Shown here: piece after piece, positions 1 to 64,000 of the stretch | Layout of the letters: each line of letters opens with the position of its first letter | How positions within the stretch are numbered: the first letter of the stretch is position 1 | Sequence record: PZ496581.1 | Length of the DNA: 64,000 nucleotides | Source of the DNA: a phage | Strand: one strand, 5' to 3' | Notes under the pieces: generated by a model | Database searches by the model: none | Seen by the model: the letters and a program-made list of their open reading frames with translations, nothing else | What the model was told of the DNA's origin: nothing | Position numbers and translations under genes: made by a program

Positions 1-231
1 CCAGTTACTAATATATCCACGGTCTAATAGATAAATCTTAGTAGGGTCTAAATAATTCAACATCGTTTCGAAACAGCCAACTTCATTTCGAGACTTAACA
101 TCGAAACGTCCATCAACTGTTCGTTTAGGGAAATCAATCTTTACATATCTTTCACTAATTTCCATTATGTCATTAATGAAAGTTGTTTTACCAGCATTAT
201 CCGGGCCATCTACTAAAATAATTTTAGCCAT
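1..231 (-). CDS. P-loop kinase-like protein, N-terminal 77 aa only (gene runs past window start)
   Basis: ATG at 229-231 (minus); translation MAKIILVDGPDNAGKTT has a Walker A motif; start overlaps stop of upstream gene. Confidence 0.55.
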   Translation of the reverse strand, partial: MAKIILVDGPDNAGKTTFINDIMEISERYVKIDFPKRTVDGRFDVKSRNEVGCFETMLNYLDPTKIYLLDRGYISNW

Positions 232-232
232 T

Positions 233-1132
233 TTATTCCTCGATTACGACATCTTCGTATTTAGGTATATTATACGGTGAAGAAATTAAAGCATTAAAGT
301 AGATGAACTCACCAAGACCTGGATGGAATACTTCTTCAGGATTTTCGAAATATTGAATCTTCGGACGTCCTTTAAGAATTTGATAGTACTCAGTTTTAGT
401 TGGTTTAAAAATTCGAATCAACGCTTCTTCAGGATACTTATTTCTGTCGAAGCTATTATTTGGATCGGTTATATAAAGCGGTTGACCTAATTGAATTGCA
501 CATTCAACCACTTGTTCAAAACGATAGCACGGGTCACTAATTCGAAATGGATGAAAAATACCATCTAGATGAATAGGAGCCAAATCACCTACAAGACGCT
601 GCATGATGGAAGGACGTATAACTTTCTGGGTTATGATAATCTTATTACCATCGGCACCAGCGTTAACCAGCACTTCTTTTTGACGTTCATTCAACACAGT
701 AGTTTGAAGTGAACGATTAACCGACAACATATCGGTTTTTAAGAATTCGTCAATATAAAAACGTGGTTTATTAGGGTCTGCAGTGATATTGAAATTGAAT
801 TCCACATCAAAAGCGCCGTCATATCCGGTGATATCTGTGATTAGAAAATCACAATCATAATAAGCAATTAATGAATCAACCACAAATTCATTTTCAGACC
901 AGAAATATTTACGAGTGTTATACGCGTTATCTTTATACCATAATGGAACAAACTTAAATTCTGGAAAAAGACGTTCGCATTCTTTAATATCAGATGCATT
1001 ACGTGGATATGTAATCACATCACCCGGATTAGCACGGTGCAAATGAAGTTGGAAGTTGCCATCCTTAAGGATAGCATACTGTCCAGTTTCATAAGACCGC
1101 ATACTCAAAATAGGTACGCGGAAAATAGCCAT
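233..1132 (-). CDS. hypothetical enzyme, 299 aa; candidate sugar transferase of the modification cassette
   Basis: ORF with ATG at 1132 overlapping stop of the gene 42-like ORF; no motif recognised. Confidence 0.55.
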   Translation of the reverse strand: MAIFRVPILSMRSYETGQYAILKDGNFQLHLHRANPGDVITYPRNASDIKECERLFPEFKFVPLWYKDNAYNTRKYFWSENEFVVDSLIAYYDCDFLITDITGYDGAFDVEFNFNITADPNKPRFYIDEFLKTDMLSVNRSLQTTVLNERQKEVLVNAGADGNKIIITQKVIRPSIMQRLVGDLAPIHLDGIFHPFRISDPCYRFEQVVECAIQLGQPLYITDPNNSFDRNKYPEEALIRIFKPTKTEYYQILKGRPKIQYFENPEEVFHPGLGEFIYFNALISSPYNIPKYEDVVIEE

Positions 1133-1848
1133 TAGTCAAGGAATCCTTTAACATAATCAAAATCACGTTCAAACACATGGGCACTTACCATGGTATGAGT
1201 ATAATCACCAACTTCTACACCACATTCGTTAGCGATATAATGAAGTAATTTTCCTTGGAGATAAAAATCCAACTGCATAACAACAGCACAGTTCTGAGAA
1301 CGCATATGACAGTGGGTATAAAGCTTACCATCACGAATATAATAAGTCACTGAGTCAGTACATGGATATTCAAGCGTTTCGTCTGAATCAAGCAAAGCCT
1401 GATCAGAACTTTCTAGAATTTGGAACACAACTCTTCGAGAGTTAGGCTTCTCTTTAAGTTCTTTTAGAAGAGCTGGTAATTGGGCCGCAATGCGAGGACC
1501 ATAGAAAGTGTTGAAGTTCGCCGGCAAAACATCTGATTTTGGTTTAGAAATAAATTTAGCGACATTAGGATATGCCTTAAACGCTTCTTCTGCGTTGGTA
1601 CCACCAGAAATCATAAACTTCCAGAAGTCTTCGGCATATTCATAAGAGATGCGGTTAATACGTGGGTCGGTCATTTTGAATGATGATGGAGTGTCAACAA
1701 CTACTGTCATAGACCCAATTTCATTACAACGTCCAATACGAGAATCAGTTACGAATTCCGGGTTTTCTAAAATTTCACGATTGACTGCTTTAAATGCGGT
1801 TTGAAAATCTGCGGCTTTGATATATTTCATTGTGTTATGTTTTCCCAT
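1132..1848 (-). CDS. 42: dCMP hydroxymethylase-like (thymidylate synthase fold), 238 aa
   Basis: ATG at 1848 with GAGG SD; PCTDSVTYYIRD...MRSQNCAVV resembles the T4 gp42/TS active-site region (recalled). Confidence 0.75.
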   Translation of the reverse strand: MGKHNTMKYIKAADFQTAFKAVNREILENPEFVTDSRIGRCNEIGSMTVVVDTPSSFKMTDPRINRISYEYAEDFWKFMISGGTNAEEAFKAYPNVAKFISKPKSDVLPANFNTFYGPRIAAQLPALLKELKEKPNSRRVVFQILESSDQALLDSDETLEYPCTDSVTYYIRDGKLYTHCHMRSQNCAVVMQLDFYLQGKLLHYIANECGVEVGDYTHTMVSAHVFERDFDYVKGFLD

Positions 1849-1890
1849 GTTTACCTCAATACAATTTATTATATACTCAATTCGTAAAGC

Positions 1891-2130
1891 TTATTTGAAT
1901 TTCTTGACAATGTTGATATAACGTAAAGCTTCAGCATCGATACTTCCAAGAACACTATGAAGAAATGCATCAGCGTAGTATTCCAATTGAACAGGTTCTT
2001 TAATCACTTTAGCCGCTTTAGTTTCAAACAGGCCCATCAGGGCCTGTTTAAGAATTTGTTCATTAGTGTTCAGTTTCATAGTCAAAATCTCTTCATTAAG
2101 TTGGTGGTTAAAAGTTTTTCTAGAAATCAT
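1891..2130 (-). CDS. hypothetical protein, 79 aa
   Basis: ORF track; start overlaps stop of upstream gene. Confidence 0.45.
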   Translation of the reverse strand: MISRKTFNHQLNEEILTMKLNTNEQILKQALMGLFETKAAKVIKEPVQLEYYADAFLHSVLGSIDAEALRYINIVKKFK

Positions 2131-3287
2131 TCCGGGTACCTCAAAGCGTCATCAGAGTTAGTTATATCAATAATAGATATAGAGTTTTCTGCTAACCCGT
2201 TTTTAGATAATTGACGTTTATAATATCTTTCACAATATGTACACGTCGTCCCGCAGATTTCATTAGCACAATCGAAATCTGGATGTCTGAACCACCTTTT
2301 TTCTAAAAAGCCATCTAACAAAGAGGTTTCAATATTTACTGTATGTGAAAACTCAGTTTCGTTTTCAAGAGTGAAAATAGTCTCTAAAGGCTTCCACAGT
2401 TCTAACAAATTACCTTCAAACTTTTCAGAAGCGTATGCTTCAAGAACTTTCAAAATGTAGTCTGTGCTACCTGTACGTCCTGAAACTTTGAATTGAGTGA
2501 TACCAATATCATTATAAAGTTTCAAATCTTGAGGACGAACAAAACGAGTTCTCAACCAGTTAAATGGGTCTGTATCACGAGCTTTAATACAGTGCTGCAT
2601 AGGATATCCGTTTAAGGATTTAGCATCATCAGCTGTAACATCAGTACTATGGAAAATATAGCAAGAGTCACGATAGCTACAATGTGTTGTATACCCTTTA
2701 CCAGCATTAGAACAGAACTCATTTACAAGAACTTCAAATATTATATTGTTCTTATTGCAAAACTCTGCTGCACGCTTCAGGAAAGAAACTGAACGGTTCT
2801 TATGAATTCCACAGCAGACCTTTTTGATATTATATTGGTCATGCAAGTATTTGATTTGAGTTACAGCATCGACATGTAGAATTGTTGAAACTTCAATCTC
2901 AATGTCTTTATTGACTTCACGAACAATTTCCATAACAACAGGGTTAGCGATAGTAATACGCCATACGCCTATTGACCAAAGATACTGAACATAATCCTGA
3001 ATAGCTTTCTTCTTCCACTCAACTAGTTCTCTTTTTGAACCAGGATTTATCGTGTTGAGTGTATAGTTAAAGCAAATACCTAATTCGTTACAACGTTTAA
3101 CGTAATCTTCTAACATCTTTTTGTCAACGTCAGGAAGCCTAAAATCAGGTCTGGCTGCTACAAAAGCCATTTCTCTTGTAGAGCCGTATACTTCATTTAT
3201 CAAGCTATTAGGATAAGTTTTATTGAGCTCTACGATTTTATCAAGAAGAGCTAAATCAAAATTCGTTCCGATTTTAAAAGTATTCAT
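2127..3287 (-). CDS. Cys-rich enzyme of unknown function, 386 aa (C-terminal CX4CX3CX2C cluster)
   Basis: ATG at 3287; long ORF inside the sugar cassette; metal-binding-like Cys cluster CANEICGTTCTYC. Confidence 0.6.
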   Translation of the reverse strand: MNTFKIGTNFDLALLDKIVELNKTYPNSLINEVYGSTREMAFVAARPDFRLPDVDKKMLEDYVKRCNELGICFNYTLNTINPGSKRELVEWKKKAIQDYVQYLWSIGVWRITIANPVVMEIVREVNKDIEIEVSTILHVDAVTQIKYLHDQYNIKKVCCGIHKNRSVSFLKRAAEFCNKNNIIFEVLVNEFCSNAGKGYTTHCSYRDSCYIFHSTDVTADDAKSLNGYPMQHCIKARDTDPFNWLRTRFVRPQDLKLYNDIGITQFKVSGRTGSTDYILKVLEAYASEKFEGNLLELWKPLETIFTLENETEFSHTVNIETSLLDGFLEKRWFRHPDFDCANEICGTTCTYCERYYKRQLSKNGLAENSISIIDITNSDDALRYPE

Positions 3288-3347
3288 TTTTTTTGCATCT
3301 CGCGTTAATTGATGTGATGGTTTTTTTTGCAGGTCTTACTTAAATTA

Positions 3348-3734
3348 TTATAGATTCGGTTTATATGATTTAAATGTTTCGAATTCGCCTTTATTCATAA
3401 GAGCTTTGAATTCGTCAGGACGCATAGCTTTGTCGTCGATAATCCAATCATATACTGGTTTATGTGTTAGCAAATTATGGTACTTCAAACCAATGTTTTC
3501 CAAGTTCTGAATCAGACTTGGGAGAATGTCAATTGCTATACGACCAGGACCTACTGACTTCATACCACGAGCAGTGTAAAGCGTTATGGTATGCCCTGCA
3601 TCATACAGGGCATTAATGGCAGACACCATTTCGACGTCTGGTTTGAAGTTCACGTAATCACGATTGTTATTCCATTCCGTGATGCAATCATCGACATCAA
3701 AACAAAGATTAAGCATGTTTTCTACACGGTGCAT
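3348..3734 (-). CDS. HAD-superfamily phosphatase, about 128 aa
   Basis: FDVDDC (motif I), TLYTARG (II), HKP (III), WIIDDK (IV); ATG at 3734 overlaps upstream stop (TAATG). Confidence 0.7.
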   Translation of the reverse strand: MHRVENMLNLCFDVDDCITEWNNNRDYVNFKPDVEMVSAINALYDAGHTITLYTARGMKSVGPGRIAIDILPSLIQNLENIGLKYHNLLTHKPVYDWIIDDKAMRPDEFKALMNKGEFETFKSYKPNL

Positions 3735-5419
3735 TAGATTCGTTCCCATTGATGAGTGATATCGCCACCGATTGGACGATAGGAAACACCAGTTTCTTTA
3801 TCAGTTAGTACCCATTTACCAGGATTTTTTGTAATCAGAGTAGCCGTTACAGGTTCTGCTACGTCATAACTAATAGAGCCGTCCTGAAGTACACGGCCCA
3901 TGTTACGTAATTGCTTAGTCAGAAGTTCCATACCTTTATAATATGCGGCTACCGCTTTAAGTGGATTATTCTTGAAATAACCACCTAATGCAATCCAGAT
4001 AATTGCCACTGCCAAATGATGATACTCGTTAAACGAACTCATCTTTCCATATTTGTAAACTAATGGATTGATGTTAATAGTCACATTACAAGTTGTTTCA
4101 TCAATAGTAAACTGTCCCCAGGTCGGATTAGCATTGAATTCATCATAACCTGAAACAGCATAAAGCACTTTAGCTTCATCATACAATTTTGGCCCGTAAA
4201 TCTTGGTTTCGCCAAAATATCCACGAGGGTCGATAAACTTGACTTCGCCGTTATCAGTAATCATAGTATTACTGAAGTTCGGGTCACCATGAATAACAGA
4301 GTACTGTCCCTGAGAACGGTTATGATAACGAATAAGATGTTCTAAAGCTTGTTTCAACATTGGCTTCAGACGTCCAATCTTAGTGTAGTTCACATGTGTG
4401 ATTTTACCAAATGAATCAATCAATGGTTGAATGCTTTCACAACGATCAATAACTTTCGTATAGAATTCTTTAGTGAAATCACGACGAACAGTTTCAGGAC
4501 TTACAAAATAAGTGTCTGTGCTGAATTTCAGTGCATCTAAAATTGCATCAACAATTTGTGGACGAGCAAGACTTGATTTGGATTTAATATATTCAAATGC
4601 TGGCTTACCTTTAATGCGTTCCATTTCAAAGTTATTTTCATTAACAGAAACTAACTGAGGAACTGAATCTGATTTCACTTTAAGATACCACGAAATCTCA
4701 TCTTTCTGAAGAGCTCGTCCCTGTTCGGTTAATGCGAATTTAGTTACAGTTTCTTCACCAATTTCAACTGCATTAAAACTACGATTAAGTTCACGAACTT
4801 CATGAGCTTTTTCAAGTTTAGGCATATCACCTAAATCAATTAGATTCATAAGCTCTGATTTATTGAATGCGCTGGCGTAAAGGAATTCTACGAAATCACG
4901 TCCTTTGCAGTATTCATGAATTTCTTCATCAGTAGAACCCATATAGAATTCCCAGTCTTTGAACTGATAAATTCCTACAACATTACCACCTGTTGAACCT
5001 ACGTTAGTGATATTTTCACCGTCGAAATTATATCGACATTCGTCACCCTTAACATAGATTGCGTTAACATTCCAAGACCATGAACCAAAATCAGGAATAA
5101 TATCACACCAGTTAACAATTACATTATGGCCGTCTAAATCTTTGTGTAATTTAGCAAGAGCATAAGCAGAACCATACGCTTCATCAACTGTACGAATAGT
5201 CACATTGAACCCTTCTTGCTCACAATAAGCTCGAACAGTTTCAGCAAATTTTGAATGAACTACTACAATAATTTCATCTGCGCCAAGGTCAGAATAAATT
5301 GTATACAAATTGCTCAGAATAGTGTCTTGTTTATAATTCACAAGAACTTTTGGAATATGATGCGTTATTGGATACAAACGAGTTGCCAGTCCAGCACCAA
5401 GAATAACAGCTTTTTTCAT
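3734..5419 (-). CDS. bifunctional sugar-1-phosphate nucleotidyltransferase (N-term) / APH-type sugar kinase (C-term), 561 aa
   Basis: N-term ILGAGLATRLYPIT matches the RmlA/GlmU-type GxGTRL motif; C-term IHGDPNFSN...FIDPRG matches the Brenner kinase motif; ATG 5419 with GAGGA SD. Confidence 0.85.
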   Translation of the reverse strand: MKKAVILGAGLATRLYPITHHIPKVLVNYKQDTILSNLYTIYSDLGADEIIVVVHSKFAETVRAYCEQEGFNVTIRTVDEAYGSAYALAKLHKDLDGHNVIVNWCDIIPDFGSWSWNVNAIYVKGDECRYNFDGENITNVGSTGGNVVGIYQFKDWEFYMGSTDEEIHEYCKGRDFVEFLYASAFNKSELMNLIDLGDMPKLEKAHEVRELNRSFNAVEIGEETVTKFALTEQGRALQKDEISWYLKVKSDSVPQLVSVNENNFEMERIKGKPAFEYIKSKSSLARPQIVDAILDALKFSTDTYFVSPETVRRDFTKEFYTKVIDRCESIQPLIDSFGKITHVNYTKIGRLKPMLKQALEHLIRYHNRSQGQYSVIHGDPNFSNTMITDNGEVKFIDPRGYFGETKIYGPKLYDEAKVLYAVSGYDEFNANPTWGQFTIDETTCNVTININPLVYKYGKMSSFNEYHHLAVAIIWIALGGYFKNNPLKAVAAYYKGMELLTKQLRNMGRVLQDGSISYDVAEPVTATLITKNPGKWVLTDKETGVSYRPIGGDITHQWERI

Positions 5420-5460
5420 GTTGAAGTCCTCATTGGTAAGTAGGAGTATTGTACACTATT

Positions 5461-5604
5461 CTAGTTAAAGCATTCATACTTTGCTTGTAGTCCAATCATA
5501 ATCCATCCAATTACAAGTGTTGGAATCATTACCGGAGCCGTTAAGCTCCAGTAGATAGTCATGACAAGCATCAATAGTAAAAGTCCTATTGTTATTGCTT
5601 TCAT
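5461..5604 (-). CDS. small hydrophobic membrane protein, 46 aa (below ORF-track cutoff)
   Basis: Own translation MKAITIGLLLLMLVMTIYWSLTAPVMIPTLVIGWIMIGLQAKYECFN; ATGA overlap with SIS gene stop. Confidence 0.4.
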   Translation of the reverse strand: MKAITIGLLLLMLVMTIYWSLTAPVMIPTLVIGWIMIGLQAKYECFN

Positions 5605-6236
5605 TGTTCGCCTCGTAACATGGCACCTAGTGCACCGCCTGGATGGAACTTAAGGAAATCATTAGAGGTAAATCCACGTTCAGACGAAAGGTTGATAGCA
5701 AACGTATCGATAAGTGCTAACAACAATGTAGTGGACATCGTCGGAGCTAAAGAGTTCTCGTCAACTTCTACCGCGATACCGGTGCAGAACGTATAATCAA
5801 AAAGAGCTTCGTATTCTTGTGGAATGTCAGGGTTACAATGTAACAGAATCTGTTTAACCTGAGGACGAATCATACGAAGATGTTTAGCAACACCTATCAT
5901 TTCTTCAGTCTTACCAGAACGACTGATGTGAACTAATACATCATTAGGTGCAATAAATCCTGCGTCACCATGAGAATAATGCCCGGTGTTCAAATACATG
6001 CTAGGAATACCTAGTGAAGCAAAAGTCTCGGAAGCTTTAGTTGCGATATTAGCATTCTTACCAACACCTGTAATAATTACCCGGCTTTCATAATTACTAA
6101 GTCCAGGGCGTCGAAGAGTTTCTAGAATAGCATTATAACGAGCAGGGTTTTGACTAATTACTTTAGCCATAGTGGCAAGAGATGAAGCTTGTTTTACGAT
6201 TGCGTCAATAGCGATAGTAATAGGAGTAGTTTTCAT
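5601..6236 (-). CDS. SIS-domain sugar-phosphate isomerase (KdsD/GutQ-like arabinose-5-phosphate isomerase candidate), 211 aa
   Basis: ITGVGKNANIATKASETFASLGIPS...HGD...ISRSGKTEE matches the SIS phosphosugar-binding pattern. Confidence 0.8.
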   Translation of the reverse strand: MKTTPITIAIDAIVKQASSLATMAKVISQNPARYNAILETLRRPGLSNYESRVIITGVGKNANIATKASETFASLGIPSMYLNTGHYSHGDAGFIAPNDVLVHISRSGKTEEMIGVAKHLRMIRPQVKQILLHCNPDIPQEYEALFDYTFCTGIAVEVDENSLAPTMSTTLLLALIDTFAINLSSERGFTSNDFLKFHPGGALGAMLRGEQ

Positions 6237-6276
6237 ATTTCTCTCATTTAATTAGTTGGCCGTCCTTGGCATTATA

Positions 6277-8988
6277 TCAAAAATCAAACATATCGAACAG
6301 AGATGCTTTCTTCTCGTAATCGAGTTTAGCTGCTGATGTGAATCCTTCAAGTGGTTTAATAAATGTCTTCTCAAGGAGAACAGTGTAGTCCATCCAATGA
6401 AGTACATCGTCTTTAATTAAATCTGTGATTTCAGTACCAGAAGGCCATGCGATACATTTATCACCGAATGGGTTTCCTTCACGTAAAGGCAGAACATATA
6501 CTTTTTCACCTTCTACAACTTGCGGTGCATCGATATTACCTTTGATAGCCCGGTTATACGTCAGAATTCCACGAATATGGAACGGGCATTTGGGACCAGG
6601 GAATCCACCGACGTCATATTTAGCAATGTTATTCGCAGAAGATACCGACGCGATGCTAATATAATTCAACTGACGGAATTCTTTTTCAAACTCTTTAAAA
6701 TATTCTTGTAATGATTCTTCACCTTCCTGAAGCATACGACGAATACATTCCTTAAGAGCTTTCTGTACTGCTTTAGGAGTCGAAGATTTCTGTGTTTCGA
6801 GACCCATGATTTTAAGCTTAGGTTCAGCGTATCTGGTTCCTTCCATATCCCATACATTCAAGGCATAACGTTTCTTACCTGTCCAAAATCCGCCAATACC
6901 TTTAGAACCAAGCGGAGGCCCAGCGATAGCTTCTCGGTCCATGAACATTAAGTGTTGTTTATTGTTCATGTATTCACACATTTCACGGAAACCTCTATCA
7001 ATAGCTGGTTCCATACGTTCACGTGCAAACTTATCTAAGAAGTCTACCCAATGGTTGGTATCACGGAATTTAGATTCACCAACCTTATCGATAATTTTAT
7101 CGGCAGATACGTAAATAGAGTCTGTATCACCATAAAGAACGAAAGCTTCACCTTCTGTACCACAAACTTCATTCAGATATTCATTAACTTTACGTTCAAT
7201 CCACTGTAAAGCCATTTGTCCGAATGTTGTGATTGCAGTAGCATTACGCAAATCATAATAACGGAACCAAACGTTTCCAAGTGCACCATAAAGTGAGTTG
7301 ATGAGCAATTTACGGTTAATTTGTGCAGTCATACCTGCAACTTCAGTACGTTGAGCTCTAAACAACATTTCATTAAGAGATTTAGCAGACAACTTTTTAA
7401 TCTTTTCTTTAATCTCATCGCTGAAGTCGAAACGATAATCAACATCTAATGGTTCGTCAACAGAAAGATTAGGATTATGCAATGCCTCTTTAATTATTTC
7501 ACCATTACGTTGAGCTGCAAGCATGTAACCTTTATGTTCTTTACGTTGATTAAAGACCTTAGTGATTTCAGTTGGAACTACACCATCACGGTCTTTATAA
7601 TACATCATGCCGTTAGGAGAACAACTGTACACATCTGAAGGACGTTCAGCGATTGCGTTAATATAATCATGCAATGGAGCTACTTTAAACGTTCCTGCTA
7701 TTGTTTCCGGGCTAATATTCACTTGGCGAATAATACTTGGATACAGAGATGTAAGGTCGAAACTCATTACATATTTGTATCGATTTGGAATAGGTTCCTT
7801 AACAAAAGCGCCAGGATAAGGTTGAACCGGGTGAGAACGACCTTGTGGAATCACCTTGTTCTGTTCTTTAAGGCTATTAAAAATAATAGCATCCCATGTT
7901 TTAATTGGGCCAAACACAGATTGAATCTGTATCTTAGCATAATAACCCATGTCCAAACTCAAGTTGATGAACTGACGCTTAGCATCAATTTGCAATACAC
8001 GATACACATCGATAATGTTATAAGAAATATATCGTTGGTGATTGCTTTCACGAAGTTTAGAAATAGGGCCGTCATATTTCAGTTTACCAACGTTCAATTC
8101 AAATTCTGAAATGTAATCCAGAGAATACGATGGTTGATTGGTAAAAGAGAATTTTTTGTAAAGGTCAATGTAATCAAGAACAGAGATACCGAACAATGTA
8201 ATGATTTCACGAGAACCATACATGTTTTCGATAACTTTAACACGAGTTTTACGATGTGGTGATAAACGTTTCGCAGTAGATTCGCCAAAAATATTCTTGA
8301 TTCGGTTATACACATATGGAATATCGAATGACTCAACGTTCCATCCAGTCAAAATGACAGGAGTTTTCTGTTGCCAGAAGTTGAGATATTCCATCAACAA
8401 TTCTTTTTCGTTATCGAACGGTATATAAATGATTTTATCGATAATTTCGGATGGAACTTCATCACCACCTTGTTCTTGAAGCTTAGCCGCAATTTCGATA
8501 GACCATTCTTCTACATTACCATACGGAGAATTCAATAGATCAAATACGTAGAACCTGTCGTCAATTGAGTCATAATGGGTGATAGCATCAATCGGATGTT
8601 TTGCTTGTGATGGCTCAGGGAACCCATCCGGAGATGTTACTTCGATGTCGAAGTTAGCCACACGAATTTTTGTATGGTCGTATTTGATTTCATAGTTATA
8701 AGTGTCAGACAAATACGCCAATTTGAAATCGTCCATACCAAGTGCTTCAAGTCCGATATCTTCCATGCGTTTAATCCATTGGGAGGCATCACGCATATTA
8801 GCGAACAACTTACGAGTACACGGCTTACCGTAGATATCGAAATATTTCGTAGCCTGACTTTCTGGACAATGAGCAAACAGTGATGGTTTATATTCTACTT
8901 CACGAGTACGTTCACGGCCATTAGAATCGATGTAACGTTCAAAAATTGAATCACCAATCTGTTCAACCGTTAAGTAAAATTCTTTCAT
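6277..8988 (-). CDS. 43: DNA polymerase gp43 (family B), 903 aa
   Basis: Near-identity to T4/RB69 gp43 as recalled; exo motifs FDIE, NIIDV; YGDTDS polymerase motif. Confidence 0.97.
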   Translation of the reverse strand: MKEFYLTVEQIGDSIFERYIDSNGRERTREVEYKPSLFAHCPESQATKYFDIYGKPCTRKLFANMRDASQWIKRMEDIGLEALGMDDFKLAYLSDTYNYEIKYDHTKIRVANFDIEVTSPDGFPEPSQAKHPIDAITHYDSIDDRFYVFDLLNSPYGNVEEWSIEIAAKLQEQGGDEVPSEIIDKIIYIPFDNEKELLMEYLNFWQQKTPVILTGWNVESFDIPYVYNRIKNIFGESTAKRLSPHRKTRVKVIENMYGSREIITLFGISVLDYIDLYKKFSFTNQPSYSLDYISEFELNVGKLKYDGPISKLRESNHQRYISYNIIDVYRVLQIDAKRQFINLSLDMGYYAKIQIQSVFGPIKTWDAIIFNSLKEQNKVIPQGRSHPVQPYPGAFVKEPIPNRYKYVMSFDLTSLYPSIIRQVNISPETIAGTFKVAPLHDYINAIAERPSDVYSCSPNGMMYYKDRDGVVPTEITKVFNQRKEHKGYMLAAQRNGEIIKEALHNPNLSVDEPLDVDYRFDFSDEIKEKIKKLSAKSLNEMLFRAQRTEVAGMTAQINRKLLINSLYGALGNVWFRYYDLRNATAITTFGQMALQWIERKVNEYLNEVCGTEGEAFVLYGDTDSIYVSADKIIDKVGESKFRDTNHWVDFLDKFARERMEPAIDRGFREMCEYMNNKQHLMFMDREAIAGPPLGSKGIGGFWTGKKRYALNVWDMEGTRYAEPKLKIMGLETQKSSTPKAVQKALKECIRRMLQEGEESLQEYFKEFEKEFRQLNYISIASVSSANNIAKYDVGGFPGPKCPFHIRGILTYNRAIKGNIDAPQVVEGEKVYVLPLREGNPFGDKCIAWPSGTEITDLIKDDVLHWMDYTVLLEKTFIKPLEGFTSAAKLDYEKKASLFDMFDF

Positions 8989-9016
8989 TTAATTTCCTTT
9001 AGACGAGTTATTGTCT
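8989..9016 (-). promoter_or_regulatory. candidate gene 43 translational operator (hairpin AGAC-8 nt loop-GTCT plus SD AAAGGA)
   Basis: Hairpin and SD directly 5' of gene 43 ATG; T4-family gp43 autoregulates through such an operator. Confidence 0.4.
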
Positions 9017-9035
9017 TTTGTTTGTTGATGAACTT

Positions 9036-9063
9036 ATTATACTCCAAATGGGACCGAAGTCCC
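9036..9063 (-). promoter_or_regulatory. -10 TATAAT plus GGGAC-UUCG-GUCCC hairpin between regA and gene 43
   Basis: Minus-strand TATAAT at 9036-9041; tetraloop hairpin 9050-9063. Confidence 0.4.
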
Positions 9064-9069
9064 ATTGCT

Positions 9070-9438
9070 TTAATTACCAATTGTATATTTTGCTTTCAAA
9101 GTCCAGTCATCTTTCTGTTTAAAAGAGATAACACGGAAGTTATTAGTCAGGCCAAACAGATCTTCACGAGCAGAGTCTTCAATAACAATCAAGCCCCAGT
9201 CTTCAAGCAACTGAGCAATCGAATCACGTCGCTGATAGTCTTCACCATCAATATCAACCTGACGTCCGTCCATACGCAGCATTTCTTTAAAGTGGACGAT
9301 GTAATATTTACCTTGCTTTTGGAGGATATGACAGGACTGATAAAGAACTTTATCCTTGTTATTAGCGATGCCCATACGGGTCAGAGTCTCTTTGACTTTC
9401 AGAAAATCTTCGGGGTTCTTCAATTTAATTTCGATCAT
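9070..9438 (-). CDS. regA: translational repressor RegA, 122 aa
   Basis: MIEIKLKNPEDFLKVKETLTRMGIANNKDKVLYQSCHILQK matches T4 RegA as recalled; start trimmed to MIEI. Confidence 0.9.
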   Translation of the reverse strand: MIEIKLKNPEDFLKVKETLTRMGIANNKDKVLYQSCHILQKQGKYYIVHFKEMLRMDGRQVDIDGEDYQRRDSIAQLLEDWGLIVIEDSAREDLFGLTNNFRVISFKQKDDWTLKAKYTIGN

Positions 9439-9440
9439 TT

Positions 9441-10004
9441 TTACCATTCCAATGCTAATTTTTTAAATTGTTTTTGTTCTTTCACATTTTTTGTAACTTC
9501 TTTGAGAAACTCATCAGTGACCATGGCCTTCAGTTCTTTAAGGACTATTGGCAACTTGTTATTTTTTTCAAGGAGCCGCTTATACTCGGTAGCATCATTC
9601 ATGTTGATTGTGTAATGTTTCATCAACAGTTTGATAACTAGTAACTCTGAAGTGTCTTCGACTAGTTTAGCCCATTTAGAGAATCGTCGGCCACGTGGAA
9701 TTGCCGCCATCATATAGTTGAAGTGCGCTTCATCACTTAATTCAGAACCGACTAAGTTCATCATGTAAACGGCTGGCATACATTCTGGGAACTGGGATAA
9801 TGAGTTCTCAACCATAAATTTTGAGTAGTCGACCTGAGCAATTGACATAGATTTCTTTTCATTAATAGCATTAATGATTTTAAAGAATTCATTCTCAGGT
9901 TTTTCTTTAAACATGTCAGCACATTTTTGAATCGCATCAGCGTCGTTAGACTTCCATGCAATTTGGTGCTCGTTAAGTTGGACGTCATCATCAAATAAGT
10001 TCAT
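9441..10004 (-). CDS. 62: clamp loader small subunit gp62
   Basis: 187 aa; position between regA and 44. Confidence 0.85.
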
Positions 10005-10005
10005 A

Positions 10006-10968
10006 TTATTTCCAAGTCAGTTCGCAGGTCAGTTGAAGAAGCATATACATAACATGTAATTCAATATTACTTGCTAATCCATGAAACTTATTATTTTCGC
10101 CTGCAATTTCATAAAGCGAAATAATACTTTTACCTGGTGCAACTTTGTCATAACACTCAGAAACTAATTTATCGATGAACCATGAATAATCAGCGGCATA
10201 TTTTGGAGCTAACGCACGAAGCTGTTTGATATCTTTATTTTTCATTGCTTCTATGACATCATCTACCGTGCCACGATCATTGGTTACAATCGACAAAATA
10301 CCTGCATCAAGAACACCTTTAGACGAGTACTGGTCTAATTGACCAATTGTACGTCGAAAGTCCGGGAAGTTCTTTTTAACCAGAGCTGCAACAACTTTCA
10401 TATCAGCGATTTCGATATTTTCATTCTTACAGATTTCAACCATACGATGAATCATTTTCTTCATCATTGAGATTTTATCTTCTTCGGTTGGACGTCCGAA
10501 TTCGATAACTCGACAACGACTACGTAATGGTTCAATAATTCCATCGATGTTGTTGGCAGTAATAATAATAGAACAGTTACTAGAGAATTCTTCCATGAAT
10601 GTACGAAGGTGACGTTGTGATTCGGCGAGGCCACTACGGTCAAATTCATCAATAACAATAACTTTAGGTTTGCCTTCCATTGAGACTGAACGAGCGAATG
10701 CAGTTAACGGACCACGCACAAAATCAATCTTACAATCAGAACCGTTGACGAACATCATTTCGGCATTGATATCATTACATAATGCTTTTGCTACGGTTGT
10801 TTTACCTGTACCAGGAGAAGGAGAGTGCAAAATAATATGAGGAAGTTTTCCTTTAGATACTAAAGACTTGAATGTTTCATGGTCATACGCGGGCAGAATA
10901 CATTCGTCAATGGAAGAAGGACGATATTTCTGTTCTAGAATGTGTTCTTTGGAATTGATAGTAATCAT
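10006..10968 (-). CDS. 44: clamp loader large subunit gp44 (AAA+)
   Basis: Walker [11 protein letters not shown]; Walker B VIVIDEFD; 320 aa. Confidence 0.92.
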
Positions 10969-11043
10969 GTAATTTTCCTCATTATCATTAAACTGGAGGA
11001 TTTCTCCTCCATAATCGTATCACAATAAACGTAAAGCTTTGAC

Positions 11044-11730
11044 TTAGAAGTCGTGAGTAGAATCGGCTTCCATCGCAATAACATAACTTACTTGAGAGCT
11101 TTCAAACTTGGCTGCAACTTTATCACCAGCTCCCCACAACATTACTTTATAGTTACCTGGCTGGATTTTCATATTAGCCATATTGATTACGAAGTTAAAG
11201 TTGTTAGAACCATCATAATCGGTAAGAGTTAAAGAATACTTAGGACGAGTTAGTCCAGAATCTTCAACTTTATTATAGCCATTGATAACAATTTTACCAT
11301 CTTTATTTGTAATAGCAATTGTATCAATCTGAAGACCACGTGAAACTCGAAGCAATTGTTGAAGGTCTTCAACTTTAATTTCAGTAATCACAGAAGCCAC
11401 TGGGAATTGAATTGGCTTATTAGGAAAAACAATGGTGCTCTTGTCGGCAGCAGGCCAATAAACTGTGGAACGTGTATCTGCAATTTTAATATTGCCATCA
11501 GTGTGCATTGAAATTTCAGCATCATCAGACACTAGACTCAAAATGCTTAAGAAGCTATTCAAATCATAAAGTGCTACGTCAAAATCAATTTCATCAGAGA
11601 TATTTGCTTCCGCATAAGTGGTGCCATTAACTGCACGAGTCATAATAAATTTACCTTGACTCAGCAGAATGCCAGAGTTAATAGAGGCAAAGTTTTTCAG
11701 AATAGCGATAGTATCTTTAGACAGTTTCAT
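11044..11730 (-). CDS. 45: sliding clamp gp45
   Basis: MKLSKDTIAILKNFASINSGI matches T4 gp45 N-terminus; start trimmed to MKLSKD. Confidence 0.9.
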   Translation of the reverse strand: MKLSKDTIAILKNFASINSGILLSQGKFIMTRAVNGTTYAEANISDEIDFDVALYDLNSFLSILSLVSDDAEISMHTDGNIKIADTRSTVYWPAADKSTIVFPNKPIQFPVASVITEIKVEDLQQLLRVSRGLQIDTIAITNKDGKIVINGYNKVEDSGLTRPKYSLTLTDYDGSNNFNFVINMANMKIQPGNYKVMLWGAGDKVAAKFESSQVSYVIAMEADSTHDF

Positions 11731-11772
11731 TTTATTTCCTTTCAAGACAATTCAAAGTTTATAACAAATTTA

Positions 11773-12189
11773 TTATGCAGCAACCATCTGCTTTTTAATA
11801 GCTTCAGGCAGTGATTCAATATATTCTGGAATTTTAGAAGCAACAATTTCGCCAGCTGCAATTAGTTGTTCGTCGGCATCAACACAGTAGAAATCTTCTA
11901 GACGCTCAGAACCATCTTTATCAAGAACGATTTTTCCGCCGGCTTCAATAGAATCTTTATAGTGCTTACGCATCAGATGAATCCACATATCAGATACATC
12001 GTTATCAATAAAACCATAAATCATAAAACGAGTTTCTTGTGGCAAAGATTGGAGTTTTTTAGCACTTGCGTCATCACAATGCAGGACCCATGCTTTACGA
12101 ACACGATTATGGTTATGTGGGTTAGCGTCAGTACGGATAGAAGTAACTTTCAGATCAGCAGCAGTGAAACCTTTAGCAGTAGTAAACAT
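11773..12189 (-). CDS. rpbA: RNA polymerase binding protein RpbA-like, 138 aa
   Basis: Size and position immediately upstream of gene 45. Confidence 0.6.
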   Translation of the reverse strand: MFTTAKGFTAADLKVTSIRTDANPHNHNRVRKAWVLHCDDASAKKLQSLPQETRFMIYGFIDNDVSDMWIHLMRKHYKDSIEAGGKIVLDKDGSERLEDFYCVDADEQLIAAGEIVASKIPEYIESLPEAIKKQMVAA

Positions 12190-12201
12190 ATTATTTCTCT
12201 C

Positions 12202-12402
12202 TTATTCGTAGAAGTCGGTAACTGTCCATGCAGAATTGCGATTAGACGTTATTTTATTATACTCATCTTTAAAAGCAGATTTGAGCATTTGTTCAGTAAC
12301 AATATGTTCTTCACCTGAAAACGTATTGGTCAAAACATATTTTTTAATTTCAGGGGCAACTAGAAGATGTTGTCCGGTTGAATACTCCATGTTGTTCTCC
12401 AT
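12202..12402 (-). CDS. hypothetical protein, 66 aa
   Basis: ORF track; position of T4 45.2. Confidence 0.45.
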   Translation of the reverse strand: MENNMEYSTGQHLLVAPEIKKYVLTNTFSGEEHIVTEQMLKSAFKDEYNKITSNRNSAWTVTDFYE

Positions 12403-12444
12403 TTAATTTGATGTGGTCATTATAACCACATCGTGTTAAAGCGT

Positions 12445-14133
12445 TTATGAAACAGTCATTACCGTAAATCGTCCAACTTTGCTCATTTGAAGATGTTGTC
12501 CATAACGTTGAGGGTCATGGTCTCGATGAGAGATAATGAACACGTTAGTATTTTGTAAACTTCCAAGAATAGTATCTATAGCCTTAACAGCTTCAGAATC
12601 TACAGCGCCGTCAAAAACCTCATCAAGAATCAACGTGTTGATTTTAACACCAGAGACCTTTTCAGCAATATCTCGCCATGTAAACAACAATGCGATATCG
12701 ATACGCGCTTTTTCGCCTTGACTAAATGAAGCATAACTAAAATCTTCACGGCCACGTGATTTTATAGATTCATTGAATTCTTCGTCAATAGAAAACACGT
12801 AATCAGCTTCCATGATTTTAAGATAATGGTTAATCTGCTTGTTGAACAGAGGCACATATTTTTTAATGATAGCACCTTTAATACCAGAATCTTTTAACAT
12901 ATCTGTGATAATACCACGATGGTATTTTTCAAGAACGATATCTGATTTTGTTTTAATGATTTTATCAAGTTCTTTTTGAAGCAAAGCTATCTCATCGGCA
13001 TGGTCGATAAATTCAGCCGAGGCTTGTTCTATTGCAGCTTTAACTTTCTTAGCTTTATCAATAGTGGCAATCATTGCTTGTTTCTTGGTACGAATATCAG
13101 ATGCAAGGTCCTGTTTAGTCTTAACATTAGCTCTATATTCGTCCACTAGGACACTCAGATTATCTCTGTGACATGTAAGTTGCTCGAATGAGTGATTACA
13201 TTCGTGAAGCTTATCGGTAATCTTAGAGACAATAGGATCACCCTGGTGCAACTGTGATGCACAAGTAGGACATGTACCACCATCATGATACATCTTAATA
13301 ACTTTGTTATATGAGTCAATTTTAGATTTAATCAAGAATGCTTCTTGTCCGATCTTGTTGAACGCCTCAGTAGGGTCTTCGTCAAGAACGATATTAAGTA
13401 GACGCTCGTTAGCTTCTTCAATTTCTGCTTTTAATGAACGAGCTTCTTTGGCTAGGTCGTCATACATATTCTGTAGACGCGCTACATTATCACCAGATAA
13501 TTTCTTTTGACGTTCGATATTCTCGTTATAAATCTTAATTTGTTGGATAACACCATCTTTCTTGGCATCGAGAACTTGTCCCTGGGAATTAAGTTCTCGA
13601 ACTTGAGACTTATTGATTTTATCCATTTCAGCGAGTGTGCCGACTTCTAAAAGGTCTTCGACAAGTTTTCTACGAGCAGGGGTGCTAAGAGCCATGAAAG
13701 GGGTATACCCTGCCGTCCCAAGCACAACGATTTGTTTAAAAGACGCGTATGACATTCCGATGCTACGTTCAAATTCTTCTTGGAAGTCACGACTGCTGGC
13801 AGATTCATCAAGACGAACACCGTCAACGGAGATTTCGAAAATATTGGGCTTTTGGCCACGTCTAATGAAGTATTTTTTATCATCGAATTCCATCCAAAGC
13901 TCAACTAAGAGCTCTTTCTTGTTCGTGCTATTAATGATTTGTCCTTTCTTAACATCACGAAATGGTTTACCGAAAAGTCCGAAAGTAATGGCTTCTAACA
14001 TCGTAGATTTACCACCGCCATTTTTACCAGTGATTAATGTCTTTTGGACTTTATCTAATTGGATATCAATAGGATTCCCACCTACCGACATGATGTTTTG
14101 ATAACGAACACGATTTAATTTAAATGATTTCAT
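12445..14133 (-). CDS. 46: recombination endonuclease subunit gp46 (Rad50/SbcC-like ATPase)
   Basis: Walker A GKNGGGKST; coiled-coil middle; 562 aa. Confidence 0.93.
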   Translation of the reverse strand: MKSFKLNRVRYQNIMSVGGNPIDIQLDKVQKTLITGKNGGGKSTMLEAITFGLFGKPFRDVKKGQIINSTNKKELLVELWMEFDDKKYFIRRGQKPNIFEISVDGVRLDESASSRDFQEEFERSIGMSYASFKQIVVLGTAGYTPFMALSTPARRKLVEDLLEVGTLAEMDKINKSQVRELNSQGQVLDAKKDGVIQQIKIYNENIERQKKLSGDNVARLQNMYDDLAKEARSLKAEIEEANERLLNIVLDEDPTEAFNKIGQEAFLIKSKIDSYNKVIKMYHDGGTCPTCASQLHQGDPIVSKITDKLHECNHSFEQLTCHRDNLSVLVDEYRANVKTKQDLASDIRTKKQAMIATIDKAKKVKAAIEQASAEFIDHADEIALLQKELDKIIKTKSDIVLEKYHRGIITDMLKDSGIKGAIIKKYVPLFNKQINHYLKIMEADYVFSIDEEFNESIKSRGREDFSYASFSQGEKARIDIALLFTWRDIAEKVSGVKINTLILDEVFDGAVDSEAVKAIDTILGSLQNTNVFIISHRDHDPQRYGQHLQMSKVGRFTVMTVS

Positions 14134-14384
14134 ATGTATTCTCTTCGAATGAAGTCCTCTACATATTTTAACATGTCATCTCTATCAGCAAAATATTCAT
14201 CTAGTTCCGCATACATAACAACACCTGGTGCATACTCACAGGTAACATACATTGTTCCAAAGAAACGAGGAGTTGATTCCTCGTAATTCTCAGTCCATTC
14301 AACGATACCAATATAACCGTCACCAATACTAAATTCATGACGATGGATTTCATAATCAGTCTTCGTCATTATACGCATCCTCAA
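14130..14384 (-). CDS. hypothetical protein, 84 aa
   Basis: ORF track; between 46 and 47. Confidence 0.5.
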   Translation of the reverse strand: MRMRIMTKTDYEIHRHEFSIGDGYIGIVEWTENYEESTPRFFGTMYVTCEYAPGVVMYAELDEYFADRDDMLKYVEDFIRREYI

Positions 14385-14613
14385 TACACGCTTCAGCCAT
14401 TTTAAGAATAGAGCCGGGAGTATCGTTGTCCATTATATTAAAGCTAAATTCAATAGCCCAGTCGGTGCAGACATGAACTGCTTTAACTTCATTGCCTTCA
14501 ACGCGTAATGGCTCAATCCAATACTTGATGGTGTTCTCGAATCCATCATCATCTTTAACGTCTATTTCAACTTCAAGCCCGAGCCCAGCATTGTTAAATT
14601 CATCTAAAGTCAT
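14356..14613 (-). CDS. hypothetical protein, 85 aa
   Basis: ORF track; between 46 and 47. Confidence 0.5.
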   Translation of the reverse strand: MTLDEFNNAGLGLEVEIDVKDDDGFENTIKYWIEPLRVEGNEVKAVHVCTDWAIEFSFNIMDNDTPGSILKMAEACIEDAYNDED

Positions 14614-15629
14614 TGTGTTGCCTCAATATAAAGTTCGTTGGAATATTTGACCAGCGCTTCTCTGTCTTCGTCTGAGATATCTGGAATCGCGTCAATATAT
14701 TCTTTAATGATATCTTGAAGTGATTTAATCTCGATTTCCTGGTCATCATCAGATTCAACACTGTTATCAACTTTAGAAACCATACGAAGAGAGTGAACTA
14801 CTTTTTCAAGTTCAGATTCAAACTTAGTCAACTCTGAATCAATTTCTGATACTATAACACGTACGGCTAGATTAGTATAATCAGAATAATTAATTTTGCC
14901 TTTAAACGGATAAGTGATTCGTCGATGCCATGTTGTTTCATTAGGAATAAATTCCATACGTTCAACATCAGTGTCAAATACCCAGAATCCGCGTGGGTCG
15001 TTCTCATCGCCTGCAGTAAGGGTCCATGGTGTCCCAATATATTTGACGTTAGCAGCTTCAGAGATTGTGTGGAAGTGGCCGGACCAGACTTGTTTATAGG
15101 TCTTTAAGAAATCAGGTTCAAGCCCATGAGACTTCATTCCTTTATAGAAATAGAAGCCATTTAATTCCCAGTGACCAACACAATATGCGGCAGAAGAAGT
15201 CTTGATGTGCTCTAAGATTTCACCTGTATTTTCTTCACACATCCATGGAATGATATCAATCAGACATCCGTCAAAATCTACAGTAGTTGGATGTTCGTAA
15301 ATAGTAAAGTTTTCAAATTGAGTTAACAATTCAGAAACAGTGTTAGGTGTTATTGTATTCTTAAACGCCATGTCATGGTTTCCTATCGTGACATGAACGT
15401 GAATGCCTGCTTTAGAAATCATATCAACGATTTCACGATTGAATTCCATTGTACGATGTGTTATTGCTTTACGGACGTCAAACCAATCGCCGTACTGAAT
15501 CCAAGTTTTAATCCCGTGTTTCTTAGAGTATTCAATTGCTTGACGAATACCATCACGTTGAATATCTTGAATCCATGGGTCGTCTTGTTTGACTCCGATA
15601 TGGAAGTCGCCTAAGTGCAAAATTTTCAT
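14610..15629 (-). CDS. 47: recombination endonuclease subunit gp47 (Mre11/SbcD-like)
   Basis: MKILHLGDFHIG phosphoesterase motif I, GNHD motif; 339 aa. Confidence 0.93.
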   Translation of the reverse strand: MKILHLGDFHIGVKQDDPWIQDIQRDGIRQAIEYSKKHGIKTWIQYGDWFDVRKAITHRTMEFNREIVDMISKAGIHVHVTIGNHDMAFKNTITPNTVSELLTQFENFTIYEHPTTVDFDGCLIDIIPWMCEENTGEILEHIKTSSAAYCVGHWELNGFYFYKGMKSHGLEPDFLKTYKQVWSGHFHTISEAANVKYIGTPWTLTAGDENDPRGFWVFDTDVERMEFIPNETTWHRRITYPFKGKINYSDYTNLAVRVIVSEIDSELTKFESELEKVVHSLRMVSKVDNSVESDDDQEIEIKSLQDIIKEYIDAIPDISDEDREALVKYSNELYIEATQ

Positions 15630-15673
15630 ATTATTTCCTCATTAGTTAATTCATTCTATCATCCGTTTATAAA

Positions 15674-15700
15674 GCAAAAAAGGAACTCCGAAGAGTTCCT
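15674..15700 (-). terminator. rho-independent terminator (AGGAACUC-UUCG-GAGUUCCU plus U-tract)
   Basis: Hairpin 15681-15700 followed on minus strand by TTTTTTGC. Confidence 0.6.
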
Positions 15701-15911
15701 ATCCACATAGTACACCGTACAGAGGCTCATTTGAACTTTTAAATCGAATGGGCTTGTACGTAATAGTTCCTTCGGCTTTAGCTTTATCATAAGACTCTTT
15801 AAAACGTCTCATTCTTTCTGCTTTGCCTTTACGGATTTTATCGAAATTTTCAGAAGTCGGGATGTTCGTCATGCATAAGCACCTCTCAGAAAATGCCTAA
15901 ATCAATTTCTC

Positions 15912-16118
15912 TCATCGTTTCCACCATTTCTTAACTTGAAATGAATCGACCCACACGAGTTGTTTTGGGTCTGCCTTTACAATAGGCGGACAAATTTCTG
16001 TAATAGAACCGTCGTGATATTCCTTTTCAGAAATTTTAACACAAAGAGGACCTCCCAATTTAAGGGTGAACCCTGCGTTCAGCTTCAGACGTTTAAACTT
16101 TGTTTGAACTAGCGCCAT
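15912..16118 (-). CDS. hypothetical protein
   Basis: ORF track, start trimmed to ATG 16118. Confidence 0.4.
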   Translation of the reverse strand: MALVQTKFKRLKLNAGFTLKLGGPLCVKISEKEYHDGSITEICPPIVKADPKQLVWVDSFQVKKWWKR

Positions 16119-16416
16119 TAATGATGTCCTCAATAGCCTGACGAGTAGTAACCCACTGGATTTTAATTAACTTGTCATTATATGGTTGTCGTAGAATATC
16201 CCGAGATTTCTTAATAGCATATTCGTAAGCTTCGAAGTTGTTTTGAATTGCTGCTTCTTGAGCATGAGCATAAAGACGGTTTAGTTCAAAACGATTCTTT
16301 TTAAGAATCTTTTCGGATTTTTTACGTGCTTCAGCTTCATTTTTCTTTTGGATTTCTTGTAGCATTTTAGCTACTGCATCTTCTGCTTCTTTATTTTCAA
16401 TAATCTCGGTAGTCAT
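16093..16416 (-). CDS. hypothetical protein, 107 aa
   Basis: ORF track. Confidence 0.5.
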   Translation of the reverse strand: MTTEIIENKEAEDAVAKMLQEIQKKNEAEARKKSEKILKKNRFELNRLYAHAQEAAIQNNFEAYEYAIKKSRDILRQPYNDKLIKIQWVTTRQAIEDIINGASSNKV

Positions 16417-16417
16417 A

Positions 16418-16633
16418 TTATCTCATTAAATTAAAATAAAAACGTCCATCCTCTTCAATACAGAACTCGTACTCAACCGGAGTCCCATTTATCGAAAATG
16501 ACACGTCATGTGGGTTCAAAGGGTCGATGTCAAAATTAATTTTAAATTCTCGACCCAACAGTTTTACCAAATAAGGGATTGCTTCGTCAAAAGGTTCTTC
16601 TAAGTAGTTAGAGATGTCAATTGTCATCCTCAT
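16418..16633 (-). CDS. hypothetical protein
   Basis: ORF track, start trimmed to avoid overlap with gene 55. Confidence 0.45.
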
Positions 16634-17192
16634 ATAAAAAATCCAAACTAGGCGAATCGCTAACAACTTCCTTCTTTTCAGCCCCAGGAGCTTTATAAGC
16701 GGATTCTTCATAATGCGTCATTTTATCGTAGATGTCTTGAATAAACGTTTCATCTACCAACGCTACCATATCATCGTCATGACTGTCGTAGACATTATGA
16801 ACGAAGTAACTATATTTCTTTGCAACTTCCTTACGTTCTTTTTTGATACGTTGGACAAAAGCATTAAAACAAGCTCGAGTTATGTATGCATGTGGGTTAT
16901 TGTACTTAGTTTCGTCGAAATTATGAAGTCCCTTAATAGAGGCTTCAATCCCATCTGCAATCATCTCCTGTTTCCAAGACTGGGTATATCCTGAAAAGTT
17001 GAAACGTTTGGACAGGCCTTCGGCGATAAGCATAATTGCTAAACCGATGGTATCATTCTGACGAATAATTTTGTTTGGGTCTTTATTATTTAAGAGCTCC
17101 TTTTTCCACTCGATTATAGCGGCGAGAAGCTCTTTATTATTCACATAGTTATTTTTAGGTTTTTGTTCAGTCATAAGTACCTCTTGGCTCAA
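16617..17192 (-). CDS. 55: late-transcription sigma factor gp55
   Basis: [20 protein letters not shown]...[23 protein letters not shown] matches T4 gp55 as recalled. Confidence 0.93.
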
Positions 17193-17246
17193 TTCATAGG
17201 TCTATTATATCATAATATTTAGAGACCTATCTTAAAGCACGAGATA

Positions 17247-17516
17247 CTATCGGAGCAAACAATAAGCCTGAAACACTTTTTCCATTAAACGTTTGAACTC
17301 ATGGATATCGATATAAAGCTCAGTAAGACCGGCATTATAAAGAAAATCTAAAAAGTTCTCATGTGTTTCGTTATAGTCGCCTTCGTTTAATTGAGATACA
17401 TGAGTTTCCCAAAAACCAACACCTTTAACGAATGGAAAATACGTGACTTTCATGTATTCGTCAACATAAAATTCGCCCAGCTTTTCTTCAGTTATACTGA
17501 TTCGAGTTAATTTCAT
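17247..17516 (-). CDS. hypothetical protein, 89 aa
   Basis: ORF track. Confidence 0.5.
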   Translation of the reverse strand: MKLTRISITEEKLGEFYVDEYMKVTYFPFVKGVGFWETHVSQLNEGDYNETHENFLDFLYNAGLTELYIDIHEFKRLMEKVFQAYCLLR

Positions 17517-17740
17517 TCTAGTTCCTTTGCTGCTTCAAGAGCAGCATCCAGCGAATCAAATTGGTCAACGAAATCAATATTCAACGCATCGTCAACCGTA
17601 GCATATAACCACCATTGTTTGAATTCGTATTCTAGAATAAATCCAGGACCTTCAATCTGAGGAAGACCTAGACTATTTGTACCAACTTCGTAACCAGCTA
17701 GACGCAGGTCATTAATCAAAGTTTCTGTTAATACGCTCAT
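17513..17740 (-). CDS. hypothetical protein, 75 aa
   Basis: ORF track. Confidence 0.5.
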   Translation of the reverse strand: MSVLTETLINDLRLAGYEVGTNSLGLPQIEGPGFILEYEFKQWWLYATVDDALNIDFVDQFDSLDAALEAAKELE

Positions 17741-18117
17741 TTTACCGCCTTAACAATTTTCAGGTCAACGAATTTTTTCTTACGTTGATTTTTCATACGA
17801 CGGATAGTCTTTTCAGAGATTTCATGTTTCTGATAAGCTTTAGATTCAACACCAAATGCAGCAACGTCAAATTCAGAAAGAATATATTGTACTAGAATTT
17901 CACGAATAGAATTACGTCCAATTTTCTGGTCGTGTTTTTGCATGATTTCATAAAGACGGAATTCCCACGCGTCAAGAACTTGAGGAGTAACAATATTGCC
18001 GGATTCCAGAAGAGCAACAACTTTATCGAAAGCGAAAGAATTAACTACGTTTTTGATTTTAGTAGACATATTATTTTCCTCGGTTATTTTATTATCCAAC
18101 GAGAGAATTATACTCAT
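17737..18117 (-). CDS. hypothetical protein, 126 aa
   Basis: ORF track. Confidence 0.5.
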   Translation of the reverse strand: MSIILSLDNKITEENNMSTKIKNVVNSFAFDKVVALLESGNIVTPQVLDAWEFRLYEIMQKHDQKIGRNSIREILVQYILSEFDVAAFGVESKAYQKHEISEKTIRRMKNQRKKKFVDLKIVKAVK

Positions 18118-18135
18118 CTCTCAAGAGTTTGTATA

Positions 18136-18375
18136 CTATTTTTTAAGCATGAAAAGTAAGTAATTTGTATCACGTGGAGTAATATCAACACCCATATCAA
18201 AGATGCCTTTATAGATTGGGTATTTGTTTTCGGTTGTATCGAAGCTGAAACTATTTCCATCACAACTAACAGTAATAGCATCTGTTAAAATGTCATACTC
18301 AATCCTAACAATTGAATCCCCAATTTTAACGTCGAGGTGTTTTTTGAATTTGATAAAATCTAATTCTTGGGCCAC
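18136..18375 (-). CDS. hypothetical protein, 79 aa
   Basis: ORF track. Confidence 0.5.
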   Translation of the reverse strand: MAQELDFIKFKKHLDVKIGDSIVRIEYDILTDAITVSCDGNSFSFDTTENKYPIYKGIFDMGVDITPRDTNYLLFMLKK

Positions 18376-18438
18376 GATATTTTCCTCATTTTAAGACGAT
18401 AGGAAGATAATAACATGTCTTCCTATCGTTGTACATTA

Positions 18439-18639
18439 TTAACCGAACTTTTTAGCGCCTTTCCAGCCTTCGTACATAACTGCACAAGTCAGTAGTACAG
18501 CGTGCTGGCATTCTTTGTATTTGTAAATCCAGAACCAGCGTAAGAAGTCTTCGTCCTCAACACCGTTGAGTTTCATGTTGGCGAAGAATTCAGCTCGTTC
18601 TTCGCGAAGTTTTTGAGATAACATAGATTCAGGATTCAT
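18439..18639 (-). CDS. hypothetical protein, 66 aa
   Basis: ORF track. Confidence 0.45.
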   Translation of the reverse strand: MNPESMLSQKLREERAEFFANMKLNGVEDEDFLRWFWIYKYKECQHAVLLTCAVMYEGWKGAKKFG

Positions 18640-18770
18640 TTTATATTCCAGACCCCATTTTCATCGATGAACTTAATCCAGTCATTTACAGACCATTTAG
18701 TTGTATCACCCTTTGGATTAACATTTAAAGTATATAATCCCTGCTTAAAAAGCATTCGTTTGATATTCAT
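18636..18770 (-). CDS. hypothetical small protein, 44 aa
   Basis: Trimmed to ATG 18770 with GAGG SD. Confidence 0.35.
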   Translation of the reverse strand: MNIKRMLFKQGLYTLNVNPKGDTTKWSVNDWIKFIDENGVWNIK

Positions 18771-18777
18771 AATTTCC

Positions 18778-19071
18778 TCAACTGTAACGATAACATTCGT
18801 TAGCTTTACGTTTGGCTTCAGTATGAGAAGTATTATAATCATAATCTTCTTTACTGTAAACATCTTTTTTCAACTTACGAACTTCTTTGCGGAGTTGTCG
18901 ATTCATTTCATTCTTGACTTCAGAATCAACGCCTTTCATACGTTTCCATTTATCTGAGCGGAAAATGTTTTCAACCATGTCTTTGTGGCTAACACCGTCA
19001 GGAGCTTTACGTTTACCAAAATAGTCATAATCGCGAACTTTCAAATCTTTACGACGATACGTTTTACCCAT
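18778..19071 (-). CDS. hypothetical basic protein, 97 aa
   Basis: Trimmed to ATG 19071 with GAGG SD. Confidence 0.45.
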   Translation of the reverse strand: MGKTYRRKDLKVRDYDYFGKRKAPDGVSHKDMVENIFRSDKWKRMKGVDSEVKNEMNRQLRKEVRKLKKDVYSKEDYDYNTSHTEAKRKANECYRYS

Positions 19072-19122
19072 AAGTACCTCAGAGGTTGATTGATACAACG
19101 CGTTTGATAAAATTCACTTCAC

Positions 19123-19329
19123 TTACTGAAAGGTCTCTTTAAGACCGATTGATTCTAAACGCTGAATAAAAGTCAACATTGGGATATAGTCCCAATGTGT
19201 TTTAGACGTTTGATAAGTACGGACGCCATTAGCAATTTCAACGTTCAAATCGGAAATGGTAATGAATATCGGACGTTCGTTATTTACATTAAGAGATAGA
19301 ACAACTTTCTTCGAATTCAGACTAATCAT
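19123..19329 (-). CDS. hypothetical protein
   Basis: Trimmed to ATG 19329 with GAGGA SD. Confidence 0.4.
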   Translation of the reverse strand: MISLNSKKVVLSLNVNNERPIFITISDLNVEIANGVRTYQTSKTHWDYIPMLTFIQRLESIGLKETFQ

Positions 19330-19494
19330 TTTATTTTCCTCTATAGTAGATGGTTTAATCTTAACACGTCTATTGAGGATGTAAACTGTTTTATGAAAAT
19401 ATTTTCGATTTGAGAGGGGCACAAGGAGATAGTGAAGTGAAGATTCCAATGGATTATATTAGAAATGGGATAAAGAAGACCAGGCGGCACCTGG

Positions 19495-19803
19495 TCAATC
19501 TTCTATGATATCAGAGTCATATCCTAATGAAATCAAGGACTTTTTAAACTCTGCAATATTCTTTTGTTTCTTATCATTTAAAAATATGACAGGATAACGA
19601 ATATTAAGTGAAGTGAATCCTGCACGTTTAGCAAGAGATACGATTAAAGGACGGTCATATTCAATCTTACCATTATTAGTGAGGACTTTATAAAATGTAT
19701 AAGGAGCATTGAGCTCCTTTAAAAGTTTTGTAACAGTATAACATCCTGGACAACGTCCTACTTCTTCAGGGATGCCATAAATTTCAATCTTGTTGTGTTC
19801 CAC
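19495..19803 (-). CDS. nrdH: glutaredoxin/NrdH-like redoxin (CPGC motif), 102 aa
   Basis: CxxC motif RCPGCYT near N-terminus; position upstream of nrdG; apparent GTG start. Confidence 0.55.
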   Translation of the reverse strand: MEHNKIEIYGIPEEVGRCPGCYTVTKLLKELNAPYTFYKVLTNNGKIEYDRPLIVSLAKRAGFTSLNIRYPVIFLNDKKQKNIAEFKKSLISLGYDSDIIED

Positions 19804-20127
19804 AATTATTCCTTGCCAAGAACAGAATTCAGTTTATTAGTAATTTTGTCCAAACGTTCATTGAATTCGCTGGAGGATAAACCCTTTTCCGGAGAAATTA
19901 AACTAATCACGAAAAATACAACAGTAAAAGGAATAAGAAAATAGCTCCAACTGCCATAAACAAAAAGAATGTTACAGTTGTAAGAAAATCAGCTAAACCT
20001 TTACGAAATTTATACATATTTACCCTTAATTAACTAAGCATTGATAAGCACTAAACTATATTGGGAATAAAATTCTGGACCAAAATGAAAAATCATATCA
20101 TTTATAGTATCCATAATATAATTCAAT

Positions 20128-20598
20128 TTAATCATGTTTCCACACCCCATCGGTATTTGTCCAAAGTCGCTGATTATCTGATCCTCGCCACAGCTTTTTA
20201 GTCGGAAGATTTTTCTCATACTTCCCATCAATAATAACATCAACATATTTAAGCATTTCTAGCTGTTTAATATCTTCAAACTTATATCCTGTCCACAACC
20301 AAATGCTTTTATTTGGATAAAGATTTTTTACTGTTTGAGCAATGCAATGAATAACATCTCGATTATCAGGATAGAGAGGGTCACCTCCGGTTATAGTCAA
20401 TCCTTCTATATAATCATTATTCAAACATTCAATTAATTGTTCTAGTGTCTCTCCGGTGAATGGAATACCATTTCTAGCATTCCATGTTGATTTATTATAA
20501 CACCCTTCGCATTTATGCAAACAACCTGTAACGAAAAGAACGACCCTGCAACCAGGGCCATTCACAAAATCGCAAGGATAAAATCTATCATAATTCAT
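20128..20598 (-). CDS. nrdG: anaerobic ribonucleotide reductase activating protein NrdG (radical SAM)
   Basis: Cys cluster CRVVLFVTGCLHKCEGC; 156 aa; directly downstream of nrdD. Confidence 0.88.
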   Translation of the reverse strand: MNYDRFYPCDFVNGPGCRVVLFVTGCLHKCEGCYNKSTWNARNGIPFTGETLEQLIECLNNDYIEGLTITGGDPLYPDNRDVIHCIAQTVKNLYPNKSIWLWTGYKFEDIKQLEMLKYVDVIIDGKYEKNLPTKKLWRGSDNQRLWTNTDGVWKHD

Positions 20599-22412
20599 TG
20601 GTGTTTAACCCTATGCATGATTTCTTTATTTTTACCGAGATTAAATCCGCGTTCGTTAGGATTTCCCAAATAACCGCATGTTCTTCTTATGGTGTTCATC
20701 TTTTTAGGATCAGTTTCTCCACAAACTGAACAAACAAATCCGTTTTCAGTAGGAGTCATTTCATGGGTACTTCCGCATGTAAAACATTTATCTACTGGCA
20801 TATTAACACCAAAATAATCTAAATGTTGTGCAGCATAATCCCATACGGCCTCAAGACCTTTTAAGTTATTTTTCATATCAGGAAGTTCAACATAAGAAAT
20901 GTGACCACCTGTCGCAATGAAATGATATGGCGCTTCATGAGAAATCTTTTCAAACGGAGTAATATTTTCTTCTACTGAAACATGGAAACTATTAGTGTAC
21001 CAGCCTTTATCAGTGACATCCTTTACACTTCCATATTTTTCTGTATCAAGTTTACAGAAGCGATAACAAAGGTTTTCAGCAGGAGTAGAATACAAACTAA
21101 AAGCAAACCCAGTTCTTTCAGTCCACTGTTTAAGATGAGCATTCATTTTAGTTAAAATTTCTTGCCCAATATCACGACCGACAAGAATATTCAATTCGTG
21201 AATACCAATGTATCCTAGGGACACTGAACTTCTACCGTTTTTAAATAACTCAATTATATCGTCATCAGGTTTAAGACGAACCCCGAATGCACCTTCTTGG
21301 TAAAGAATAGGAGCAACAGTCGCTTTAACTCCTTTTAAGGAACTAATTCTACACATCAAAGCTTCAAAACATAAATCCATTCGTTCATTGAATAATTCAA
21401 CAAATTTCTGTTCGTTAAATTGCGTTCCAATATAAGAATCTAACGCGATGCGAGGAAGATTCAATGTTACAACACCAAGATTATTGCGACCATCAAGAAT
21501 TTCATTACCGGTTGAATCTTTCCATACACTCAAGAAACTACGGCAACCCATTGGAGAAACAGGAACTGAAGAACCGGTAATAGCTTTATTATTCTTAACC
21601 GAAATAATGTCAGGATACATTCTTTTGCTTGCACATTCTAACGCAAGTTGTTTAATATCATAGTTTGGATCATCTTTATAAAGATTAACACCTTCTTCAA
21701 CAAACATAACAAGCTTAGGGAAAATAGGAGTTATCCCATCACGACCAAGACCTTTAATACGATTTTTCAGAATTGCTTTCTGAATCATTCGTTCAGTCCA
21801 GTCAGTTCCCGTACCAAATGTAATTGTTACAAAAGGAGTTTGTCCGTTTGAACTAAAGAGAGTATTTACTTCATACTCATAAGCTTGAAATGCGTCATAG
21901 ACATCTTTTTCTGTTTTGGATTGAGCATAATTCAACGCATCAGCGATTTGCCATTTTTCTGCATCCTCAATATGTTTTGCATAGGTGCGTTTAACATAAG
22001 GAGAAAGTACTTTATCTACATTCGCAAATGTAGTTCCGCCATACTGGTGTGAAGCAACCTGTGCGGTAATTTGTGCCATAATTGCAGTAGCAACGCCAAT
22101 TGATTTAGGAGTTTCAATCTGTGCATTACCTAGCTTAAATCCATTCTCAAGCATCCCCTTTAAATCGACTAAACAGCAATTGGTAAACGGAAGAGCAGGA
22201 GAATAATCAATATCATGCATGTGAATGATTCCGCTTTCATGCGCATTCATAATAAAAGACGGGACCATATTTTTGGCAATGTGCTTAGACACAATACCAG
22301 CCATAAGGTCCCGTTGAGTTGGAAAAACACGAGAATCTTTATTAGCATTCTCGTTCAAAAGATCTTTATTAGTTTTATAAATTAATCCTTCAATTTCTTT
22401 TTCAATTTTCAT
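20595..22412 (-). CDS. nrdD: anaerobic ribonucleoside-triphosphate reductase NrdD
   Basis: 605 aa; C-terminal glycyl-radical motif RTCGYLG and Zn-ribbon CFTCGS...CSVCG; ORF is continuous (no intron). Confidence 0.95.
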   Translation of the reverse strand: MKIEKEIEGLIYKTNKDLLNENANKDSRVFPTQRDLMAGIVSKHIAKNMVPSFIMNAHESGIIHMHDIDYSPALPFTNCCLVDLKGMLENGFKLGNAQIETPKSIGVATAIMAQITAQVASHQYGGTTFANVDKVLSPYVKRTYAKHIEDAEKWQIADALNYAQSKTEKDVYDAFQAYEYEVNTLFSSNGQTPFVTITFGTGTDWTERMIQKAILKNRIKGLGRDGITPIFPKLVMFVEEGVNLYKDDPNYDIKQLALECASKRMYPDIISVKNNKAITGSSVPVSPMGCRSFLSVWKDSTGNEILDGRNNLGVVTLNLPRIALDSYIGTQFNEQKFVELFNERMDLCFEALMCRISSLKGVKATVAPILYQEGAFGVRLKPDDDIIELFKNGRSSVSLGYIGIHELNILVGRDIGQEILTKMNAHLKQWTERTGFAFSLYSTPAENLCYRFCKLDTEKYGSVKDVTDKGWYTNSFHVSVEENITPFEKISHEAPYHFIATGGHISYVELPDMKNNLKGLEAVWDYAAQHLDYFGVNMPVDKCFTCGSTHEMTPTENGFVCSVCGETDPKKMNTIRRTCGYLGNPNERGFNLGKNKEIMHRVKHQ

Positions 22413-22882
22413 TTTAAACTCTTTCTAAGTTGCTTCTTAAATGAAGCTATTAACTGTGTTTTGGTGTCAGATTCATTATATTCAAATCCTCTTTGAAGCA
22501 TCTCAGCCATCATTTCCTCTTTACCTAGTCTTGAGAACTCTTTAGTTTTGTCTGGAACAAAATTAGGATGGATATTATTATCAGAATAATCTTGTTTCAA
22601 ATAAGCAAGAAGAGCTTCAAGCCATTCGAGGTAGTCGACATCACGTCCTTTAAGACCGGAACGGTTGAACTTATGCTTCATTTGACCTTCTGCTGCGTTG
22701 CACAGATTACAGAGTAATCCACGAACTCTACCGGCTTTTGGCCCGTTTAATTCGTGGTCGTGGTCAAGATGGTTACCTTGAACATCAGGGTCTAATTCAC
22801 GGTGGCAAATAGGACACTTACCGTTCTGTGCATCATAAAATTTTTGTTTTTCTTCTTTATATTTTGCGCCTGATAATAACAT
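22409..22882 (-). CDS. 49: endonuclease VII (Holliday junction resolvase) gp49
   Basis: 157 aa; CPICHRELDP...HLDHDHEL...LLCNLCN matches T4 EndoVII motifs as recalled. Confidence 0.88.
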   Translation of the reverse strand: MLLSGAKYKEEKQKFYDAQNGKCPICHRELDPDVQGNHLDHDHELNGPKAGRVRGLLCNLCNAAEGQMKHKFNRSGLKGRDVDYLEWLEALLAYLKQDYSDNNIHPNFVPDKTKEFSRLGKEEMMAEMLQRGFEYNESDTKTQLIASFKKQLRKSLK

Positions 22883-22917
22883 GATAAACCCTTACCTTAA
22901 ATAGATAAGGGTATTTA

Positions 22918-23343
22918 TTAACTTAAACGTCTTTCTAAATATTCAATGTATTCTGCGGCTGCTTGCATCAGGTTACCTTCATAGCCGTCGTTATTTTCTT
23001 GTCCGGCTAATTTAGCTAATGCATAAGAAATTCGTTCACCTTCGAATTCACCAAGTTTACTACCTAGCACATCCGCAATATCAGCCGAATCAATTTCTTC
23101 GAGTTCATCTATTGAATGTGATTCCCAGAAGCACCAAAGAGAAGTATCACGGTCATAGATGCAAAGTTTCTCACCTGTGTTCAACATCACTTCGATAATG
23201 CCATGGTCGCCATAACCATCTTCGGTCGTAGTACCAATTACCTTGATGATCGTATCTTTCTTTAATTCAGGAAACTTGACTTGTAGTTCTTCATCTTCTT
23301 TAACAATCTTGAACCACTTACCACGTGTGTCAGAAATATTCAT
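22918..23343 (-). CDS. hypothetical acidic protein, 141 aa
   Basis: ORF track. Confidence 0.5.
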   Translation of the reverse strand: MNISDTRGKWFKIVKEDEELQVKFPELKKDTIIKVIGTTTEDGYGDHGIIEVMLNTGEKLCIYDRDTSLWCFWESHSIDELEEIDSADIADVLGSKLGEFEGERISYALAKLAGQENNDGYEGNLMQAAAEYIEYLERRLS

Positions 23344-23344
23344 A

Positions 23345-23542
23345 TCAATATCCTCTATAAAAGTTGCGATGCGTGCGTTTCGCTTTGCGAAGCTGACGTT
23401 TAGTTGGTCGAACCGTAAATGGTCGTCCGGAGAAAAAATTTGGTTCAGTTTTAATCAACACATACCAATCGTGTTCGCCACTTTTTAATAAACGGTATAA
23501 CAATTTAACTTGCATAATAATCTCTTCCCATTTCCAAATCAA
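23345..23542 (-). CDS. hypothetical protein, 65 aa
   Basis: ORF track. Confidence 0.4.
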   Translation of the reverse strand: MIWKWEEIIMQVKLLYRLLKSGEHDWYVLIKTEPNFFSGRPFTVRPTKRQLRKAKRTHRNFYRGY

Positions 23543-23643
23543 TCATATCGTTTACTGTAGGTTCATCATAACACGTTTCTTCGTCGTTGTAAACTGTTTC
23601 GACGTCTGGCTCGACAGTTTCCCATCGAGCCGAATACCATGGT

Positions 23644-23853
23644 TTAACCCCGGAGTTTATTGAGCTCTTCATAATCAATCCAGGATTCTAGTCCGGACGG
23701 CAAAGCTGATTCAATTTCCCAAAGAAGCTCTTCAATTTTCTGAAGACGATCTAATTCTTCAACAGGAATAGTAACCATTGATGGAGCTCTTGCTGCACTA
23801 ATATCGTAAATCATATTTACCCCAGTTTGACCATGCAATCGCCATATTTCCAT
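23644..23853 (-). CDS. hypothetical protein, 69 aa
   Basis: ORF track. Confidence 0.45.
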   Translation of the reverse strand: MEIWRLHGQTGVNMIYDISAARAPSMVTIPVEELDRLQKIEELLWEIESALPSGLESWIDYEELNKLRG

Positions 23854-24032
23854 TTAGAAATAGACTTTTCGCCATTAGAATAATAAACTTCGAGTTTAGC
23901 ACGATTATTTTTAATTTGAATAACCTTGGCTGTCATCAAAGTTCCATACCCATAGTAAACTGCAACTTCATCACCTACATATACCGCGTTTCCACGGTAG
24001 TCATGGATATAATCAGTTCCTTCAAGCATCAT
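23817..24032 (-). CDS. hypothetical protein, 71 aa
   Basis: ORF track. Confidence 0.45.
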   Translation of the reverse strand: MMLEGTDYIHDYRGNAVYVGDEVAVYYGYGTLMTAKVIQIKNNRAKLEVYYSNGEKSISKWKYGDCMVKLG

Positions 24033-24292
24033 TTAAAATATTCTCGCAGTTGATCAAATCCACCAATGTGACTTCCGTCAGGAGCAAACACTTGAGGCAT
24101 AGTCAATCCGACTTGTGATTCACGTCCAAGCTTAACCAGAAGCTCAGCAATTTTCTCATCATCAAAAACACCTTTTTCTGGCATAACATTAATGAATTCG
24201 AATGGCTGTTTCTTAACAGTCAGCAATCGTTTCGCGTTATCACAGAAAACGCAACGGTGAATAGTAGAGTCATACCCGTACACTTTAAACAT
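24029..24292 (-). CDS. nrdC: thioredoxin/glutaredoxin NrdC, 87 aa
   Basis: MFKVYGYDSTIHRCVFCDNAKRLL matches T4 NrdC as recalled; start trimmed to MFKV. Confidence 0.85.
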   Translation of the reverse strand: MFKVYGYDSTIHRCVFCDNAKRLLTVKKQPFEFINVMPEKGVFDDEKIAELLVKLGRESQVGLTMPQVFAPDGSHIGGFDQLREYFK

Positions 24293-24698
24293 TATTTTTC
24301 CTTTCATCGATTAAATATGCAACACCAAATACAATACATGTAATAAAACCTGTGATACAGATAGAAACCAACAACACTGTACCAAAGAACCAAATCAGGT
24401 TATCTTTAGTAGTTTGTTTGATATCCATCTCACGAATTTCTATAGCTATCGTATCACCTTTATTCAGAAGCGTATAAAACGACGGTGATACACGCCTGTC
24501 AAAAACTCGTCCTTGCTCATCTTTATAGACTGCAATAAATTCTAATTTAGAATATTTTCCTGTAGATTGACCTGAAATTAATTCCACTACCTCCACAGGA
24601 ATTACTTTAGTTTCCATGTAAGTATTCTGGCTGTTCCAAATGAATGGAATGATGGCAAAAACTAAAGCTGCAATAAAACAACGAAGGCTATATCTCAT
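24285..24698 (-). CDS. membrane protein, 137 aa
   Basis: Hydrophobic N- and C-terminal segments. Confidence 0.5.
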   Translation of the reverse strand: MRYSLRCFIAALVFAIIPFIWNSQNTYMETKVIPVEVVELISGQSTGKYSKLEFIAVYKDEQGRVFDRRVSPSFYTLLNKGDTIAIEIREMDIKQTTKDNLIWFFGTVLLVSICITGFITCIVFGVAYLIDERKNNV

Positions 24699-25003
24699 TA
24701 TAATGTTCTCTCAAATTTGTGGAAGCATTTACGGCATTTCAATTTCAAGTTATCAGTGGTCCAGTTAACCAGTTGGACTTGGATAGTTCCACATTCTGGG
24801 CATGGATGTTTTGCTGCCGATTTGGCAGCATTTTCACGTCGTTCAACCATTTTCATTATTTCGTTCCATGCTGGAGGAACGAACTCTTCTTCACTATGAA
24901 TTTTATCTCGCTGAACAAATTCAATCTTTGAACTATCATCAATAAACTTAACTAAGCCATGATTAGTGTTCATATCAATATCCTCTAAAAGACGTAGTTT
25001 CAT
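24698..25003 (-). CDS. zinc-ribbon protein, 101 aa
   Basis: CPECG...CRKC pair of CxxC motifs. Confidence 0.5.
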   Translation of the reverse strand: MKLRLLEDIDMNTNHGLVKFIDDSSKIEFVQRDKIHSEEEFVPPAWNEIMKMVERRENAAKSAAKHPCPECGTIQVQLVNWTTDNLKLKCRKCFHKFERTL

Positions 25004-25953
25004 TATAAAACCTCAATGGCATTTCGTAAACCATCCGCTTTTGCATTAAGAGCTTTTAATGATTTAGTTTGTTCTGCAATCTGGGCTTCGACTTCTTTCA
25101 GACGAGATTTGAGATATTCGCGTTCTTCTCTTAAGTTATCAACTTTTTCTACTTTAGGTTCTTTAATAGGCTTAGGTTTATACGTATTAGGGTTCTTCAG
25201 CTTAATTTGAATACGAGAACTGAATAACATTGAACCGTTATCTTCGGTTTCACTATGCATTTCTACCACGTCCATGATTCTTAACATCATGCGAAGTTTA
25301 TAAGACAGCGAACGAATGGTTTTATTGTGCTTCTTAATTTCTTCAGCTTTCATGGTGCCGAGATTACGTGAGTAGTAATAAGGAACCTGAATATCAATTG
25401 ATAATGATGCGGTACCATTACCAGTTGGTTTGAATACTGCAGTAACCCAATCTTTAACATGAACTTTATTTGTACGATCATCGCCACCTGTGAATAATTT
25501 ACAAGAATGTTTAAAAAGCATATTCACTTGGTTATTGAATTCACAAGCAAATTTATCAGCAAATTTAGTTTCAGGAATGGTAGTTAACCAATCAGCCAAA
25601 TGAGTCTTTTTAACATCATTAACAATAGTGAATTCAACCAAATCGGTTTTAGATGTCACAGATTTAATAAAGCTCGGCTTCATAAAGTTTTTAATGTTAT
25701 CGCGAGCTACAGTAGAAGATAATAAACGAGAACGTTTGAACCATTGAAGCAACGTCCCTAACGAATGAGAATACGCATTTTGAGTATCTTTACAGATATG
25801 ATTTTCTTGGCCTATGTATGTACCAAAATCGCGAAGAATACCACTTACTACATCTCGGTGTGGAACATCAAATCCTAATGAACCAGAAGCACGTTGGGCA
25901 TGAACGTTAGCGATAAGACCTGCAAAGTATTCAATGTAATGTGAACGTGTCAT
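25003..25953 (-). CDS. hypothetical protein with C-terminal coiled coil, 316 aa
   Basis: ORF track; early promoter module immediately upstream. Confidence 0.6.
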   Translation of the reverse strand: MTRSHYIEYFAGLIANVHAQRASGSLGFDVPHRDVVSGILRDFGTYIGQENHICKDTQNAYSHSLGTLLQWFKRSRLLSSTVARDNIKNFMKPSFIKSVTSKTDLVEFTIVNDVKKTHLADWLTTIPETKFADKFACEFNNQVNMLFKHSCKLFTGGDDRTNKVHVKDWVTAVFKPTGNGTASLSIDIQVPYYYSRNLGTMKAEEIKKHNKTIRSLSYKLRMMLRIMDVVEMHSETEDNGSMLFSSRIQIKLKNPNTYKPKPIKEPKVEKVDNLREEREYLKSRLKEVEAQIAEQTKSLKALNAKADGLRNAIEVL

Positions 25954-25982
25954 AATATTTTCCTCTCGTTAAGATAAATTCA

Positions 25983-26011
25983 TTATACTCCAACCATCCT
26001 TGGTTGTAAAC
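25983..26011 (-). promoter_or_regulatory. early-type promoter (-35 GTTTAC, -10 TATAAT)
   Basis: Minus strand reads GTTTACaaccaaggatggttggagTATAAT. Confidence 0.55.
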
Positions 26012-26015
26012 TATT

Positions 26016-26975
26016 TTATGATTTTAATGCATTCATTGCGTTAAAAAGTTTAGAATACTGCAACTGGAGATTCGTTACAACACTTTGAGCATCACGAAGC
26101 TTAGCTTGTGCTTTGTCAAGTTCAACGGATAGTTGGTCTACAGTGGCCTTGATTTGATTGTAATGGTAATCTTCGGCCGGAAGAAGGTCATTAGAAACAT
26201 TTAGTTTTACTGCAGACAGTTTGCACACATTTGGCAAACCTTTAAACATTGATTTACCCGAAGTAGAATATGCACCTAGAACTTCAGCATTGCCAGTTGG
26301 GGTTGCAGTAATTGACGCTTCGAACGTTGCATTTTCCTTTTTAAGATTTTGATAGTATTCAGAGTCTTTGTGCCACCATGACGCAGGAACCTTTTTACCA
26401 ATAGATACACGAGCCTGGATAGCGATATGGCCCTTATTCTTGATAGGGTCGATAATATTAAGCTCACGAGAATAAATTGCTTTAATCTGGTGGATATTAT
26501 CACCTAAAACTTCCAACGCTTGGTGGAATACACGAGCAACGTTATCATTCTTAGGTTTATACGTAAGAGTGAACTCGTTCTCACTGATAACCATGATTTC
26601 CAACTTATCGTAAGTATATTTCAAATGTTTCATGTTAATTGCTTGAGGACGAATACGAGAAGCAATGGCCATCAGATTGTTAAGGTTATTCCGGAACTGC
26701 TTAGCGAAATATTGTCCTTCACCGCCAATACAAAAATTACGAAGTTTCTGTTTGGCTAATAAACGGCTGAACTCACCATTTTTAATGAACTCTTTAACGG
26801 GTGTGTTAGTAACGCATTCAAATTGAGTAAACTTACGAGAATTAATCCCATAATATGAACAGATTTCCTCAATCTCTTCAGGAGTCTTTACAGGCATACG
26901 GATAGGATTAGGACCTGGGGTATATGCGTTCGAGGTAAATTCTTTGATAAGTTCTCTACGTGTAATAGAAGCCAT
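26016..26975 (-). CDS. hypothetical protein with C-terminal coiled coil, 319 aa
   Basis: ORF track; near-identical promoter module upstream. Confidence 0.6.
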   Translation of the reverse strand: MASITRRELIKEFTSNAYTPGPNPIRMPVKTPEEIEEICSYYGINSRKFTQFECVTNTPVKEFIKNGEFSRLLAKQKLRNFCIGGEGQYFAKQFRNNLNNLMAIASRIRPQAINMKHLKYTYDKLEIMVISENEFTLTYKPKNDNVARVFHQALEVLGDNIHQIKAIYSRELNIIDPIKNKGHIAIQARVSIGKKVPASWWHKDSEYYQNLKKENATFEASITATPTGNAEVLGAYSTSGKSMFKGLPNVCKLSAVKLNVSNDLLPAEDYHYNQIKATVDQLSVELDKAQAKLRDAQSVVTNLQLQYSKLFNAMNALKS

Positions 26976-27002
26976 TTTGTGTTCCTCATGTTGAAAAATT
27001 TA

Positions 27003-27031
27003 TTATACTCCAACCATCCTTGGTTGTACAT
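27003..27031 (-). promoter_or_regulatory. early-type promoter, duplicate of the 25983 module
   Basis: Minus strand reads GTACAaccaaggatggttggagTATAAT; spacer identical to copy at 25983-26011. Confidence 0.5.
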
Positions 27032-27101
27032 CATTCCTTAAGAAGTTTTACTACTTGAATAAGATTAGCTCGTTCTGTTTTATTTTTACCATTTAAGCCT
27101 G

Positions 27102-27395
27102 CTAATCGTGAGATTTCATCGTCAGAACGTTAAGTTTATTCAGCGCGCTGAAGATTCCATCAGCCATTGATTTTCCATAACCTTTACACGCTTTAATAAG
27201 TGCTCGCGGCAGATTAGTATAGATTTCAGACGGCATATGAAAATCAAATTTACTAGTCAGTAATTGATGAACTTGGATAGCAATTTGCTCATAATTAAGT
27301 GCTCTGCGATCGTTATGGTCTTTAAACCACACTTTAATCTGTGAAGCACATAAACCGTTAATTTCATGTTTTACCGCATCAGATGTAATGCTCAT
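27102..27395 (-). CDS. hypothetical protein, 97 aa
   Basis: ORF track. Confidence 0.5.
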   Translation of the reverse strand: MSITSDAVKHEINGLCASQIKVWFKDHNDRRALNYEQIAIQVHQLLTSKFDFHMPSEIYTNLPRALIKACKGYGKSMADGIFSALNKLNVLTMKSHD

Positions 27396-27457
27396 AACTA
27401 TTTCCTCAGATTGAATTGGAACTCAAAACCATTATAACCCGTCCTTGGGTAAAGCGT

Positions 27458-27985
27458 TTATGCGTGAACCGTCTTTAAACGTTCTTCAAATTTCCGAAGA
27501 GTACTAATACGTTCTGCTTTCTGTTTTGTATAGTTTGCAATACGTTCTGAAGTGAGAGCGTATCGTTCGTTTACTGTTTCTTTCATGAAGTCAGGGATTT
27601 CACGAGAAGCTTTAATTTCATCAAACTTATCGAGTACTGCCTGGTCTTCAGCAATTAAATTTTCGTACATCTCGATATCTTTCTTGATGAAGTCGATATC
27701 TTCCTGGGTTACTTTGGATAAACGAGATGCTTTATCCTTTTTGTACTGCTCGTTAGTTTCACGAGACCAGAATAATGTACGTTTTTTGTTAGTGTTTTTG
27801 TAGACTTCCACAATTCCAACTGAATCGATGATAACAATCCAATTCCAGCGAGATTTGAAAATCTGACCTCCGTCCACGATAATCTCATTACCATAAGCAA
27901 TGTCATTAAAGAACTTACTTTGTGCTTCAGATTTAAATTTACCGTCGTTATAATTTACCAGGTTGAAAATATCTTTAGCGTTCAT
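27458..27985 (-). CDS. hypothetical protein, 175 aa
   Basis: ORF track. Confidence 0.55.
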   Translation of the reverse strand: MNAKDIFNLVNYNDGKFKSEAQSKFFNDIAYGNEIIVDGGQIFKSRWNWIVIIDSVGIVEVYKNTNKKRTLFWSRETNEQYKKDKASRLSKVTQEDIDFIKKDIEMYENLIAEDQAVLDKFDEIKASREIPDFMKETVNERYALTSERIANYTKQKAERISTLRKFEERLKTVHA

Positions 27986-28011
27986 GTTTTACCTCCAGTA
28001 GTTGATAGGTC

Positions 28012-28040
28012 TATAATAACATAACCATAGACCTTGTAAA
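28012..28040 (-). promoter_or_regulatory. early-type promoter with inverted repeat flanking the -10
   Basis: Minus strand GTTTACaaggtctatggttaTGTTATTATagacct. Confidence 0.5.
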
Positions 28041-28043
28041 CAG

Positions 28044-28331
28044 CTAAAAGAAACTTTTTTCGGTATTTTTTCCACTGAACCAAACAGACTTCGGTATTTT
28101 CTGTAATTTTTCAGATTTAAGTTTCTCTTCCTTCTCTTTCTTATATACATCCTTGTCGTACTGGAGCATCTCTATGGCATTCTTTTGCAAACGATCTAAG
28201 GTAATTAAGGCTTTAGTTTTTCCTTTCAAGGAAGAGTCCTGGCGAACCTCCTCGCTATATTGCATTGTAGAACTAACCATACGATGAGCATAGAGTTCGA
28301 CTGCGGCTTTAATTTTTTGCATAAAATCCAT
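28044..28331 (-). CDS. hypothetical protein, 95 aa
   Basis: ORF track. Confidence 0.45.
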   Translation of the reverse strand: MDFMQKIKAAVELYAHRMVSSTMQYSEEVRQDSSLKGKTKALITLDRLQKNAIEMLQYDKDVYKKEKEEKLKSEKLQKIPKSVWFSGKNTEKSFF

Positions 28332-28469
28332 AACATATCCTCTTTGATTTGTACATCATTATTTTTAAATATTTCTATGCCCTCAGTAGGTTCCTGGTGT
28401 CCTTCTTTGAGGTAAGCCATATGATTATTCATCTTTATAGCTTTTGTTACCTCAGAACTTCCTATAAGC

Positions 28470-29471
28470 TTATTTCAGTAAAGTTACTTCAGAGATTTCC
28501 TCCCAACCATCTTTATCAGTTGAAATAAAATCTGCTACATAAAGAGCCGTACGTAATGATACATTGCGAAGACGAGATACGTTAGCCTTCATCCAGGACA
28601 ATGCTTTATACGTTTCTGCATCCGTCAGACCACGTTTCTGCATCATGTCAGTAGATAATATTACATCTTCAACTCGAACCATAATCTCTTCATTAGAGTG
28701 TACTCCAAGGTCGAGATACACTGAACGAGATACTAAAGCTTGAAGGTGTGGAGCAAGTTTCGAACCCCGTTCTAACTCTTTATCGATATCAACGTTTGTA
28801 ATGAAAACGATAGTACCTTCAAACACAAATTCTTTATCAATACCCTTATCATCGAGATAAGATGACGCAGTGCTCCAACAAACTTTGCGTTTATCTCCGG
28901 TATCTAATGCTGCTTTAAGAAGGTTCAAGATATCCATATCCGAGAATACGTCAACGTCATCGATTAAGAGAACGCTGTCTGCATCACGGTTGAGCCAAAG
29001 TTGTTCGTAAAGGCCAATACCAGAGATTTTACCATTAATGCTTTTGTATTTGATGAAACCATTATCATTAGCATTATTAAGTGCTTTATCCAGAGAATAC
29101 GTCTTACCAATACCAGCTGCACCTGAAATAATGAGTGAACGAATTTTGCCATCGATAATGCCATTCGTCATCATGTTCATTACTTTAAAGCGTTTGTTGA
29201 TACGAGTTTTCATATCTTCAGTGCTTTCAACAACTGCAACTGGTGATGTCTCAACTCCTTCCATTACGATGTCTGATTTGAAGACCCATACTCCACGTTC
29301 AGAACCATCAATCATAACGAAAATTTTACCATCACCTAAGTGGGAACATTCAGGATTAAGCTTTGCTGGGAACCAGGTCTTTGTGGCAACATAAGAACCA
29401 GAGATTTCGTTATTACGATAGATACCTTTTTTGATTTGAACGTTGAACATTTTATTCTCCAATTTACTCAT
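28470..29471 (-). CDS. P-loop AAA-type ATPase, 333 aa
   Basis: Walker A GAAGIGKT; Walker B LLIDDVD. Confidence 0.7.
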   Translation of the reverse strand: MSKLENKMFNVQIKKGIYRNNEISGSYVATKTWFPAKLNPECSHLGDGKIFVMIDGSERGVWVFKSDIVMEGVETSPVAVVESTEDMKTRINKRFKVMNMMTNGIIDGKIRSLIISGAAGIGKTYSLDKALNNANDNGFIKYKSINGKISGIGLYEQLWLNRDADSVLLIDDVDVFSDMDILNLLKAALDTGDKRKVCWSTASSYLDDKGIDKEFVFEGTIVFITNVDIDKELERGSKLAPHLQALVSRSVYLDLGVHSNEEIMVRVEDVILSTDMMQKRGLTDAETYKALSWMKANVSRLRNVSLRTALYVADFISTDKDGWEEISEVTLLK

Positions 29472-29487
29472 TTCGTTTCGATAGGTC

Positions 29488-29516
29488 TATAATAACATAT
29501 CCTAAAAGCATGTACA
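29488..29516 (-). promoter_or_regulatory. early-type promoter
   Basis: Minus strand TGTACA...TGTTATTAT about 20 nt upstream of the ATPase ATG. Confidence 0.45.
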
Positions 29517-29547
29517 CTACTTTTTAAAAATATTTTAACCCCCTAAA

Positions 29548-29564
29548 GGGACCCGAAGGTCCCC
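29548..29564 (-). terminator. GGGACC-UUCG-GGUCCC hairpin (terminator-like)
   Basis: Stable tetraloop hairpin downstream of ORF 29625..29834. Confidence 0.4.
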
Positions 29565-29624
29565 ACATTTACTTATCGCACTTAGCAACATAATTAGGCA
29601 TATCACAGAATACAGAGCGAGTAA

Positions 29625-29834
29625 CTACTCGGCCCTTTGACCATGCTTCAGTTGCTTGTCCGGCCGTGCTATTAATATAGCTTGATTTAAGTTCTCAATA
29701 CCCTGAGAATGTGATGCATTTACCGAACCATTGGAAGGCCCAGAAGACTGGTTACCACCAGCTCCTGCACCTGTGGTAGCACCAACAGAGAATGCCATCA
29801 TTACTGCGAATAAACCAATTACTAATTTTTTCAT
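29625..29834 (-). CDS. small secreted/lipoprotein-like protein, 69 aa
   Basis: N-terminal signal-peptide-like MKKLVIGLFAVMMAFSVGA then Gly/Ser/Asn-rich tail. Confidence 0.45.
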   Translation of the reverse strand: MKKLVIGLFAVMMAFSVGATTGAGAGGNQSSGPSNGSVNASHSQGIENLNQAILIARPDKQLKHGQRAE

Positions 29835-29865
29835 ATTTACCTCAAGTTAAGGGTTATTTATCTAT

Positions 29866-30852
29866 TTATTTATAGTAAGAATTATGATTTTCGAGATAGA
29901 CTTGCTCAAGGAAATCATCCCAGAAACTCATATCTACTTTTTGTTGCATACCGTTCTTAGCGGCTTGTTCTGACGCATGTTCAACTTGGTCAACGATATC
30001 TTCTAGGAATTCTTGTACAGTTTTAAACGTATGTTTACCAAGCTTAACATCGAGAATAAATGGAGCATCCTGAAGTGGGTAAACCAGGTCGCCGGTTTTG
30101 TAAATTTCCAATAATTGAAGTCCACCACGACATGCATGACTCAATGCTTTCCAGTCAATACCTTCGTTGGCTTCCGCCTTACGAGCACGTTCACCGTAGT
30201 TCTCTTCCAGTTTAACCAGGATGGCATTGAACTCTTTATTGGTTAACGTATCTTGGAATTTACGATCTAACAGATTATAGAATGTTTGCTTACCTGTTTT
30301 CTCGTTTTCGGTTTCAACCCACGAAGCAAATTCACCTACAGGCAGAACATTCTTCATATGTGATAAACGAATTACTGCACCGTTATCAAAGTATTGTCCC
30401 CATTCATTAGAACGTTTAAGGGCTTGACGAAGAACAGCCAGTCGAGAACCCTTGACGCCGTATTTAGAAGCTTGCTTACGGACATACCCTAAATAAGATT
30501 TCATGTTAGTGGTATAGAAACGAGACCTGTTATCTTGAATATACTTCCATACATCAGGCAAATCAGATTTAACTACTAGACTTTGTGGAGTGTGAAGCAT
30601 ATCTAATGCGACGGTTTCACCATCCGCGGCTAGTTTAAAGAAATATTTGAGACTATACAACTCATGGTCCACGTCGTCTTTTGTGTTCTTAGAAGATGTG
30701 TTATTCGTGTTCTTGCTCATGTGTTCTTTAACGTTACCGGTCAAGATATCACGAGCATGAGGGACATAAATTTCTTTAAAATCGACGTCAGATTCAGGAG
30801 TAGACGTTCCATAAAGGTGGCTACCAAAGTAAGCCTTAACAATAGTTTTCAT
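29866..30852 (-). CDS. Pol-beta-superfamily nucleotidyltransferase, 328 aa, unknown substrate
   Basis: GSHLYGTSTPESDVD (GS...DxD) with a third acidic residue in ALDMLH; C-terminal helical region. Confidence 0.65.
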   Translation of the reverse strand: MKTIVKAYFGSHLYGTSTPESDVDFKEIYVPHARDILTGNVKEHMSKNTNNTSSKNTKDDVDHELYSLKYFFKLAADGETVALDMLHTPQSLVVKSDLPDVWKYIQDNRSRFYTTNMKSYLGYVRKQASKYGVKGSRLAVLRQALKRSNEWGQYFDNGAVIRLSHMKNVLPVGEFASWVETENEKTGKQTFYNLLDRKFQDTLTNKEFNAILVKLEENYGERARKAEANEGIDWKALSHACRGGLQLLEIYKTGDLVYPLQDAPFILDVKLGKHTFKTVQEFLEDIVDQVEHASEQAAKNGMQQKVDMSFWDDFLEQVYLENHNSYYK

Positions 30853-31618
30853 TATTCACTTTCCTTTCATAATCTTCAATGAACTGTAATATTAAGCGTT
30901 GGTAATTTGATTTAGGATAACCCATTTTACTAATATGGGTTCCGAAAGCCCCACGCTTAGGTCGATTCAATTTAATCCAAAGTTCGTAAAGCATATCATA
31001 ATCTTCCCAGTGTTTACCAGTTCGTTGTCTAGCTTTAGACGCTTCAGACTGTCTCTTTTTAGTTTCTGGATTATCTAGGGCCTTTTTAACAGCTCTTGAA
31101 TGCCGTTCTTTAACATCATCTCTCTTAAAGGCCTCTTTGATAGCAGTAGATATTTTTGCTTTAACTTCAGGTCTATTCTGTGCCTCTATTTGAGAATCTG
31201 ACATTTTAGCCTTTATCTCAGGGAGGCTCATGGTCGCTGAACGCTTATCACGATATTCTTGTGATTCCCATATATCTTTCATTCTATTAGAGTGAATTTC
31301 TGAAAACTTTTCCCTTACGTCTTTATAGCCTCTTGAGGTTAATTTAAGATTTCGTCCTAAAGCATCTTCGCCTAAATTATAGAACGCCCAGTAAGCGTAA
31401 ATCAATCCGTCGGAGTTTGGGTGAATTTTTGATAATAACCAATGAGCGATAAAATGTTCCCTGGCAGTCAATAAAACTTTATTACTCGGGTCATCACTCC
31501 CTCCAATACATGAAGGGATTATGTGATGGGATTCAGTATAATAATTCAACTCAGACTTATCACTGCCTCTAAGTTTTCCTCGTTGAATTATTGCATCATA
31601 ACATTTGATATAATTCAT
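30836..31618 (-). CDS. HNH homing endonuclease (MobD-like) with NUMOD-type repeats, 260 aa
   Basis: ESHHIIPSCIGGSDDPSNKVLLTAREHFIAHW HNH motif; repeated basic helix motifs in C-terminal half. Confidence 0.75.
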   Translation of the reverse strand: MNYIKCYDAIIQRGKLRGSDKSELNYYTESHHIIPSCIGGSDDPSNKVLLTAREHFIAHWLLSKIHPNSDGLIYAYWAFYNLGEDALGRNLKLTSRGYKDVREKFSEIHSNRMKDIWESQEYRDKRSATMSLPEIKAKMSDSQIEAQNRPEVKAKISTAIKEAFKRDDVKERHSRAVKKALDNPETKKRQSEASKARQRTGKHWEDYDMLYELWIKLNRPKRGAFGTHISKMGYPKSNYQRLILQFIEDYERKVNNENYC

Positions 31619-32091
31619 TTGCCTGACTTGTATTCAAGAGTAGGACACACTTTAGCTTTACGAGCTTTTAAAAATTCAACGATAATCGATTTCTTGGGTT
31701 GAATAGGCGCAAGTCCATTTTTAATTCGTTCTTGGTTTTGTGCAATGAGCTCAATTTCTTTATAATATTTTCTGTCGTTATATTTGTCTAACAACCAAGA
31801 CGGACCAATTACCAACCCGGTAGCAATAAAAGCCATGACTGCTACAATTAAAATGCCTACACCAATTGAGGCTGGAACTAATGTCCATAGACTGCTAAAA
31901 ACAAAGAATTTAGTTAAAATTTCCTGGCCAATGATTGTGACTGCTGCTAAAATCGCAAATCCAATAATTGAAGCAGCCAATACCGGGATTAGCGTTTTCC
32001 AAAAATAAGCACACAACGTTTTCGGACGATTCCATGTACTATTAAACGCGGCATAAATTTTAAAGTGCCAAGAGTTTTCATTGATAATCAT
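31615..32091 (-). CDS. membrane protein, 158 aa
   Basis: Several hydrophobic helices. Confidence 0.5.
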   Translation of the reverse strand: MIINENSWHFKIYAAFNSTWNRPKTLCAYFWKTLIPVLAASIIGFAILAAVTIIGQEILTKFFVFSSLWTLVPASIGVGILIVAVMAFIATGLVIGPSWLLDKYNDRKYYKEIELIAQNQERIKNGLAPIQPKKSIIVEFLKARKAKVCPTLEYKSGK

Positions 32092-32100
32092 AATAATTCC

Positions 32101-32631
32101 TTATTTCAAAGTTGGGATAATAGAATCGAGATAAGCTTTAAGAGCAACTGCCTCATCTTTGTCTAATGTAATGATATGTTGACGAAGGTCATCAATTTGG
32201 CGAATAACTACGACATCACCATCTTCATAAGAAGGATTAACGCCTAGGACTGTTGTATAGTCAGGGCGGTCCTGATTTGTAATAAAAGCATTACGGCATT
32301 TAGCCCATTGAAGTTTGGCCTTTTTGGCTGTTTCAGATTCCATTAATTCTTTCACCTTAGTGACGAATGTTTTCCAATTATTAATAGAAAAACATTCGTC
32401 TTCAGTTTCGATATTGGCCGCGTTGTAAAGACCAGGATAAAAACGAACTTGGAGGTCTTCACCAATGTTAATTACCTCTCGACGACGTCCAGACGGATTG
32501 AGTTTCAAAATCTTGTCCAGTTCCATAGGAAGAATAGCAGCATCATCTTCTTGTGTCAGAACATACACATAACCACGTTTTTCGATACATAAATCACCGA
32601 ACAACTCGGTTGTTTCAATTACAGTTTTCAT
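32101..32631 (-). CDS. hypothetical protein, about 176 aa
   Basis: Trimmed to ATG 32631. Confidence 0.5.
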   Translation of the reverse strand: MKTVIETTELFGDLCIEKRGYVYVLTQEDDAAILPMELDKILKLNPSGRRREVINIGEDLQVRFYPGLYNAANIETEDECFSINNWKTFVTKVKELMESETAKKAKLQWAKCRNAFITNQDRPDYTTVLGVNPSYEDGDVVVIRQIDDLRQHIITLDKDEAVALKAYLDSIIPTLK

Positions 32632-32632
32632 A

Positions 32633-32812
32633 TTATTCACCAATTAAAGTTTCAACAAAATTCACCAAAGCATTCTGGCAAGCGTCAACCTGATTTTCAT
32701 AAAAATCTCCGTTATCATTTACCGCATGATAAGCTACATCATTCAAATCTGAATCAGCTTCACGTAAGTCACGGATAAGGTCCATCAATTTATTAGCTTG
32801 TTCACGGGTCAT
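32633..32812 (-). CDS. small hypothetical protein, about 59 aa (below ORF-track cutoff)
   Basis: Own translation MTREQANKLMDLIRDLREADSDLN...; stop overlaps next start (TAAtATG). Confidence 0.35.
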   Translation of the reverse strand: MTREQANKLMDLIRDLREADSDLNDVAYHAVNDNGDFYENQVDACQNALVNFVETLIGE

Positions 32813-32947
32813 TTTACCATACTCGTTTCAATAAGATTCACTATGCCGTTTACCATGTTATAAGTAAACATCGGATAATTGTATTGTACTACAACATAAG
32901 CGATAAGCAAAAGTTTCATTTTGTTCTCCGTTTGTTTTGATAGGACT

Positions 32948-32977
32948 ACTATAACATAGTCCTACCAAGATGTAAAC
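32948..32977 (-). promoter_or_regulatory. early-type promoter with TAGGACTA/TAGTCCTA inverted repeat around the -10
   Basis: Minus strand GTTTACatcttggtaggactaTGTTATAGTagtccta. Confidence 0.5.
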
Positions 32978-33210
32978 TACCGATTGTGTTTTAAATGTTG
33001 ATAAAGTTCTTCAACTTGTTTAGGGTCCAAAACAATTAAGTCATTTTCTTGACGAAGATAAATCCATCCCTTATCCCCAGGGCCATTTTTACAAAACATC
33101 ACCACCATATCATCATCTTCAGCGCTTTCAGGTAAAAGTTCAAGTACACCGTCTTCAGATTTTCCAGTATAATCGTAAAGCATAATATCCTCACATAATC
33201 TCGTTAACAT
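32977..33210 (-). CDS. hypothetical protein, 77 aa
   Basis: ORF track. Confidence 0.45.
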   Translation of the reverse strand: MLTRLCEDIMLYDYTGKSEDGVLELLPESAEDDDMVVMFCKNGPGDKGWIYLRQENDLIVLDPKQVEELYQHLKHNR

Positions 33211-33369
33211 ACATTTGCAATTCGGTGTGGGCTTCGGCCATCTTTTTCATAGCTCTGTTAATGTCGATGTCTCCATCTTCGCAACCATGAGCATTTTCCC
33301 AATCAGATACCGCATTAGCGTACTCTTCAATCAAAAACATTAACTTAGAAATTTTTTCTTTACGTGACA
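33191..33369 (-). CDS. hypothetical protein, about 59 aa
   Basis: Trimmed to ATG 33369 downstream of promoter. Confidence 0.4.
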
Positions 33370-33396
33370 TAACGTTCTCCTCTAGTAAGTAAGGAC

Positions 33397-33426
33397 TACT
33401 ATAACACAACCTGAGGAGAAGTAAAC
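33397..33426 (-). promoter_or_regulatory. early-type promoter; spacer TTCTCCTC complementary to downstream SD GAGGAGAA
   Basis: Minus strand GTTTACttctcctcaggttgTGTTATAGT. Confidence 0.5.
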
Positions 33427-33435
33427 TGATAGATG

Positions 33436-33464
33436 CCAAAAAGCCCCAACCTTTCGGAAGGGGC
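33436..33464 (-). terminator. rho-independent terminator (GCCCC...GGGGC plus U-tract)
   Basis: 29-nt sequence identical to 43941-43969. Confidence 0.65.
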
Positions 33465-33471
33465 TAGTAAA

Positions 33472-33774
33472 TTAGATAGATGTAGGCTCTAATTTTATTT
33501 TCATGAACTCGGCAAATTGTCTGGCAGTTTTTATGCCTTGTTCATGACATTCAAATGCATCATCACAGGGGCTATTTTTGTAATGCTTTGCCATATACTT
33601 ATAGAATTTTTCAGAATTCTCGACATTTTGAATTTCAAACAAAGTATATACGTTTTTAATCCCTGATTCCATAAAGTTACCAAAATATGGGTCGATATAT
33701 GCAGTACCAACGATAGGAGTTGTTGCTGCAAAAAACCCCAGCATCGCCATGACAGCTATCGCTCTTAAGGACAT
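33472..33774 (-). CDS. small exported protein, 100 aa
   Basis: Signal-peptide-like N-terminus [23 protein letters not shown]. Confidence 0.5.
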
Positions 33775-33998
33775 ATAGGCCTCCTGTTAATTTTGGCCAG
33801 TATTATTTTTCGCCTTTGGACGGCCTTAACATCTGCGAGGTATTTTTCCAGCTTGCGCTTGCGTGTATAATCAGCTTTAGAACCAGTTTGACGGATATCC
33901 TCGTTTAAATGAGAAATAGAATGTCCTAATTCTCTTCGGATTTCATCCAATTGGGTTACAGTAAGATTACGAAGTTGTCTTTCGTTTAATTGCTGCAT
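33765..33998 (-). CDS. hypothetical protein, 77 aa
   Basis: ORF track. Confidence 0.45.
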
Positions 33999-34025
33999 AT
34001 ATACCTCTTGGTTAGATATTAGTAT

Positions 34026-34607
34026 TTATAACAACCCTGTCAAATCGTTCCAATGCTTCCGGCATAATGACACATATCTATCGGTATCACCAATTTCAAT
34101 TTGACTGCCATCTGTAATTGGAAGTCCGTCTTCCGTGACTCTAGCTACCATTGTGGCCTTTTTACCACAATGACAGACACCTTTAAGTTCAACAAGCTTA
34201 TCGGCAATAGCCATTAATGCTTGAGAACCTTCAAATAGATTACCTTTAAAATCTGTTCGTAGTCCATATGCCATTACCGGCACATTGTATACGTCAACAA
34301 TACGACTAAGTTGATACACCTTTTCAGTAGTTAAGAACTGAGCTTCGTCAACAAATACACAGTGAATATCCTTTTGTGCTGCAGCCCATTTATAGAATTC
34401 AAAGATATCCATGTCTTTTGTAATTATATTGGCATCCTGACGAATACCAATACGAGAGACTATTTCACCTTTTGAATCGCGAGTATCAATAGCCGGTTTA
34501 AGAACTAATACACCCATGCCACGTTCTTTATAGTTATGTGCGGCAGTAAGTAATGAAGCAGACTTACCAGCGTTAATAGCGGCATAGGTAAAAATTAAAC
34601 TAGCCAT
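34026..34607 (-). CDS. tk: thymidine kinase, 193 aa
   Basis: P-loop AINAGKS, VDEAQF, C-terminal Zn motif CHCG...CRKH. Confidence 0.92.
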   Translation of the reverse strand: MASLIFTYAAINAGKSASLLTAAHNYKERGMGVLVLKPAIDTRDSKGEIVSRIGIRQDANIITKDMDIFEFYKWAAAQKDIHCVFVDEAQFLTTEKVYQLSRIVDVYNVPVMAYGLRTDFKGNLFEGSQALMAIADKLVELKGVCHCGKKATMVARVTEDGLPITDGSQIEIGDTDRYVSLCRKHWNDLTGLL

Positions 34608-34616
34608 AAGAGTCCC

Positions 34617-34799
34617 TTATAGTGAATTCACGTAGTCAATGAGTTCTTGTTCTTTCCTGTCAAATGATTCCAACAATGCTTGATATCCTTCGTCCGTCAA
34701 AGGAGCATATTCATCATACGCATTGGTGGCTGCTTGCTCATCCAATAGGTCATGGATAAGTTCGAACAGTTTAGTTTTCTCTTCTTTAGTCAATTTCAT
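34617..34799 (-). CDS. hypothetical protein, 60 aa
   Basis: ORF track. Confidence 0.4.
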   Translation of the reverse strand: MKLTKEEKTKLFELIHDLLDEQAATNAYDEYAPLTDEGYQALLESFDRKEQELIDYVNSL

Positions 34800-35023
34800 T
34801 TAGGTTCACCTTCTTTAACGAAATCTGGGTAAGGGTAAAATCCTGAGTAAAACCCTTCACCTTTATGATTGCTACAACCTTTGTTCGAACAGTAACACCA
34901 ATAATCAAAATCACAAGCCATTTCGTCATTGCATAAAGCAAAAACTACAGGCCATTCGCATTTTTCGCATTTAGCACCTGTAAGAATTTTTGTTTGACTC
35001 ATAGCCATGTCACCTTTAAGCAA
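34796..35023 (-). CDS. Cys-rich small protein, 75 aa
   Basis: ORF track. Confidence 0.45.
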   Translation of the reverse strand: MLKGDMAMSQTKILTGAKCEKCEWPVVFALCNDEMACDFDYWCYCSNKGCSNHKGEGFYSGFYPYPDFVKEGEPK

Positions 35024-35226
35024 TATTCTTCTACATGTTGTTTACGGCCTTTCTTATCAATAAAGGTATATTCAACGAATGTTCCGATGTAGTCTTTATC
35101 TACATCATGTGGACTATTAATTGGACATTTGGTACGACAAATGCGTTCCCATTGACGAATAATTACTGCCTTATTCTTTGGGTCATATGGATGTGGATAA
35201 TGTATATTCATAATAACGGTTCCCAA
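34999..35226 (-). CDS. hypothetical protein, 75 aa
   Basis: ORF track. Confidence 0.45.
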   Translation of the reverse strand: MGTVIMNIHYPHPYDPKNKAVIIRQWERICRTKCPINSPHDVDKDYIGTFVEYTFIDKKGRKQHVEEYCLKVTWL

Positions 35227-35705
35227 TCAACAATCACAATTTCTAGTTTAGTGGAATACGTATCTAAAATCTCTTCGATGACATCCCAGTTTCCACCACC
35301 AATACCTGCACCAATTCTTGGCATATAAATTACAGGCTTTGTTATCTTATTCTTTCCGAATTCATTTAATTCTATTATACAATTCATTAAAGCAGAGTAC
35401 TCAAAATTAGGTCCAGGCTCAAACTGTGTATAAAGATTAAAGCAATAAGCTTTATGGGTCTTAAAATATTTTTCATAAACCGAATAAGTCCCGAGTTTAG
35501 ACTCGTCTCCGAATTCTGTTTGAAGTTTATCGGCTTCCAGAATTTTTGGATAAGCCTTTGCTAATTGTCCTGCCACACCAGCGCCCATTGTATGAAAACA
35601 ATTACATCCATGAGCAATATTATTACCTTTAGAAAACAGGGCGACAATATCGCCCTTGATATAGTTTTTAATCACTTGCTGCAAGTCCTCTAGTATAAGA
35701 GTCAA
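35208..35705 (-). CDS. macro-domain protein (ADP-ribose binding/hydrolase candidate), 165 aa
   Basis: AHGCNCFHTMGAGVAGQ and PRIGAGIGGGNW resemble the two macro-domain glycine-rich loops. Confidence 0.6.
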   Translation of the reverse strand: MTLILEDLQQVIKNYIKGDIVALFSKGNNIAHGCNCFHTMGAGVAGQLAKAYPKILEADKLQTEFGDESKLGTYSVYEKYFKTHKAYCFNLYTQFEPGPNFEYSALMNCIIELNEFGKNKITKPVIYMPRIGAGIGGGNWDVIEEILDTYSTKLEIVIVDWEPLL

Positions 35706-36015
35706 CTAGACGGTCCACCATAGAATTGCATGCTGCCTTATCTTTAGGTTCCGCCACCGAGCATTCTAATATTTGCCATTTTTTATAGTATCTTTTAATT
35801 AAGGTAGACGCCTTGAACCTACTAGACGCCCCATCTTTTTCTCCGTCTTTATACGCATATAACAATTTTTGTGAAAAATCTACTTTACACTCTTGACTTT
35901 TACCACAGTAATCAGACGCCGTTCTGTTTGTATACTCCGTTACATCAGTATATGTAGTATTAGCAAGAGCGTTAAATGAAACCAAGCCAACTATTAAAGC
36001 CAACATTTTGGTCAT
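35668..36015 (-). CDS. exported Cys-containing protein, 115 aa
   Basis: Signal-peptide-like MTKMLALIVGLVSFNALA; 4 Cys in mature part. Confidence 0.5.
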   Translation of the reverse strand: MTKMLALIVGLVSFNALANTTYTDVTEYTNRTASDYCGKSQECKVDFSQKLLYAYKDGEKDGASSRFKASTLIKRYYKKWQILECSVAEPKDKAACNSMVDRLVDSYTRGLAASD

Positions 36016-36554
36016 TCTTTTATTTCCAGTAGTTTATTTGATTTAAGGTAATTAGCCTTTTCTAGGACTTCAGAAGCATATTTACTTCCAGCACTTGTCT
36101 TCCATCCCGCATTATATGAGGATATAGCTTTTCTTATATCCCCATTATGTATATTTAACCAATAAGAAAATTCGATATAAGCCCATCTGGCTGAATTAGA
36201 CCGCTTAGATAGCATTTTCTTAATTTGGGCATCAGTCATATTATAACCAAGCTGGTTAATTCTTGCCCTCATTGTTGGTAGATAGTTTTGGAACATTCCA
36301 TACGCATGGTGACCTTTCTTATCTTTAAGATTAATACCGGCAGATGATTCTTGCCATAGTATTGCGGCCATTATGTATCCAAGTCCTTTCTTATGCATAT
36401 TTTCATGCGTTTTAAATTTTCCGTCCTTAGAAAACTGTTCCCCAAACTGATAAGCATAATTCAAGTTATCGAGTTGGACATTACTAAAAGTATGCTCGGA
36501 GCTATGTGCTGATAATGAAAGAGCAAATAGACCAGCGAGTAGTGCTTTTCTCAT
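36012..36554 (-). CDS. periplasmic lytic-transglycosylase-like (SLT-domain) protein, 180 aa
   Basis: Signal peptide MRKALLAGLFALSLSAHS; WQESS and YGMFQ motifs. Confidence 0.55.
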   Translation of the reverse strand: MRKALLAGLFALSLSAHSSEHTFSNVQLDNLNYAYQFGEQFSKDGKFKTHENMHKKGLGYIMAAILWQESSAGINLKDKKGHHAYGMFQNYLPTMRARINQLGYNMTDAQIKKMLSKRSNSARWAYIEFSYWLNIHNGDIRKAISSYNAGWKTSAGSKYASEVLEKANYLKSNKLLEIKE

Positions 36555-36562
36555 GTTTACCT

Positions 36563-37021
36563 CTAGATTTTAATCACTGCTTTAGAAGCTTTTCCCGGTA
36601 GTCGTTTACTGTTAATAATAGCCATTCTACATTGAAGAGTCTTCATTTTGAATGCCGGATTTTCGCGACAAACTGTAAGTCCTAACCAAAGATTTCCATC
36701 AGTTATTTCTAAACGGCCTGGGCGATATTCGACACCTTCGACAAAATCTTCATCAACATCTGGACGTGCCGGCATTGATAAAAATTCTGCAACTTCTTTA
36801 ACATGATTTTTTACTTTACGAAATAATTCAAAAACGTAATTCTCATCTATTTCTCTCTGGATGGCACGATCTAAGAGATGTTGAGAATACTTGATATGAA
36901 AGCCTGGTAGTCCAAGAGACTTTGCAGCATCTTTTATACTGGCATTTATTTTGCGGAACTCCGTTTCAAAGATTCGACGGAGTTTATTACGGCGGATAAA
37001 AACGTCTGAATTGATAGTCAT
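36563..37021 (-). CDS. regB: endoribonuclease RegB
   Basis: MTINSDVFIRRNKLRR...YSQHLLDRAIQREIDE...GRLEITDGNLWLG matches T4 RegB as recalled. Confidence 0.9.
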   Translation of the reverse strand: MTINSDVFIRRNKLRRIFETEFRKINASIKDAAKSLGLPGFHIKYSQHLLDRAIQREIDENYVFELFRKVKNHVKEVAEFLSMPARPDVDEDFVEGVEYRPGRLEITDGNLWLGLTVCRENPAFKMKTLQCRMAIINSKRLPGKASKAVIKI

Positions 37022-37049
37022 TTTGATTTCTCCTCTAGTTGACAGATCT

Positions 37050-37078
37050 ATAGTAACACAACTAGAGGAGAAGTAAAC
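37050..37078 (-). promoter_or_regulatory. early-type promoter of regB; spacer is a 14-nt inverted repeat of the regB RBS region
   Basis: Minus strand GTTTACttctcctctagttgTGTTACTATagatctgtcaactagaggagaaatcaaaATG. Confidence 0.55.
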
Positions 37079-37297
37079 TACTTTATTGATAAAATGGAGT
37101 TAAAGCCCAAGATTCTTTAGATACCATATTGGCGAAATGCCTCATCTCTTCGATTTGGCGACGACGCTGGTCAGCATAGTCTTCTTCGCCTTCTTCCTTA
37201 CAATCTTAAAGGTCTTCTTCAAGATACTTTAAGTATTCACTACAAATTTTGTTGACCTTTTCTTGGAAGTCCAATAACCCAGTAATAGTAGAAGCCA

Positions 37298-37543
37298 TTA
37301 GTATTTTTCCTCAGGCTGAAATACTGCGCGGCAAGCCCACATACTAGCTTCCTTTAGACGCTCTTTAGCACAGTTAAGTTGGGACAAAGCCGTCAGAGCT
37401 TCAGGAGTATTTGCTGATAATGCTTCTTCTGCCAGGGCGTCCAGAATAAGTCCTAAACGAACTTCAGCATCTTTGATAGCATTCACTTTGCCGATTTTGT
37501 CATCGGTGTGTGGTTTGTAACCTTTAATATCTTCAATCGACAT
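37298..37543 (-). CDS. hypothetical protein, about 81 aa
   Basis: Trimmed to internal Met MSIEDIKG. Confidence 0.4.
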   Translation of the reverse strand: MSIEDIKGYKPHTDDKIGKVNAIKDAEVRLGLILDALAEEALSANTPEALTALSQLNCAKERLKEASMWACRAVFQPEEKY

Positions 37544-37757
37544 AAGGAATTTCCTCATCGGTGGCAAGGTCATATTCGACCAATTGGATAGGCTCATTAA
37601 TACCATATCCACGTACAGTGATATCAGTTGTCGGATAGTTTCCAGTAATATCACCCATTCTAAATGATTCAATGAATGATTGCTCGCCTGAGCAACTAAA
37701 CCAGGCGGCAAAACATTTTAAAACATCTTCAGACCCTTCTATAATCAATTTAGCCAT
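37533..37757 (-). CDS. hypothetical protein, 74 aa
   Basis: ATG at 37757. Confidence 0.45.
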   Translation of the reverse strand: MAKLIIEGSEDVLKCFAAWFSCSGEQSFIESFRMGDITGNYPTTDITVRGYGINEPIQLVEYDLATDEEIPYVD

Positions 37758-38120
37758 TATAGACTCTCAGTAAAGGTACGAGCGATAACGTCGCGCTGCT
37801 GTTCTGGAGTCAGAGAGTTAAAGCGAACTGCATAACCGGATACACGGATGGTCAGCTGCGGATATTTTTCCGGATGCTTAACTGCATCTTCCAGAGTTTC
37901 GCGACGCAGAACGTTAACGTTCAGGTGTTGACCACCTTCAATTTTAACTTTAGGTTGATGTTCAATTTCAATTTCACGGGCATGCAAACCGTAGAAAATT
38001 TCCGGGTCTACAATAGCGTCCTTCTTTAAAAGTCTTAGAGACAATAATCCGGGCTTGAGTACCGTCTTCAAAATAAATAGTGCCTTTATGTGCACCTTCA
38101 AGAATTTGATATGCTTTCAT
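37757..38120 (-). CDS. GrcA/YfiD-like autonomous glycyl-radical cofactor, interrupted by an apparent +1 frameshift near 38020
   Basis: ATG 38120 with GAGG SD opens a 42-codon frame; GrcA-like C-terminus ([14 protein letters not shown]...[12 protein letters not shown]) continues in the +1 frame. Confidence 0.55.
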
Positions 38121-38126
38121 ATAACC

Positions 38127-38408
38127 TCAATTAGAAAATAAATTTATCCAAGATTTTTCTTTAATCAAAAATGGGTCGGAATTAAACGCCATTAAACTTT
38201 GAGTGATTAATCCCTTAAATGGCCCATCAATAAATTCCATTTTGAAATGCGGAATACTAGTCATCAACCGTGCATTAGGAGCAGTACAAAGAACCTGCTG
38301 CCCTGCGAACGGGCCTTTAGTCAAACGGTATCGTTTAGGTTTAAAATGGTAAATCTCGTAATTTTCTACAAGGGCCCTTTTATTGCATACTGGGCTGTTA
38401 TAACACAA
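38127..38408 (-). CDS. hypothetical protein, 93 aa (TTG start in ORF track)
   Basis: ORF track. Confidence 0.4.
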   Translation of the reverse strand: MCYNSPVCNKRALVENYEIYHFKPKRYRLTKGPFAGQQVLCTAPNARLMTSIPHFKMEFIDGPFKGLITQSLMAFNSDPFLIKEKSWINLFSN

Positions 38409-38433
38409 TATTCAAAAACTTCAATAGTGGTCA

Positions 38434-38973
38434 TCATTGCATTCCAATCACAAAAAATTGAGGACGAGCATTACCACCGATGCAATATTTGCTTTTGCAG
38501 CAGTGCTGTAATGTTTTAATGTGGACATTGTAAATCTTATCCATATCAGGAGCTTTAATAGGCTCGTCAATTATATACAGAATACGAGAAAGCGTTAATC
38601 CACGGAATTTAGAACCTTCATTGCCAATAAAACTACGAACAGAATCAGTAAATAAACGGAATCGAATATCATCGCTAGAATAACGAGAAAATTCTTTTTC
38701 AATGTTGCCAGCAGAAATTTTAGCATAAGCTGAAGTATTAGAAAGAACAATAACTGTTCCGCCATCATACAGCCAATTAGCAGCAAAGTTAGTCACAGCA
38801 ATTGATTTACCTGATTGTCGGCCACCGTCTAAACGAAGTGTACAGTACTGCTTGAGTACGTCTTCAAATGGTGGGACATAACCGTTCTTACAAATTTCTT
38901 CTACTCTAGCATCAGAATGGTGTGTAAAAGCATTCATCAGGGATAGATAAGGACCAGTTAAAAATGTTCTCAT
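38434..38973 (-). CDS. P-loop-like protein, 179 aa
   Basis: GGRQSGKS Walker-A-like motif. Confidence 0.5.
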   Translation of the reverse strand: MRTFLTGPYLSLMNAFTHHSDARVEEICKNGYVPPFEDVLKQYCTLRLDGGRQSGKSIAVTNFAANWLYDGGTVIVLSNTSAYAKISAGNIEKEFSRYSSDDIRFRLFTDSVRSFIGNEGSKFRGLTLSRILYIIDEPIKAPDMDKIYNVHIKTLQHCCKSKYCIGGNARPQFFVIGMQ

Positions 38974-39145
38974 TTAGTTTCTCTTTTAGGTTGGGCCATT
39001 CCGTGGCACATGTTAGGTCCTTCGACTCGCTATGTAAACCCATTACCGCATTGCGCTCGACCTTATTACAGGTTGGAAAAGGTACATCACTCAGAGGACT
39101 CGACGTTCATAAGGAGAGGTTGCGTTTCCCTTTATTAGGCAAGAA

Positions 39146-39475
39146 TTATACTCTAGGCTTTTGAGCTTGTTTGGTATTGGATTCCCATGCGGCTTTGGTA
39201 ATTTTGTTAGCGGCATAACCAAAGGCATTAGATAGAACACCTTTAGAGTTGAATACATCCAATCCAATAAGTACACCGGCTGTGTTAAATTTAGGAGCAA
39301 AGTACGCATTAGTTTTAGAAAGAGCTTTTTTCAATTCAGGGTCTTGAACCAAGCCATCAAAAACGCCTTTACTATTTACTTTATATGTTACTTTGGGATT
39401 TTTACCTTCTTCGATAGCAGCTTTCTGTTCCGCAGATAATGTAACTTCAGTGATAAACTCCTGATATGTTTTCAA
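39146..39475 (-). CDS. internal-protein-like (capsid targeting sequence MKTYQEFITE), 109 aa
   Basis: N-terminal CTS-like decapeptide ending in Glu; apparent TTG start. Confidence 0.55.
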   Translation of the reverse strand: MKTYQEFITEVTLSAEQKAAIEEGKNPKVTYKVNSKGVFDGLVQDPELKKALSKTNAYFAPKFNTAGVLIGLDVFNSKGVLSNAFGYAANKITKAAWESNTKQAQKPRV

Positions 39476-39500
39476 TTTGTTCCTATTGTTTTAATTTATG

Positions 39501-39815
39501 TTATTCTTTAGGGAAGTTTTTAGAGTATGCATCATAAAGTTTATTACCAATACGACGGAAGACTTTAGCTGCAAAACGGTTTTCAGGGTTTTTAATCATG
39601 ATTTGCATCATGTAAGTTCCTGCATCCGAAAGAGCTTCTTCATAATACCCATTAATTTCTTTAAGAGTCCTACGTTTACCACCAGGACCATCAACAGTAA
39701 TTTTCCATTTACCTGTAGAAGTGCGGCTCGGTGGCTCAACTTGTTCAATCCAAATATAACCACCTTCAACGCGTTGGTTGGCGGATTCTGCAATAAATTC
39801 TTTATACGTTTTCAT
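39501..39815 (-). CDS. internal-protein-like (CTS MKTYKEFIAE), 104 aa
   Basis: ATG start; CTS-like N-terminus. Confidence 0.6.
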   Translation of the reverse strand: MKTYKEFIAESANQRVEGGYIWIEQVEPPSRTSTGKWKITVDGPGGKRRTLKEINGYYEEALSDAGTYMMQIMIKNPENRFAAKVFRRIGNKLYDAYSKNFPKE

Positions 39816-39878
39816 TTTTGTTTCCTTGTTTGTTTTGATAGAGTAATTATACCATATTAATACTTAAGCGTAAACCGT

Positions 39879-40139
39879 TTAAGCTTTACCGCCAGAAATA
39901 ATTCCGAAGTTGTTAAAATCATATCCAATATCGTCAACATCTACTTTAGGACTTGCTACAACATAAGCAATTTCACTACGTTTTGCATAGGTGTTGATTT
40001 CTTTACCATTGCCACCTAAGAAAGAATACCCATTACGTTTTAATGAGCCAAAGTCTTCCGCATCACCAATGAAAGCTTTAACTTTAAATTTAGGGTCTTT
40101 GGTATCTGCTTCAACGATAAATTCTTGATACATTTTCAT
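39879..40139 (-). CDS. internal-protein-like (CTS MKMYQEFIVE), 86 aa
   Basis: ATG start; CTS-like N-terminus. Confidence 0.6.
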   Translation of the reverse strand: MKMYQEFIVEADTKDPKFKVKAFIGDAEDFGSLKRNGYSFLGGNGKEINTYAKRSEIAYVVASPKVDVDDIGYDFNNFGIISGGKA

Positions 40140-40145
40140 TTTTCC

Positions 40146-40559
40146 TTAGTAAATTGATTTACCATAGTATTTGTACCAAGTCGGACGTTGAGCAATTTTT
40201 TCATCTAAGCGTGCTTGACTTATCGCAATGGACGCTTCGGGCGGGACATAATTATTACGAAATTCGGCAGGGATGTCGGAAATATCCTGGACTGTCGTGT
40301 CCTTGATTTTGAAACCACGTTTCAAACATTCAGCGATTAGCTCGATTTGACGTAAACGTAAAAATTCGAGTTTGTCGTAAAAGAATGTTACGTGACCTGT
40401 GCCTAAGATAAATGTTGGAGAGATTTTAAAATCCTTTACACGTTTACCGTTTTGAACATGTTTACGGACTGCACCAAATACGCGTGGTAATTCACGATAC
40501 TCAGCCATAAGATGTTGGTCGGTCAGTTCAGAAACAAGTGTTAAATTGATACGGGTCAT
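40146..40559 (-). CDS. denV: endonuclease V (pyrimidine-dimer DNA glycosylase) DenV
   Basis: [12 protein letters not shown]...[16 protein letters not shown] matches T4 DenV as recalled; start trimmed to MTRINL. Confidence 0.9.
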
Positions 40560-40582
40560 AATTTCCTCCAAGTAGTTGATGA

Positions 40583-40616
40583 ATGTATAGTATCAAAGTC
40601 CTTGGAGGAAGTAAAC
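40583..40616 (-). promoter_or_regulatory. early-type promoter of denV; spacer TTCCTCCAAG is the inverse complement of the RBS region CTTGGAGGAA
   Basis: Minus strand GTTTACttcctccaaggactttgatacTATACATtcatcaactacttggaggaaattATG. Confidence 0.55.
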
Positions 40617-40617
40617 A

Positions 40618-40899
40618 CTATTTTTCTGAAGCGCCTGAAATATATTTTTCAAGACGTTGTTTCATCAGCGAGCCGTTCTTAGCGATTTCTTCCGGTTTAT
40701 CGCACATACGTAACAAGGCTTCAAGCTTAGCGATATCGCTGGTACGTTCAAATTTGCGAGTATCTATCTTACTAGCAAGTTCAGAAATACGTGCTAGTAG
40801 ACTTTCGGCTTCAACCAAAGCTGCACCTAGCTTAGTTGCAAATGTGTCAGTAGCTTCGTTAAGAATAGATTCTGATAAAAATTCACTATATGTTTTCAT
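40618..40899 (-). CDS. internal-protein-like ([13 protein letters not shown]), about 94 aa
   Basis: Start trimmed to MKTYSEF. Confidence 0.55.
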
Positions 40900-41384
40900 A
40901 TATACGCTTTCCAAGTTCCTGTTTTAAATGTTGAGATTACGCGTTTCGCGCGATTAGGTGTCTGACGATACCATTTAGATTGGGCTAGATTTACTGCCGC
41001 TTCATCCCAACGTTTCTGTTGAAGCATACGAAGAGAATTAGTAAAACCAGCGACGCCTGCTACACCCATTTGGAAGACCATATTGACCAATGCACATCGA
41101 CGAACCGCATCTAAAGAATCATATACCGGTTTAAGTTTAGCATTACCCAAGATTCCGCGAACGGCTTTATCGACGTCTTCATTAAATAGCTTTTCAGCCT
41201 CATCAAGGGTAATTGTACCGTTGCATTTACGTCCGATCATTCTGTCAAGTTCAGCTTTAGCTACGGCTAAAGACGGGTTCTTTGTTACTAAATGGCCTAT
41301 GCCAATCGTCCAAAAGCCTTCAGTGTCTTTGTATAAAGTCAGTCTAAGACCTTCGTCATTACGAAGCATTTCAAATATATTCAT
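40896..41384 (-). CDS. e: lysozyme e (endolysin), 162 aa
   Basis: [15 protein letters not shown]...TIGIGHL matches T4 lysozyme as recalled; start trimmed to MNIFEML. Confidence 0.93.
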
Positions 41385-41412
41385 AATACCTCCCACGTTT
41401 ATAGGAGGTATT
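41385..41412 (-). promoter_or_regulatory. RBS-sequestering inverted repeat upstream of lysozyme e (AUACCUCC...GGAGGUAU)
   Basis: 8-bp inverted repeat with the SD in the 3' arm, directly 5' of the ATG. Confidence 0.5.
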
Positions 41413-41418
41413 TATTAC

Positions 41419-41877
41419 TTATAGGAGGGTAGTGAGCACCTTATATAATGATTTGCCCATTACATATTCCCATTGAGAAGGTTTAATTAAAGCGAATGCA
41501 TCAAATTCAGGAATCTGTCGTCCGTCTGGGAATGTATGATAGGAATTACAAACACTGTTTCTGAATTGCTCGTGCTCTACAGGGATGGTATATAGGAACA
41601 GATGAATATTCTTATTGTCTGAGTAATGATGTTCACCTAGGTCTTTCAGGAAGGCAGGGTCATATTGTGTAAACCCAGTTTCTTCTTCGCATTCACGAAT
41701 AGCGGCTTCAATAGGAGATTCACCCGGCTCGACACGTCCTTTAGGAATATCCCACCGATGAGCTAAAGAACCTTTAGGACGAGAACCAGTTACACGCCCC
41801 ATGAATAATTCTTTATCTTCGGTAAGGAAAATAATACCGGCTGATAGTTCTTTCACTTTATTTTTCTTACTCATCAT
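41419..41877 (-). CDS. nudE: Nudix hydrolase NudE
   Basis: Nudix box GRVEPGESPIEAAIRECEEETG. Confidence 0.85.
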   Translation of the reverse strand: MMSKKNKVKELSAGIIFLTEDKELFMGRVTGSRPKGSLAHRWDIPKGRVEPGESPIEAAIRECEEETGFTQYDPAFLKDLGEHHYSDNKNIHLFLYTIPVEHEQFRNSVCNSYHTFPDGRQIPEFDAFALIKPSQWEYVMGKSLYKVLTTLL

Positions 41878-42118
41878 CTCGGTCCCATGATTTGGCCATT
41901 AATTCGGACATAAATTCTTCAATGCGCGTTTCTTTAGATGGACTTTCACTATTAGAGACCGCAAGTTTGTAATCTGCAATAGGACAGAACATATCAAGGT
42001 CCATATTAAGGTCGTCTTTGATTTTTTCTTCTGACACATCTTTATCGTATGTGTACAGATAACTATCACATGATTCTGATTTAATGTAAATTGCTATACT
42101 CATCTCAAATTCCTGCAT
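41867..42118 (-). CDS. hypothetical protein, 83 aa
   Basis: ORF track. Confidence 0.45.
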   Translation of the reverse strand: MQEFEMSIAIYIKSESCDSYLYTYDKDVSEEKIKDDLNMDLDMFCPIADYKLAVSNSESPSKETRIEEFMSELMAKSWDRDDE

Positions 42119-42591
42119 TCGGTAATAAAACGTTCAACTTCATTATTCTTGGCTTTTATCTTGTCTTTATGTTCTTGTAAACTACTTTTAATAAGATTAA
42201 TAATGATGGCGACAGTGCCGCCGCCAATGATGCCACCAATAATACTTACGATAGTAGATGCTAATAAGATAGCAATAATATCAACAAAACCGAAAGAACT
42301 CACCTTAGTACTAAAAAACCATACCGATGGTACAAATATAATCCATCCTGCTATCCATTGGCACTTATTGAAAAACTTTTCAAGATCAGCTTGAGTTGTT
42401 CGTATTACTTCATCGATAGGTTGATAACCGTTAATGTATCTGTTCACGATAATACCTGCTGGCTGGTCGATTTTAAATTCTTGGCAAATACGTTTAACTA
42501 AGTAGGATGGACATCCTGTCCAATCTACTGAATAGTATGAAATACCTTTATTGCCGTCGTCTATATTAGACCAATATGTTTTGTTAATCAT
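42100..42591 (-). CDS. membrane protein, 163 aa
   Basis: Hydrophobic segments, Gly-rich helix IIGGIIGGG. Confidence 0.5.
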   Translation of the reverse strand: MINKTYWSNIDDGNKGISYYSVDWTGCPSYLVKRICQEFKIDQPAGIIVNRYINGYQPIDEVIRTTQADLEKFFNKCQWIAGWIIFVPSVWFFSTKVSSFGFVDIIAILLASTIVSIIGGIIGGGTVAIIINLIKSSLQEHKDKIKAKNNEVERFITECRNLR

Positions 42592-43160
42592 TACCAGCCT
42601 TCCATAGGGAATTCCAGATAAACTTGAGCGTTGACACGAATTTCATTGGTAATCTTTTTAACTCGGTCTGTATTACGAGATACACGTCCGAACCAACGCC
42701 ATCCATTACTAATTGCACGAGAACCAGTGTGCCATGTTTGCCAATCAAACTGAAGAAGAGTACGGTCCGGAGCTTCCCATTTCTCTAGTTCACCTTTTTC
42801 AATTTTTTCGAGGACTTCTTTGTGCCACTGACGATAGATAAGTTCGCCATCAGAAGTTTTAACATCTACAACCCAATCGCCATCTTTCTCTTCAACCTGT
42901 GGTTTATCCCAAGAAATACTAATATATGATTCACTGTCAATAGAAGTCGCCGGGTTTTTCTTTACTGTAAGACCTTCACTTTCCAGCCATTCAATAGTAT
43001 TTGCGCATAACTCAGAAGAACACCTCATCGGAAACCGGCAAGATTTTTCACCTTTAGCTGCGGTGTTATACATCTTTTCTAAAATACGCTTTTGCACGTT
43101 TTTAAAAATAGTTTCAGCCGATTCTTCAGATTTTTTATTCAGTTCAGTATAAAGACTCAT
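42591..43160 (-). CDS. hypothetical protein, 189 aa
   Basis: ATG with AGAGGAAAA SD; early promoter at about 43185-43217 upstream. Confidence 0.55.
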   Translation of the reverse strand: MSLYTELNKKSEESAETIFKNVQKRILEKMYNTAAKGEKSCRFPMRCSSELCANTIEWLESEGLTVKKNPATSIDSESYISISWDKPQVEEKDGDWVVDVKTSDGELIYRQWHKEVLEKIEKGELEKWEAPDRTLLQFDWQTWHTGSRAISNGWRWFGRVSRNTDRVKKITNEIRVNAQVYLEFPMEGW

Positions 43161-43184
43161 AACATTTTCCTCTGTAGTTGATAA

Positions 43185-43217
43185 GTCTATAGTATCACAT
43201 CTAGGGAAGAAGTAAAC
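43185..43217 (-). promoter_or_regulatory. early-type promoter
   Basis: Minus strand GTTTACttcttccctagatgtgatacTATAGAC. Confidence 0.5.
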
Positions 43218-43269
43218 AACTTTTTTAGTAAGTTATAGACCCCCTAATGGGGACCGAAGTCCCCATTCT

Positions 43270-43896
43270 TTACTTACGAGTTTTTGCATACTGAGCAGCG
43301 TCAGCAGCCAAACGACCTGCTTGTCGAAGTTTTTCTTTAATCTCATCATGAAGTGGTTGAGTATACTTCAAACCTTCGATAGTCAAATAAAGACGATAAA
43401 GGTCTGGGGTATCAAGGTTGTTGATATGTTGGCCATTACGAAGAATATTGAATTCACGAACGAGTGAAGATGTATCAGATTCAATATCACGAACAAGCGA
43501 AGATAGTTGTTTATATTTTTTTTCCAGGCTAGAAGTATCAAACTTAAGAGCAGGAGCTTTAGGAGTTGCTTTTACTTCCGGCTTAGGCTCAGGTTTTGCT
43601 ATTGCTTTAGGGGACGCAGGTTTAGGAATGGTAGGAGCAGGTTTTACTTTAGGCGAACCCGATTTAGCAGAAACACCACCACTAACAATATCTTTGAATG
43701 CTTTAGAAGCTCTGTAATATTCTTTTTGGCTGGAAGTGTCGATACCGTACATGGCTTGAACGTTTTTGAAAAACTCTGTACTAGTTTTTGTACCAGAAAT
43801 AGCATCGTAAGCAGCTTGCCATTTCTCTTTTGTCATACGTACACCGGCTTCGGTGATTACTTCCGTTTCGGCTAAAAATTCATTAAAAGTATACAT
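43270..43896 (-). CDS. internal-protein-like (CTS-like MYTFNEFLAE), 208 aa, Pro/Lys/Ala-rich middle
   Basis: ATG start; CTS-like N-terminus; late promoter TATAAATA upstream. Confidence 0.55.
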   Translation of the reverse strand: MYTFNEFLAETEVITEAGVRMTKEKWQAAYDAISGTKTSTEFFKNVQAMYGIDTSSQKEYYRASKAFKDIVSGGVSAKSGSPKVKPAPTIPKPASPKAIAKPEPKPEVKATPKAPALKFDTSSLEKKYKQLSSLVRDIESDTSSLVREFNILRNGQHINNLDTPDLYRLYLTIEGLKYTQPLHDEIKEKLRQAGRLAADAAQYAKTRK

Positions 43897-43931
43897 TGAT
43901 GGTCCTTAGAAAGTAGGTTTATTGTTTACTA

Positions 43932-43939
43932 TATTTATA
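43932..43939 (-). promoter_or_regulatory. late promoter TATAAATA
   Basis: Minus-strand TATAAATA about 35 nt upstream of the 43896 ATG. Confidence 0.55.
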
Positions 43940-43940
43940 C

Positions 43941-43969
43941 AAAAAAGCCCCAACCTTTCGGAAGGGGCT
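43941..43969 (-). terminator. rho-independent terminator, second copy of the 33436-33464 element
   Basis: GCCCC...GGGGC hairpin plus U-tract; ends the tRNA/small-RNA transcript. Confidence 0.65.
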
Positions 43970-44011
43970 ATATACCTTGTCGGGTTCCCACCTGCTAAGG
44001 CAAGTGTTTGT

Positions 44012-44103
44012 ACGAAACGCCGGGATTCGAACCCGGTTATTAAGCAGTTGACGCTACTCAATATTTTTAAAAGGCCATATCTCGACCATATCCGAACGTT
44101 CCG
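44012..44103 (-). ncRNA. tRNA-like small RNA (canonical T-arm, paired acceptor ends; no clean cloverleaf)
   Basis: Minus strand has CCGGG-TTCGAAT-CCCGG and complementary 7-nt ends CGGAACG/CGTTTCG; about 92 nt. Confidence 0.3.
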
Positions 44104-44635
44104 TCAAAAACGCTACTCGGCTTACGGCAAAGATATTTCCTCGAATCGATAATTCTGTGCGCCGTTTCTGCTGTGATGTAAGGGGATATTAACGAATCAT
44201 AAAGATTTATTAAGACCAGTCCTTACTCAGGGAACATCAGTCCGACGACTTGCCGGTAGCGACCCGGCTTCTTATTTTGGCATATCATCAATTTGCTCTC
44301 GACGCCGACGCCATAGATTAATCGCTTCATAAACACATTCAGCATTTGGTATATGACGACAATAGTATAGTGATTCGCGTTTCTGGAACCGATGTTGTAA
44401 TGGAATTTCGTTTAAAAGGTCTTTACGGTCAAAGTATTCAAAACTAGTTAACCCTGAACGGTTTTTAAGAAACTTCCAATGTCCGAATTCATTTTGAAAA
44501 TAGACATAATCAGCATGCTGATACAGCGAATTAATTAACCTATCGGAAATAACTGTTTCACGTTCGTTAAAATAAAACGTTAAGTCATGAACTACCAGAT
44601 AAATATTGCCCTTTCATATTTTCCTCACTTGAAGT

Positions 44636-44711
44636 TGGTGCCTCTAGAAAGATTTGAACTCTCACCATTAACCTTAGAATGATTATATGCTATCCATTAC
44701 ACTATAGAGGC
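44636..44711 (-). tRNA. tRNA-Arg (anticodon TCT)
   Basis: Hand-folded cloverleaf: acceptor GCCTCTA/TAGAGGC, anticodon loop ATTCTAA, T-loop TTCAAAT, encoded CCA; 76 nt. Confidence 0.8.
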
Positions 44712-45362
44712 AATTAAATTATTTACAATATCTTCTTTATAAACTTCAGCATAATGAAGTTCATATATTTCCCATCCTAATGATTTTATAATATCATGGC
44801 GTTCTTTATAATAAGGGGCCAAAATCTTTTTCTTAGGATTGGAGTAATGTTGATTTCCATTAACTTCAATAATAATCTTTTTATCTATTAAAGCGATATC
44901 CGTGCAATACGCTCGGTTTTTAACCGGTTGGTATTCTTCAATAAATGAAATTCCGTTTTCTATTAATTTAGATTTCAAAAATTCACAAGGCACAGATTTA
45001 AATTTTGTATTTTTCTTCCAAGGATGTTTATCGGGGTTTTCATTCAACCATTTTTTCCGAGCATTAGATATTTTTATTCTAGATTCCTCAGAGTGTTCTC
45101 TACCTAATGAAGCGGCTGACAATTTTTGTCTAGTCTCTTCCGAAATTACTACAGGAACACCAGTCTTTTTAGATACAACATACTGGTTTAAATTACCTGA
45201 AGCTATACGTGCTTTATTCATTGCTGCAATGGCTGATTTAGAACTTTCTTTATACAATTCCAATTTAGGGTTGGATTTACACCATCTAGTGTGGTTAGCC
45301 ATCCATCCTTTAGGTTTATTAGAAATATCAAATTCCATATTACAATGTTTACAAATGCTCAT
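44697..45362 (-). CDS. freestanding endonuclease-like protein (N-terminal Zn finger, NUMOD-like repeats, C-terminal DUF559/Vsr-like nuclease motif), about 221 aa
   Basis: CKHC...HTRWC; IALIDKKIIIEVNGNQHY motif; lies inside the tRNA cluster; stop overlaps tRNA-Arg 3' end. Confidence 0.55.
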   Translation of the reverse strand: MSICKHCNMEFDISNKPKGWMANHTRWCKSNPKLELYKESSKSAIAAMNKARIASGNLNQYVVSKKTGVPVVISEETRQKLSAASLGREHSEESRIKISNARKKWLNENPDKHPWKKNTKFKSVPCEFLKSKLIENGISFIEEYQPVKNRAYCTDIALIDKKIIIEVNGNQHYSNPKKKILAPYYKERHDIIKSLGWEIYELHYAEVYKEDIVNNLIASIV

Positions 45363-45372
45363 TACCAATTAT

Positions 45373-45390
45373 CTCCTATAAATATAGGAG
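45373..45390 (-). promoter_or_regulatory. perfect 8-bp palindrome CTCCTATA-aa-TATAGGAG over the endonuclease RBS
   Basis: Hairpin would sequester the AGGAG SD of the 45362 ATG. Confidence 0.45.
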
Positions 45391-45435
45391 TATTTATTAT
45401 TTGGATAGAGCACTTAATTTACTTCGTTTAAATTA

Positions 45436-45507
45436 CTGGCGCACTTGGACTCGAACCAAGATAAAGGAGTTAACAGCTCCCCGTAATAACCTTTATACGA
45501 TGCACCA
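45436..45507 (-). tRNA. tRNA-Asn (anticodon GTT), no encoded CCA
   Basis: Hand-folded: acceptor TGGTGCA/TGCGCCA, anticodon loop CTGTTAA, T-arm CTTGG-TTCGAGT-CCAAG; 72 nt. Confidence 0.6.
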
Positions 45508-45513
45508 TTTGTT

Positions 45514-45588
45514 TGGTGACCCTGGCTGGTTTCGATCCAGCTACCTATCAGTTATGAGCTGACAGCTCTCCCATTGAGCTACAGGGCC
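45514..45588 (-). tRNA. tRNA with CAT anticodon (elongator Met or Ile2), encoded CCA
   Basis: Hand-folded: acceptor GGCCCTG/CAGGGTC, D-arm GCTC-AATGGGA-GAGC, anticodon loop CTCATAA; 75 nt. Confidence 0.8.
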
Positions 45589-45667
45589 TAAATAACTTTC
45601 TATTATGAAAGGCACTTTAGAGCACCTTTGGTAATAGAGGGTACGAATTAATAATAACACATAATTC

Positions 45668-46183
45668 TTAAAGCAAATCAATCATTTTAACAGTTGGCAA
45701 AACGATTTCTTCTTCAATATAAGCAAATTCAACACATTCAACTACACGCAAGAAATCATAATCATAATATTCAGAAGCATGGCCAAGAATATCAATGAGA
45801 CCTTCTGATACCAAATATCCATTCTCACGGAACAGGTCGAATACACGCGATTCGTCTTCTTCAGATTTATTACCAAGGTCGACTTCAATATCAAAGACCT
45901 TTTTAATGAATTCTGGATAAAGCTGGTCTGAGAACAGTCCTTCAACCAAGTATTCATAGATTAAAAGCGAGCAATCACTGAATGGTGTATTACCACAGTA
46001 ACGTTCAGCTTTAGTGCTAGAATGACGACTCTTAAATTTCTTCAAGAGATATTTAAACTGTTGGAGCTCATGCTCTTCCACACCAAATAATGTTTTGGTT
46101 TTATAGTTGTCGCCGTCATTTTCCGAAGTAGTGACATCAATTACGTAACCCTTAGGAATTGTACTGCCTAAACAAATATTCAT
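45668..46183 (-). CDS. hypothetical protein, 171 aa
   Basis: ORF track. Confidence 0.55.
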   Translation of the reverse strand: MNICLGSTIPKGYVIDVTTSENDGDNYKTKTLFGVEEHELQQFKYLLKKFKSRHSSTKAERYCGNTPFSDCSLLIYEYLVEGLFSDQLYPEFIKKVFDIEVDLGNKSEEDESRVFDLFRENGYLVSEGLIDILGHASEYYDYDFLRVVECVEFAYIEEEIVLPTVKMIDLL

Positions 46184-46187
46184 TTAC

Positions 46188-46478
46188 TCACCGTACCATA
46201 TTAATGTAATTATATTCAATGCAACGTAATTTCAAAGGATTCTTGAAAATATCATATTCAAGAGGGCCTTTTTCTGTTTCAATAAAGAAATCAAAGTTAA
46301 CTGTGTTAAATTTATCATCTTCACAGAGTAATTTAACCTGTGAAGATGAACGGTCGATATAAACCTTTTCAACCTCAAAGTTAGTCAGAATACCGTAGTC
46401 ATCGACTAGTGCTTTAGCTGCACGTTGATCGCTTTCATATCCATTCTCAATGGACGATACTTTAGCATAAAGAATCAT
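46188..46478 (-). CDS. hypothetical protein, 96 aa
   Basis: ORF track. Confidence 0.5.
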   Translation of the reverse strand: MILYAKVSSIENGYESDQRAAKALVDDYGILTNFEVEKVYIDRSSSQVKLLCEDDKFNTVNFDFFIETEKGPLEYDIFKNPLKLRCIEYNYINMVR

Positions 46479-46855
46479 GAATGTTCCACCATTTCAAAGG
46501 TATGAGCATCAACAATATGATACCAGTCAAAATTTTCTTCTGCGTTTTTATAAATTTCGCGAAGAGCCTCAACAGTTTTTCCTGTAGCAACAAGGTCGTC
46601 AATACCACCAAGAGGATAACAGTCATAACCAGCAAACAGAAGGAAATTAATAGTTTCTGTAGGTTCTGGATGCAGAACACCGTTATCGTCTACCACTTCA
46701 AAGAAAGTGTAAGAAGGAGTACAAGTTTTAATCCAAGCCCATGCTTGAGCTGCTGAATCAAATGGTCTGCGTATCAAACGACAATCAGGGTCTTTAGAAG
46801 GATTTGCTTCAAAATCCGCATATACGTGATATTTCATTTTACTCACCTTTTGCAA
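46475..46855 (-). CDS. hypothetical protein, 126 aa
   Basis: ORF track. Confidence 0.5.
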   Translation of the reverse strand: MQKVSKMKYHVYADFEANPSKDPDCRLIRRPFDSAAQAWAWIKTCTPSYTFFEVVDDNGVLHPEPTETINFLLFAGYDCYPLGGIDDLVATGKTVEALREIYKNAEENFDWYHIVDAHTFEMVEHS

Positions 46856-47045
46856 TTTTATCCATAACGATAGCGATTAAGCCGATTAGAAATGCTACTA
46901 CCAATGAGATAGAGTTTTCAGTTGTTGTCAGTAGTCCACAAATGAATCCTACAAACATCGAAAAACTAAAAGCCATTGAAGCAATTACTACAGCAACATT
47001 ACGAATCAGTTCAGCGCGTTTCATTTTATTTCTCCATTTACTCAT
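46839..47045 (-). CDS. small membrane protein
   Basis: Hydrophobic core; true start may be ATG 47024. Confidence 0.45.
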   Translation of the reverse strand: MSKWRNKMKRAELIRNVAVVIASMAFSFSMFVGFICGLLTTTENSISLVVAFLIGLIAIVMDKIAKGE

Positions 47046-47059
47046 TTGTTTTGATAGGA

Positions 47060-47091
47060 CTACTATAACATAGTCCTATCAGCATGTAAAC
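47060..47091 (-). promoter_or_regulatory. early-type promoter with GATAGGACTA/TAGTCCTATC inverted repeat around the -10
   Basis: Minus strand GTTTACatgctgataggactaTGTTATAGTagtcctatc. Confidence 0.5.
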
Positions 47092-47094
47092 TAC

Positions 47095-47382
47095 TTACAG
47101 AAGAGTTTTTGCAATAATTTTAAGCTGAGCTACAGAAATATGCTTAGCTTTAAACAGTGCAGTCTCTTCAGCCGGAGAGATAACAATAGTAGCGCCATCT
47201 TTCTTGGCAGACCATCCATCCCCTAAGTAAACAGTACCTTTTACTTCTTCGCCGTCAACCAGACTAATCATTGGTTTACCCTCACGTCCTTTATTTGCTT
47301 TAATAACTTCGGAAGTAAGGGTTGCTTCGGTCAGAGTAGAAACGTTAGCAACAGGTGATATAAATTCTTGATAGGTTTTCAT
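47095..47382 (-). CDS. internal protein I-like (CTS MKTYQEFISP), 95 aa
   Basis: ATG start; CTS-like N-terminus; T4 ipI position next to 57B. Confidence 0.6.
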   Translation of the reverse strand: MKTYQEFISPVANVSTLTEATLTSEVIKANKGREGKPMISLVDGEEVKGTVYLGDGWSAKKDGATIVISPAEETALFKAKHISVAQLKIIAKTLL

Positions 47383-47416
47383 TTTATTTCCTTGAGGTTG
47401 TTTATTTGATAGGATG

Positions 47417-47446
47417 ATAGTAACACACCATCATCCTTATGTAAAC
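47417..47446 (-). promoter_or_regulatory. early-type promoter with AGGATGAT/ATCATCCT inverted repeat
   Basis: Minus strand GTTTACataaggatgatggtgTGTTACTATcatcct. Confidence 0.5.
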
Positions 47447-47459
47447 TGGTTTGTGAAAA

Positions 47460-48145
<686 letters not shown>

Positions 48146-48149
48146 TTTA

Positions 48150-48884
48150 TTACCTTAAGATTGTTTCAATTTTAGAATAAAGCTCTTCTAAAGAGCCGTC
48201 GTTTGTAATAACTAAATCGCCTTCTTCAATAGGCAACCCAGCTTCTGTAATATGTTTATCAGTGGATTCCGTACCAGAGCGAACCACATGAATAACTGTA
48301 GCACCCATCGCTCTAGCGGTTTCCATTTCATGGACTTGGCGTGTATCGGTTACAACATAGTAATCGAAATCACTTCCAATATAATCCATATAATTTAATG
48401 CAAAAAGTTTAACCCAATACATACGGTCAAATAAATTAACGACAACATCCGTACCGAGGGCTTGCATAAGACGGCGGATTGACCATGTGTCGTTGATATT
48501 ATTTATAGCTTCACGCAGGGCTTCATACGGTTTAATATCTAGATATGAATACCCACCTTCTAATGATGATAATACTTTAACATTATTAATTGGTAAATAT
48601 TGACTTTGTAAATAAATTAGCGCTTCTTCCATTAATTCAATAACATCCAACTTATTGATATTTAATGGTGTTTCACGGTCGTATCCAACACCTTCAAAGT
48701 ATTCATATTTCAACTCTGTGAATACATCAGGATCTTCAGCATGTTTACGACCCCAGGCTATTGCTAGAGCGTCTTTAATCGGATATGCCAATTGGTATTT
48801 TACGGATTTAAAGTTTGAATTGATGTAATCAGCAGTAGTGTCTTTACCACTACGTTTGATGCCACTTAAAAAGATTAGCTCCAT
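48150..48884 (-). CDS. 1: deoxynucleoside monophosphate kinase gp1
   Basis: MELIFLSGIKRSGKDTTAD...MQALGTD...VIHVVR matches T4 gp1 as recalled. Confidence 0.92.
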   Translation of the reverse strand: MELIFLSGIKRSGKDTTADYINSNFKSVKYQLAYPIKDALAIAWGRKHAEDPDVFTELKYEYFEGVGYDRETPLNINKLDVIELMEEALIYLQSQYLPINNVKVLSSLEGGYSYLDIKPYEALREAINNINDTWSIRRLMQALGTDVVVNLFDRMYWVKLFALNYMDYIGSDFDYYVVTDTRQVHEMETARAMGATVIHVVRSGTESTDKHITEAGLPIEEGDLVITNDGSLEELYSKIETILR

Positions 48885-48937
48885 AGGTTTTCCTCATATA
48901 ATTTATGAGTGATTATAACATACGGAGCTAGAAGCGA

Positions 48938-49522
48938 TTAACGCAAGGAAGGGTGTCTAGAAATGGATTTAGATTCGACCGCTTGACGCGGTTGTTGAGA
49001 TACAATGACTTCACCATCCTTTTCTATCGTCATATACGCATAGTGAATAGTTGCTACGCACGTAACGGCAGGGTCAGAATCTTCAGTGTAACTAAATTCA
49101 ATTTCGCTCAGATCGGAAATCCATGGTTTATAGAAATTTGCCGTCAAAACTACTTCAGTCTTATTGTTGTTTAAAATGTGCAAAGTAACAAACTCAGGAC
49201 CATCGGAGTGGGCCGTATTATGTCCGGTTATATAGTTATTAGTGCTGAGCATCCATTTATACATGTTCATCCAGGACGTCATGTCTTCATCAACTATAAA
49301 TCGTACAACAAAAGGGTCATATTCAAATGTGGTGCCTGCACGCATTGCACGTCCTAACCCCATTGTGCCTGTCACAGTTTCAACAACAGGAATTCTCACA
49401 CCTGGCAATGGAGCCGTTTGGGCATTGAGCACAAAACCTGAAGTTCGTGTACTATCCGGGATATCCACAACAAAGTTTGTTATATTTGTTTGGTTAAAAA
49501 TCTGTCTCGTTGGACGAGTCAT
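48938..49522 (-). CDS. 3: tail completion / sheath stabiliser gp3
   Basis: Position between genes 1 and 2; start trimmed to ATG 49522 with GAGG SD. Confidence 0.7.
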   Translation of the reverse strand: MTRPTRQIFNQTNITNFVVDIPDSTRTSGFVLNAQTAPLPGVRIPVVETVTGTMGLGRAMRAGTTFEYDPFVVRFIVDEDMTSWMNMYKWMLSTNNYITGHNTAHSDGPEFVTLHILNNNKTEVVLTANFYKPWISDLSEIEFSYTEDSDPAVTCVATIHYAYMTIEKDGEVIVSQQPRQAVESKSISRHPSLR

Positions 49523-49624
49523 AAGCACCTCAAAAACGCTTTAATAAAAATGCAGTATAATGGTTTTAGGTCTCTTCCATTAATCTGGTTCAACAGAATA
49601 TCAGAAGAACGGAAGAGAATAGAA

Positions 49625-50446
49625 TTAAGATTTCCAAACAGTATTCGCAGAGAAACGTTTTCCTTTTGACATAAACTGCTGAGTAGGTAACATGATTATG
49701 TTAGCCCAGTCTTTAGGAGCTATTTCTGTTATTGTTCCTCTAATGTGGCCTGGCAGGTATGCTTTAATCATTTTGTCCGCACCTTGAAATCCTTTCACCT
49801 TGCTCCAGTCTATCTTCAACTTTGTGTTATTAGTAATAGTAGTTGTGCTAGCATATTGCTTCAGCAATTCTTCAAGAAACTGTTGACGTGCTTTAGGTGG
49901 GATATAGTGCAAGTTTAACCCGTACATCAAATTATGTTTACCTAATCCTAAATAAATAATCAAAGGATATCGGTCCCAATACGGCAGAGTATCTTTATGT
50001 TTAGCATCATACACGTAAGTATAAATTTTGCCTGGCGTAGGCTTGACTACTTTATGACCTTTTACACTTTTCTTAATTGTTTCAACAAACCACTTAGATG
50101 ATTTGTTGTTTACTGCTGCGCCTTCATTTCTAATCTTTTCTCGTATTGAACTGCGAAACGAGTTTATCATCAGAAGTTGACGTTCTTGCTTATTGAGTTT
50201 ATTTTTAGGTTTAGATTCAAGCATTTCAATTTTCTGTGCAGTCTTAATAGATGATGCATATCTAGACATTGCAGATGTAAACGACGAGTATTTTATTCCT
50301 TTTGATTCTGCAAATGCTTTTGCAGTGATTCCTTTCTCTTTAGCTTTCTTGTATTCTAATCCTATCTCAATCCATTTTCTTTCATTCATAGACTGAGCAA
50401 TCTTAGGGGCTTGTACGCCTTCAGATATAATTTGGAATATGCTCAT
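49625..50446 (-). CDS. 2: DNA end protector gp2
   Basis: 273 aa basic protein; position between 3 and 4. Confidence 0.8.
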
Positions 50447-50448
50447 AA

Positions 50449-50898
50449 TTACCCCTTGTATCCGAGTTTTCTAAGACCATCTTCGGTTAGAACTCGAAAT
50501 TTTATATTTCTCTTTTCAGCAACAGCTGAGGCAGCTTTCCATTTGTCACAGTTCACAGACCACGTGTAGATTTCATTCATATAACGTTTCTTAGCCGCAG
50601 TTGTAAGATTCACCGGTTTAATAGGTGGCTGAGTTTCTTTTTTTGGTTTTATTTCTACAAAGAACTCTTGACCTGATGCATCTTTCATCCATATGTCCAT
50701 ATAGTATCGACGTTTCTTACCTTCAGCATTACAAAAATATGGAATTACTGCCGTTTCACTACCCCATGCAATAATTTCTGGATTTTTATCCAACCATTCG
50801 AAAAAGAATTTTTCCCAGTTTGAACGATACGTTATTTTGGTATGGTCTCCACGGTATTTTTTTAAATTTTTTGGGACCCATTTACCAGAGTAGGCCAT
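50449..50898 (-). CDS. 4: head completion protein gp4, 150 aa
   Basis: Start trimmed to [14 protein letters not shown]; size matches T4 gp4. Confidence 0.8.
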
Positions 50899-50909
50899 GT
50901 TGTCCTCCT

Positions 50910-50932
50910 TATAAATAGTATTATTATTTATA
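50910..50932. promoter_or_regulatory. divergent late promoters (plus TATAAATA 50910-50917 for gene 53; minus TATAAATA 50925-50932 for gene 4)
   Basis: Two TATAAATA elements back to back in the 61-bp gap between divergent late genes. Confidence 0.65.
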
Positions 50933-50959
50933 CCAATTTCATATTGGAAGGAGACTATC

Positions 50960-51535
50960 TTGTTATTTACATTCTTCGACCCGATAGGATATAGTGCTAA
51001 AACAGTTAATAAGAACGCACCTACTATTCCTATGACGGACATATTTCGTAATTATAAAGAGTACTTTAAGCGTGTGGCTGCCAATTATAGATTACGTTCT
51101 TATTACATTAAAGGCTCTCCACGTCCTGAAGAACTAGCAAACATAATTTATGGCAACCCTCAATTATACTGGGTCCTTTTGATGTGTAATGACAACTATG
51201 ATCCGTATTATGGTTGGATTACATCTCAGGAAGCAGCGTATCAAGCTTCTATTCAGAAATATGCAAATGCCGGCGGAGACCAAATTCTTTATCATATTAA
51301 CGAGAACCGTGAGAAATTTTACAATTTGGTTTCATATCCAGACGAGCCTTTAGTGTGGTACGATAAAGGTGATGAAGCTCGTAAGTATCCACAATATAAA
51401 GGACCTTTAGCTGCAGTAGATACTTATGAAGCGGCAGTATTAGATAATGAAAAACTTCGTAAAATAAAAATTGTTGCAAAAGAAGATATAAACTCGTTTA
51501 TTACTGATTTGATTCGTGAGATGGAGATTGCATAA
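50960..51535 (+). CDS. 53: baseplate wedge protein gp53
   Basis: MLFTFFDPIGYSAKTVNKNAPTIP as recalled for T4 gp53; apparent TTG start with GGAG SD. Confidence 0.85.
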   Translation: MLFTFFDPIGYSAKTVNKNAPTIPMTDIFRNYKEYFKRVAANYRLRSYYIKGSPRPEELANIIYGNPQLYWVLLMCNDNYDPYYGWITSQEAAYQASIQKYANAGGDQILYHINENREKFYNLVSYPDEPLVWYDKGDEARKYPQYKGPLAAVDTYEAAVLDNEKLRKIKIVAKEDINSFITDLIREMEIA

Positions 51536-53268
51536 TGGAAATGATTAGCAGTAGCCTTAATTGGTTCGTGGGTGTTGTCGAGGACAGAATGGACCCATTA
51601 AAACAAGGGCGAGTTCGAGTTCGAGTCGTTGGTCTTCATCCAGCGCAGAGAGCACAAGGTGACGTACAAGGTATTCCTACAGAAAAACTTCCATGGATGA
51701 CTGTTATTCAACCTATTACGTCTGCATCAATGTCAGGTATTGGCGGTTCTGTTACAGGTCCTGTTGAAGGAACTCGAGTATATGGTCATTTCTTAGACAA
51801 ATGGAAAACAAACGGGATTGTACTTGGTACATACGGCGGAATAGTACGTGAAAAGCCTAATAGACTTGAAGGTTTTTCAGACCCGACAGGCCAGTATCCG
51901 CGACGTTTAGGTAATGATACGAACGTATTAAACCAAGGTGGTGAAGCTGGTTATTATTCGAACTCTAACGTAATTCAAGATAACAACTTGGATTATGGTA
52001 TAAACCCAGATGATACAGATTTAGCAAATATTCCAGAAGATGATGACCCTAATTTTACAATAACAGAAATGTTACGTCGTGACGAAGGTCTTCGTGATAA
52101 AGTGTATTGGGACCATCTCGGATATCCTACAGTAGGTATTGGACACCTTATCGTAATGGAAAAAACCCGAGATATGTCTCGAATTAATAAATTGTTATCT
52201 GATCAAGTAGGGCGTGAAGTAACAGGAAATCCGGGAACTATTACATTAGAAGAAGCAACAGCGTTATTTGAGAAGGACCTTGCTAAGATGCAGAAAGACA
52301 TTCGTTCTAATTCTAAAGTAGGTCCTGTTTATGCTAAAATGAACAGGTCTCGCCAAATGGCATTAGAAAACATGTGCTTCCAGATGGGCGTTGGCGGTGT
52401 AGCAAAATTCAATACTATGCTTAAAGCAATGGCCGAAGGTGATTGGAAAACTGCATACAAATCTGGGCGCGATTCATTATGGTTTCAACAGACTAAAGGA
52501 CGCGCTTCACGTGTAACAACAATTATTTTAACCGGTAACATGGAATCATATGGTGTTCCTGTTAAAACACCACCTTCACCAGGAGTTGGTGCTGATTTAG
52601 TTACTAGAAATACCGATCCAGAAGACCCAGCTGGTCCTCCTGTTCCATTAGATTCACGCATCCTTTTTAAAGAACCAGAATCAAGTTATCGTGGTGAGTA
52701 CCCATATGTTCATGCTATGGAAACAGAAAGTGGACATATCCAAGAATTTGACGATACTCCAGGTAATGAACGTTATCGCTTAGTTCATCCAACAGGGTCA
52801 TATGAGGAAGTTTCTCCGTCTGGGCGTCGTACTCGTAAAACTGTAGAAGACCTTTTTGACATCACTAATGGTGATGGGAACTTCTTGATTTCTGGCGATA
52901 AACTTGTTAACGTTGGTGCTAATGAAATATATTATAACATGGCAGACCGCCTCCATCAAATAGACGGCAATGACACAATCTTTATTCGTGGTAACCAATC
53001 TAAAACTGTTGAAGGCGATGGAACTCTATACGTTAAGGGTAATATCAAAATAGTTGTTGACGGAAATGCAGATATTCTTGTTAAAGGTGATGCCAAAACT
53101 CAGGTCGAAGGGAATCATGATTACACCGTCAACGGAAACGTTAAATGGACTGTTAATGGTAATGTTGATATGACTGTTGCCGGTGATTGGGCAGAAACAA
53201 TGTCTACAATGAGCTCAGTAGCTTCAGGACAATACACCGTTGACGGATCTCGTATTGATATTGGGTAA
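51535..53268 (+). CDS. 5: baseplate hub + tail lysozyme gp5
   Basis: 577 aa; lysozyme domain ITEMLRRDEGLRDKVYWDHLGYPTVGIGHL; C-terminal VxGxxxx beta-helix repeats. Confidence 0.93.
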   Translation: MEMISSSLNWFVGVVEDRMDPLKQGRVRVRVVGLHPAQRAQGDVQGIPTEKLPWMTVIQPITSASMSGIGGSVTGPVEGTRVYGHFLDKWKTNGIVLGTYGGIVREKPNRLEGFSDPTGQYPRRLGNDTNVLNQGGEAGYYSNSNVIQDNNLDYGINPDDTDLANIPEDDDPNFTITEMLRRDEGLRDKVYWDHLGYPTVGIGHLIVMEKTRDMSRINKLLSDQVGREVTGNPGTITLEEATALFEKDLAKMQKDIRSNSKVGPVYAKMNRSRQMALENMCFQMGVGGVAKFNTMLKAMAEGDWKTAYKSGRDSLWFQQTKGRASRVTTIILTGNMESYGVPVKTPPSPGVGADLVTRNTDPEDPAGPPVPLDSRILFKEPESSYRGEYPYVHAMETESGHIQEFDDTPGNERYRLVHPTGSYEEVSPSGRRTRKTVEDLFDITNGDGNFLISGDKLVNVGANEIYYNMADRLHQIDGNDTIFIRGNQSKTVEGDGTLYVKGNIKIVVDGNADILVKGDAKTQVEGNHDYTVNGNVKWTVNGNVDMTVAGDWAETMSTMSSVASGQYTVDGSRIDIG

Positions 53269-53272
53269 TATA

Positions 53273-53788
53273 ATGGCACAAATACTTCCTTTAAATACCG
53301 ACTTAGGAGAAGACATGGAAGGGGCGTCTATTGACGTCCTTTTTACTCCACAGTTAGAAACAACCGAAACTTTAGTGTCAATAAATATAACAGATTATGA
53401 ACCGACACAAGGCATTACGGTAGATGGTAATCGTTTATATGGAACATATGAAAGTGTGTTTAGCTTTTCTTCGGACGCATTGAAATACCGATTAAATGAT
53501 GATTTTGAAACCGCATCTTCATGGGATGATTTACCAAAAGATGAGTCCACACAGTTATATTTGTGGAGAGCTCCTCAGAATCTTCGTAAAGTGTTTAGTT
53601 ATACGGTTGAAATGATTTATAACTACCAAGAAGAAAGTTCATCAGGCGGTTCTAGAAGTGACTCTGGTACAGAACCTCCACCGGCTCCAGTACAAAAAAC
53701 TCTTACTAAGGTTTATACAAAAACTATAGTAGGAAATTGGAGCAAATGGGCTCATCAATTACGAAACTATGTTTATGTGAGGCCGTGA
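53273..53788 (+). CDS. gp5.1-like protein
   Basis: ATG 53273 right after gp5 stop. Confidence 0.6.
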
Positions 53789-53790
53789 AA

Positions 53791-54084
53791 ATGTCTGGCT
53801 TAAGTTACGACAAGTGCGTTACAACAGGTCATGAAGCATGGCCTCCTACTGTAATAAATGCTTCCCAATCTAAAGTGTTCACTGGCGGTATTCCTGTTCT
53901 TGTGGCGGGAGACCAAATAACACCTCATACAGAAATTAAAAAACCATACGAGACTCATGGAGGTGTTACTGAACCTCGTACATCTAAAGTATACGTCACC
54001 GGTAAAAAGGCCGTTCAAATGGCTGACCCAATTTCATGCGGGGATACTGTTTCTCAGGCCTCGTCAAAAGTCTTTATAAAATAG
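53791..54084 (+). CDS. 5.4: gp5.4 PAAR-like spike tip protein, 97 aa
   Basis: Start trimmed to MSGLSYDKC; size matches T4 gp5.4. Confidence 0.7.
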
Positions 54085-54092
54085 GAATTAAA

Positions 54093-56066
54093 ATGGCAAA
54101 CACTCCTGTAAATTATCAATTAACCCGAACAGCGAATGCTATTCCCGAGATTTTTATCGGGGGCACATTTGCCGAAATCAAACAAAACATTATCGAATGG
54201 CTCAATGGACAGAATGAATTTCTTGATTATGATTTTGAAGGTTCACGCTTAAACGTATTATGCGACCTTTTAGCATATAACACTCTTTACATCCAACAGT
54301 TTAGTAATAGCGCTGTGTATGAAAGTTTTATGCGTACTGCAAACTTGCGTAGTTCTGTTGTACAAGCGGCTCAAGATAACGGATATCTGCCTTCATCTAA
54401 ATCAGCAGCACAAACAGAAATTATGCTCACATGTACGGATGCATTAAATAGAAACTATATCACCATTCCACGTGGCACTCGTTTCTTAGCATACGCTAAA
54501 GATACTTCTGTTAACCCGTATAACTTTGTTTCTACTGAAGATGTCATTGTAGTTAAAGACAAAAATAACCAATATTTTCCACGTCTTCGATTAGCTCAAG
54601 GACGTATTGTTCGCACTGAATTAACATTTGATAAATTAAAACCTATCATTATTCGTGATAAGAATATTGACCGTAATTTGGTTAAGTTGTATGTTGACGG
54701 AGCAGAATGGATTAACTGGACTCGTAAGTCGATGGTTCACGCTGGTTCTACGTCAACAATCTATTATATGCGTGAAACAGTTGACGGGAACACCGAATTT
54801 TATTTTGGTGAAGGCGAAATCTCTATTAACACGTCAGAAGGTGCGTTAACGTCTAACTATATTGGTGGCCTTAAACCTGTTCAGGGTTCTAAAATCGTAA
54901 TTGAGTATATTTCTACTAATGGCGCAGATGCTAACGGTGCTGTAGGATTTTCTTATGCTGATACATTAGCTAATATCACTGTAATCGGTATTAACGAGAA
55001 CCCTAGCAATAACCCAGACTTTGTTGGGGCCGATGGTGGTGGTGACCCTGAAGATATTGAACGTATCCGCGAATTAGGCACAATTAAACGCGAAACTCAA
55101 CAACGTTGTGTAACCGCTTCCGACTATGACACATTCGTCTCTGAGCGGTTTGGTTCTATTATTCAAGCGGTTCAAACATTCACAGATTCATCTAAACCAG
55201 GGTACGCATATATTGCTGCTAAGCCTAAATCTGGATTGTATTTGACTTCTGTTCAACGTGATGATATCAAAAACTATTTGAATGATTATAACTTAGGGAC
55301 TATTACACCTGTTGTTATTTCACCTGATTATTTGTTTATCAAAATGAATATCAAAGTTACGTACGCGTTGAATAAACTCCAAGAATCAGAACAATATCTT
55401 GAAGGGCAAATTATTAATAAAATTGACCGATATTATATTGAAGATGTAGAAATTTTTAACTCATCGTTTGCAAAATCTAAAATGCTAACTTATGTCGATG
55501 ATGCAGATATTTCTATTATTGGTTCTTCAGCTACTATTCAAATGGTTCGCGAAGTACAAAACTTCTATAAAACGCCTGAGGCCGGTATTAAATACAATAA
55601 TCAGATTAAAGATAGATCGTTGGAATCTAATATATTCTCGTTTGATTCGCACAGACCTAATCCAGAAAATGCAAACGAAACTATTAAATATGGTGTTCGC
55701 ATAGTATCTTCTGACCGTAATGACCGTGGCATAGGTCAAGTTATTATTGGTCCATTTGCCGACGGCGATGTTGTTGAAAACGAAAATATACAACCTTATA
55801 CAGGTAATGATTTTAATAAACTTACTGTTACTGACGGACGAAACAAATACTATTCAATTGGTGAAGTGAATTATCCTGCCGATTCGATTTATTGGAACAT
55901 TGCTAAAATTGACCTCACTTCAGACCGTTTTGAAGTTCAAACAATTGAACTTTATTCCGACCCTGCAGATGATATTATTTTTACAAAGGATGGTTCTTTA
56001 ATCGTATTCGAAAACGACTTACGTCCTCAGTACTTAACTATAGATTTGGAGCCTATTTCACAATGA
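54093..56066 (+). CDS. 6: baseplate wedge protein gp6
   Basis: Start trimmed to ATG 54093 (MANTPVNYQL) with AGGAA SD; about 657 aa. Confidence 0.9.
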   Translation: MANTPVNYQLTRTANAIPEIFIGGTFAEIKQNIIEWLNGQNEFLDYDFEGSRLNVLCDLLAYNTLYIQQFSNSAVYESFMRTANLRSSVVQAAQDNGYLPSSKSAAQTEIMLTCTDALNRNYITIPRGTRFLAYAKDTSVNPYNFVSTEDVIVVKDKNNQYFPRLRLAQGRIVRTELTFDKLKPIIIRDKNIDRNLVKLYVDGAEWINWTRKSMVHAGSTSTIYYMRETVDGNTEFYFGEGEISINTSEGALTSNYIGGLKPVQGSKIVIEYISTNGADANGAVGFSYADTLANITVIGINENPSNNPDFVGADGGGDPEDIERIRELGTIKRETQQRCVTASDYDTFVSERFGSIIQAVQTFTDSSKPGYAYIAAKPKSGLYLTSVQRDDIKNYLNDYNLGTITPVVISPDYLFIKMNIKVTYALNKLQESEQYLEGQIINKIDRYYIEDVEIFNSSFAKSKMLTYVDDADISIIGSSATIQMVREVQNFYKTPEAGIKYNNQIKDRSLESNIFSFDSHRPNPENANETIKYGVRIVSSDRNDRGIGQVIIGPFADGDVVENENIQPYTGNDFNKLTVTDGRNKYYSIGEVNYPADSIYWNIAKIDLTSDRFEVQTIELYSDPADDIIFTKDGSLIVFENDLRPQYLTIDLEPISQ

Positions 56067-59000
56067 CAGTAAAAGCGCCAGCAGTCACAAGTCTCAGAAT
56101 ATCCAAGTTGTCCGCTAACCAAGTTCAAATACGCTGGGATGACGTTGGTGCTAATTTCTACTATTTTGTAGAAATCGCTGAGACTAAAACGGCAGACGGG
56201 GGAATAATTCCCCCTGCCAGCTACAGATGGATAAATTTAGGATATACTCCTAATAGCAACTGGTTCGAAAGTAGCTTAGACCCATTAACTTCTTATATTA
56301 TTCGTGTATCAACTGCCGCCGAAGGCTTCGAGAGATCTGATTGGGTATATACCGAAATATTTGAATCATTTCAGACTAACGCGTATACATTTCAACATAT
56401 GATTGAAATGCAATTGGCTAACACTTTTATTAGAGAAAAATTTACAAATAACAACATGGCTTATGTCGATTTTAATAACGACACTATAATGGCAGCTCTA
56501 ATGAATGAATCGTTCCAATTTAGCCCTGCTTATGCAGATATTTCATCTATTAAAAATTTCATTATTGGCGAAAATGAGTATCATGAAATTCAAGGTTCGA
56601 TTCAACAGGTGTGTCATGATATAAACCGTGTTTATTTGATGGAATCCGAAGGAATTCTTTATTTGTTTGAACGGTATCAGCCTGTGGTTAAAGTCTCTAA
56701 TGATAAGGGACAAACCTGGAAATTGGTTAAATTGTTTAATGACCGTGTAGGGTACCCTGTATCAAGAACAGTGTATTACCAGTCAGATTACACCACGTAT
56801 GTTCTTGGGTATGATAAATTATTTTACGGCCGTAAATCAACTGACGTTCGTTGGTCTGCTGATGATGTGAGATTTAGTTCTCAAGATATAACATTTGCTA
56901 AAGTTGGTGACCAGTTAAATTTAGGATTTGATGTAGAAATATTTGGTAACTATGCATCATTACCTGCTAACGTATCACGTATTGCAGAAGCTATCGTTTG
57001 CAATGACGATTATGTATACGTTGCTGCTCGAGATAAAGTTCGTTTTATTAAAACTAGTAATGCCCCTATTGATTCAGACCCGTTATCTCCGACATATTCC
57101 GAACGTTTGTTTGAACAAGAAACATTTAACATCACAGGTAACCCTAAGGCAGTTTGCTATAAAATGGATTCTGTCGGTGGTAAAATATTTGCACTGATTA
57201 TCGGTGAAGTTGTTAATCTTAATGACGACCCGAGGACCACTCCTATTGTTGATTCTGCTGATAAGGGTGTTTACGTTCTAGACCATGATGCTGGCACATT
57301 TAAACGTGTGTTTGGTAATACTGAAGAACGCCGTCGTATTGAACCTGGGTACACCAGTATGTCTACTGATGGTGTTGAGTTATCTATTTCATCCAGTAAT
57401 TTTAAATTTTTAGAATCGGATATTGTTGATGACCCAAAAACACAAATCAAGTACGGTTTAATCGGTGCTGTTAAATATGAGTATCCTCGCGAATGGTTGG
57501 CTGATAAACATTATCATATGATGGCATTTATTTCAACTGAAGACTCTCAATGGGAATCGTTCACTCCTCAACCGATGGAATACTATGCCGAGCCATTCTT
57601 TAGTTATTCTAGAAAGTCTGGTACCCGATGTTGGATTAATAACTCAGACAAGGCCGTTGTAATTTATTCTGATTTACTTTACACTAAGGTTATTGAGAAT
57701 CATCCACTTAGTTCTTCAAACCGTGAAGTTCATGAATATTGGAAGGATGGTGACTGTACAATAGTGATGCCTAACGTAGATTTCACCGGATTTAAAAAAT
57801 ATGCATCCGGCATGATTTTCTATAAATCATCGGGTGAGATTATTTCTTATTATGATTTTAGTTATCGTGTTAGAGATAATGTTTCTATAATTTGGAAGCC
57901 TACTAATATATTCTTAACAGCATCGTTACAAAACCAAGAAAAAGATACCACATGGACTCCTGTAGAAGAGAACGGTATTGCAGACCCAGATTTACGACCA
58001 TTGCTCACTACAATGATGCCAGAGTCTTATCTTTTAGACAATACAAACTTCGAAGCATTCTGCGAGGCTTATATTCAGTATCTTTCTGACGGTTATGGGA
58101 CTCATTATAACAACCTTTTAAATCTTATTAAAAATCAATATCCGCGCGAAGAACATGCGTGGGAATACTTATGGTCTGAGATTTATAAACGAAACATTTA
58201 CTTAAACGCCGAAAAACGCGATTTAGTGTCTCGTTTCTTTGAATCAAGAAGTTATGACTTCTATTCAACTAAAGGAACTGAAGCATCATATAAATTCTTG
58301 TTTAAAGTGCTCTATAACGAAGATGTTGAAATTGAAATTGAATCTAGTTCCGGGACCGAATATGATATCATCATTGAATCTGATTCGTTGACAGAAGATT
58401 TGGTCGGACAAACCATATACACTGCTACAGGACGTTGTAATGTGACGTATATCGAGAGAAGTTACTCTAAAGGTAAATTACAATGGACTGTAACAATTCA
58501 CAACCTCTTAGGACGTTTAATCCAAGGACAGGAAGTTAAAGCTGAAAGACTCCCTGGTTTTGAAGGTGAAATTGTTCGTGGTATTAAAGGTAAAGAGCTT
58601 TCTCAGAACAACATCGATTACATAAATCGTGGTAGAGCATACTACGTAATGAAGATTAAATCTAAACTTCCATCATCTCGTTGGAAATCAGACGTATTAC
58701 GTTTTGTTCATCCGGTTGGATTTGGATTTATCGCAATTACCCTTCTCACAATGTTTATTAACACCGGATTAACACTTAAACATGTTGAAACCATTATTAA
58801 TAAATACAAAAACTATAAGTGGGATTCTGGATTACCGACTAAATATGCAGACCGAGTGGCTAAATTAGACCCACAAGGAAATGTTGAGTTTAACCCTATT
58901 ACAGGTGAAGCGATATATGAAATAGGCCCTATGGCTGGACAAGATTATCCATTGCCTGAAGATTATAACGCTGAAAACAATAACTCCATATTTCAAGGTC

Positions 59001-59158
59001 AACTTCCATCGGAACGACGTAAACTGATGAGCCCATTATTTGATGCGTCCGGAACAACATTCTCTAGATTTAGAGATTTGGTTGAACAACGGTTAATCGA
59101 TAATGTAGGAAATCCAAGAGACCCCGTGAATCCACCACAGGTTAAATTAGATGAATGA
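56063..59158 (+). CDS. 7: baseplate wedge protein gp7
   Basis: 1031 aa; ATGA overlap with gp6 stop. Confidence 0.9.
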   Translation: MTVKAPAVTSLRISKLSANQVQIRWDDVGANFYYFVEIAETKTADGGIIPPASYRWINLGYTPNSNWFESSLDPLTSYIIRVSTAAEGFERSDWVYTEIFESFQTNAYTFQHMIEMQLANTFIREKFTNNNMAYVDFNNDTIMAALMNESFQFSPAYADISSIKNFIIGENEYHEIQGSIQQVCHDINRVYLMESEGILYLFERYQPVVKVSNDKGQTWKLVKLFNDRVGYPVSRTVYYQSDYTTYVLGYDKLFYGRKSTDVRWSADDVRFSSQDITFAKVGDQLNLGFDVEIFGNYASLPANVSRIAEAIVCNDDYVYVAARDKVRFIKTSNAPIDSDPLSPTYSERLFEQETFNITGNPKAVCYKMDSVGGKIFALIIGEVVNLNDDPRTTPIVDSADKGVYVLDHDAGTFKRVFGNTEERRRIEPGYTSMSTDGVELSISSSNFKFLESDIVDDPKTQIKYGLIGAVKYEYPREWLADKHYHMMAFISTEDSQWESFTPQPMEYYAEPFFSYSRKSGTRCWINNSDKAVVIYSDLLYTKVIENHPLSSSNREVHEYWKDGDCTIVMPNVDFTGFKKYASGMIFYKSSGEIISYYDFSYRVRDNVSIIWKPTNIFLTASLQNQEKDTTWTPVEENGIADPDLRPLLTTMMPESYLLDNTNFEAFCEAYIQYLSDGYGTHYNNLLNLIKNQYPREEHAWEYLWSEIYKRNIYLNAEKRDLVSRFFESRSYDFYSTKGTEASYKFLFKVLYNEDVEIEIESSSGTEYDIIIESDSLTEDLVGQTIYTATGRCNVTYIERSYSKGKLQWTVTIHNLLGRLIQGQEVKAERLPGFEGEIVRGIKGKELSQNNIDYINRGRAYYVMKIKSKLPSSRWKSDVLRFVHPVGFGFIAITLLTMFINTGLTLKHVETIINKYKNYKWDSGLPTKYADRVAKLDPQGNVEFNPITGEAIYEIGPMAGQDYPLPEDYNAENNNSIFQGQLPSERRKLMSPLFDASGTTFSRFRDLVEQRLIDNVGNPRDPVNPPQVKLDE

Positions 59159-60155
59159 TTCAAGTGTTATCTATCGTGCAATAGTTACATCAAAATTTAG
59201 AACAGAGAAAATGCTGAATTTTTACAATTCAGTTGGGGATGGAGACGATAAGAACTCCATTTATATTACATTTGGGCGTTCAGAGCCTTGGGCGTCAAAT
59301 GAAAATGAGGTGGGCTTCGCCCCACCTTATCCTACAGATTCTGTTCTTGGTGTTACTGATATGTGGACCCATATGATGGGCACCGTTAAAGTTTTACCTT
59401 CAATGTTAGATTCTGTTATTCCTAGACGTGATTGGGGAGATGTGCGATATCCAGACCCTTACACGTTTAGAATTAACGATATAGTCGCATGTAATACTGC
59501 TCCGTACAACGCGACAGAAGTTGGAGCCGGTTGGTTAATTTACCGTTGTTTAGATGTCCCTGACGTAGGGCTCTGTTCAATAGAATCTTTAGATAATAAA
59601 GATGAATGTCTTAAATTAGGTGGTAAATGGACTCCGTCTGTTCGTTCTATGTCTCCTCCTGAAGGCAGAGGCGATGCTAATGGGGTTATCGAAACCGGTG
59701 ATGGATATATTTGGGAATATCTTTATGAGATTCCTGCCGATGTGTCAATTAACCGTTGCACTAATGAATATCTTGTAGTTCCATGGCCGGAAGAAATTAA
59801 AGAAGACCCCACCCGTTGGGGATATGAAAATAACTTAACTTGGCAACAAGATGACTACGGCTTGATTTACCGTGTTAAAGCCAATACGATGCGGTTTAAA
59901 GCATATTTTGATTCTGTTTATTTCCCTGAGGCAGCTTTGCCTGGTAACAAGGGTTTTAGACAGATATCAATTATCGCAAACCCGTTAGAAGCTAAGAAAA
60001 ATCCAAATGACCCTAATGTTAAAGCAGAAAAGGATTATTACGACCCTAGAGACCTGCAGCGTCATTCTGGTGAAATGATTTATATGGAAAACCGACCACC
60101 TGTTATTATGGCAATGGACCAAACAGAAGAAATTAACATTTTGTTTATGTTTTAA
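59151..60155 (+). CDS. 8: baseplate wedge protein gp8
   Basis: 334 aa, matches T4 gp8 length and position. Confidence 0.9.
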   Translation: MNDSSVIYRAIVTSKFRTEKMLNFYNSVGDGDDKNSIYITFGRSEPWASNENEVGFAPPYPTDSVLGVTDMWTHMMGTVKVLPSMLDSVIPRRDWGDVRYPDPYTFRINDIVACNTAPYNATEVGAGWLIYRCLDVPDVGLCSIESLDNKDECLKLGGKWTPSVRSMSPPEGRGDANGVIETGDGYIWEYLYEIPADVSINRCTNEYLVVPWPEEIKEDPTRWGYENNLTWQQDDYGLIYRVKANTMRFKAYFDSVYFPEAALPGNKGFRQISIIANPLEAKKNPNDPNVKAEKDYYDPRDLQRHSGEMIYMENRPPVIMAMDQTEEINILFMF

Positions 60156-60158
60156 TTA

Positions 60159-60182
60159 GGGAGCCTTCGGGCTCCCATTTTT
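60159..60182 (+). terminator. rho-independent terminator after gene 8 (GGGAGCC-UUCG-GGCUCCC plus AUUUUUG)
   Basis: Hairpin with U-tract directly after gp8 stop. Confidence 0.7.
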
Positions 60183-60187
60183 GTATC

Positions 60188-60195
60188 TATAAATA
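60188..60195 (+). promoter_or_regulatory. late promoter TATAAATA for gene 9
   Basis: TATAAATA 33 nt upstream of gp9 ATG. Confidence 0.65.
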
Positions 60196-60227
60196 GAATA
60201 TAATATCGGACAACAAAAGGCAGAATT

Positions 60228-61100
60228 ATGGCATTTTTTAAGCAAACTCCTAAACAATTAATCGATACCGGCGAAATTGGTAATGCCTCAACAGGTGATA
60301 TCTTATTCGACGGTGGTAATAAAATAAATGACGATATCAACGCTATTTACAATGCATTTGGCGATCAACGTAAAATGGCCGTAGCAGATGGAACCGGACC
60401 TACAGGTCAAACTATTCATGCCACAGGTTATTATCAAAAAGGAAAGGCGGTCGATTATCAAACTCCTATTAAACCAGGCACTATGCATGATATTGATGCT
60501 TCTGATGGCGGTGTGATTGTTATTATTGACCGTCCTGAATTAGGTGACTCTGTAGAATTCATAAACTCTAATGGGTCTATTTCTGTTAACAATCCTTTAA
60601 GTATCCAACTAACCGATGGTTCAATTAAAGGTGTTCTTAATAATCTTGTTATTTCCATCCCTTATACCCATGTTGTTCTTCGTTGTGTTGAACTTAATGG
60701 GACAACTTCAGTATGGAATTATTCTACTGATAGCATGTTTGGGCAGAAAGAATCTCCTGTCGATGGTACTTGGAGTCTTACAGGAAACACAGTTTCTATT
60801 CCTCTGTTTTATCGCACAGATTATAACACGGCTAAATTGCTTGTTACATGCCAATCCGCTGACGGTAGAAAAATAAAAACATGCGAAATAAATATTCTAA
60901 TAGATACAATTAACTCAGAAGTTCTTTCTACCGAATTTGCAGTAATGCGAGTTGGTAATGTAGATGAAACCGACGAGATTGCTAATATTAGCTTTAGTAT
61001 TATTAACAACTTTGCTACTATGACGATTACATCCGATATTATTGGATTACGTTCAGCAGTTAAAATTATCTCAACTCAGAAAATTGGGGTCGCTCAATAA
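60228..61100 (+). CDS. 9: baseplate wedge / long-tail-fiber socket protein gp9
   Basis: 290 aa; position and size. Confidence 0.88.
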   Translation: MAFFKQTPKQLIDTGEIGNASTGDILFDGGNKINDDINAIYNAFGDQRKMAVADGTGPTGQTIHATGYYQKGKAVDYQTPIKPGTMHDIDASDGGVIVIIDRPELGDSVEFINSNGSISVNNPLSIQLTDGSIKGVLNNLVISIPYTHVVLRCVELNGTTSVWNYSTDSMFGQKESPVDGTWSLTGNTVSIPLFYRTDYNTAKLLVTCQSADGRKIKTCEINILIDTINSEVLSTEFAVMRVGNVDETDEIANISFSIINNFATMTITSDIIGLRSAVKIISTQKIGVAQ

Positions 61101-62905
61101 TGAAACAAAATATTAAAATTGGTAACGTCGTTGATGACGGACAAGGCGATTACCTTCGTCGAGGTGGTGAAAAAATAAATGAGAACTTTGACGAAATCTA
61201 TTATGAATTAGGTGATGGTGAAGTTCCTTATGCCGCTGGCGCATGGAAGACTTATGATGCGGCTGATGGTCTTAATCTTAAGGCTGCTTGGGGTAAATCT
61301 TATGCAATTAATACTACTTCTGGGCGAGTTTCGGTAAATCTTCCTAAAGGGACAATTGCAGACTATAATAAAGTTATTCGTGCTCGTGACGTATTTGCAA
61401 CTTGGAACATTAACCCTGTTACTTTAATTCCGGCAAACGGAGACACGATTAAAGGTTCTTCATCTCCGGTAGAAATTAACGTTCAGTTCTCTGATTTAGA
61501 ATTAGTTTATTGTGCTCCTGGACGTTGGGAATACATCAAGAACAAACAAATTGACAAAATAGTTAGCTCTGACATTAGTAATGTTGCTCGTAGAGAATAT
61601 CTGGTTGAAACCCAAGGTCAGACTGATTTCATGGATGTTTTTAACGGGACCTCTTATAACGTTAACAACATTCGCGTAAAACATCGTGGCAACGAATTGT
61701 ATTATGGTGATGTATTCAGTGATAATAGTGATTTTGGTTCTCCAGGCGCTAATCCTGGTGAACTGGTTGCACTTGATGGATTTAATATTAGATTACGCCA
61801 ACCATGTAATGTTGGAGACACTGTACAAATTGAGACATTCTTAGATGGTGTTTCTCAGTGGCGTAGTTCATATACTCGTCGCCAAGTTCGCATTTTAGAT
61901 AGTAAATTGACTGCTAAAAAGTCTATTGACGGAAGTATTTACGTCACTGATTTGAGTACATTCAGGTCTATTCCATTTACAGCATTTGGTATTAATCCTA
62001 CGGAACCACCTAACCCGAATTCTTTAGAAGTTCGCTTCAATGGTATTCTCCAAGAATTAGCTGGTACTGTTGGAACTCCTATTTTCCGTTGTGAAGGCGT
62101 GGATGCTGATTCTGAAGAGTCATGCGCTAATCTCGGTGGGACATGGACTCAATCGTATACAGATTACGCGATTGAATATACTGATAATATCCCTAGCGCA
62201 ATTCTGTTTGACCGTCAATTTGAAGACCAAGACATTATTACCATCACATGGTTTAATAACGATTTAGGAACTCTTCTTGAAATGGAAGAAATCCTTGATG
62301 TCGCTGACGAGAAATATGTTTCTCAAGGGTCTAACATTGAAATTACTGGTGACGTTGCATTAACCGATTTCGATAAAATTGGATGGCCTAATGTAGAACC
62401 TGTTCCTAAGTATGAACGTGAATTCTCGACTATCTCAGCAATATTTGATACAATTTATCCTGTCGGGACTATTTACGAAAATGCGGTTAACCCTAATAAT
62501 CCGGCCACTTATTTAGGTTTTGGTTCGTGGAAAATTTGGGGACAAGGCAAAGTATTAGCAGGTTGGAATGACGACGCGTCGGATCCTAATTTTGCATTAA
62601 ATAATAATGACCTTGACGTCAATGGTAACCCTACTCATACCGCAGGTGGTACCGTTGGTGTAACAACCATCACATTAGAAAATGCTGATTTACCAGCTAC
62701 ACAAACCGATGAAAAGATTCTTATTTCTGATGATAATGGTACAGTAATTATAGGCGGTTGCCAATATGACCCGGATGCAGAAGGTCCTATTTACACTAAA
62801 TATCGTGAAGACCATGCAAAGACTAATGGATCTCATGTTCCAGCGCGTTCTATAACTAATATTCAGCCATCTATAACTGTATACCGTTGGGTAAGGATTG
62901 CATAA
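61100..62905 (+). CDS. 10: baseplate wedge protein gp10
   Basis: 601 aa; TAATG overlap with gp9. Confidence 0.9.
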
Positions 62906-63564
62906 TGACTGTACTTAATACAAAGGCGGGAGTTATTTCCCGTCATGCTGATTTTTTGAATTACAGAAAAAATCCAGCTCAAATTGATGTTTTAAACAAC
63001 CAAGCTGTAGGTTCCGTGACTATTTCTCAGTTAGCTCGCGGTTTTTATGATGCTAACGTAGAATCTGCAATAAATGATGTCCATAATATGGCACGAGCTG
63101 ATATTGGTACTGTTGTCACAAACACTTCAGGCGTATCGCCTGAAGGTACAGCACAAGTTGATTATTGGACTTTTTCTGGTGATGTTCTCGACGATACTTT
63201 GGCCCCTGGAACGCCAGTCGTTATTAACGTATTTGGACTTGCTGTTAAAGCAACAATTGGTATGACTGATAACGAATTAACTGCGCAAGTTCGTATAGCT
63301 TTACAAGAAGCCATTGCTAATCAAATCGCTATTTCTTCTTATAAAGACCATCCGTCTGAAGGTAATAAACTTCAGGTGACATATTTAGATAACCAACGTC
63401 ATGTGTTGCCAACATATGCTTCGTTTGGTGTAACAATTTCGCAAGAAATTTTGTCTGAAGCAAAATCCGGATACGGAACATGGAATTTATTGGGTGCCCA
63501 AACGGTTACTCTTGATAACCATAGTACTCCTACCGTTTTCTACCACTTTGTGAGAGCCTCATGA
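62905..63564 (+). CDS. 11: baseplate wedge / short-tail-fiber attachment protein gp11
   Basis: Start trimmed to [13 protein letters not shown]; about 219 aa. Confidence 0.88.
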
Positions 63565-64000
63565 GTAATAACAATACATACCAACACGTTTCAAACGAAT
63601 CCATTTACGTTGAATTCGACCCTACGGGGTCGAATTTTCCAGACACGGTCACTAATGTCCAAGCCGCATTAGCTGCTATTTCTCCTTCAGGTGTTAATGG
63701 TGTACCGGAAGCAACAACTACTACACCTGGAATTATTCAAATAGCTACTCCACAGGAAGTTATTGATGGATTAGATAATAGTAAAGCTGTTACTCCGGCA
63801 ACACTGAATGCTCGTCTACAATATCCTAATGCAACCGAAACTCAATATGGCTTAACTCGTTATGCTACTGAAGCCGAAGCAGTAACCGGAGTAATTGACG
63901 ATGCATCAATTACTCCGCTTAAATTGAATCAAAAAATAGACAATGTATTTCAGACAAAAGTGTCAACAGAAGCAACAAATGGTGTAATTAAAATTTCAAC
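63561..64000 (+). CDS. 12: short tail fiber gp12, N-terminal part (runs past window end)
   Basis: ATG 63561 overlapping gp11 stop; [27 protein letters not shown] as recalled for T4 gp12. Confidence 0.85.

Follow-up and report, generated by a model that had tools for sequence, protein, structure and literature searches.

The window that we analysed, a stretch of 64,000 nucleotides deposited under PZ496581.1, comes from a T4-type, RB69-like phage (Mosigvirus). The gene under study lies there directly downstream of the DNA polymerase gene gp43 (Table 1), and the 7 kb around it are 98-99% identical to many Mosigvirus coliphages. RB69 and HY126 carry the same gene in the same place, directly after gp43 and before gp54 and gp53:52. 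The sequence-only reading had described the gene as coding for a 211-aa KdsD-like SIS isomerase without CBS domains, and its boundaries proved to be exact, with one SIS domain and no CBS domain in the product. The RB69 counterpart (ORF055c/gp55, NP_861745.1; 211 aa) is 96.7% identical to the window protein and that of HY126 (XAN60481.1; 211 aa) is 97.6% identical, so that few substitutions separate them, and several deposited phages encode a protein that is 100% identical. The assignment as an arabinose-5-phosphate (A5P) isomerase is already known: GenBank labels RB69p055 'arabinose 5-phosphate isomerase; similar to ... GutQ', and papers of 2018 and 2026 have proposed the role. What our analysis adds is a correction concerning the neighbouring peptide, the dispensability of the isomerase in some lineages, and a lead that connects a U32-family gene with chorismate mutase.

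Table 1. Features of the isomerase region in the window and related features in other phage loci (handles beginning with L).
Feature	Locus	Coordinates	Strand	Remarks
gp43 DNA polymerase, 903 aa	window	6277..8988	minus	isomerase directly downstream, same strand
Predicted A5P isomerase, 211 codons	window	5601..6236	minus	ATG..TGA; single SIS domain; orthologue of RB69 gp55/ORF055c
Hydrophobic peptide, 47 aa	window	5461..5604	minus	homologue of T4 imm-42 intercistronic ORF and RB69 gp54
Bifunctional sugar-1-phosphate nucleotidyltransferase (N-terminal) and kinase-like (C-terminal) protein, 561 aa	window	3734..5419	minus	RB69 gp52:53; HY126 AfhE orthologue
HAD-type phosphatase	window	3348..3734	minus	RB69 gp51; HY126 AfhF orthologue
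Peptidase-U32-family protein, 386 aa	window	2127..3287	minus	RB69 gp50; Pfam PF01136, E 7.3e-11
79-aa ORF	window	1891..2130	minus	RB69 gp49; slot of chorismate mutase in related phages
Thymidylate-synthase homologue, 238 aa	window	1132..1848	minus	RB69 gp48 orthologue; Pfam Thymidylat_synt, E 2.3e-15
Putative DNA arabinosyltransferase 1, 299 aa	window	233..1132	minus	position of RB69 gp46:47
Peptide homologue	L002 (T4)	3728..3877		
Peptide homologue	L003	4001..4144		
Peptide homologue	L004 (JS10)	4322..4432		
Split regions of RB69 reference	L018	7319..9005; 11602..12502		gp53/gp52; gp47/gp46
Phosphatase tied to 'phosphoheptose isomerase' label	L001	7347..7733		as window 3348..3734
Phosphatase tied to the same label	L018	9005..9391		
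Phosphatase tied to the same label	L006	8676..9062		
Phosphatase tied to the same label	L012 (F48)	7783..8142		
Region with P-loop kinase-like gene instead of isomerase	L012 (F48)	6001..11668		
Region with P-loop kinase-like gene instead of isomerase	L004 (JS10)	4440..9175		
U32 locus	L008	4992..6502		
U32 locus	L009	4983..6394		
U32 locus	L012 (F48)	8675..10077		
U32 loci	L013, L014, L016, L017			
DAHP_synth_1 family gene	L016	7145..7891		after U32 homologue
Counterpart of 79-aa ORF	L005 (HY126)	8287..8409		annotated as only 40 aa

In the 211-aa protein, Pfam recognised a single SIS domain (PF01380, E 8.2e-10; 39 bits, cut-off 25) over residues 51-181, and no CBS domain was detected. The best NCBIfam models were KpsF/GutQ (8.8e-32), KdsD (3.8e-30) and GutQ (2.6e-22), in line with the earlier claim of a SIS signature typical of A5P isomerases. 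These matches cover the SIS half of the models only (about positions 2-153 of 268), and because the CBS half is missing the scores fall under the curated cut-offs (TIGR00393, 110.7 vs 203.7 bits; KdsD NF008141, 105.3 vs 505). The chain ends at residue 211, directly after the HPGGALG motif; KdsD runs on from there into two CBS domains. E. coli KdsD, GutQ and KpsF (TIGR00393) have a homologous SIS catalytic domain, and the reaction predicted for the phage protein is the same as theirs, but they carry C-terminal tandem CBS domains. Judged from its sequence, the phage protein lacks this architecture and belongs to the single-domain subclass typified by E. coli CFT073 c3406 (5uqi/5vhu) and the B. 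fragilis protein (3etn), with which it shares the single SIS domain.

Homologues of the isomerase occur in 276 phage records at 55-100% identity, and nearly all of the 142 matches in a large protein database are about 210 aa long. Since the ORF is conserved across phages, it is not a chance reading frame. The closest cellular proteins are of the KpsF/GutQ type with SIS and CBS domains (about 41% identity), and E. coli KdsD itself is 35% identical over residues 16-207 (E 1e-32); the gene is therefore no recent capture from the host.

A sequence search of the PDB returned the B. fragilis structure 3etn (9.6e-25), the c3406 structure 5uqi with bound A5P (2.4e-22) and 2xhz, the SIS domain of E. 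coli KdsD (2e-18), and GmhA was absent from the matches even at E <= 1. With a profile built from 35 homologues the same three structures led (5uqi 1e-48, 3etn 2e-46, 2xhz 7e-40), followed by Listeria 3fxa (3e-29), while PHI-type isomerases appeared at 1e-11 or weaker and GmhA was again missing from the matches. The AlphaFold (AF2) model of the protein, with a pLDDT of 96.4, has the alpha/beta SIS fold, and Foldseek placed 2xhz, 3etn and 5uqi on top, with no GmhA among the top 50 matches. By the criterion of the sequence-only reading, its proposal would be contradicted if GmhA or some other SIS enzyme with different substrates gave the best structural match; the KdsD, c3406 and B. fragilis structures came first instead. 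With GmhA, a sedoheptulose-7-phosphate isomerase, the phage protein has the generic SIS fold in common and nothing nearer.

Residues K60, H89, E112, E157 and H198 are invariant in an alignment of 35 sequences, made up of the phage family members and two bacterial proteins with SIS and CBS domains. They align with K59, H88, E111, E152 and H193 of KdsD, which we take, from the mutagenesis and crystallography literature linked to 2xhz, to be the active site. The 2xhz chain is a K59A mutant and aligns exactly at the lysine of the phage protein. Taken with the searches, these observations place the isomerase nearer to the biochemically or structurally defined A5P isomerases than to other SIS enzymes. 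They also bear on the idea that the protein acts on another phosphosugar, such as glucose-6-phosphate or a hexulose phosphate, in the manner of Listeria 3fxa or of archaeal PHI. We regard this as very improbable: in the profile search the known A5P isomerases surpass 3fxa by 11-20 orders of magnitude and PHI lies further down, identity is 28-31% to the known A5P isomerase structures against 22% to 3fxa, the equivalent of KdsD Lys59 is kept in the phage protein but is a threonine in 3fxa, and it is D-arabinose that has been identified on the DNA. It is harder still to believe that the protein is a non-catalytic sensor or regulator that binds sugar phosphates like RpiR or MurR. The SIS domains of such regulators do occur among the weaker matches, but they are weaker by at least 15 orders of magnitude, Pfam found no DNA-binding domain in the protein, and all five catalytic-site residues are invariant in the phage and bacterial members.

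Downstream of the isomerase, the genes for the AfhE-type, AfhF-type and ThyA-like proteins and the gene at the glycosyltransferase position all lie on the same strand within 233..6236, in the order seen in RB69 and HY126. The 561-aa protein has Pfam matches to NTP_transferase and weak kinase matches, and is 96.8% identical to HY126 AfhE. The phosphatase that follows is 99.2% identical to HY126 AfhF and matches the NCBIfam model TIGR01689 for capsule biosynthesis phosphatases (E 1.9e-13); its longest ORF extends to 3749, while phages JK45 and HY126 are annotated with the ATG at 3734 as the start. The 299-aa ORF at the far end has no Pfam match, and its putative function comes from Table 1 of PMC13326640 together with its position. 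Isomerase and AfhE-like genes are linked in Mosigvirus, Winklervirus and Kanagawavirus, in Acinetobacter phage Acj61 and in the unrelated Sphingomonas phage PAU. A scan of positions 1..6500 for promoters and terminators gave sites no more numerous than in shuffled sequence.

Two further observations concern the annotation of these clusters. The AfhE-like and 299-aa ORFs are intact in the window, while the RB69 reference splits each of them (gp53/gp52 and gp47/gp46), in keeping with the published opinion that the splits in RB69 stem from sequencing errors. In several phage records RefSeq calls the HAD-type phosphatase of the cluster 'phosphoheptose isomerase'; the label is apparently a misannotation and could pass for GmhA.

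The chemistry of the modified DNA has been worked out by others. The modified bases of RB69 DNA are mono- and di-D-arabinofuranosyl 5-hydroxycytosine and not, as was earlier believed, arabinosyl-hmC (Lee, Peters et al. 2026, PMC13326640), and according to the same paper gp48 acts as a 5-hydroxy-dCMP synthase that depends on flavin and O2. As relayed in that paper, He et al. 2026 established HY126 AfhE as an A5P 1-kinase and UDP-arabinose pyrophosphorylase, and AfhF as the phosphatase that turns Ara-1,5-P2 into Ara-1-P. The isomerase heads a cluster for arabinosylated 5-hydroxycytosine DNA. RB69 gp55 was proposed to divert ribulose-5-phosphate (Ru5P) to A5P (PMC13326640), and Thomas et al. 2018 (PMC6024577) had proposed the same arabinose-supply role for ORF055c, which they saw as equivalent to a SIS domain that is fused to the AfhE-like region in Butyrivibrio proteins. 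We found no enzyme assay of any phage member of the isomerase family in the accessible literature.

Family membership, fold, synteny and the conservation of the active-site residues were observed directly, and from them we infer that the 211-aa protein has isomerase activity and contributes to the flux of arabinose. The gene very probably encodes a single-SIS, CBS-less A5P isomerase that turns host Ru5P into A5P and so feeds arabinose onto the 5-hydroxycytosine of the phage DNA. On this route, the isomerase would convert D-ribulose-5-phosphate of the host pentose-phosphate pathway into D-arabinose-5-phosphate, and the AfhE-type 561-aa kinase/uridylyltransferase would phosphorylate it at C1 to give Ara-1,5-P2. 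The AfhF-type HAD phosphatase would then remove the 5-phosphate to leave Ara-1-P, from which the nucleotidyltransferase domain of the 561-aa protein would make UDP-D-arabinofuranose. Phage glycosyltransferases would finally place arabinose on 5-hydroxycytosine in the phage DNA, and this hypermodification blocks restriction enzymes. The suggestion that a phage A5P isomerase taps the host pentose-phosphate pool for a pentose destined for DNA, made before from the letters alone, is supported by the fold, the active site, the gene context and the D-arabinofuranose on RB69 DNA. The isomerase would then be the entry point from central metabolism into a hypermodification that blocks restriction enzymes, a route of relevance to phage therapy and anti-defence strategies.

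A genuine A5P isomerase could also serve the host envelope, supplying precursors for Kdo and LPS or for capsule, and not DNA modification. Bacterial members of the family do serve Kdo and capsule synthesis, and the c3406 and 3etn proteins belong to pathways for capsule or Kdo-type sugars; the RB69 record likens the isomerase to a capsule-expression protein; and the adjoining phosphatase matches a capsule-biosynthesis model. However, the cluster has no homologues of KdsA, KdsB or KdsC. In phages with arabinosylated DNA the isomerase is consistently linked with genes for the ThyA-like hydroxylase, for AfhE- and AfhF-type proteins and for DNA glycosyltransferases, and bacterial proteins in which AfhE-like and SIS regions are fused (Thomas 2018, PMC6024577) also speak against an envelope role, to which we give a very slim chance. 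In contrast to its bacterial relatives, the phage isomerase would be devoted to DNA modification.

The isomerase gene is not present in every cluster of this kind. Phage records with AfhE-like genes number 369 and those with the isomerase 276, and a SIS gene is absent from the clusters of Klebsiella phage F48 (Marfavirus) and coliphage JS10 (Dhakavirus), in which AfhE-like, phosphatase-like and ThyA-like genes and a gene at the glycosyltransferase position are all present. These two clusters must use A5P from the host or a different sugar. The Gram-negative hosts of F48 and JS10 make A5P for Kdo, and the phage isomerase therefore most likely boosts the supply or frees it from the host. Since phages with the same downstream genes do without it, the isomerase is probably a flux booster that gives independence from the supply by host KdsD and GutQ, and not an indispensable step; the step is dispensable when A5P comes from the host. 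We suggest more tentatively, and would put it at somewhat under an even chance, that the isomerase is an optional booster free of regulation, which for want of CBS domains would drain Ru5P to A5P whatever the LPS status of the host, and that F48 and JS10 would rely wholly on host KdsD/GutQ. If so, the A5P supply of the host would be a hidden determinant of DNA protection in phages that lack the isomerase. We did not find the idea of a regulation-free flux booster stated in the accessible papers. In place of the isomerase, F48 and JS10 have a gene whose product, 178-179 aa long, resembles P-loop kinases.

The stop codon of the isomerase is overlapped by a small ORF. The sequence-only reading had described a translationally coupled membrane peptide of 46 aa, and the ATG of the ORF does overlap the isomerase TGA as ATGA, with GAGG 6 nt upstream, and the product is strongly hydrophobic (Kyte-Doolittle means over 17 residues of 1.2-2.3 across residues 1-40). 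However, the peptide is 47 aa long, not 46, and it is not specific to the isomerase. Homologues occur in 580 phage records, including the isomerase-less T4, VR26 and JS10, and 12 positions are invariant across T4, VR26, JS10, HY126 and the window. In T4 the homologue is an unannotated peptide of 49 aa between imm and gene 42 which overlaps imm as ATGA, and VR26 has the same arrangement; the RB69 GenBank record describes the peptide as 'similar to T4 42-imm intercistronic region'. No homologue of T4 Imm was detected in the 64-kb window, and the SIS gene therefore fills the slot upstream of the peptide. In Acj61 the AfhE-like gene comes directly after the isomerase with no peptide between them, and the F48 cluster also lacks the peptide. 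We rejected the idea that the peptide is a partner dedicated to the isomerase, such as a membrane tether, on the basis of its presence in T4, VR26 and JS10 without the isomerase and its absence beside the isomerase of Acj61. It is a generic and widespread small membrane ORF of T-even phages, and its coupling to the isomerase is positional, not functional.

The U32-family gene of the cluster offers a different lead. Its product, gp50 in RB69, is called just a 'sugar or heterocycle reductase' in PMC13326640. In 222 phage records from Enterobacterales and Shewanella hosts the protein shows identities of 80% or more, and in these genera it is more tightly conserved than the isomerase or AfhE. The Acj61 cluster lacks it, and the organisms listed with U32 matches include no Acinetobacter phage, while isomerase and AfhE are present in 57 Acinetobacter phage records. 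A PDB sequence search with the U32 protein gave zero matches, and a MAFFT alignment with E. coli UbiU and UbiV reached about 20% identity, which is too poor for mapping Fe-S cysteines.

In 48 phage records a type II chorismate mutase gene (Pfam CM_2, E 1e-9 to 1e-11) stands between the U32 and ThyA-like genes, and in those annotated records that we inspected the two genes overlap at the U32 stop codon, the chorismate mutase gene running across it. The product of chorismate mutase is prephenate. The U32-family protein RlhA makes 5-hydroxycytidine in 23S rRNA and requires prephenate and Fe-S clusters (PMC5727448). From these associations we hypothesize that the phage U32 protein may be a prephenate-dependent, O2-independent pyrimidine C5-hydroxylase, which could serve as a backup for the O2-dependent gp48 in anaerobic growth; we found no paper that states this idea. 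In the window the slot of the chorismate mutase holds the 79-aa ORF, which overlaps the U32 stop and matches no family. We rejected it as a degenerate chorismate mutase, as it had no Pfam match and hhalign gave a probability of 0.1%.

More distant homologues of the U32 protein, with 50-58% identity, were found in phage-like contigs. Two of them adjoin a dCMP deaminase gene, two lie near a gene of the thymidylate-kinase type and a UDG gene, and in a third context, seen in two contigs, a deoxyribonucleotidase and a deoxynucleoside kinase are alongside. In L016, a phage-like metagenomic contig, the U32 homologue is followed by a DAHP_synth_1 family gene (DAHP synthase/KDO8P synthase type) and a sugar epimerase, a neighbourhood that may be a further connection with the shikimate pathway or with A5P chemistry.

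Follow-up and report, generated by a model that had tools for sequence, protein, structure and literature searches.

In phage T4 (NC_000866), the genes between 47 and 55 are ordered 47, 47.1, a-gt, mobB, a-gt.2 to a-gt.5, and 55. The sequence analyzed here, a 64,000-nucleotide stretch of phage DNA (PZ496581.1; the window), lacks the alpha-glucosyltransferase gene at that place, which raises the question of what its absence says about the modification of the phage DNA. A preliminary description, made from the sequence alone, had taken the absence as support for a different DNA modification chemistry. We put a probability of about 0.9 on the reading that this is the a-gt-less interval of RB69-like Mosigvirus phages and that an arabinosyl-5-hydroxycytosine pathway takes the place of glucosylation.

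Relationship to RB69-like phages

By sequence comparison, the window belongs to an RB69-like (Mosigvirus) T-even phage. Nucleotide identity was 99.3% to the Mosigvirus phage NBG1 over window positions 14000 to 18000 and 98.25% to RB69 (NC_004928) across the 47-55 interval, where gene order and layout are identical. Overall identity to RB69, NBG1, and HY126 was 98 to 99%, and the closest overall record for positions 28000 to 47000 was HY126, at 93% coverage. No genome in the phage-record collection was collinear with the entire 64-kb window, which is mosaic relative to RB69-group genomes outside the interval and the gene cluster at its left end. An Rfam search of the whole window returned three tRNAs only, none of them in the interval. 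In NBG1, tblastn with T4 proteins showed that imm and imm.1 are relocated.

Gene content between genes 47 and 55

The features of the interval and its two boundary genes are as follows, with percentages giving amino acid identity.

14610 to 15629, minus strand: gene 47, SbcD-like recombination nuclease subunit, low-coordinate boundary (76% to T4 gp47 over 339 aa; 99.4% to RB69 gp47)
15653 to 15676, minus strand: predicted MotA-type middle promoter for gene 47 (TGCTTTA at 15676 to 15670, 11-nt spacer, -10 element TAGAAT at 15658 to 15653)
15681 to 15700, minus strand: intrinsic terminator from a terminator scan, directly after the a-gt.2 stop codon (8-bp stem, UUCG loop, T-run)
15699 to 15872, minus strand: a-gt.2 homolog, 57 aa, DUF5486 (76% to T4 a-gt.2, E = 3e-24; 95% to RB69; PF17588, E = 4.5e-28; phrog_2140)
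15912 to 16118, minus strand: a-gt.3 homolog, 68 aa, ATG start (71% to T4 a-gt.3, E = 2e-29; 100% to RB69; phrog_1648)
16093 to 16416, minus strand: a-gt.4 homolog, 107 aa, DUF2654 (58% to T4 a-gt.4, E = 2e-32; 100% to RB69; PF10849, E = 1e-27)
16418 to 16633, minus strand: a-gt.5 homolog, 71 aa, starting MRMTIDIS, DUF5491 (47% to T4 a-gt.5, E = 1e-14; 100% to RB69; PF17595)
16617 to 17174, minus strand: gene 55, late sigma factor, high-coordinate boundary (91% to T4 gp55; 99.5% to RB69 gp55)

The synteny comparison with T4 that had been suggested earlier showed that exactly one block, comprising 47.1, a-gt, and mobB (about 2.25 kb), is missing. The two phages share genes 47 and 55, the four a-gt.N ORFs, and a terminator followed by a MotA box after a-gt.2, the T4 hairpin at that site being homologous. 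In T4, the block is flanked by two copies of a stem-loop/MotA-box module, whereas the window has one copy. A mobB-like gene was detected elsewhere in the window by tblastn with T4 mobB.

The preliminary description had listed a terminator and three small ORFs of 73 to 107 aa. The terminator stands, and the NBG1 record annotates one at the same a-gt.2 site, but homology to T4 gives four conserved ORFs and not three. The 57-aa a-gt.2 had been overlooked, and the 73-aa and 97-aa lengths belong to mechanical ORFs that begin at upstream TTG or ATG codons, the 73-aa version of a-gt.3 being a TTG extension. The homology, order, and overlaps of a-gt.2 to a-gt.5 all agree with T4, down to the 17 nt that the a-gt.5 homolog shares with the end of gene 55, and the layout recurs in RB69 and PEi26. 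A Pfam scan assigned no family to the a-gt.3 homolog, the a-gt.4 homolog gave no solved structural relative, and the literature on the functions of a-gt.2 to a-gt.5 yielded one 2006 comparative-genomics paper and nothing further.

Between the terminator and gene 47, which has a ribosome binding site (GAGGA) at 15640 to 15636, the MotA-type element probably functions as a promoter. A pattern search for a MotA box with a -10 element matched at 15 sites in the window, 12 of which lie on the minus strand, where 3.45 would be expected in all, and the module upstream of gene 47 is kept in RB69, T4, Roth21, and PEi26. A terminator-like site at 15969 to 15991 falls within a-gt.3 but on the plus strand, the wrong one for this gene, and was set aside as a chance occurrence, since sites of the plus-strand type numbered 2, compared with 1.7 in shuffled sequences. 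Taken together, the interval would be the ordinary a-gt-less form of the T-even early/middle region, in which gene 55 is followed by the translationally packed a-gt.5, a-gt.4, a-gt.3, and a-gt.2 and then by the intrinsic terminator, and a MotA-dependent middle promoter past the terminator would restart transcription into genes 47 and 46.

Search for glucosyltransferase genes

A tblastn search with T4 a-gt (400 aa) found nothing between 15630 and 16640, bearing out the claim that no alpha-glucosyltransferase is encoded there, and its best match in the whole window had an E value of 0.53. In the window and in NBG1, respectively, the best matches had E values of 1.9 and 2.6 for T4 b-gt and of 1.4 and 0.76 for RB27 ba-gt, a beta-glucosyl-HMC-alpha-glucosyltransferase of the T2 type. 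A search for glucosyltransferase homologs, also proposed earlier, thus found none in the 64-kb window or in the complete genome of its relative NBG1 (168,869 bp). The best a-gt match in NBG1 (E = 0.038; 69 aa at 71987 to 72166, in NBG1 DNA with no counterpart in the window) is most likely noise. The Pfam models AGT (PF11440) and T4-Gluco-transf matched only the T4 controls, the T4 a-gt control giving an E value of 3e-260 against PF11440, and the interval ORFs matched only DUF5486, DUF2654, and DUF5491. Ten otherwise unassigned window ORFs of at least 180 aa gave zero glycosyltransferase families in Pfam. Thomas et al. (2018, PMC6024577) likewise reported that RB69 lacks a-gt, b-gt, and ba-gt.

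A missing a-gt alone is not diagnostic, since Gelderlandvirus and Muldoonvirus phages that glucosylate their DNA lack it at this place too. Small ORFs are all that separates genes 47 and 55 in the Gelderlandvirus CGG4-1, a Salmonella phage, and in Serratia phage Muldoon, and b-gt is encoded by Muldoon and by CGG4-1 relatives, among them STML-198 and Melville. Genes 47 and 55 directly adjoin in cyanophages and in other distantly related T4-like phages.

A GT-B protein and a predicted arabinosylation cluster at the left end of the window

The left end of the window encodes a set of proteins that showed 94 to 100% identity to RB69 gp45 to gp55 and contained the expected domains.

233 to 1132, minus strand: 299-aa GT-B glycosyltransferase, putative arabinosyltransferase, directly downstream of the gene-42 homolog in the position of T4 b-gt; equals RB69 gp46:47
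1132 to 1848, minus strand: predicted 5-hydroxy-dCMP synthase, a thymidylate synthase (TS) homolog in the gene-42 position (PF00303; 99.2% to RB69 gp48; PDB 9iqc/9ir2/9iqu, E = 8e-161)
2127 to 3287, minus strand: Peptidase-U32-like protein (PF01136, E = 7e-11; 99% to RB69 gp50)
3348 to 3749, minus strand: HAD-type sugar phosphatase, analog of RB69 gp51 and HY126 AfhF (phrog_1238; 98% to RB69 gp51; role from PMC13326640)
3734 to 5419, minus strand: 561-aa bifunctional sugar-1-phosphate nucleotidylyltransferase (N-terminal) and kinase (C-terminal), analog of RB69 gp52:53 and HY126 AfhE
5601 to 6236, minus strand: arabinose-5-phosphate isomerase, SIS domain (PF01380; phrog_5670, E = 2e-116; 97% to RB69 gp55)

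It had been stated that gene 42 lacks a b-gt-like neighbor. For sequence this is correct, as neither T4 b-gt nor RB27 ba-gt matched there, but for fold it is not, as a GT-B ORF adjoins the gene-42 homolog. The modeled product of ORF 233-1132 adopts the GT-B fold, its pair of Rossmann-like domains superposing on those of GT-B enzymes of solved structure, and its nearest structural neighbors are GT4-type enzymes. It matched no Pfam family at E values up to 0.1 and no PDB sequence at E values up to 1, having no close solved relative. It has no detectable sequence similarity to T4 AGT (PF11440; PDB 1y6f/1xv5) or b-gt (PF09198) and is shorter than the T4 a-gt and b-gt proteins (299 versus 351 to 400 aa). 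Going by the literature, it would also differ from them in acceptor, 5-hydroxycytosine (5hoC), and in donor, UDP-arabinofuranose (UDP-Araf). Proteins of the RB69 gp46:47 type are proposed to be the first DNA arabinosyltransferase; for single glycosyltransferases on 5hoC DNA, no activity was reported (NAR paper, PMC13326640).

The product of ORF 1132-1848 showed only 25% identity to T4 gp42. It has the features of a 5-hydroxy-dCMP synthase, namely, the catalytic Cys and, in place of ThyA L143 and N177, a Glu and an Asp, respectively, its E-Y-P-C and L-D-F motifs aligning to ThyA L143/C146 and N177. These residues and the near-identity to RB69 gp48, for which 5-hydroxy-dCMP synthase activity has been shown (PMC13326640), identify the gene-42 homolog, at the level of sequence, as a flavin-dependent 5-hydroxy-dCMP synthase and not a dCMP hydroxymethylase.

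The genes for UDP-arabinose supply, encoding the arabinose-5-phosphate isomerase, the kinase/uridylyltransferase, and the HAD phosphatase, are all present, with 97 to 100% identity to RB69. The ORF at 3734 to 5419 is intact and 99% identical to RB69 p052 plus p053, and its product matched PF00483 at residues 3 to 99 and, weakly, kinase families at residues 308 to 409. The RB69 record splits gp46/47 and gp52/53, whereas the window has intact 299-aa and 561-aa ORFs. A second arabinosyltransferase, of the RB69 gp3 or PDB 9iqz type, was not found in the 64-kb window. NBG1 encodes such a protein at 2529 to 3629 (E = 3e-248 to 9iqz); the locus lies beyond the window span in relatives. The Afh pathway of HY126 was reportedly described by He et al. 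in 2026 in Nat Chem Biol, with PDB entries 9iqc/9ir2/9iqu and 9iqz/9ir0. The RB69 splits are sequencing errors according to Lee et al. (2026, PMC13326640), who assigned UDP-arabinofuranose synthesis to the gp52:53/AfhE-type enzyme and entered gp50 as a putative "sugar or heterocycle reductase" (Table 1 of that paper).

Proposed pathway and alternatives

The enzyme activities and DNA chemistry of this particular phage can be projected from its relatives. The TS homolog (1132 to 1848) would turn dCMP into 5-hydroxy-dCMP, which would be phosphorylated and then built into DNA. Ribulose-5-phosphate would be converted to UDP-arabinofuranose by the isomerase (5601 to 6236), the kinase/uridylyltransferase (3734 to 5419), and the phosphatase (3348 to 3749). 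The first arabinose would be added by the GT-B enzyme (233 to 1132) and the second by a glycosyltransferase of the RB69 gp3/HY126 9iqz type, encoded beyond the window. No alpha-glucosyltransferase would be needed because the DNA would contain no hydroxymethylcytosine (hmC) to glucosylate, and the use of arabinose on 5hoC in this phage group would explain why the 47-55 interval is without a-gt. RB69 DNA contains mono- and di-arabosylated 5hoC instead of glucosyl-hmC (PMC13326640; PMC6024577). The RB69-like cluster and the arabosyl-5hoC of RB69 uphold the earlier conclusion that the DNA modification chemistry is a different one. The reasoning that led to it was weak in three places: a 47-55 interval without a-gt is not diagnostic, a glycosyltransferase gene does adjoin the gene-42 homolog, and that homolog is not a dCMP hydroxymethylase.

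As first put forward, that conclusion implied that no glycosyltransferase occupies the classical T4 positions and that some unrelated chemistry, not yet identified, acts on hmC. In keeping with this version, searches gave no sequence homolog of a-gt, b-gt, or ba-gt and no Pfam family for the 299-aa ORF, but the GT-B fold of the ORF beside the gene-42 homolog refutes it in part, the base is 5hoC and not hmC going by the 99%-identical RB69 enzyme, and the chemistry has already been identified in the literature. We consider it improbable. Even less likely is that the 299-aa GT-B protein is a functional analog of a-gt or b-gt that still uses UDP-glucose to glucosylate 5hoC or hmC, with the arabinose genes serving another purpose such as modification of the host envelope, given that RB69 DNA hydrolysates contain arabinose and not glucose (PMC6024577), that arabinosyl-5hoC replaces all C by NMR and MS (PMC13326640), and that the sugar-activation genes are contiguous with the glycosyltransferase and TS homolog genes. 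A recent, isolate-specific a-gt deletion or an assembly artifact, leaving hmC un- or partly glucosylated as in T4 gt mutants, is hardly credible: the clean edges of the missing block at a repeated stem-loop/promoter module would permit a deletion, but the same a-gt-less interval occurs in 147 phage records (coverage of at least 80%), RB69 included, the layout is common to Kanagawavirus and Tegunavirus, the gene-42 homolog is not a hydroxymethylase, and the window holds a complete arabinosylation cluster.

Meaning for T-even phages

The biology that the arabinosylation reading invokes is already known. That RB69-type phages lack a-gt, b-gt, and ba-gt has been in the literature since 2018. The replacement chemistry, in which a flavin-dependent TS homolog leads to arabosylated 5hoC, followed in 2025-2026, with crystal structures of near-identical proteins. 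Chemistry and enzymology are available for RB69, HY126, and DLP3 (Lee et al. 2026, PMC13326640; PMC6024577), and the former paper lists He et al. 2026 (doi 10.1038/s41589-026-02150-z) and Mahler et al. 2025 (doi 10.1016/j.chom.2025.06.005) among its references. For the specialist the gain is small, and the practical use lies in annotation. The modification type should not be inferred from an a-gt-less 47-55 interval alone, and the ORFs that many Mosigvirus records label "dCMP hydroxymethylase" and "hypothetical protein" are better annotated as 5-hydroxy-dCMP synthase and GT-B (putative arabinosyl)transferase, respectively.

The regulatory modules around a-gt suggest a further, tentative idea. 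In T4 and in Klebsiella phage Roth21, a-gt is bracketed by two modules, each made of a UUCG stem-loop, a MotA box, and a -10 element, and just one copy occupies that site in the window, RB69, and PEi26, all of which lack a-gt there. The left side of the window copy resembles the upstream copy of T4, and its right side resembles the downstream copy. In Konradin, the hairpin is kept at the site and a MotA box was not detected. The arrangement of a conserved stem-loop and then a promoter, on both sides of a variable a-gt and single where a-gt is absent, is like that of PeSLs, motifs that combine a promoter with a stem-loop and bring about modular shuffling among T4-like phages (PMC2839356, PMC4122927), although PeSLs are defined with early promoters and the promoter here looks MotA dependent, i.e., middle. 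It is possible, if rather doubtful, that a-gt is a PeSL-like mobile cassette, gained and lost by recombination between the regulatory modules. If so, the swapping of DNA modification genes between T-even lineages would be one route to a new type of hypermodification, and a-gt.2 to a-gt.5, which are kept regardless of the sugar used, would have nothing to do with the glucosylation that their names suggest.

Four conserved genes and no alpha-glucosyltransferase gene between genes 47 and 55

The interval between genes 47 and 55 contains four conserved genes arranged as in T4 (a-gt.5, a-gt.4, a-gt.3, a-gt.2), whose products match the T4 proteins with E values of 1e-14 to 2e-32 and are 95 to 100% identical to the same-named RB69 proteins. 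Three of the four fall into Pfam families of unknown function.

Features of the 47-55 interval (window coordinates; percent identity to T4)
14610-15629, minus strand: gene 47, 76% amino acid identity to T4 gp47
15676..15653, minus strand: MotA-box middle-promoter pattern TGCTTTA-11 nt-TAGAAT, directly beyond the terminator
15700..15681, minus strand: terminator motif, 8-bp stem, UUCG loop, and T-run, beginning at the a-gt.2 stop codon
15699-15872: a-gt.2, 57 aa, 76%, DUF5486
15912-16118: a-gt.3, 68 aa, 71%
16093-16416: a-gt.4, 107 aa, 58%, DUF2654
16418-16633: a-gt.5, 71 aa, 47%, DUF5491
16617-17174, minus strand: gene 55, 91%

The preliminary description had placed here a terminator and three ORFs of 73 to 107 aa. 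The terminator motif was indeed present, and is annotated as such in Escherichia phage vB_EcoM_NBG1 (Mosigvirus), but the ORFs number four and are accompanied by a putative promoter; the lengths of 73 and 97 aa came from mechanical ORFs opened at upstream TTG or ATG codons, and the 57-aa a-gt.2 had been overlooked. The promoter sequence follows the MotA-box middle-promoter pattern described for T4. The window contains 15 instances of this pattern, where 3.45 would be expected, and 12 of the 15 are on the early-gene strand; a GAGGA ribosome site precedes the gene 47 ATG.

The reported absence of a-gt from the interval held: T4 a-gt (400 aa, translated from NC_000866) gave no tblastn match there, and its best match anywhere in the window had an E value of 0.53. 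The proposed homolog search was likewise negative for both the window and the complete NBG1 genome (168,869 bp), in which tblastn with T4 a-gt, T4 b-gt, and RB27 ba-gt found no significant match; the best, E 0.038 over 69 aa, lies within a segment absent from the window. The NBG1 annotation lists no glucosyltransferase. None of the tested window ORFs matched the Pfam AGT or T4-Gluco-transf models, which recognized the T4 controls at E values of 3e-260 and 9e-98. Classical glucosyltransferases were likewise not found in RB69 by Thomas et al. 2018 (PMC6024577).

Close relatives of the window

Megablast of window positions 14000-18000 against 50,697 phage records gave 147 records with at least 80% query coverage, among them NBG1, which aligns over the whole query at 99.3% identity. 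Over window 15560-16760 the type Mosigvirus, RB69, aligns without gaps at 98.25% identity. NBG1 is collinear with the window, at about 96 to 98% identity in most aligned blocks and 89 to 95% in four shorter ones, with several indels. None of the records in the collection runs collinear with the window from end to end; HY126 comes nearest, with 93% coverage of 28000-47000, and statements on the rest of the genome therefore draw on relatives. At about 42853-42900 the window lacks about 5.7 kb that NBG1 has at 67803-73519 (genes 128-142, all of them hypothetical), an indel in a hyperplastic region that distinguishes these close relatives. The window carries three minus-strand tRNA genes at 44639-45588 (44639-44711, 45436-45507, and 45517-45588), of which the NBG1 annotation has two only, and between them lies a 223-aa NUMOD3/DUF559-like putative homing endonuclease (44697-45368).

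Alpha-glucosyltransferase as a possible mobile cassette

In T4 the order is 47, 47.1, a-gt, mobB, a-gt.2, a-gt.3, a-gt.4, a-gt.5, 55. DNA homology to the window extends from gene 55 to about 30 nt beyond the stop codon of a-gt.2 and picks up again where gene 47 starts; thus, as the synteny comparison suggested earlier bore out, the window lacks exactly 47.1, a-gt, and mobB, about 2.25 kb. Elsewhere, a 260-aa HNH-type ORF (30836-31618, minus strand), which shares 61% identity with T4 MobB over its first 66 residues and lacks a counterpart at that site in NBG1, is probably a homing endonuclease insertion. An unannotated small membrane ORF resembling 47.1 (MITYLGILSLL...FFSTPDGF...) lies just upstream of gene 47 in Salmonella phage CGG4-1 (about 3361-3504), showing that 47.1 can occur without a-gt.

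The UUCG stem-loop, MotA box, and -10 element form a module (window 15653-15700) that flanks a-gt in T4, with copies at 16570-16630 and 18678-18737; one T4 copy follows a-gt.2 and the other follows a-gt. In Klebsiella phage Roth21, which has a-gt and lacks mobB and 47.1, the module flanks a-gt on both sides (2160-2237 and 3426-3504). The a-gt-less sequences (window, RB69, and PEi26) have a single copy apiece; Konradin retains the hairpin at the module site, with no detectable MotA box. This distribution fits the published proposal that promoter/stem-loop cassettes (PeSLs) mediate modular shuffling in T4-like phages (PMC2839356, PMC4122927). The bracketing of a-gt by module copies, and the single copy where a-gt is missing, suggest that a-gt may be a PeSL-like cassette bounded by duplicated regulatory modules, a connection between PeSLs and a-gt that we infer here.

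The absence of a-gt from this interval is only weakly informative about modification. Of 50,697 phage records, 657 contain a-gt homologs, and these belong essentially to Tequatrovirus-type and Klebsiella-phage lineages. Between 55 and 47, nothing but small ORFs is present in CGG4-1 (Gelderlandvirus) and in Serratia phage Muldoon, and b-gt homologs are encoded by Muldoon itself and by relatives of CGG4-1, STML-198 and Melville among them. The a-gt gene is likewise missing from this position in Tegunavirus, Kanagawavirus, and Lazarusvirus phages. Among distant T4-like phages, cyanophages included, genes 47 and 55 are adjacent, and the gp47 match overlaps the gene annotated as the late sigma factor. 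The genes a-gt.2 to a-gt.5 are conserved whatever the sugar type.

A predicted arabinosyl-5-hydroxycytosine cluster at the left end

Between gene 43 (6277-8988) and the left end, the window carries a block absent from T4, each protein of which is 94 to 100% identical to its RB69 counterpart, from gp55 down to gp45.

Genes of the cluster
5601-6236: SIS-domain arabinose-5-phosphate isomerase
3734-5419: nucleotidyltransferase and kinase fusion, 561 aa
3348-3749: HAD-type phosphatase
2127-3287, minus strand: peptidase-U32-like protein
1891-2130: 79-aa ORF
1132-1848: thymidylate-synthase (TS) homolog
233-1132: 299-aa ORF
1-231: thymidylate-kinase-like protein, first 77 residues

The TS homolog shares only 25% identity with T4 gp42 and matches PDB entries 9iqc/9ir2/9iqu at E 8e-161; its catalytic Cys is retained, and the residues corresponding to ThyA L143 and N177 are Glu and Asp, respectively. 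RB69 gp48 turns dCMP into 5-hydroxy-dCMP in a reaction that uses O2 and a flavin, and in RB69 DNA mono- and di-arabosylated 5-hydroxycytosine replace cytosine, correcting an earlier "arabinosyl-hmC" assignment (Lee et al. 2026, PMC13326640). The peptidase-U32-like gene lies inside this cluster. U32 relatives function in RNA and ubiquinone hydroxylation; the RNA cases are covered by references 65-66 in PMC13326640. The published 5-hydroxylation, however, is the work of the TS homolog.

The RB69 reference record splits gp46/gp47 and gp52/gp53 (3598-4498 and 7095-8781), whereas the window has intact ORFs of 299 and 561 aa, giving independent support to the published claim of RB69 sequencing errors. 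In Mosigvirus, the homologs of imm and imm.1 are located close to the sp gene (NBG1 18899-19577) and not, as in T4, between 42 and 43. This is compatible with the arabinosylation cluster having replaced the 42-43 region wholesale.

The position directly downstream of gene 42, occupied by b-gt in T4, is taken by the 299-aa ORF. A gene with a modelled GT-B fold does adjoin the gene 42 homolog, contrary to the preliminary description, which saw no b-gt-like gene there. The ORF had no match among Pfam families or PDB sequences; its 138 homologs (E ≤ 1e-3) come from T4-like phages of Edwardsiella, Yersinia, Acinetobacter, Providencia, and Serratia and from metagenomes. An AlphaFold2 model (74-sequence alignment) reached a pLDDT of 95.4.

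Structural neighbors of the 299-aa ORF model, with scores
6kih: sucrose-phosphate synthase, 17.2
6n1x: BshA, 16.5
2gej: PimA, 15.8
9iqz: phage HY126 glycosyltransferase, 13.8
1y6f: T4 DNA alpha-glucosyltransferase, 13.0

The window lacks the second arabinosyltransferase, an enzyme of RB69 gp3 type; NBG1 has one, nearly identical to 9iqz.

The proposal of a different modification chemistry was thus right in its conclusion, but the argument from a-gt absence is insufficient alone, since b-gt-encoding Muldoon also lacks a-gt at this site. That the chemistry differs has been known from the literature since 2018, with mechanistic refinement in 2025-2026.

Follow-up and report, generated by a model that had tools for sequence, protein, structure and literature searches.

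Two RlaP enzymes from Pseudomonas, PfRlaP and PaRlaP, attach one or two NMPs at RNA 3′-OH ends, as described in a December 2025 preprint (PMC12776372). RNA is labelled, DNA and protein are not, and Mn2+ is the preferred metal (PMC12776372). The preferred substrate is a mimic of the 5′ half of a cleaved tRNA, and RlaP partly rescues the aminoacylation of tRNA short of one anticodon-loop nucleotide (PMC12776372). In the crystal structure of PfRlaP the last helix packs onto the nucleotidyltransferase (NTase) domain (PMC12776372). The same study lists NrdC.11 of phage T4 as an RlaP member and assigns it to cluster 5 in a network of PF10127 proteins (PMC12776372). Orthologs of nrdC.11 had been placed among the COG3541 nucleotidyltransferases in 2006 (PMC1524935), and later papers credit Burroughs & Aravind with the prediction, in 2016, of an RNA-repair role for the RlaP family. 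The T4 block nrdC.11-mobD.3 can be deleted in the laboratory (PMC9825161), so the function of nrdC.11 is conditional. The host nuclease RloC removes the wobble nucleotide of tRNA, a lesion proposed to beat repair by T4 Pnkp/Rnl1 (PMC2610378).

The gene and its T4 counterpart

The window, a stretch of 64,000 nucleotides, comes from a Mosigvirus (RB69-like T-even phage). The gene considered here is a real open reading frame, from ATG to stop over exactly the interval in Table 1, and is oriented like its neighbours in the nrdC-tk block, where a sequence-only reading had correctly placed it. According to that reading, T4 has no comparable gene here. The slot between nrdC.10 and mobD is, however, filled in T4 by nrdC.11 (NP_049709, 336 aa), a positional ortholog with 78% amino acid identity over its full length. 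The gene order nrdC.10 - nrdC.11 - mobD is common to the window and T4, with identities of 77% for nrdC.10 and 74% for MobD. The two NrdC.11 proteins also share PHROG 388 and the same flanks (nrdC.10 downstream, mobD upstream); in both phages the end of mobD and the beginning of nrdC.11 share 17 nt. The window protein is eight residues shorter than T4 NrdC.11 and has two four-residue gaps in the variable segment 150-170. Further differences are an extra small secreted-peptide ORF between nrdC.11 and nrdC.10, which the T4 spacer lacks, and a membrane protein of PHROG 944, retained 5′ of mobD in the window and missing from T4. The ORF is under purifying selection (dN/dS 0.11 with T4 and 0.06 with phage APCEc01 as the comparison). 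RefSeq gives the product of NP_049709 as 'nucleotidyltransferase', and the name 'uncharacterized 38.9 kDa protein' is also in use. We note that many orthologs carry the label 'thioredoxin', a widespread database error.

Table 1 Features of the nrdC.11 locus (positions in the window; A2 and A3 are the alignments described in the text; AF2, predicted structure)
Feature	Position	Strand	Detail	Basis
CDS, 328 aa	29866..30852	(-)	nrdC.11 ortholog, RlaP-family (PF10127) Pol-beta nucleotidyltransferase	ORF, identity, synteny, Pfam, PHROG, dN/dS
hG[GS] motif G10-S11 and metal-binding carboxylates D22-x-D24	30781..30825	(-)	codons 10-24	A2, A3; AF2
Third catalytic carboxylate D62 (predicted)	30667..30669	(-)		invariant in A2, A3; AF2 strand 61-67
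C-terminal, mainly helical domain	29869..30558	(-)	codons ~99-328	AF2 secondary structure, conserved columns
Motif GIDWKALSHACR	30127..30162	(-)	codons 231-242; most conserved of the helical domain	A2, A3 columns
Shine-Dalgarno-like AAGGAA	30861..30866	(-)	~9 nt 5′ of ATG, within mobD 3′ end	read from sequence
Candidate terminator, GC hairpin then T-rich tract	29537..29553	(-)	3′ of nrdC.11 and of small ORF 29625-29834	consensus scan only

Judged from its sequence, the hairpin in Table 1 probably marks the end of the transcription unit, before nrdC.10. An Rfam scan returned only three tRNAs, some 14 kb off, and gave no match within the ORF or close to it. Two neighbouring genes were considered as partners and rejected. 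Only 35 of 82 viral loci, and no bacterial locus out of 80, have nrdC.10 after nrdC.11, which speaks against a functional partnership. The membrane protein of PHROG 944 is missing from T4 and from the 80 bacterial loci, and so is no obligate partner.

Catalytic residues, domains and family

The protein matches the RlaP family, PF10127, with 49.4 bits (cutoff 23; E=6.5e-13) over residues 6-151, and PHROG 388 'nucleotidyltransferase' with E=2e-125. Among 75 relatives with identities of 35-52%, 74 likewise exceed the PF10127 gathering threshold. The ORF is therefore a known gene in a named family and no new kind of enzyme. Coverage of the Pfam profile is confined to positions 23-148 of 249, leaving the C-terminal half of the protein outside the model. 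It follows that the C-terminal domain differs from that of typical RlaPs, and this domain probably decides the substrate.

Conservation was read from two alignments: A2 comprises the 75 relatives just mentioned, and A3 has 20 sequences from phages and bacteria, with identities reaching as low as 28%. Gly-10, Ser-11, Asp-22, Asp-24 and Asp-62 are unchanging in both. The catalytic signature of RlaP is thus complete, with hG[GS], [DE]x[DE] and a third carboxylate on a neighbouring strand. The AlphaFold2 (AF2) model is confident (pLDDT 94.1, pTM 0.85) and has two domains, an alpha/beta N-terminal domain and a helical C-terminal domain that ends in a terminal helix (308-327). The GS turn follows strand 2-9, the DxD motif begins strand 23-30, and Asp-62 lies 40 residues beyond Asp-22 on strand 61-67. 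The sequence-only reading had proposed a Pol-beta-superfamily nucleotidyltransferase with a GS...DxD signature at its N-terminus, and had named loss of the catalytic acids on alignment as the point that would refute it; with all of them kept and PF10127 matched, the proposal is borne out. It had also expected a third acid about 60 residues downstream. The invariant third acid is Asp-62, at +40; the acidic residue at about +60 is Asp-84, which sits in a helix, is near-invariant in the closer relatives and becomes Glu in the most distant phage homologs.

The roughly 230-residue helical domain of the same reading is indeed mostly helical, with the addition of a three-stranded sheet at residues 176-200. 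Its conserved basic residues are Arg-137, Arg-222, Lys-235, His-239, Arg-242 and Lys-270, all invariant or near-invariant in A2 and A3. In the motif GIDWKALSHACR the residues Gly-231, Asp-233, Trp-234, Lys-235, His-239 and Arg-242 are invariant or near-invariant, and codons 231-242 were picked automatically as the most conserved pattern with which to scan the sequence collection. The motif may touch RNA or NTP.

The other assignments that had been raised (CD-NTase, MNT, CCA-adding, OAS) are rejected on Pfam, NCBIfam, PADLOC and Foldseek. Likeness in sequence or fold together with a linked effector gene, as for a CD-NTase or cGAS-like enzyme, was not found. Neither PF01743 nor PF12627 matches the ORF; the CCA enzymes encoded beside its clade relatives do match these models. 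No PADLOC model was matched. The PDB was searched by sequence with three queries (the protein itself, a 76-sequence profile, and a profile restricted to the N-terminal 140 residues, the last to E<=10), and none gave a meaningful match. At the level of fold, Foldseek ranks ANT(4′)/kanamycin nucleotidyltransferase first in the PDB and LinB further down (E ~2e-3, TM 0.27-0.37), and the NCBIfam MntA model gives a marginal match to the GS motif only (E 0.058). Both observations could be taken to indicate nucleotidylation of a protein or small molecule, in the manner of MNT antitoxins or of aminoglycoside and lincosamide nucleotidyltransferases. We find this scarcely credible. The weak Foldseek scores mirror a common minimal NTase fold joined to a helical domain, and the MntA score is far under its cutoff (13.3 against 60 bits), from a profile of ~106 positions against the 328 residues of the ORF. 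No adjacent gene for a HEPN partner was found, E. coli proteins are not modified by PfRlaP (PMC12776372), and an antibiotic-modifying enzyme would have no rationale in a lytic phage.

RNA-repair genes beside relatives of the T4 clade

Distant relatives were gathered through a 50%-representative search; a plain homolog search gave only near-identical T-even sequences. Full-length relatives at 27-52% identity were placed on 80 species-level genome loci, and neighbouring genes were considered within 8 kb. What is new here is that these bacterial relatives of the T4 clade adjoin RNA-repair or tRNA-end genes. Such genes are present in 32 of the 80 loci, in most cases as direct neighbours with the same orientation; an RtcR match is the sole basis in one of the 32. 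Genes for CCA-adding enzymes and HD_4 proteins, described below, also count towards the 32. By gene, the loci number nine with RtcB, two with RtcA, eight with Pnkp-ligase and/or Hen1, five with a match to T4-type Pnkp (kinase or phosphatase), three with T4-type Rnl1 and six with Ro60/TROVE. On two small contigs (L096 and L150) the genes for an NrdC.11-like protein, T4-type Pnkp and T4-type Rnl1 stand side by side, and in Sinorhizobium phage phiN3 the homolog is flanked by two RNA ligase genes. The neighbourhood of RNA ligase and repair genes, to which the RlaP family owes its name, is thus present for the clade and absent from the window, which contains neither rnlA nor pseT; nrdC.11 adjoins no RNA ligase gene in T-even phages. 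In Mosigviruses the genes for Pnkp and Rnl1 lie at other sites of the genome. Host-genus counts of NrdC.11, Pnkp and Rnl1 in the phage collection are nearly equal, a comparison confounded by shared Straboviridae ancestry.

In seven of the 80 loci the homolog has a gene for a class II CCA-adding enzyme nearby, which in six of them immediately precedes it in the same orientation; these loci come mostly from Campylobacteraceae and Sulfurovum MAGs, with single Paceibacterota and Cellvibrionaceae MAGs. HD_4 phosphohydrolase genes adjoin the homolog in six loci, all alphaproteobacterial, and in Phaeobacter phage MD18 it lies within a cluster of tRNA genes. PfRlaP, for its part, can label full-length RNAs of tRNA size and single-stranded 3′-OH ends as well (PMC12776372). 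All this would suit an enzyme of tRNA acceptor-end repair or maturation, adding nucleotides at or beside CCA (for instance the discriminator base or part of CCA) rather than in the anticodon loop, its targets being tRNAs of the host or the phage that exonucleases or toxins have shortened. We regard such a role as possible but doubtful. More loci carry RtcB, Pnkp/Hen1 or Rnl1, which serve internal breaks and not 3′ tails, and rebuilding CCA needs an NTP specificity that is absent in RlaP. Linkage to tRNA genes is sporadic (MD18, L067 and L071 among 28 distant loci tested) and was accordingly left out as general evidence.

The T-even locus itself, a block of co-oriented neighbours with no adjacent repair genes, would be compatible with general RNA 3′ tailing, in which mRNAs or small RNAs of the host or the phage receive short untemplated tails that alter their stability, in the course of host takeover rather than of repair. 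PfRlaP and PaRlaP do label many E. coli RNAs, including rRNA-sized bands, with any NTP (PMC12776372). This explanation nevertheless seems unlikely: an enzyme that halts after one or two nucleotides makes a poor tag for degradation or stabilisation, the bacterial contexts of the clade are specifically RNA repair operons, and RNA decay factors were not seen among the conserved neighbour clusters listed.

Possible role in tRNA repair and related enzymes

The sequence-only reading had left the substrate as unknown. This is outdated, as the protein belongs to RlaP and two bacterial members of that family act on RNA 3′-OH ends (PMC12776372). By analogy with these Pseudomonas RlaPs, which are of another subfamily, we infer the enzymatic activity of NrdC.11, and its in vivo substrate and purpose are likewise inferred. 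We put at about 0.6 the probability that NrdC.11 is a template-independent RNA 3′-end nucleotidyltransferase which acts with the phage Pnkp and RNA ligase to mend nuclease-trimmed tRNAs. A pair of divalent metal ions, probably Mn2+ by the precedent of the characterised members, would be bound by Asp-22, Asp-24 and Asp-62. The NTase domain and the basic helical domain would form a cleft for the broken RNA, whose 3′-OH would receive one or two NMPs, taken from any NTP without a template. The step would come after end-healing by Pnkp/PseT and before RNA ligase 1 or 2 seals the break, and would restore nucleotides trimmed off cleaved tRNAs by host anticodon nucleases of the RloC type. Part of the religated tRNAs would regain function; with the little NTP specificity of RlaP, the correct base would be put back in only a minority of those repaired.

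[quoted passage not shown] The repair of tRNA by Pnkp and Rnl1 was discovered in T-even phages, and NrdC.11 is a plausible third enzyme of the pathway, which would counter nucleases that, like RloC, go beyond mere cutting and remove a nucleotide. The discovery value is small, given that the gene, its T4 ortholog, the fold and the family are on record and the biochemistry of the family was reported in 2025. It is, however, the T4 clade itself, and not the Pseudomonas-type clade alone, that is embedded in bacterial RtcB, Pnkp/Hen1 and Pnkp/Rnl1 clusters, which gives added reason to test the gene by simple genetics in T4.

Only the NTase half is shared with the characterised RlaPs, and the closest solved structure is that of HalB from the Hailong system (PDB 9dbh), which makes a role outside repair conceivable. 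HalB makes poly-dA without a template (review PMC13434031), dATP is used efficiently by PfRlaP (PMC12776372), and the PHROG 944 small membrane protein is encoded just upstream in 47 of 82 viral loci, an arrangement loosely reminiscent of HalA-HalB. NrdC.11 might by this account synthesise oligonucleotides or a signal, as protein-primed or free oligo-dA, to serve as a decoy that silences a host effector or as a second messenger, in line with the nucleotide signalling named in the sequence-only reading; we hold this to be very unlikely. The narrower version, in which NrdC.11 is a primer-independent or self-primed oligonucleotide synthase and no repair enzyme, its product being a decoy or signal that silences host defence, is highly improbable; replenished oligo-dA could, for example, keep a HalA-type channel closed, and the small membrane protein that precedes the gene in many T4-like phages might be the partner. 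The likeness to HalB is at the level of fold only (TM ~0.3, 16% identity, with no relationship in sequence), and HalB was found neither by the full-length nor by the N-terminal profile, the latter to E<=10. Sequence homology combined with an adjacent HalA channel gene was not found, no PADLOC model applies, and the upstream membrane protein is missing in T4 and in all 80 bacterial loci. PfRlaP labels neither protein nor DNA (PMC12776372), and the contexts of the family are RNA repair operons. HalB differs further in being a tetramer of 217-residue subunits that primes poly-dA on its own tyrosine (review PMC13434031); it has the HalA channel as its partner and occupies another genomic context.

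Class II CCA-adding enzymes, which have the poly(A) polymerase head domain (PF01743) and tRNA-binding body domains, are also members of the Pol-beta superfamily and add nucleotides to RNA 3′ ends without a template, as NrdC.11 would. They have another helical body, and RlaP instead shows little NTP specificity and halts after one or two additions. Within RlaP, T4 NrdC.11 (cluster 5) and PfRlaP/PaRlaP (cluster 1a) belong to different subfamilies (PMC12776372), and T-even nrdC.11 departs from typical RlaPs in having no adjacent ligase gene and a Pfam alignment limited to the N-terminal ~150 residues. PfRlaP and PaRlaP resemble the ORF in the Pol-beta core and the three conserved aspartates and, judged by their published description and the AF2 model, may also share its arrangement of an N-terminal NTase domain, a helical C-terminal domain and a terminal helix. 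The clade relatives of the ORF, like the Pseudomonas RlaPs, are found in RtcB/RtcA and Pnkp/Hen1 operons.

Orthology to T4 nrdC.11 and family assignment

The ORF listing contains an ATG-initiated frame of 328 aa at 29866-30852 on the minus strand, exactly where the sequence-only reading had placed it, and the ORF is thus real. A Shine-Dalgarno-like AAGGAA sits ~9 nt 5′ of the ATG. The DNA of the window is 98-99% identical to that of the Mosigvirus (RB69-like) coliphages mobillu, p000v and APCEc01. In the T4 reference record nrdC.11 (NP_049709, 336 aa, product "nucleotidyltransferase") lies between nrdC.10 and mobD, and orthologs of both flank the window gene (see the table); a 17-nt mobD/nrdC.11 overlap is common to the window and T4. 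The same slot, the 78% identity and the conserved neighbours and overlap together show that the earlier statement that nothing similar occupies this position in T4 is wrong. The observation made in that reading holds and its interpretation holds in part, but its claim of novelty rested on a mistaken picture of T4. We consider it nearly certain (probability about 0.97) that the gene is an nrdC.11 ortholog and a member of the RlaP family. Such genes are already known: they are annotated, were placed among the COG3541 nucleotidyltransferases by 2006 (PMC1524935), belong to a named family and are mentioned explicitly in recent biochemical work, which lists T4 NrdC.11 as a member "of unknown function" (PMC12776372). 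Later papers state that an RNA-repair function for the family was predicted in 2016 (Burroughs & Aravind). We note that the T4 reference has an ambiguous base inside nrdC.11 (NC_000866 55435-56445; 13436-14446 in our extracted T4 locus, L001), giving X at residue 106 of the translation (SDLPDXWKF).

The sole Pfam hit was PF10127, RlaP, described there as "RNA repair pathway DNA polymerase beta family". It scored 49.4 bits, where the gathering cutoff is 23, and aligned aa 6-151 of the protein to positions 23-148 of the 249-position profile. PF10127 also matches 74 of 75 relatives, and PHROGs returned phrog_388 "nucleotidyltransferase" (E = 2e-125). No PADLOC model matched the protein; the one NCBIfam match, to MntA, lay over the GS motif and fell below threshold. 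A thioredoxin domain is absent, Pfam giving RlaP alone. Many GenBank and UniRef entries for NrdC.11 orthologs carry the label 'thioredoxin', evidently copied onward from the locus name, since nrdC is the T4 thioredoxin gene. A name-based mislabel of the same kind is found in the T4 RefSeq record, where mobD.4 is called 'molybdopterin-guanine dinucleotide biosynthesis protein MobD'.

By tblastn the gene is present in 1568 phage records, which include T4-like phages of Escherichia, Klebsiella, Aeromonas, Acinetobacter, Vibrio and others. A phmmer search of 1.84 billion cluster representatives recovered 3274 clusters with E<=1e-3, 750 of them with E<=1e-30; near-full-length alignment is seen for most of the latter that were listed. 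The gene is under purifying selection, with dN/dS of 0.11 against T4, 0.06 against APCEc01 and 0.22 against an Acinetobacter phage.

Catalytic residues and predicted fold

The N-terminus, MKTIVKAYFGSHLYGTSTPESDVDFKEIYVP, places a G-S motif at residues 10-11 and D-x-D at 22-24; the GS...DxD signature read from the sequence is therefore correct. Across the 75 relatives (35-52% identity) the invariant columns are G10, S11, S21, D22, D24, D62 and Y131, together with R222, K235, R242, K270 and G272. The catalytic residues are likewise invariant in a second alignment with distant phage and bacterial homologs, at identities down to 28%. The third acidic residue had been put about 60 aa downstream, but the alignments place the invariant third carboxylate at D62, 40 residues beyond D22. 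The acidic residue at about +60, D84, is kept in close relatives and is E in the homologs of phiN3, MD18 and two further loci (L137 and L154).

An AlphaFold2 model built from the 75-sequence alignment is confident (mean pLDDT 94.1, pTM 0.85). It has an alpha/beta N-terminal domain with strands 2-9, 23-30, 44-48 and 61-67, so that D62 sits on a strand, and a mainly helical C-terminal domain that includes a small sheet of three strands (176-200) and ends in a helix (308-327). Foldseek found no close solved structure in the PDB; its matches were all weak (E ~2e-3, TM ~0.3) and fell on kanamycin/ANT(4′) nucleotidyltransferases, the uncharacterised NTase-like protein 3c18 and Hailong HalB. The last of these raises HalB-like oligonucleotide synthesis as an alternative activity. 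Profile searches of PDB sequences gave nothing, the N-terminal profile lacking a match even at E<=10, and the kinship with HalB is thus at the level of fold only. Predicted viral structures (BFVD) show the full-length fold to be common to many phages (TM as high as 0.77). Weak but significant fold matches of the whole protein reach, in BFVD, to giant-virus nucleotidyltransferases (Klosneuvirus, Terrestrivirus, Yasminevirus) and to baculovirus HE65 proteins.

Gene neighbourhoods

Features of the window, with amino acid identity to the T4 counterpart
Feature	Coordinates	Strand	Description	Identity to T4
nrdC.10 ortholog	28470-29471	-	333 aa; P-loop GAAGIGKT, Walker-B-like LLIDDVD	77% (NrdC.10)
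small ORF between nrdC.11 and nrdC.10	29625-29834	-	69 aa; signal-peptide-like N-terminus; PHROG 2243	
nucleotidyltransferase	29866-30852	-	328 aa	78%, end to end (NrdC.11)
mobD ortholog	30836-31618	-	HNH	74% (MobD)
predicted membrane protein	31615-32091	-	158 aa; PHROG 944 'host takeover'	
tRNA genes Arg-TCT, Asn-GTT, Met-CAT	44636-45588	-		

By megablast the mobD-ortholog DNA occurs in only three phage records (BEU50, a20, NRG-P0074), against 145 for the adjoining nucleotidyltransferase gene (95-99% identity); APCEc01 is without mobD, its upstream membrane-protein gene directly abutting the nucleotidyltransferase gene. The HNH homing endonuclease gene mobD therefore appears to be a sporadically inserted mobile gene, at the position it also has in T4. 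The PHROG 944 gene is found in 47 of 82 viral loci (in the range L010-L087), in most within about 0-2 kb 5′ of nrdC.11. Its carriers are mostly T4-like and extend to Acinetobacter phages (27% identity), but T4 itself and all 80 bacterial loci lack it. This proximity is probably conserved gene order, not obligate partnership. The nrdC.10 ortholog (PHROG 1250; Pfam AAA matches only sub-threshold) comes after nrdC.11 in 35 of the 82 viral loci but never in the bacterial ones, and seems confined to T4-like phages. Relative to its 88-aa APCEc01 counterpart, the small ORF has a 1-nt deletion (GAGAAC-TTAAAT), and the resulting frameshift shortens its product; in T4 the aligned nrdC.10-nrdC.11 spacer (about 115 bp) holds no counterpart. 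In APCEc01 only tRNA-Met and tRNA-Arg are annotated in the region matching the window's tRNA genes.

Since the PF10127 match is confined to the N-terminal half and the enzymes studied biochemically come from a different subfamily, the T4 clade's own linkage to repair was examined. A scan with one genome per species gave 80 loci with full-length relatives at 27-52% identity; neighbouring ORFs were clustered, and conserved clusters were identified with Pfam and then mapped by tblastn. Of the 80, 32 have genes for RNA repair or tRNA-end metabolism no more than 8 kb away, mostly adjacent and on the same strand: RtcB (9 loci), RtcA (2), a bacterial Pnkp ligase domain and/or Hen1 (8), T4-type Pnkp as a kinase or phosphatase match (5), T4-type Rnl1 (3), Ro60/TROVE (6), class II CCA-adding enzyme (7) and HD_4 phosphohydrolase (6). 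One of the 32 has an RtcR match alone, 6.9 kb off. Each such gene is normally present, by estimate, in at most one copy per genome, so a 40% rate within 16 kb greatly exceeds what chance would give.

Two short metagenomic contigs, L096 (80-4023) and L150 (1135-6195), carry an NrdC.11-like gene with T4-type Pnkp and T4-type Rnl1 after it in the same orientation: the T4 tRNA repair kit plus the nucleotidyltransferase, a compact three-gene 'add, heal, seal' cassette. Binning assigned one to a Bathyarchaeota MAG and the other to an unclassified bacterium; both may be viral. A Nitrosospira contig (CAADGK010000054.1, about 3400-17000; L105) encodes RtcR, Ro60/TROVE, RtcB, RtcA, a T4-clade RlaP, Hen1 and Pnkp. 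Here RtcBA and Pnkp/Hen1, normally separate repair systems, have a single RlaP in common; its match takes 1380 nt for 324 aa, so the gene may contain an insertion. In Campylobacteraceae and Sulfurovum MAGs (L154, L161, L162, L163, L170) RlaP is directly 3′ of a class II CCA-adding enzyme gene, and in several Alphaproteobacteria (L106, L111, L113, L139, L149) it adjoins or overlaps an HD_4 phosphohydrolase ORF. These pairings suggest work on tRNA 3′ ends or 3′-phosphate removal, and it is here that repair of the tRNA acceptor end enters as an alternative.

Among phages, the phiN3 homolog has RNA ligase genes on both sides (two), and that of Phaeobacter phage MD18 (L007, 900-10300) lies amid an array of 16 tRNA genes, with a tmRNA-like gene (ARAGORN, 3938-4346) about 650 bp 5′. 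Rnl1 or Pnkp is within 10 kb of the homolog in several distant viral contigs. Mosigviruses encode Pnkp as well as Rnl1, at about 74% and about 67% identity to the T4 proteins. NrdC.11, T4 Pnkp and T4 Rnl1 show near-identical host-genus counts in the phage collection (Escherichia, Klebsiella, Shigella, Aeromonas, Acinetobacter, Enterobacter), which is partly shared ancestry.

Proposed reaction and comparison with characterised RlaPs

A December 2025 preprint reports biochemistry on two RlaPs of Pseudomonas whose genes lie between rtcB and rtcA (PMC12776372). These enzymes labelled E. coli RNA and left DNA and protein unlabelled, an observation that speaks against the rival reading of protein or small-molecule nucleotidylation. 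RNA 3′-OH ends receive one or two NMPs, or dAMP when dATP is supplied, with a preference for Mn2+ and for the 5′ half of a cleaved-tRNA mimic. General RNA tailing is a further rival reading, against which the stop after one or two nucleotides speaks. A tRNA lacking one anticodon-loop nucleotide partly regained aminoacylation (PMC12776372). By analogy with this other subfamily, the window enzyme likely performs RNA 3′-nucleotidyl transfer. D22, D24 and D62 would coordinate two divalent metals and an NTP, while R137, R222, K235, H239, R242 and K270 of the helical domain may grip the RNA 3′ end for template-free addition of one or two nucleotides.

During infection, the enzyme would take over tRNA fragments once Pnkp has cleared their 2′,3′-cyclic phosphate, ahead of sealing by Rnl1/Rnl2, making good the nucleotide loss caused by RloC-type anticodon nucleases. 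A 2008 paper proposed that RloC defeats T4 repair by excising the wobble nucleotide (PMC2610378). This specific counter-defence role of NrdC.11 is put forward tentatively. Viable T4 mutants without the nrdC.11-mobD.3 block were obtained by genome reduction (PMC9825161), so nrdC.11 is dispensable in the laboratory. The neighbourhood data add to the worth of experimental proof on the phage enzyme.

The RlaP crystal structure comprises NTase and helical domains, with the C-terminal helix packed back onto the NTase domain (PMC12776372). The characterised enzymes and the T4 clade differ in subfamily, the Pseudomonas RlaPs falling in network cluster 1a and T4 NrdC.11 in cluster 5 (PMC12776372), and in the T4 clade the PF10127 model reaches the N-terminal half only.

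Follow-up and report, generated by a model that had tools for sequence, protein, structure and literature searches.

Early promoters of regB and denV set within predicted ribosome-site hairpins in a T4-like phage

The early promoters of regB and denV, and more weakly that of a small gene starting at position 33370, probably lie inside hairpins that mask the Shine-Dalgarno (SD) sequence of the very gene they serve, so that translation would be gated by the promoter from which a transcript originates. We came to this reading with moderate confidence from the analysis of 64,000 nucleotides of phage DNA (record PZ496581.1; hereafter the window) that belong to a Tequatrovirus with ~98% identity to phage ST2. 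The genes of the window are on the minus strand, as is every cassette site described below, and arms and promoter elements are given in the direction of transcription.

Scoring of promoters and hairpins

Strict early promoters were defined as GTTTAC-N16-18-TAnnnT, of which the window contains 15, and the transcription start (+1) was predicted by consensus distance as the 7th nucleotide past the -10 element. The significance of a hairpin was expressed as a z-score together with a count among 200 dinucleotide shuffles. Opening energy is the predicted cost (kcal/mol throughout) of opening the ribosome site, compared between read-through RNA and the promoter's own (proximal) RNA; for 61 ordinary genes in read-through context it has a mean of 5.8 (sd 3.2, 95th percentile 10). 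As positive controls, scored in the same way and in the same window, we used two leaders with known ribosome-site hairpins (PMC3014915), namely that of the lysozyme gene e with its late promoters (41382..41430; 17.4 read-through vs 5.2 proximal) and that of gene 49 (22880..22925; 14.0 vs 2.8). When the 56-74 kb region of T4 was scanned, the top opening energies included regB (18.5), segB (17.2), e (15.6), and denV (12.3), a list that recovers literature cases since e and segB are among them. Rfam covariance models run over positions 27000-49500 at E<=1 gave no cis-regulatory match, only three tRNAs and one sub-threshold tRNA overlap.

Spacer-SD inverted repeats at regB, denV, and the gene at 33370

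The regB cassette (37019..37078) starts with the -35 element GTTTAC (37078-37073), directly followed in the promoter spacer by the 5' arm TTCTCCTCTAGTTG (37072-37059), the -10 element TACTAT (37055-37050), the predicted +1 (37043), the 3' arm CAACTAGAGGAGAA that includes the SD (37041-37028), and the ATG (37021). The arms form a perfect 14-bp inverted repeat between spacer and SD region, with a hairpin of -21.3 kcal/mol (z -4.8) that is equalled by 0/200 dinucleotide shuffles, and the predicted opening energy is 18.8 on read-through RNA vs 4.6 on proximal RNA. The denV cassette (40557..40616) has the same layout: the -35 element (40616-40611), just past its GTTTAC the 5' arm TTCCTCCAAG in the spacer (40610-40601), the -10 element (40592-40587), the predicted +1 (40580), the SD-containing 3' arm CTTGGAGGAA (40572-40563), and the ATG (40559). 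Here the repeat is a perfect 10 bp, the hairpin has -17.8 kcal/mol (z -5.2; again 0/200 shuffles), and the predicted opening energy falls from 12.0 to 2.3. Both repeats had been claimed in an initial annotation of the sequence and are thus borne out.

A third spacer-SD repeat claimed there, ahead of a 59-aa ORF, is present in a weaker form. This cassette (33368..33426) comprises a -35 element (33426-33421), the 5' arm TTCTCCTC (33420-33413), a -10 element (33403-33398), the 3' arm GAGGAGAA (33382-33375), and the ATG (33370), but perfect pairing of the arms is limited to 8 bp, which a bulged stretch extends, and the hairpin is not significant alone, since 22/200 shuffles fold equally well (z -1.2). 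The predicted opening energy is 12.2 read-through vs 5.9 proximal. The first 14 nt of this cassette, and further on GTTGTGTTA and CTAGAGGAGAA, are shared with that of regB, and the -10 region of the 33370 cassette is similar to that of the cassette found at promoters 47091 and 32977. Directly upstream of this promoter, a terminator-like hairpin followed by a T-run (AGCCCC...GGGGCTTTTT; 33437..33465) can be read from the sequence, which a simple terminator scan did not call.

At regB and denV the promoters are of the early sigma-70 type, with a spacer of 17-18 nt between GTTTAC and TACTAT or TATAGT, and the predicted +1 lies downstream of the 5' arm and upstream of the 3' arm. The predicted leaders are short (21-22 nt), which forces any partner of the SD to lie upstream of +1, and where the 5' arm sits is therefore not independent evidence. 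The upstream genes' stop codons lie 1-4 nt ahead of the -35 element, and elongating ribosomes would therefore stay out of the stem. The hairpin loops are long (17-28 nt), and folding in vivo could for that reason be slower, or could lose out to ribosomes or protein S1. These stems do not have the form of an intrinsic (Rho-independent) terminator, a GC-rich stem with a short loop ahead of a U-run: they lack a U-tract, being followed by AAUCAAAAUG (regB) and AUUAUG (denV), and with their long loops they were not terminator-like in the simple scan. Stem-loops ahead of denV and orf61.9 (= regB) were reportedly noted in 1986.

The initial annotation had further proposed that the ribosome site is buried in a hairpin on read-through transcripts only, in the manner of the T4 late-promoter switches. 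In silico this holds for regB, denV, and the 33370 gene, where the opening energy drops from 12-19 to 2-6 kcal/mol, a drop that matches those which the same scoring gives for the proven switches of genes e and 49; the comparison is apt, with predicted energetics of the same size.

Hairpins around the -10 element and the remaining early promoters

The proposal is not supported for four other promoters, at which inverted repeats bracketing the -10 element had been claimed and are indeed found. These hairpins have stems of 11-13 bp and surround the -10 elements of promoters 47446 (hairpin 47411..47437, z -3.9; ahead of an ipI-like gene whose ATG is at 47382), 47091 (47052..47081, z -4.25), 32977 (32937..32968, z -4.6), and 28041 (28007..28034, z -1.9), with the -10 elements ending at 47417, 47062, 32948, and 28013, respectively; cassettes 47091 and 32977 have an identical 34-nt core. 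According to the opening energies none of the four masks the SD and the ribosome site is equally open in both types of transcript, as for promoter 47446, where the SD lies outside the hairpin (2.9 read-through vs 3.4 proximal). Two further early promoters show weak spacer-SD pairing that is not significant (43158..43217, z -0.3, 6.1 vs 4.3 kcal/mol; 19327..19386, z -1.3, 6.2 vs 4.0 kcal/mol). Spacers of the 15 strict promoters find a better pairing partner in their own leader than in leaders taken from other promoters (permutation p ~3e-4). Promoter-proximal genes as a group show no enrichment of SD pairing (Mann-Whitney p 0.36 and 0.64). SD masking is therefore no general property of early promoters, among which only regB, denV, and the 33370 gene stand out.

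Conservation and exchange of cassettes among relatives

In related phages the arms of regB differ in sequence while their complementarity is kept, as in the pairs TTTTCCTCTTGACTG/CAGTTAAGAGGAGAA, TTTCTCCTCTTTATG/CATAAAGAGGAGAAA, TCTCCTGTAAG/CTTACAGGAGA, and ATCCTCTCTG/CAGAGAGGAT beside the pair of the window. The same applies to the denV arms, which besides that of the window include TCTCCTGTAG, CTCCGTTTG, and TCTCCTGTG, and some relatives have a second denV architecture (TAGTGTTCTC/GAGAACACTA, GATGTCTTCC/GGAGGACATC, TAGTAGCCT/AGGCTACTA) in which the 5' arm spans the 3' half of the -10 element and the discriminator, not the spacer. Cognate arms pair better than non-cognate ones (denV p 4e-5; regB exact p 4e-4). 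For denV, masking is predicted in 20/20 promoter classes, with opening energies of 8.9-24 (median 13.6) on read-through RNA vs 1.7-7.9 kcal/mol on proximal RNA; for regB, pairing with the SD is kept in most classes (read-through median 14.0 kcal/mol), and in the relatives L013, L015, L018, and L187 masking is slight or absent.

Some of what looks like covariation is due to swaps of whole cassettes, not to stepwise compensatory mutation. Cassettes recur at several loci in the window (47091 and 32977) and at different genes in related phages: L181 carries the T4 denV cassette at regB, and L036 carries an ipIII-type cassette at denV. They thus behave as shuffled promoter modules of the PeSL (promoter-early stem-loop) type known from T4-like phages (Arbiol 2010, PMC2839356; Comeau 2014, PMC4122927).

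Proposed mechanism and known switches

In the mechanism that we propose, the 5' strand of the hairpin would act as an anti-SD, situated in the spacer of the promoter or, for some relatives, in the 3' half of the -10 element and the discriminator, and the 3' strand would be the SD region of the gene itself. A polymerase starting at the local promoter would begin past the 5' strand and produce an unstructured leader of 20-24 nt that is readily translated. RNAs entering from upstream, which may be extended early, MotA-dependent middle (from Pvs.7 and PipIII in T4), or late transcripts, would hold both strands and fold, burying the ribosome site. In T4 the middle promoters that supply read-through RNA are at 64382 (Pvs.7) and 66724 (PipIII), and the simple scan called no terminator-like site on the window's minus strand between these two promoters. 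Translation would in this way be licensed only on RNA from the local early promoter, and the synthesis of RegB and DenV would be confined to the few minutes during which early promoters fire.

Promoter-in-hairpin translational switches have been proven experimentally for the T4 genes e, soc, 49, and I-TevI (Uzan & Miller 2010, PMC3014915). There, as predicted here for regB and denV, the SD or AUG is held in a helix on RNA started upstream, and transcripts of an internal promoter do not contain the 5' strand and are translated. The internal promoter of the proven cases is late and gp55-dependent (TATAAATA), which delays translation until late, whereas the promoter sequences at regB and denV are not of this type but of the early sigma-70 type (GTTTAC-N17-TAnnnT), which would confine translation to the first minutes. 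The in silico evidence thus points to an early-promoter variant of the switch, with its temporal logic inverted. An RNA helix over the ribosome site also lowers translation of free-standing homing endonuclease genes (Aeh1 mobE; T4 segB), in these cases, according to the review, with no internal early promoter that relieves the block (PMC3014915).

For regB itself, autoregulation is known to occur through trans-acting cleavage by RegB of the single-stranded GGAG in its own SD, and RegB production is described as tightly regulated (PMC3014915; PMC1702504). The predicted hairpin would involve the same gene and the same GGAG and would likewise restrict RegB synthesis post-transcriptionally. It differs in being a structure in cis, which would take effect on RNA initiated upstream and confer resistance to RegB: as the enzyme needs its target single-stranded, a masked GGAG on read-through RNA is likely also shielded from cleavage.

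Alternative explanations

The cassettes, those with -10-bracketing hairpins included, fit the PeSL definition, being intergenic modules that consist of an AT-rich upstream region, a sigma-70-like early promoter, an overlapping or adjoining stem-loop, and the SD and start codon at the 3' end; as in the published PeSLs, which were found in variable regions (the T4/PST pair included), the stem-loop varies in position relative to the -35 and -10 elements and cassettes are exchanged between genes. The PeSL papers see in the stem-loop a terminator or attenuator and a recombination site, not a translational gate, and the main text of PMC2839356 nowhere uses the word 'translation'. The stem-loop might accordingly have been selected to attenuate or terminate upstream transcription and to serve gene shuffling by recombination, with an incidental overlap of the SD. 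The cassettes common to unrelated genes and the lowered expression of downstream lacZ caused by one RB49 stem-loop (PMC2839356) are in line with such selection, and the reading probably fits the hairpins that bracket the -10 element. As the full account of regB and denV we think it unlikely, because the stems in question pair specifically with the SD and lack the features of an intrinsic terminator, and because it leaves unexplained why two architectures and more than 15 arm sequences all keep the 3' arm at the SD. The PeSL reading is, moreover, compatible with a translational gate.

Protection of long transcripts from RegB and S1-dependent cutting through pairing of the GGAG could be the main selected function, with the translation block as a secondary effect. 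The RegB target is an 11 nt single-stranded RNA with GGA at its start, structured GGAG sites are resistant (PMC1702504), and the SD of regB is a known efficient RegB site. Yet the SDs of denV match the A-rich RegB consensus poorly (in T4, GGAGAACACUA has C where the consensus excludes C), every denV class keeps its masking, those with SDs such as ACGGAG and GGAGGAC included, and the design is shared by genes e and 49, for which a translational role is proven, all of which makes this priority of functions improbable. Still less credit can be given to a role at the DNA level, be it that of a target, cruciform or hairpin, in recombination or replication, or that of a palindromic operator by which a dimeric protein shuts off early promoters. 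Early-promoter shut-off is unexplained, promoter-centred palindromes are typical of operators, and a G-U vs A-C asymmetry test, which should separate RNA selection from DNA palindromes, gave no clear preference for RNA; however, the arm sequences vary so much among cassettes (more than 15 variants) that no common operator emerges, the centre of symmetry shifts, relative to the start site, from ~-7 to ~+5 with the SD remaining in the 3' arm, and arms with such long spacers between them are poorly suited to extrude as a cruciform. Equally remote is translational coupling, in which the 5' arm would be melted by a ribosome that terminates at the stop codon of the upstream gene, permitting translation on read-through RNA. 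The upstream stop codons are indeed close, 7-10 nt ahead of the 5' arm. The helicase of a ribosome with a stop codon in its A site reaches only ~5-7 nt further, so that at most 0-2 of the 10-14 bp would be opened, and in the second architecture the 5' arm is ~25-30 nt downstream of the stop codon.

Implications for T4-like phages

Gating of translation by promoter of origin may not be limited to early and late promoters. A candidate middle-promoter version may exist at gene 1 (start 48884), where TAGCTCCGTATG just upstream of a TATAAT element pairs with the AUG and codons 2-3. T4-like phages may then pair a single design, a promoter inside a hairpin that masks the ribosome-binding site, with every class of promoter, a tentative generalization for which we see the case as slightly short of balanced. 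If the early-promoter switch is real, it would make a cis-encoded contribution to the rapid and still unexplained drop of early protein synthesis, and the stem-loops of PeSL cassettes would acquire a translational function.

Results

A megablast search with region 33000-41000 of the window returned T4-like phages that are 97-98% identical across the entire query, the gene annotations of the window include thymidine kinase, rI, vs, regB and denV, and the gene order is that of the homologous 56-74 kb segment of T4, all on the minus strand according to the T4 annotation. The promoters in question are thus early promoters of a Tequatrovirus. The initial annotation had described inverted repeats joining the promoter spacer to the Shine-Dalgarno (SD) region at regB, denV and the gene starting at 33370, and these are borne out strongly at the first two genes and weakly at the third. 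Read on the minus strand from the -35 element to the start codon, the regB site is GTTTAC / TTCTCCTCTAGTTG tgt / TACTAT / agatctgt / CAACTAGAGGAGAA / atcaaa ATG, the denV site GTTTAC / TTCCTCCAAG gactttga / TACTAT / acattcatcaacta / CTTGGAGGAA / att ATG, and the site of the 33370 gene GTTTAC / TTCTCCTC aggttgtgt / TATAGT / agtccttacttacta / GAGGAGAA / cgtt ATG, with perfect repeats of 14, 10 and 8 bp, respectively. When the RNA from the -35 to the ATG was folded and compared with 200 shuffles, the hairpins of regB (-21.3 kcal/mol, z -4.8) and denV (-17.8 kcal/mol, z -5.2) were each equalled by 0/200 shuffles, while the 33370 site (z -1.2; 22/200 shuffles as good) is not significant alone. Across 15 strict early promoters that precede an ORF, the spacer pairs better with its own leader than with the leaders of other promoters (permutation p about 3e-4). 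At promoters 43217 and 19386, the pairing of spacer and SD is weak. A plus-strand SD reading of GAGGAGAAGTAAAC was ruled out, as no plus-strand ORF lies at a suitable spacing. The repeats described around the -10 elements of promoters 47446, 47091, 32977 and 28041 are genuine hairpins of 11-13 bp (z -3.9, -4.25, -4.6 and -1.9), but they form a separate class.

Accessibility of the ribosome site was expressed as the opening energy, i.e., the free-energy cost of unpairing positions -15 to +3, on read-through RNA (-100 to +40) and on RNA started at the promoter itself (predicted +1 to +40). The proposal that a hairpin occludes the ribosome-binding site on read-through RNA holds in prediction for regB (18.8 versus 4.6 kcal/mol on the proximal RNA), denV (12.0 versus 2.3 kcal/mol) and the 33370 gene (12.2 versus 5.9 kcal/mol), and fails for the four -10-bracketing promoters (1.4-5.1 versus 2.3-4.2 kcal/mol). 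The known switches of genes e and 49, which are both in the window, gave 17.4 and 14.0 kcal/mol on read-through RNA against 5.2 and 2.8 kcal/mol on proximal or truncated RNA, and the read-through background of 61 other mapped genes had a mean of 5.8 kcal/mol (sd 3.2, 95th percentile 10). The highest opening energies in the 56-74 kb segment of T4 belong to regB (18.5), segB (17.2), e (15.6), denV (12.3) and e.8 (11.7 kcal/mol); since e is proven and segB implicated in the literature, the scan recovers known cases and puts regB and denV among them. Genes directly 3' of early promoters showed no class-wide excess of SD masking (Mann-Whitney p 0.36 for duplex energy, 0.64 for SD pairing), overall local folding being the only measure that was stronger near promoters (p 8e-4), and SD masking is thus gene-specific and confined to few genes. 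At T4 e.8, which has an early promoter, the proximal RNA gave 2.6 kcal/mol, and the T4 read-through value is also high at rI (10.9 kcal/mol), as it is at segB; among e.8, rI and segB, the 2010 review covers segB only (PMC3014915).

Loci with RegB or DenV homologues were taken from viral and metagenome collections and their upstream regions were read. The regB arms vary across these relatives with their complementarity kept: next to the window type (TTCTCCTCTAGTTG/CAACTAGAGGAGAA) there are the T4 type with two G-U pairs (TTTTCCTCTTGACTG/CAGTTAAGAGGAGAA), the forms TTTCTCCTCTTTATG/CATAAAGAGGAGAAA, TCTCCTGTAAG/CTTACAGGAGA and ATCCTCTCTG/CAGAGAGGAT, and a composite form (TTTCCTT..GGGCCAT/ATGGCCC..AAGGAGA). 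The denV relatives fall into two architectures, one with the 5' arm directly after the -35 (TTCCTCCAAG; TCTCCTGTAG; CTCCGTTTG/CAAACGGAG; TCTCCTGTG/CACAGGAGA) and one in which the 3' half of the -10 and the discriminator form the 5' arm (TAGTGTTCTC/GAGAACACTA; GATGTCTTCC/GGAGGACATC; TAGTAGCCT/AGGCTACTA; ATTGTCCT/AGGACAAT). In both, the 5' arm extends no further than the predicted +1, and the SD lies within the 3' arm, an arm position that is not independent evidence, because leaders of only about 21 nt oblige any SD partner to lie upstream of +1.

Alignment with MAFFT and RNAalifold recovered only a 6-bp CUCC/GGAG core from the regB leaders, since indels displace the arms in the alignment, and cognate versus non-cognate alignment-free pairing was used in its place. 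With the 40 nt upstream of position -21 set against the last 24 nt, cognate pairing exceeded permuted pairing for denV (p 4e-5, 15 classes) and for regB (exact p 4e-4, 7 classes), where each cognate pair ranks first. Read-through opening energies were 8.9-24 kcal/mol in 20/20 denV classes (median 13.6; proximal 1.7-7.9 kcal/mol), and the regB classes had a median of 14.0 kcal/mol with four weak or negative classes (L013, L015, L018 and L187). SD pairing stays constant while the arm sequence and the centre of the repeat shift, which argues for selection on SD masking rather than on the palindrome as such. The asymmetry between G-U and A-C mismatches, meant to tell selection on sense RNA from selection on a DNA palindrome, came to 10 versus 11 overall and to too few counts under the strict rule. 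Homologue searches for the genes at 33370, 19329 and 43160 yielded almost no diverged cassettes, and those sites stay weak.

Part of the arm variation stems from exchange of whole cassettes, and promoter and SD modules move between genes. In the metagenomic locus L181 (229-297), regB is preceded by the T4 denV cassette (TCTCCTGTAG/CTACAGGAGA), and in another relative, L036 (about 500-600), the cassette in front of denV is of the ipIII type (GAATTGTGA/TCACAATT) and has an outer pairing of CTCC with GGAG. Within the window, promoters 47091 and 32977, 14 kb apart, share an identical 34-nt core, TAGGACTATGTTATAGTAGTCCTATCAAAACAAA (47052-47085 and 32938-32971, minus strand), a direct repeat of sufficient length for the cassette-mediated recombination that has been proposed for promoter-early stem-loops (PeSLs). 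The cassette of promoter 33426 (33368-33465, minus strand) looks chimeric, with a 5' half that matches the regB cassette and a -10 region similar to the 47091 type; immediately 5' of the promoter is a terminator-like hairpin with a T-run, so that the site combines a terminator-like hairpin, a promoter and an SD mask. Since every cassette family is internally complementary with different arms, compensatory change occurred at some point, although such events are fewer than the sequences sampled.

Several other loci drew attention. Upstream of gene 1, a dNMP kinase homologue (48876-48935, minus strand, ATG 48884), TAGCTCCGTATG directly precedes TATAAT and pairs with CTATGGAGCTA, the start codon and codons 2-3 (read-through opening energy 16.5 kcal/mol); its T4 counterpart is served by P1 (start 75393), a middle promoter that depends on MotA, so that the gate may exist here in a middle-promoter form. 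At the gene 55 homologue (about 17174-17245, minus strand, ATG 17174), a ATAGGTCT...TATAATAGACCTAT hairpin surrounds a -10-like element with outer pairing that reaches the SD (read-through 16.1 kcal/mol). On four 345-380-kb phage contigs (L041, L042, L046 and L047), the -35 TTGAC is enclosed, about 60 nt upstream of denV, by a GC-rich terminator hairpin with a trailing T-run (GGGTTGACTTCGGTCAGCCCTTTTT) and there is no SD mask, an arrangement that would insulate denV from upstream transcription in a different way. A 189-aa ORF at 42591-43160 (minus strand) matches two separate loci in relatives with residues 1-105 and 101-189, which suggests an internal fusion or recombination junction, and the region between gene e and denV (40618-41384, minus strand), with one small ORF versus ipIII and ipII in T4, is an example of internal-protein locus variation.

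Discussion

Potential stem-loops before ipIII, ipII, denV and orf61.9, the last of which is regB, were reportedly noted by Valerie et al. in 1986. PeSL cassettes, a structural match to the elements described here, are known from RB49/phi1, T4/PST and KVP40/nt-1, in papers that did not consider translation (PMC2839356, PMC4122927). The structures as such had thus been described before, whereas reading them as early-promoter gates, and the comparative support for doing so, appear to be new. No match to an Rfam family was obtained. According to the 2010 review, regB is regulated only by its early promoter and self-cleavage, and inhibitory structures at ribosome sites are listed for e, soc, 49 and I-TevI as well as for the homing endonuclease genes I-TevII, I-TevIII, mobE and segB (PMC3014915).

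The observed repeats, with their statistics, energetics and conservation, partly support the gating interpretation. In the model that we infer, the local early promoter would start 21-22 nt before the ATG, past the 5' arm, and give an open leader, while RNA initiated upstream would carry both arms and fold in vivo, such that RegB and DenV would be made solely from RNA that starts at their own early promoters. Sources of read-through in T4 are the MotA-dependent Pvs.7 (start 64382) upstream of regB and PipIII (start 66724) upstream of denV; in the window, gene e, which has late promoters, is found two genes upstream of denV, and the terminator scan called no minus-strand terminator-like sites between these genes. 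A literature search found no genome-wide start-site map for T4. The gate would fit the statements that RegB production must be tightly regulated (PMC3014915) and that RegB appears in the early phase in proteomics (PMC9697503). In function, the gate would come closest to the late-gene switch of T4 (e, soc, 49, I-TevI). At e and 49, the SD and/or AUG is held in an inhibitory helix on long transcripts, and lysozyme synthesis from e is reported to be down 100-fold compared with transcripts without the structure (PMC3014915). The likeness drawn earlier to this switch holds, by prediction, for its two defining features, masking of the ribosome site in long transcripts and loss of the 5' strand from RNA made at an internal promoter, but not for the late promoter class; the early elements would work alike without being members of the same system.

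The published PeSL reading, in which the stem-loops act as terminator or attenuator and as recombination site, probably applies to the -10-bracketing hairpins and correctly describes the cassette nature of the elements, but it leaves the fixed SD pairing unexplained. The regB and denV stems are without terminator features in both folding and the terminator scan, and an intrinsic terminator at these genes was rejected on that ground. RegB with S1 targets a single-stranded 11-nt site with GGA at its start (PMC1702504), so a masked GGAG would also be shielded from RegB on long RNAs, a secondary prediction of the gate. As the primary function, such a shield fits regB but not denV, whose SD contexts match the RegB consensus poorly.

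The arms vary in sequence and the centre of symmetry shifts, both of which speak against a DNA operator or cruciform, and a common operator was rejected because the arms differ from cassette to cassette. Translational coupling through the upstream gene is likewise disfavoured by the gap between stop codon and stem, above all in the second denV architecture; the upstream stop codons are found 1-4 nt ahead of the -35, and translating ribosomes therefore halt short of the stem.

The gating interpretation is readily testable and of moderate interest. One prediction is that regB and denV reads in RNA-seq later than about 3 minutes do not imply synthesis of the proteins, a point that bears on the decoupling reported between transcriptome and proteome in T4 (PMC9697503). 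If true, a textbook late-gene mechanism would extend to early and possibly middle genes, some PeSL stem-loops would gain a translational role, and a cis-acting layer would be added to the incompletely understood shut-off of early genes. If the gate works, T4-type phages would determine the period of synthesis and the amount of some early proteins, among them a nuclease that destroys early mRNAs, through the structure of promoter cassettes, in a manner that acts without protein factors and travels with the cassettes as they are shuffled.
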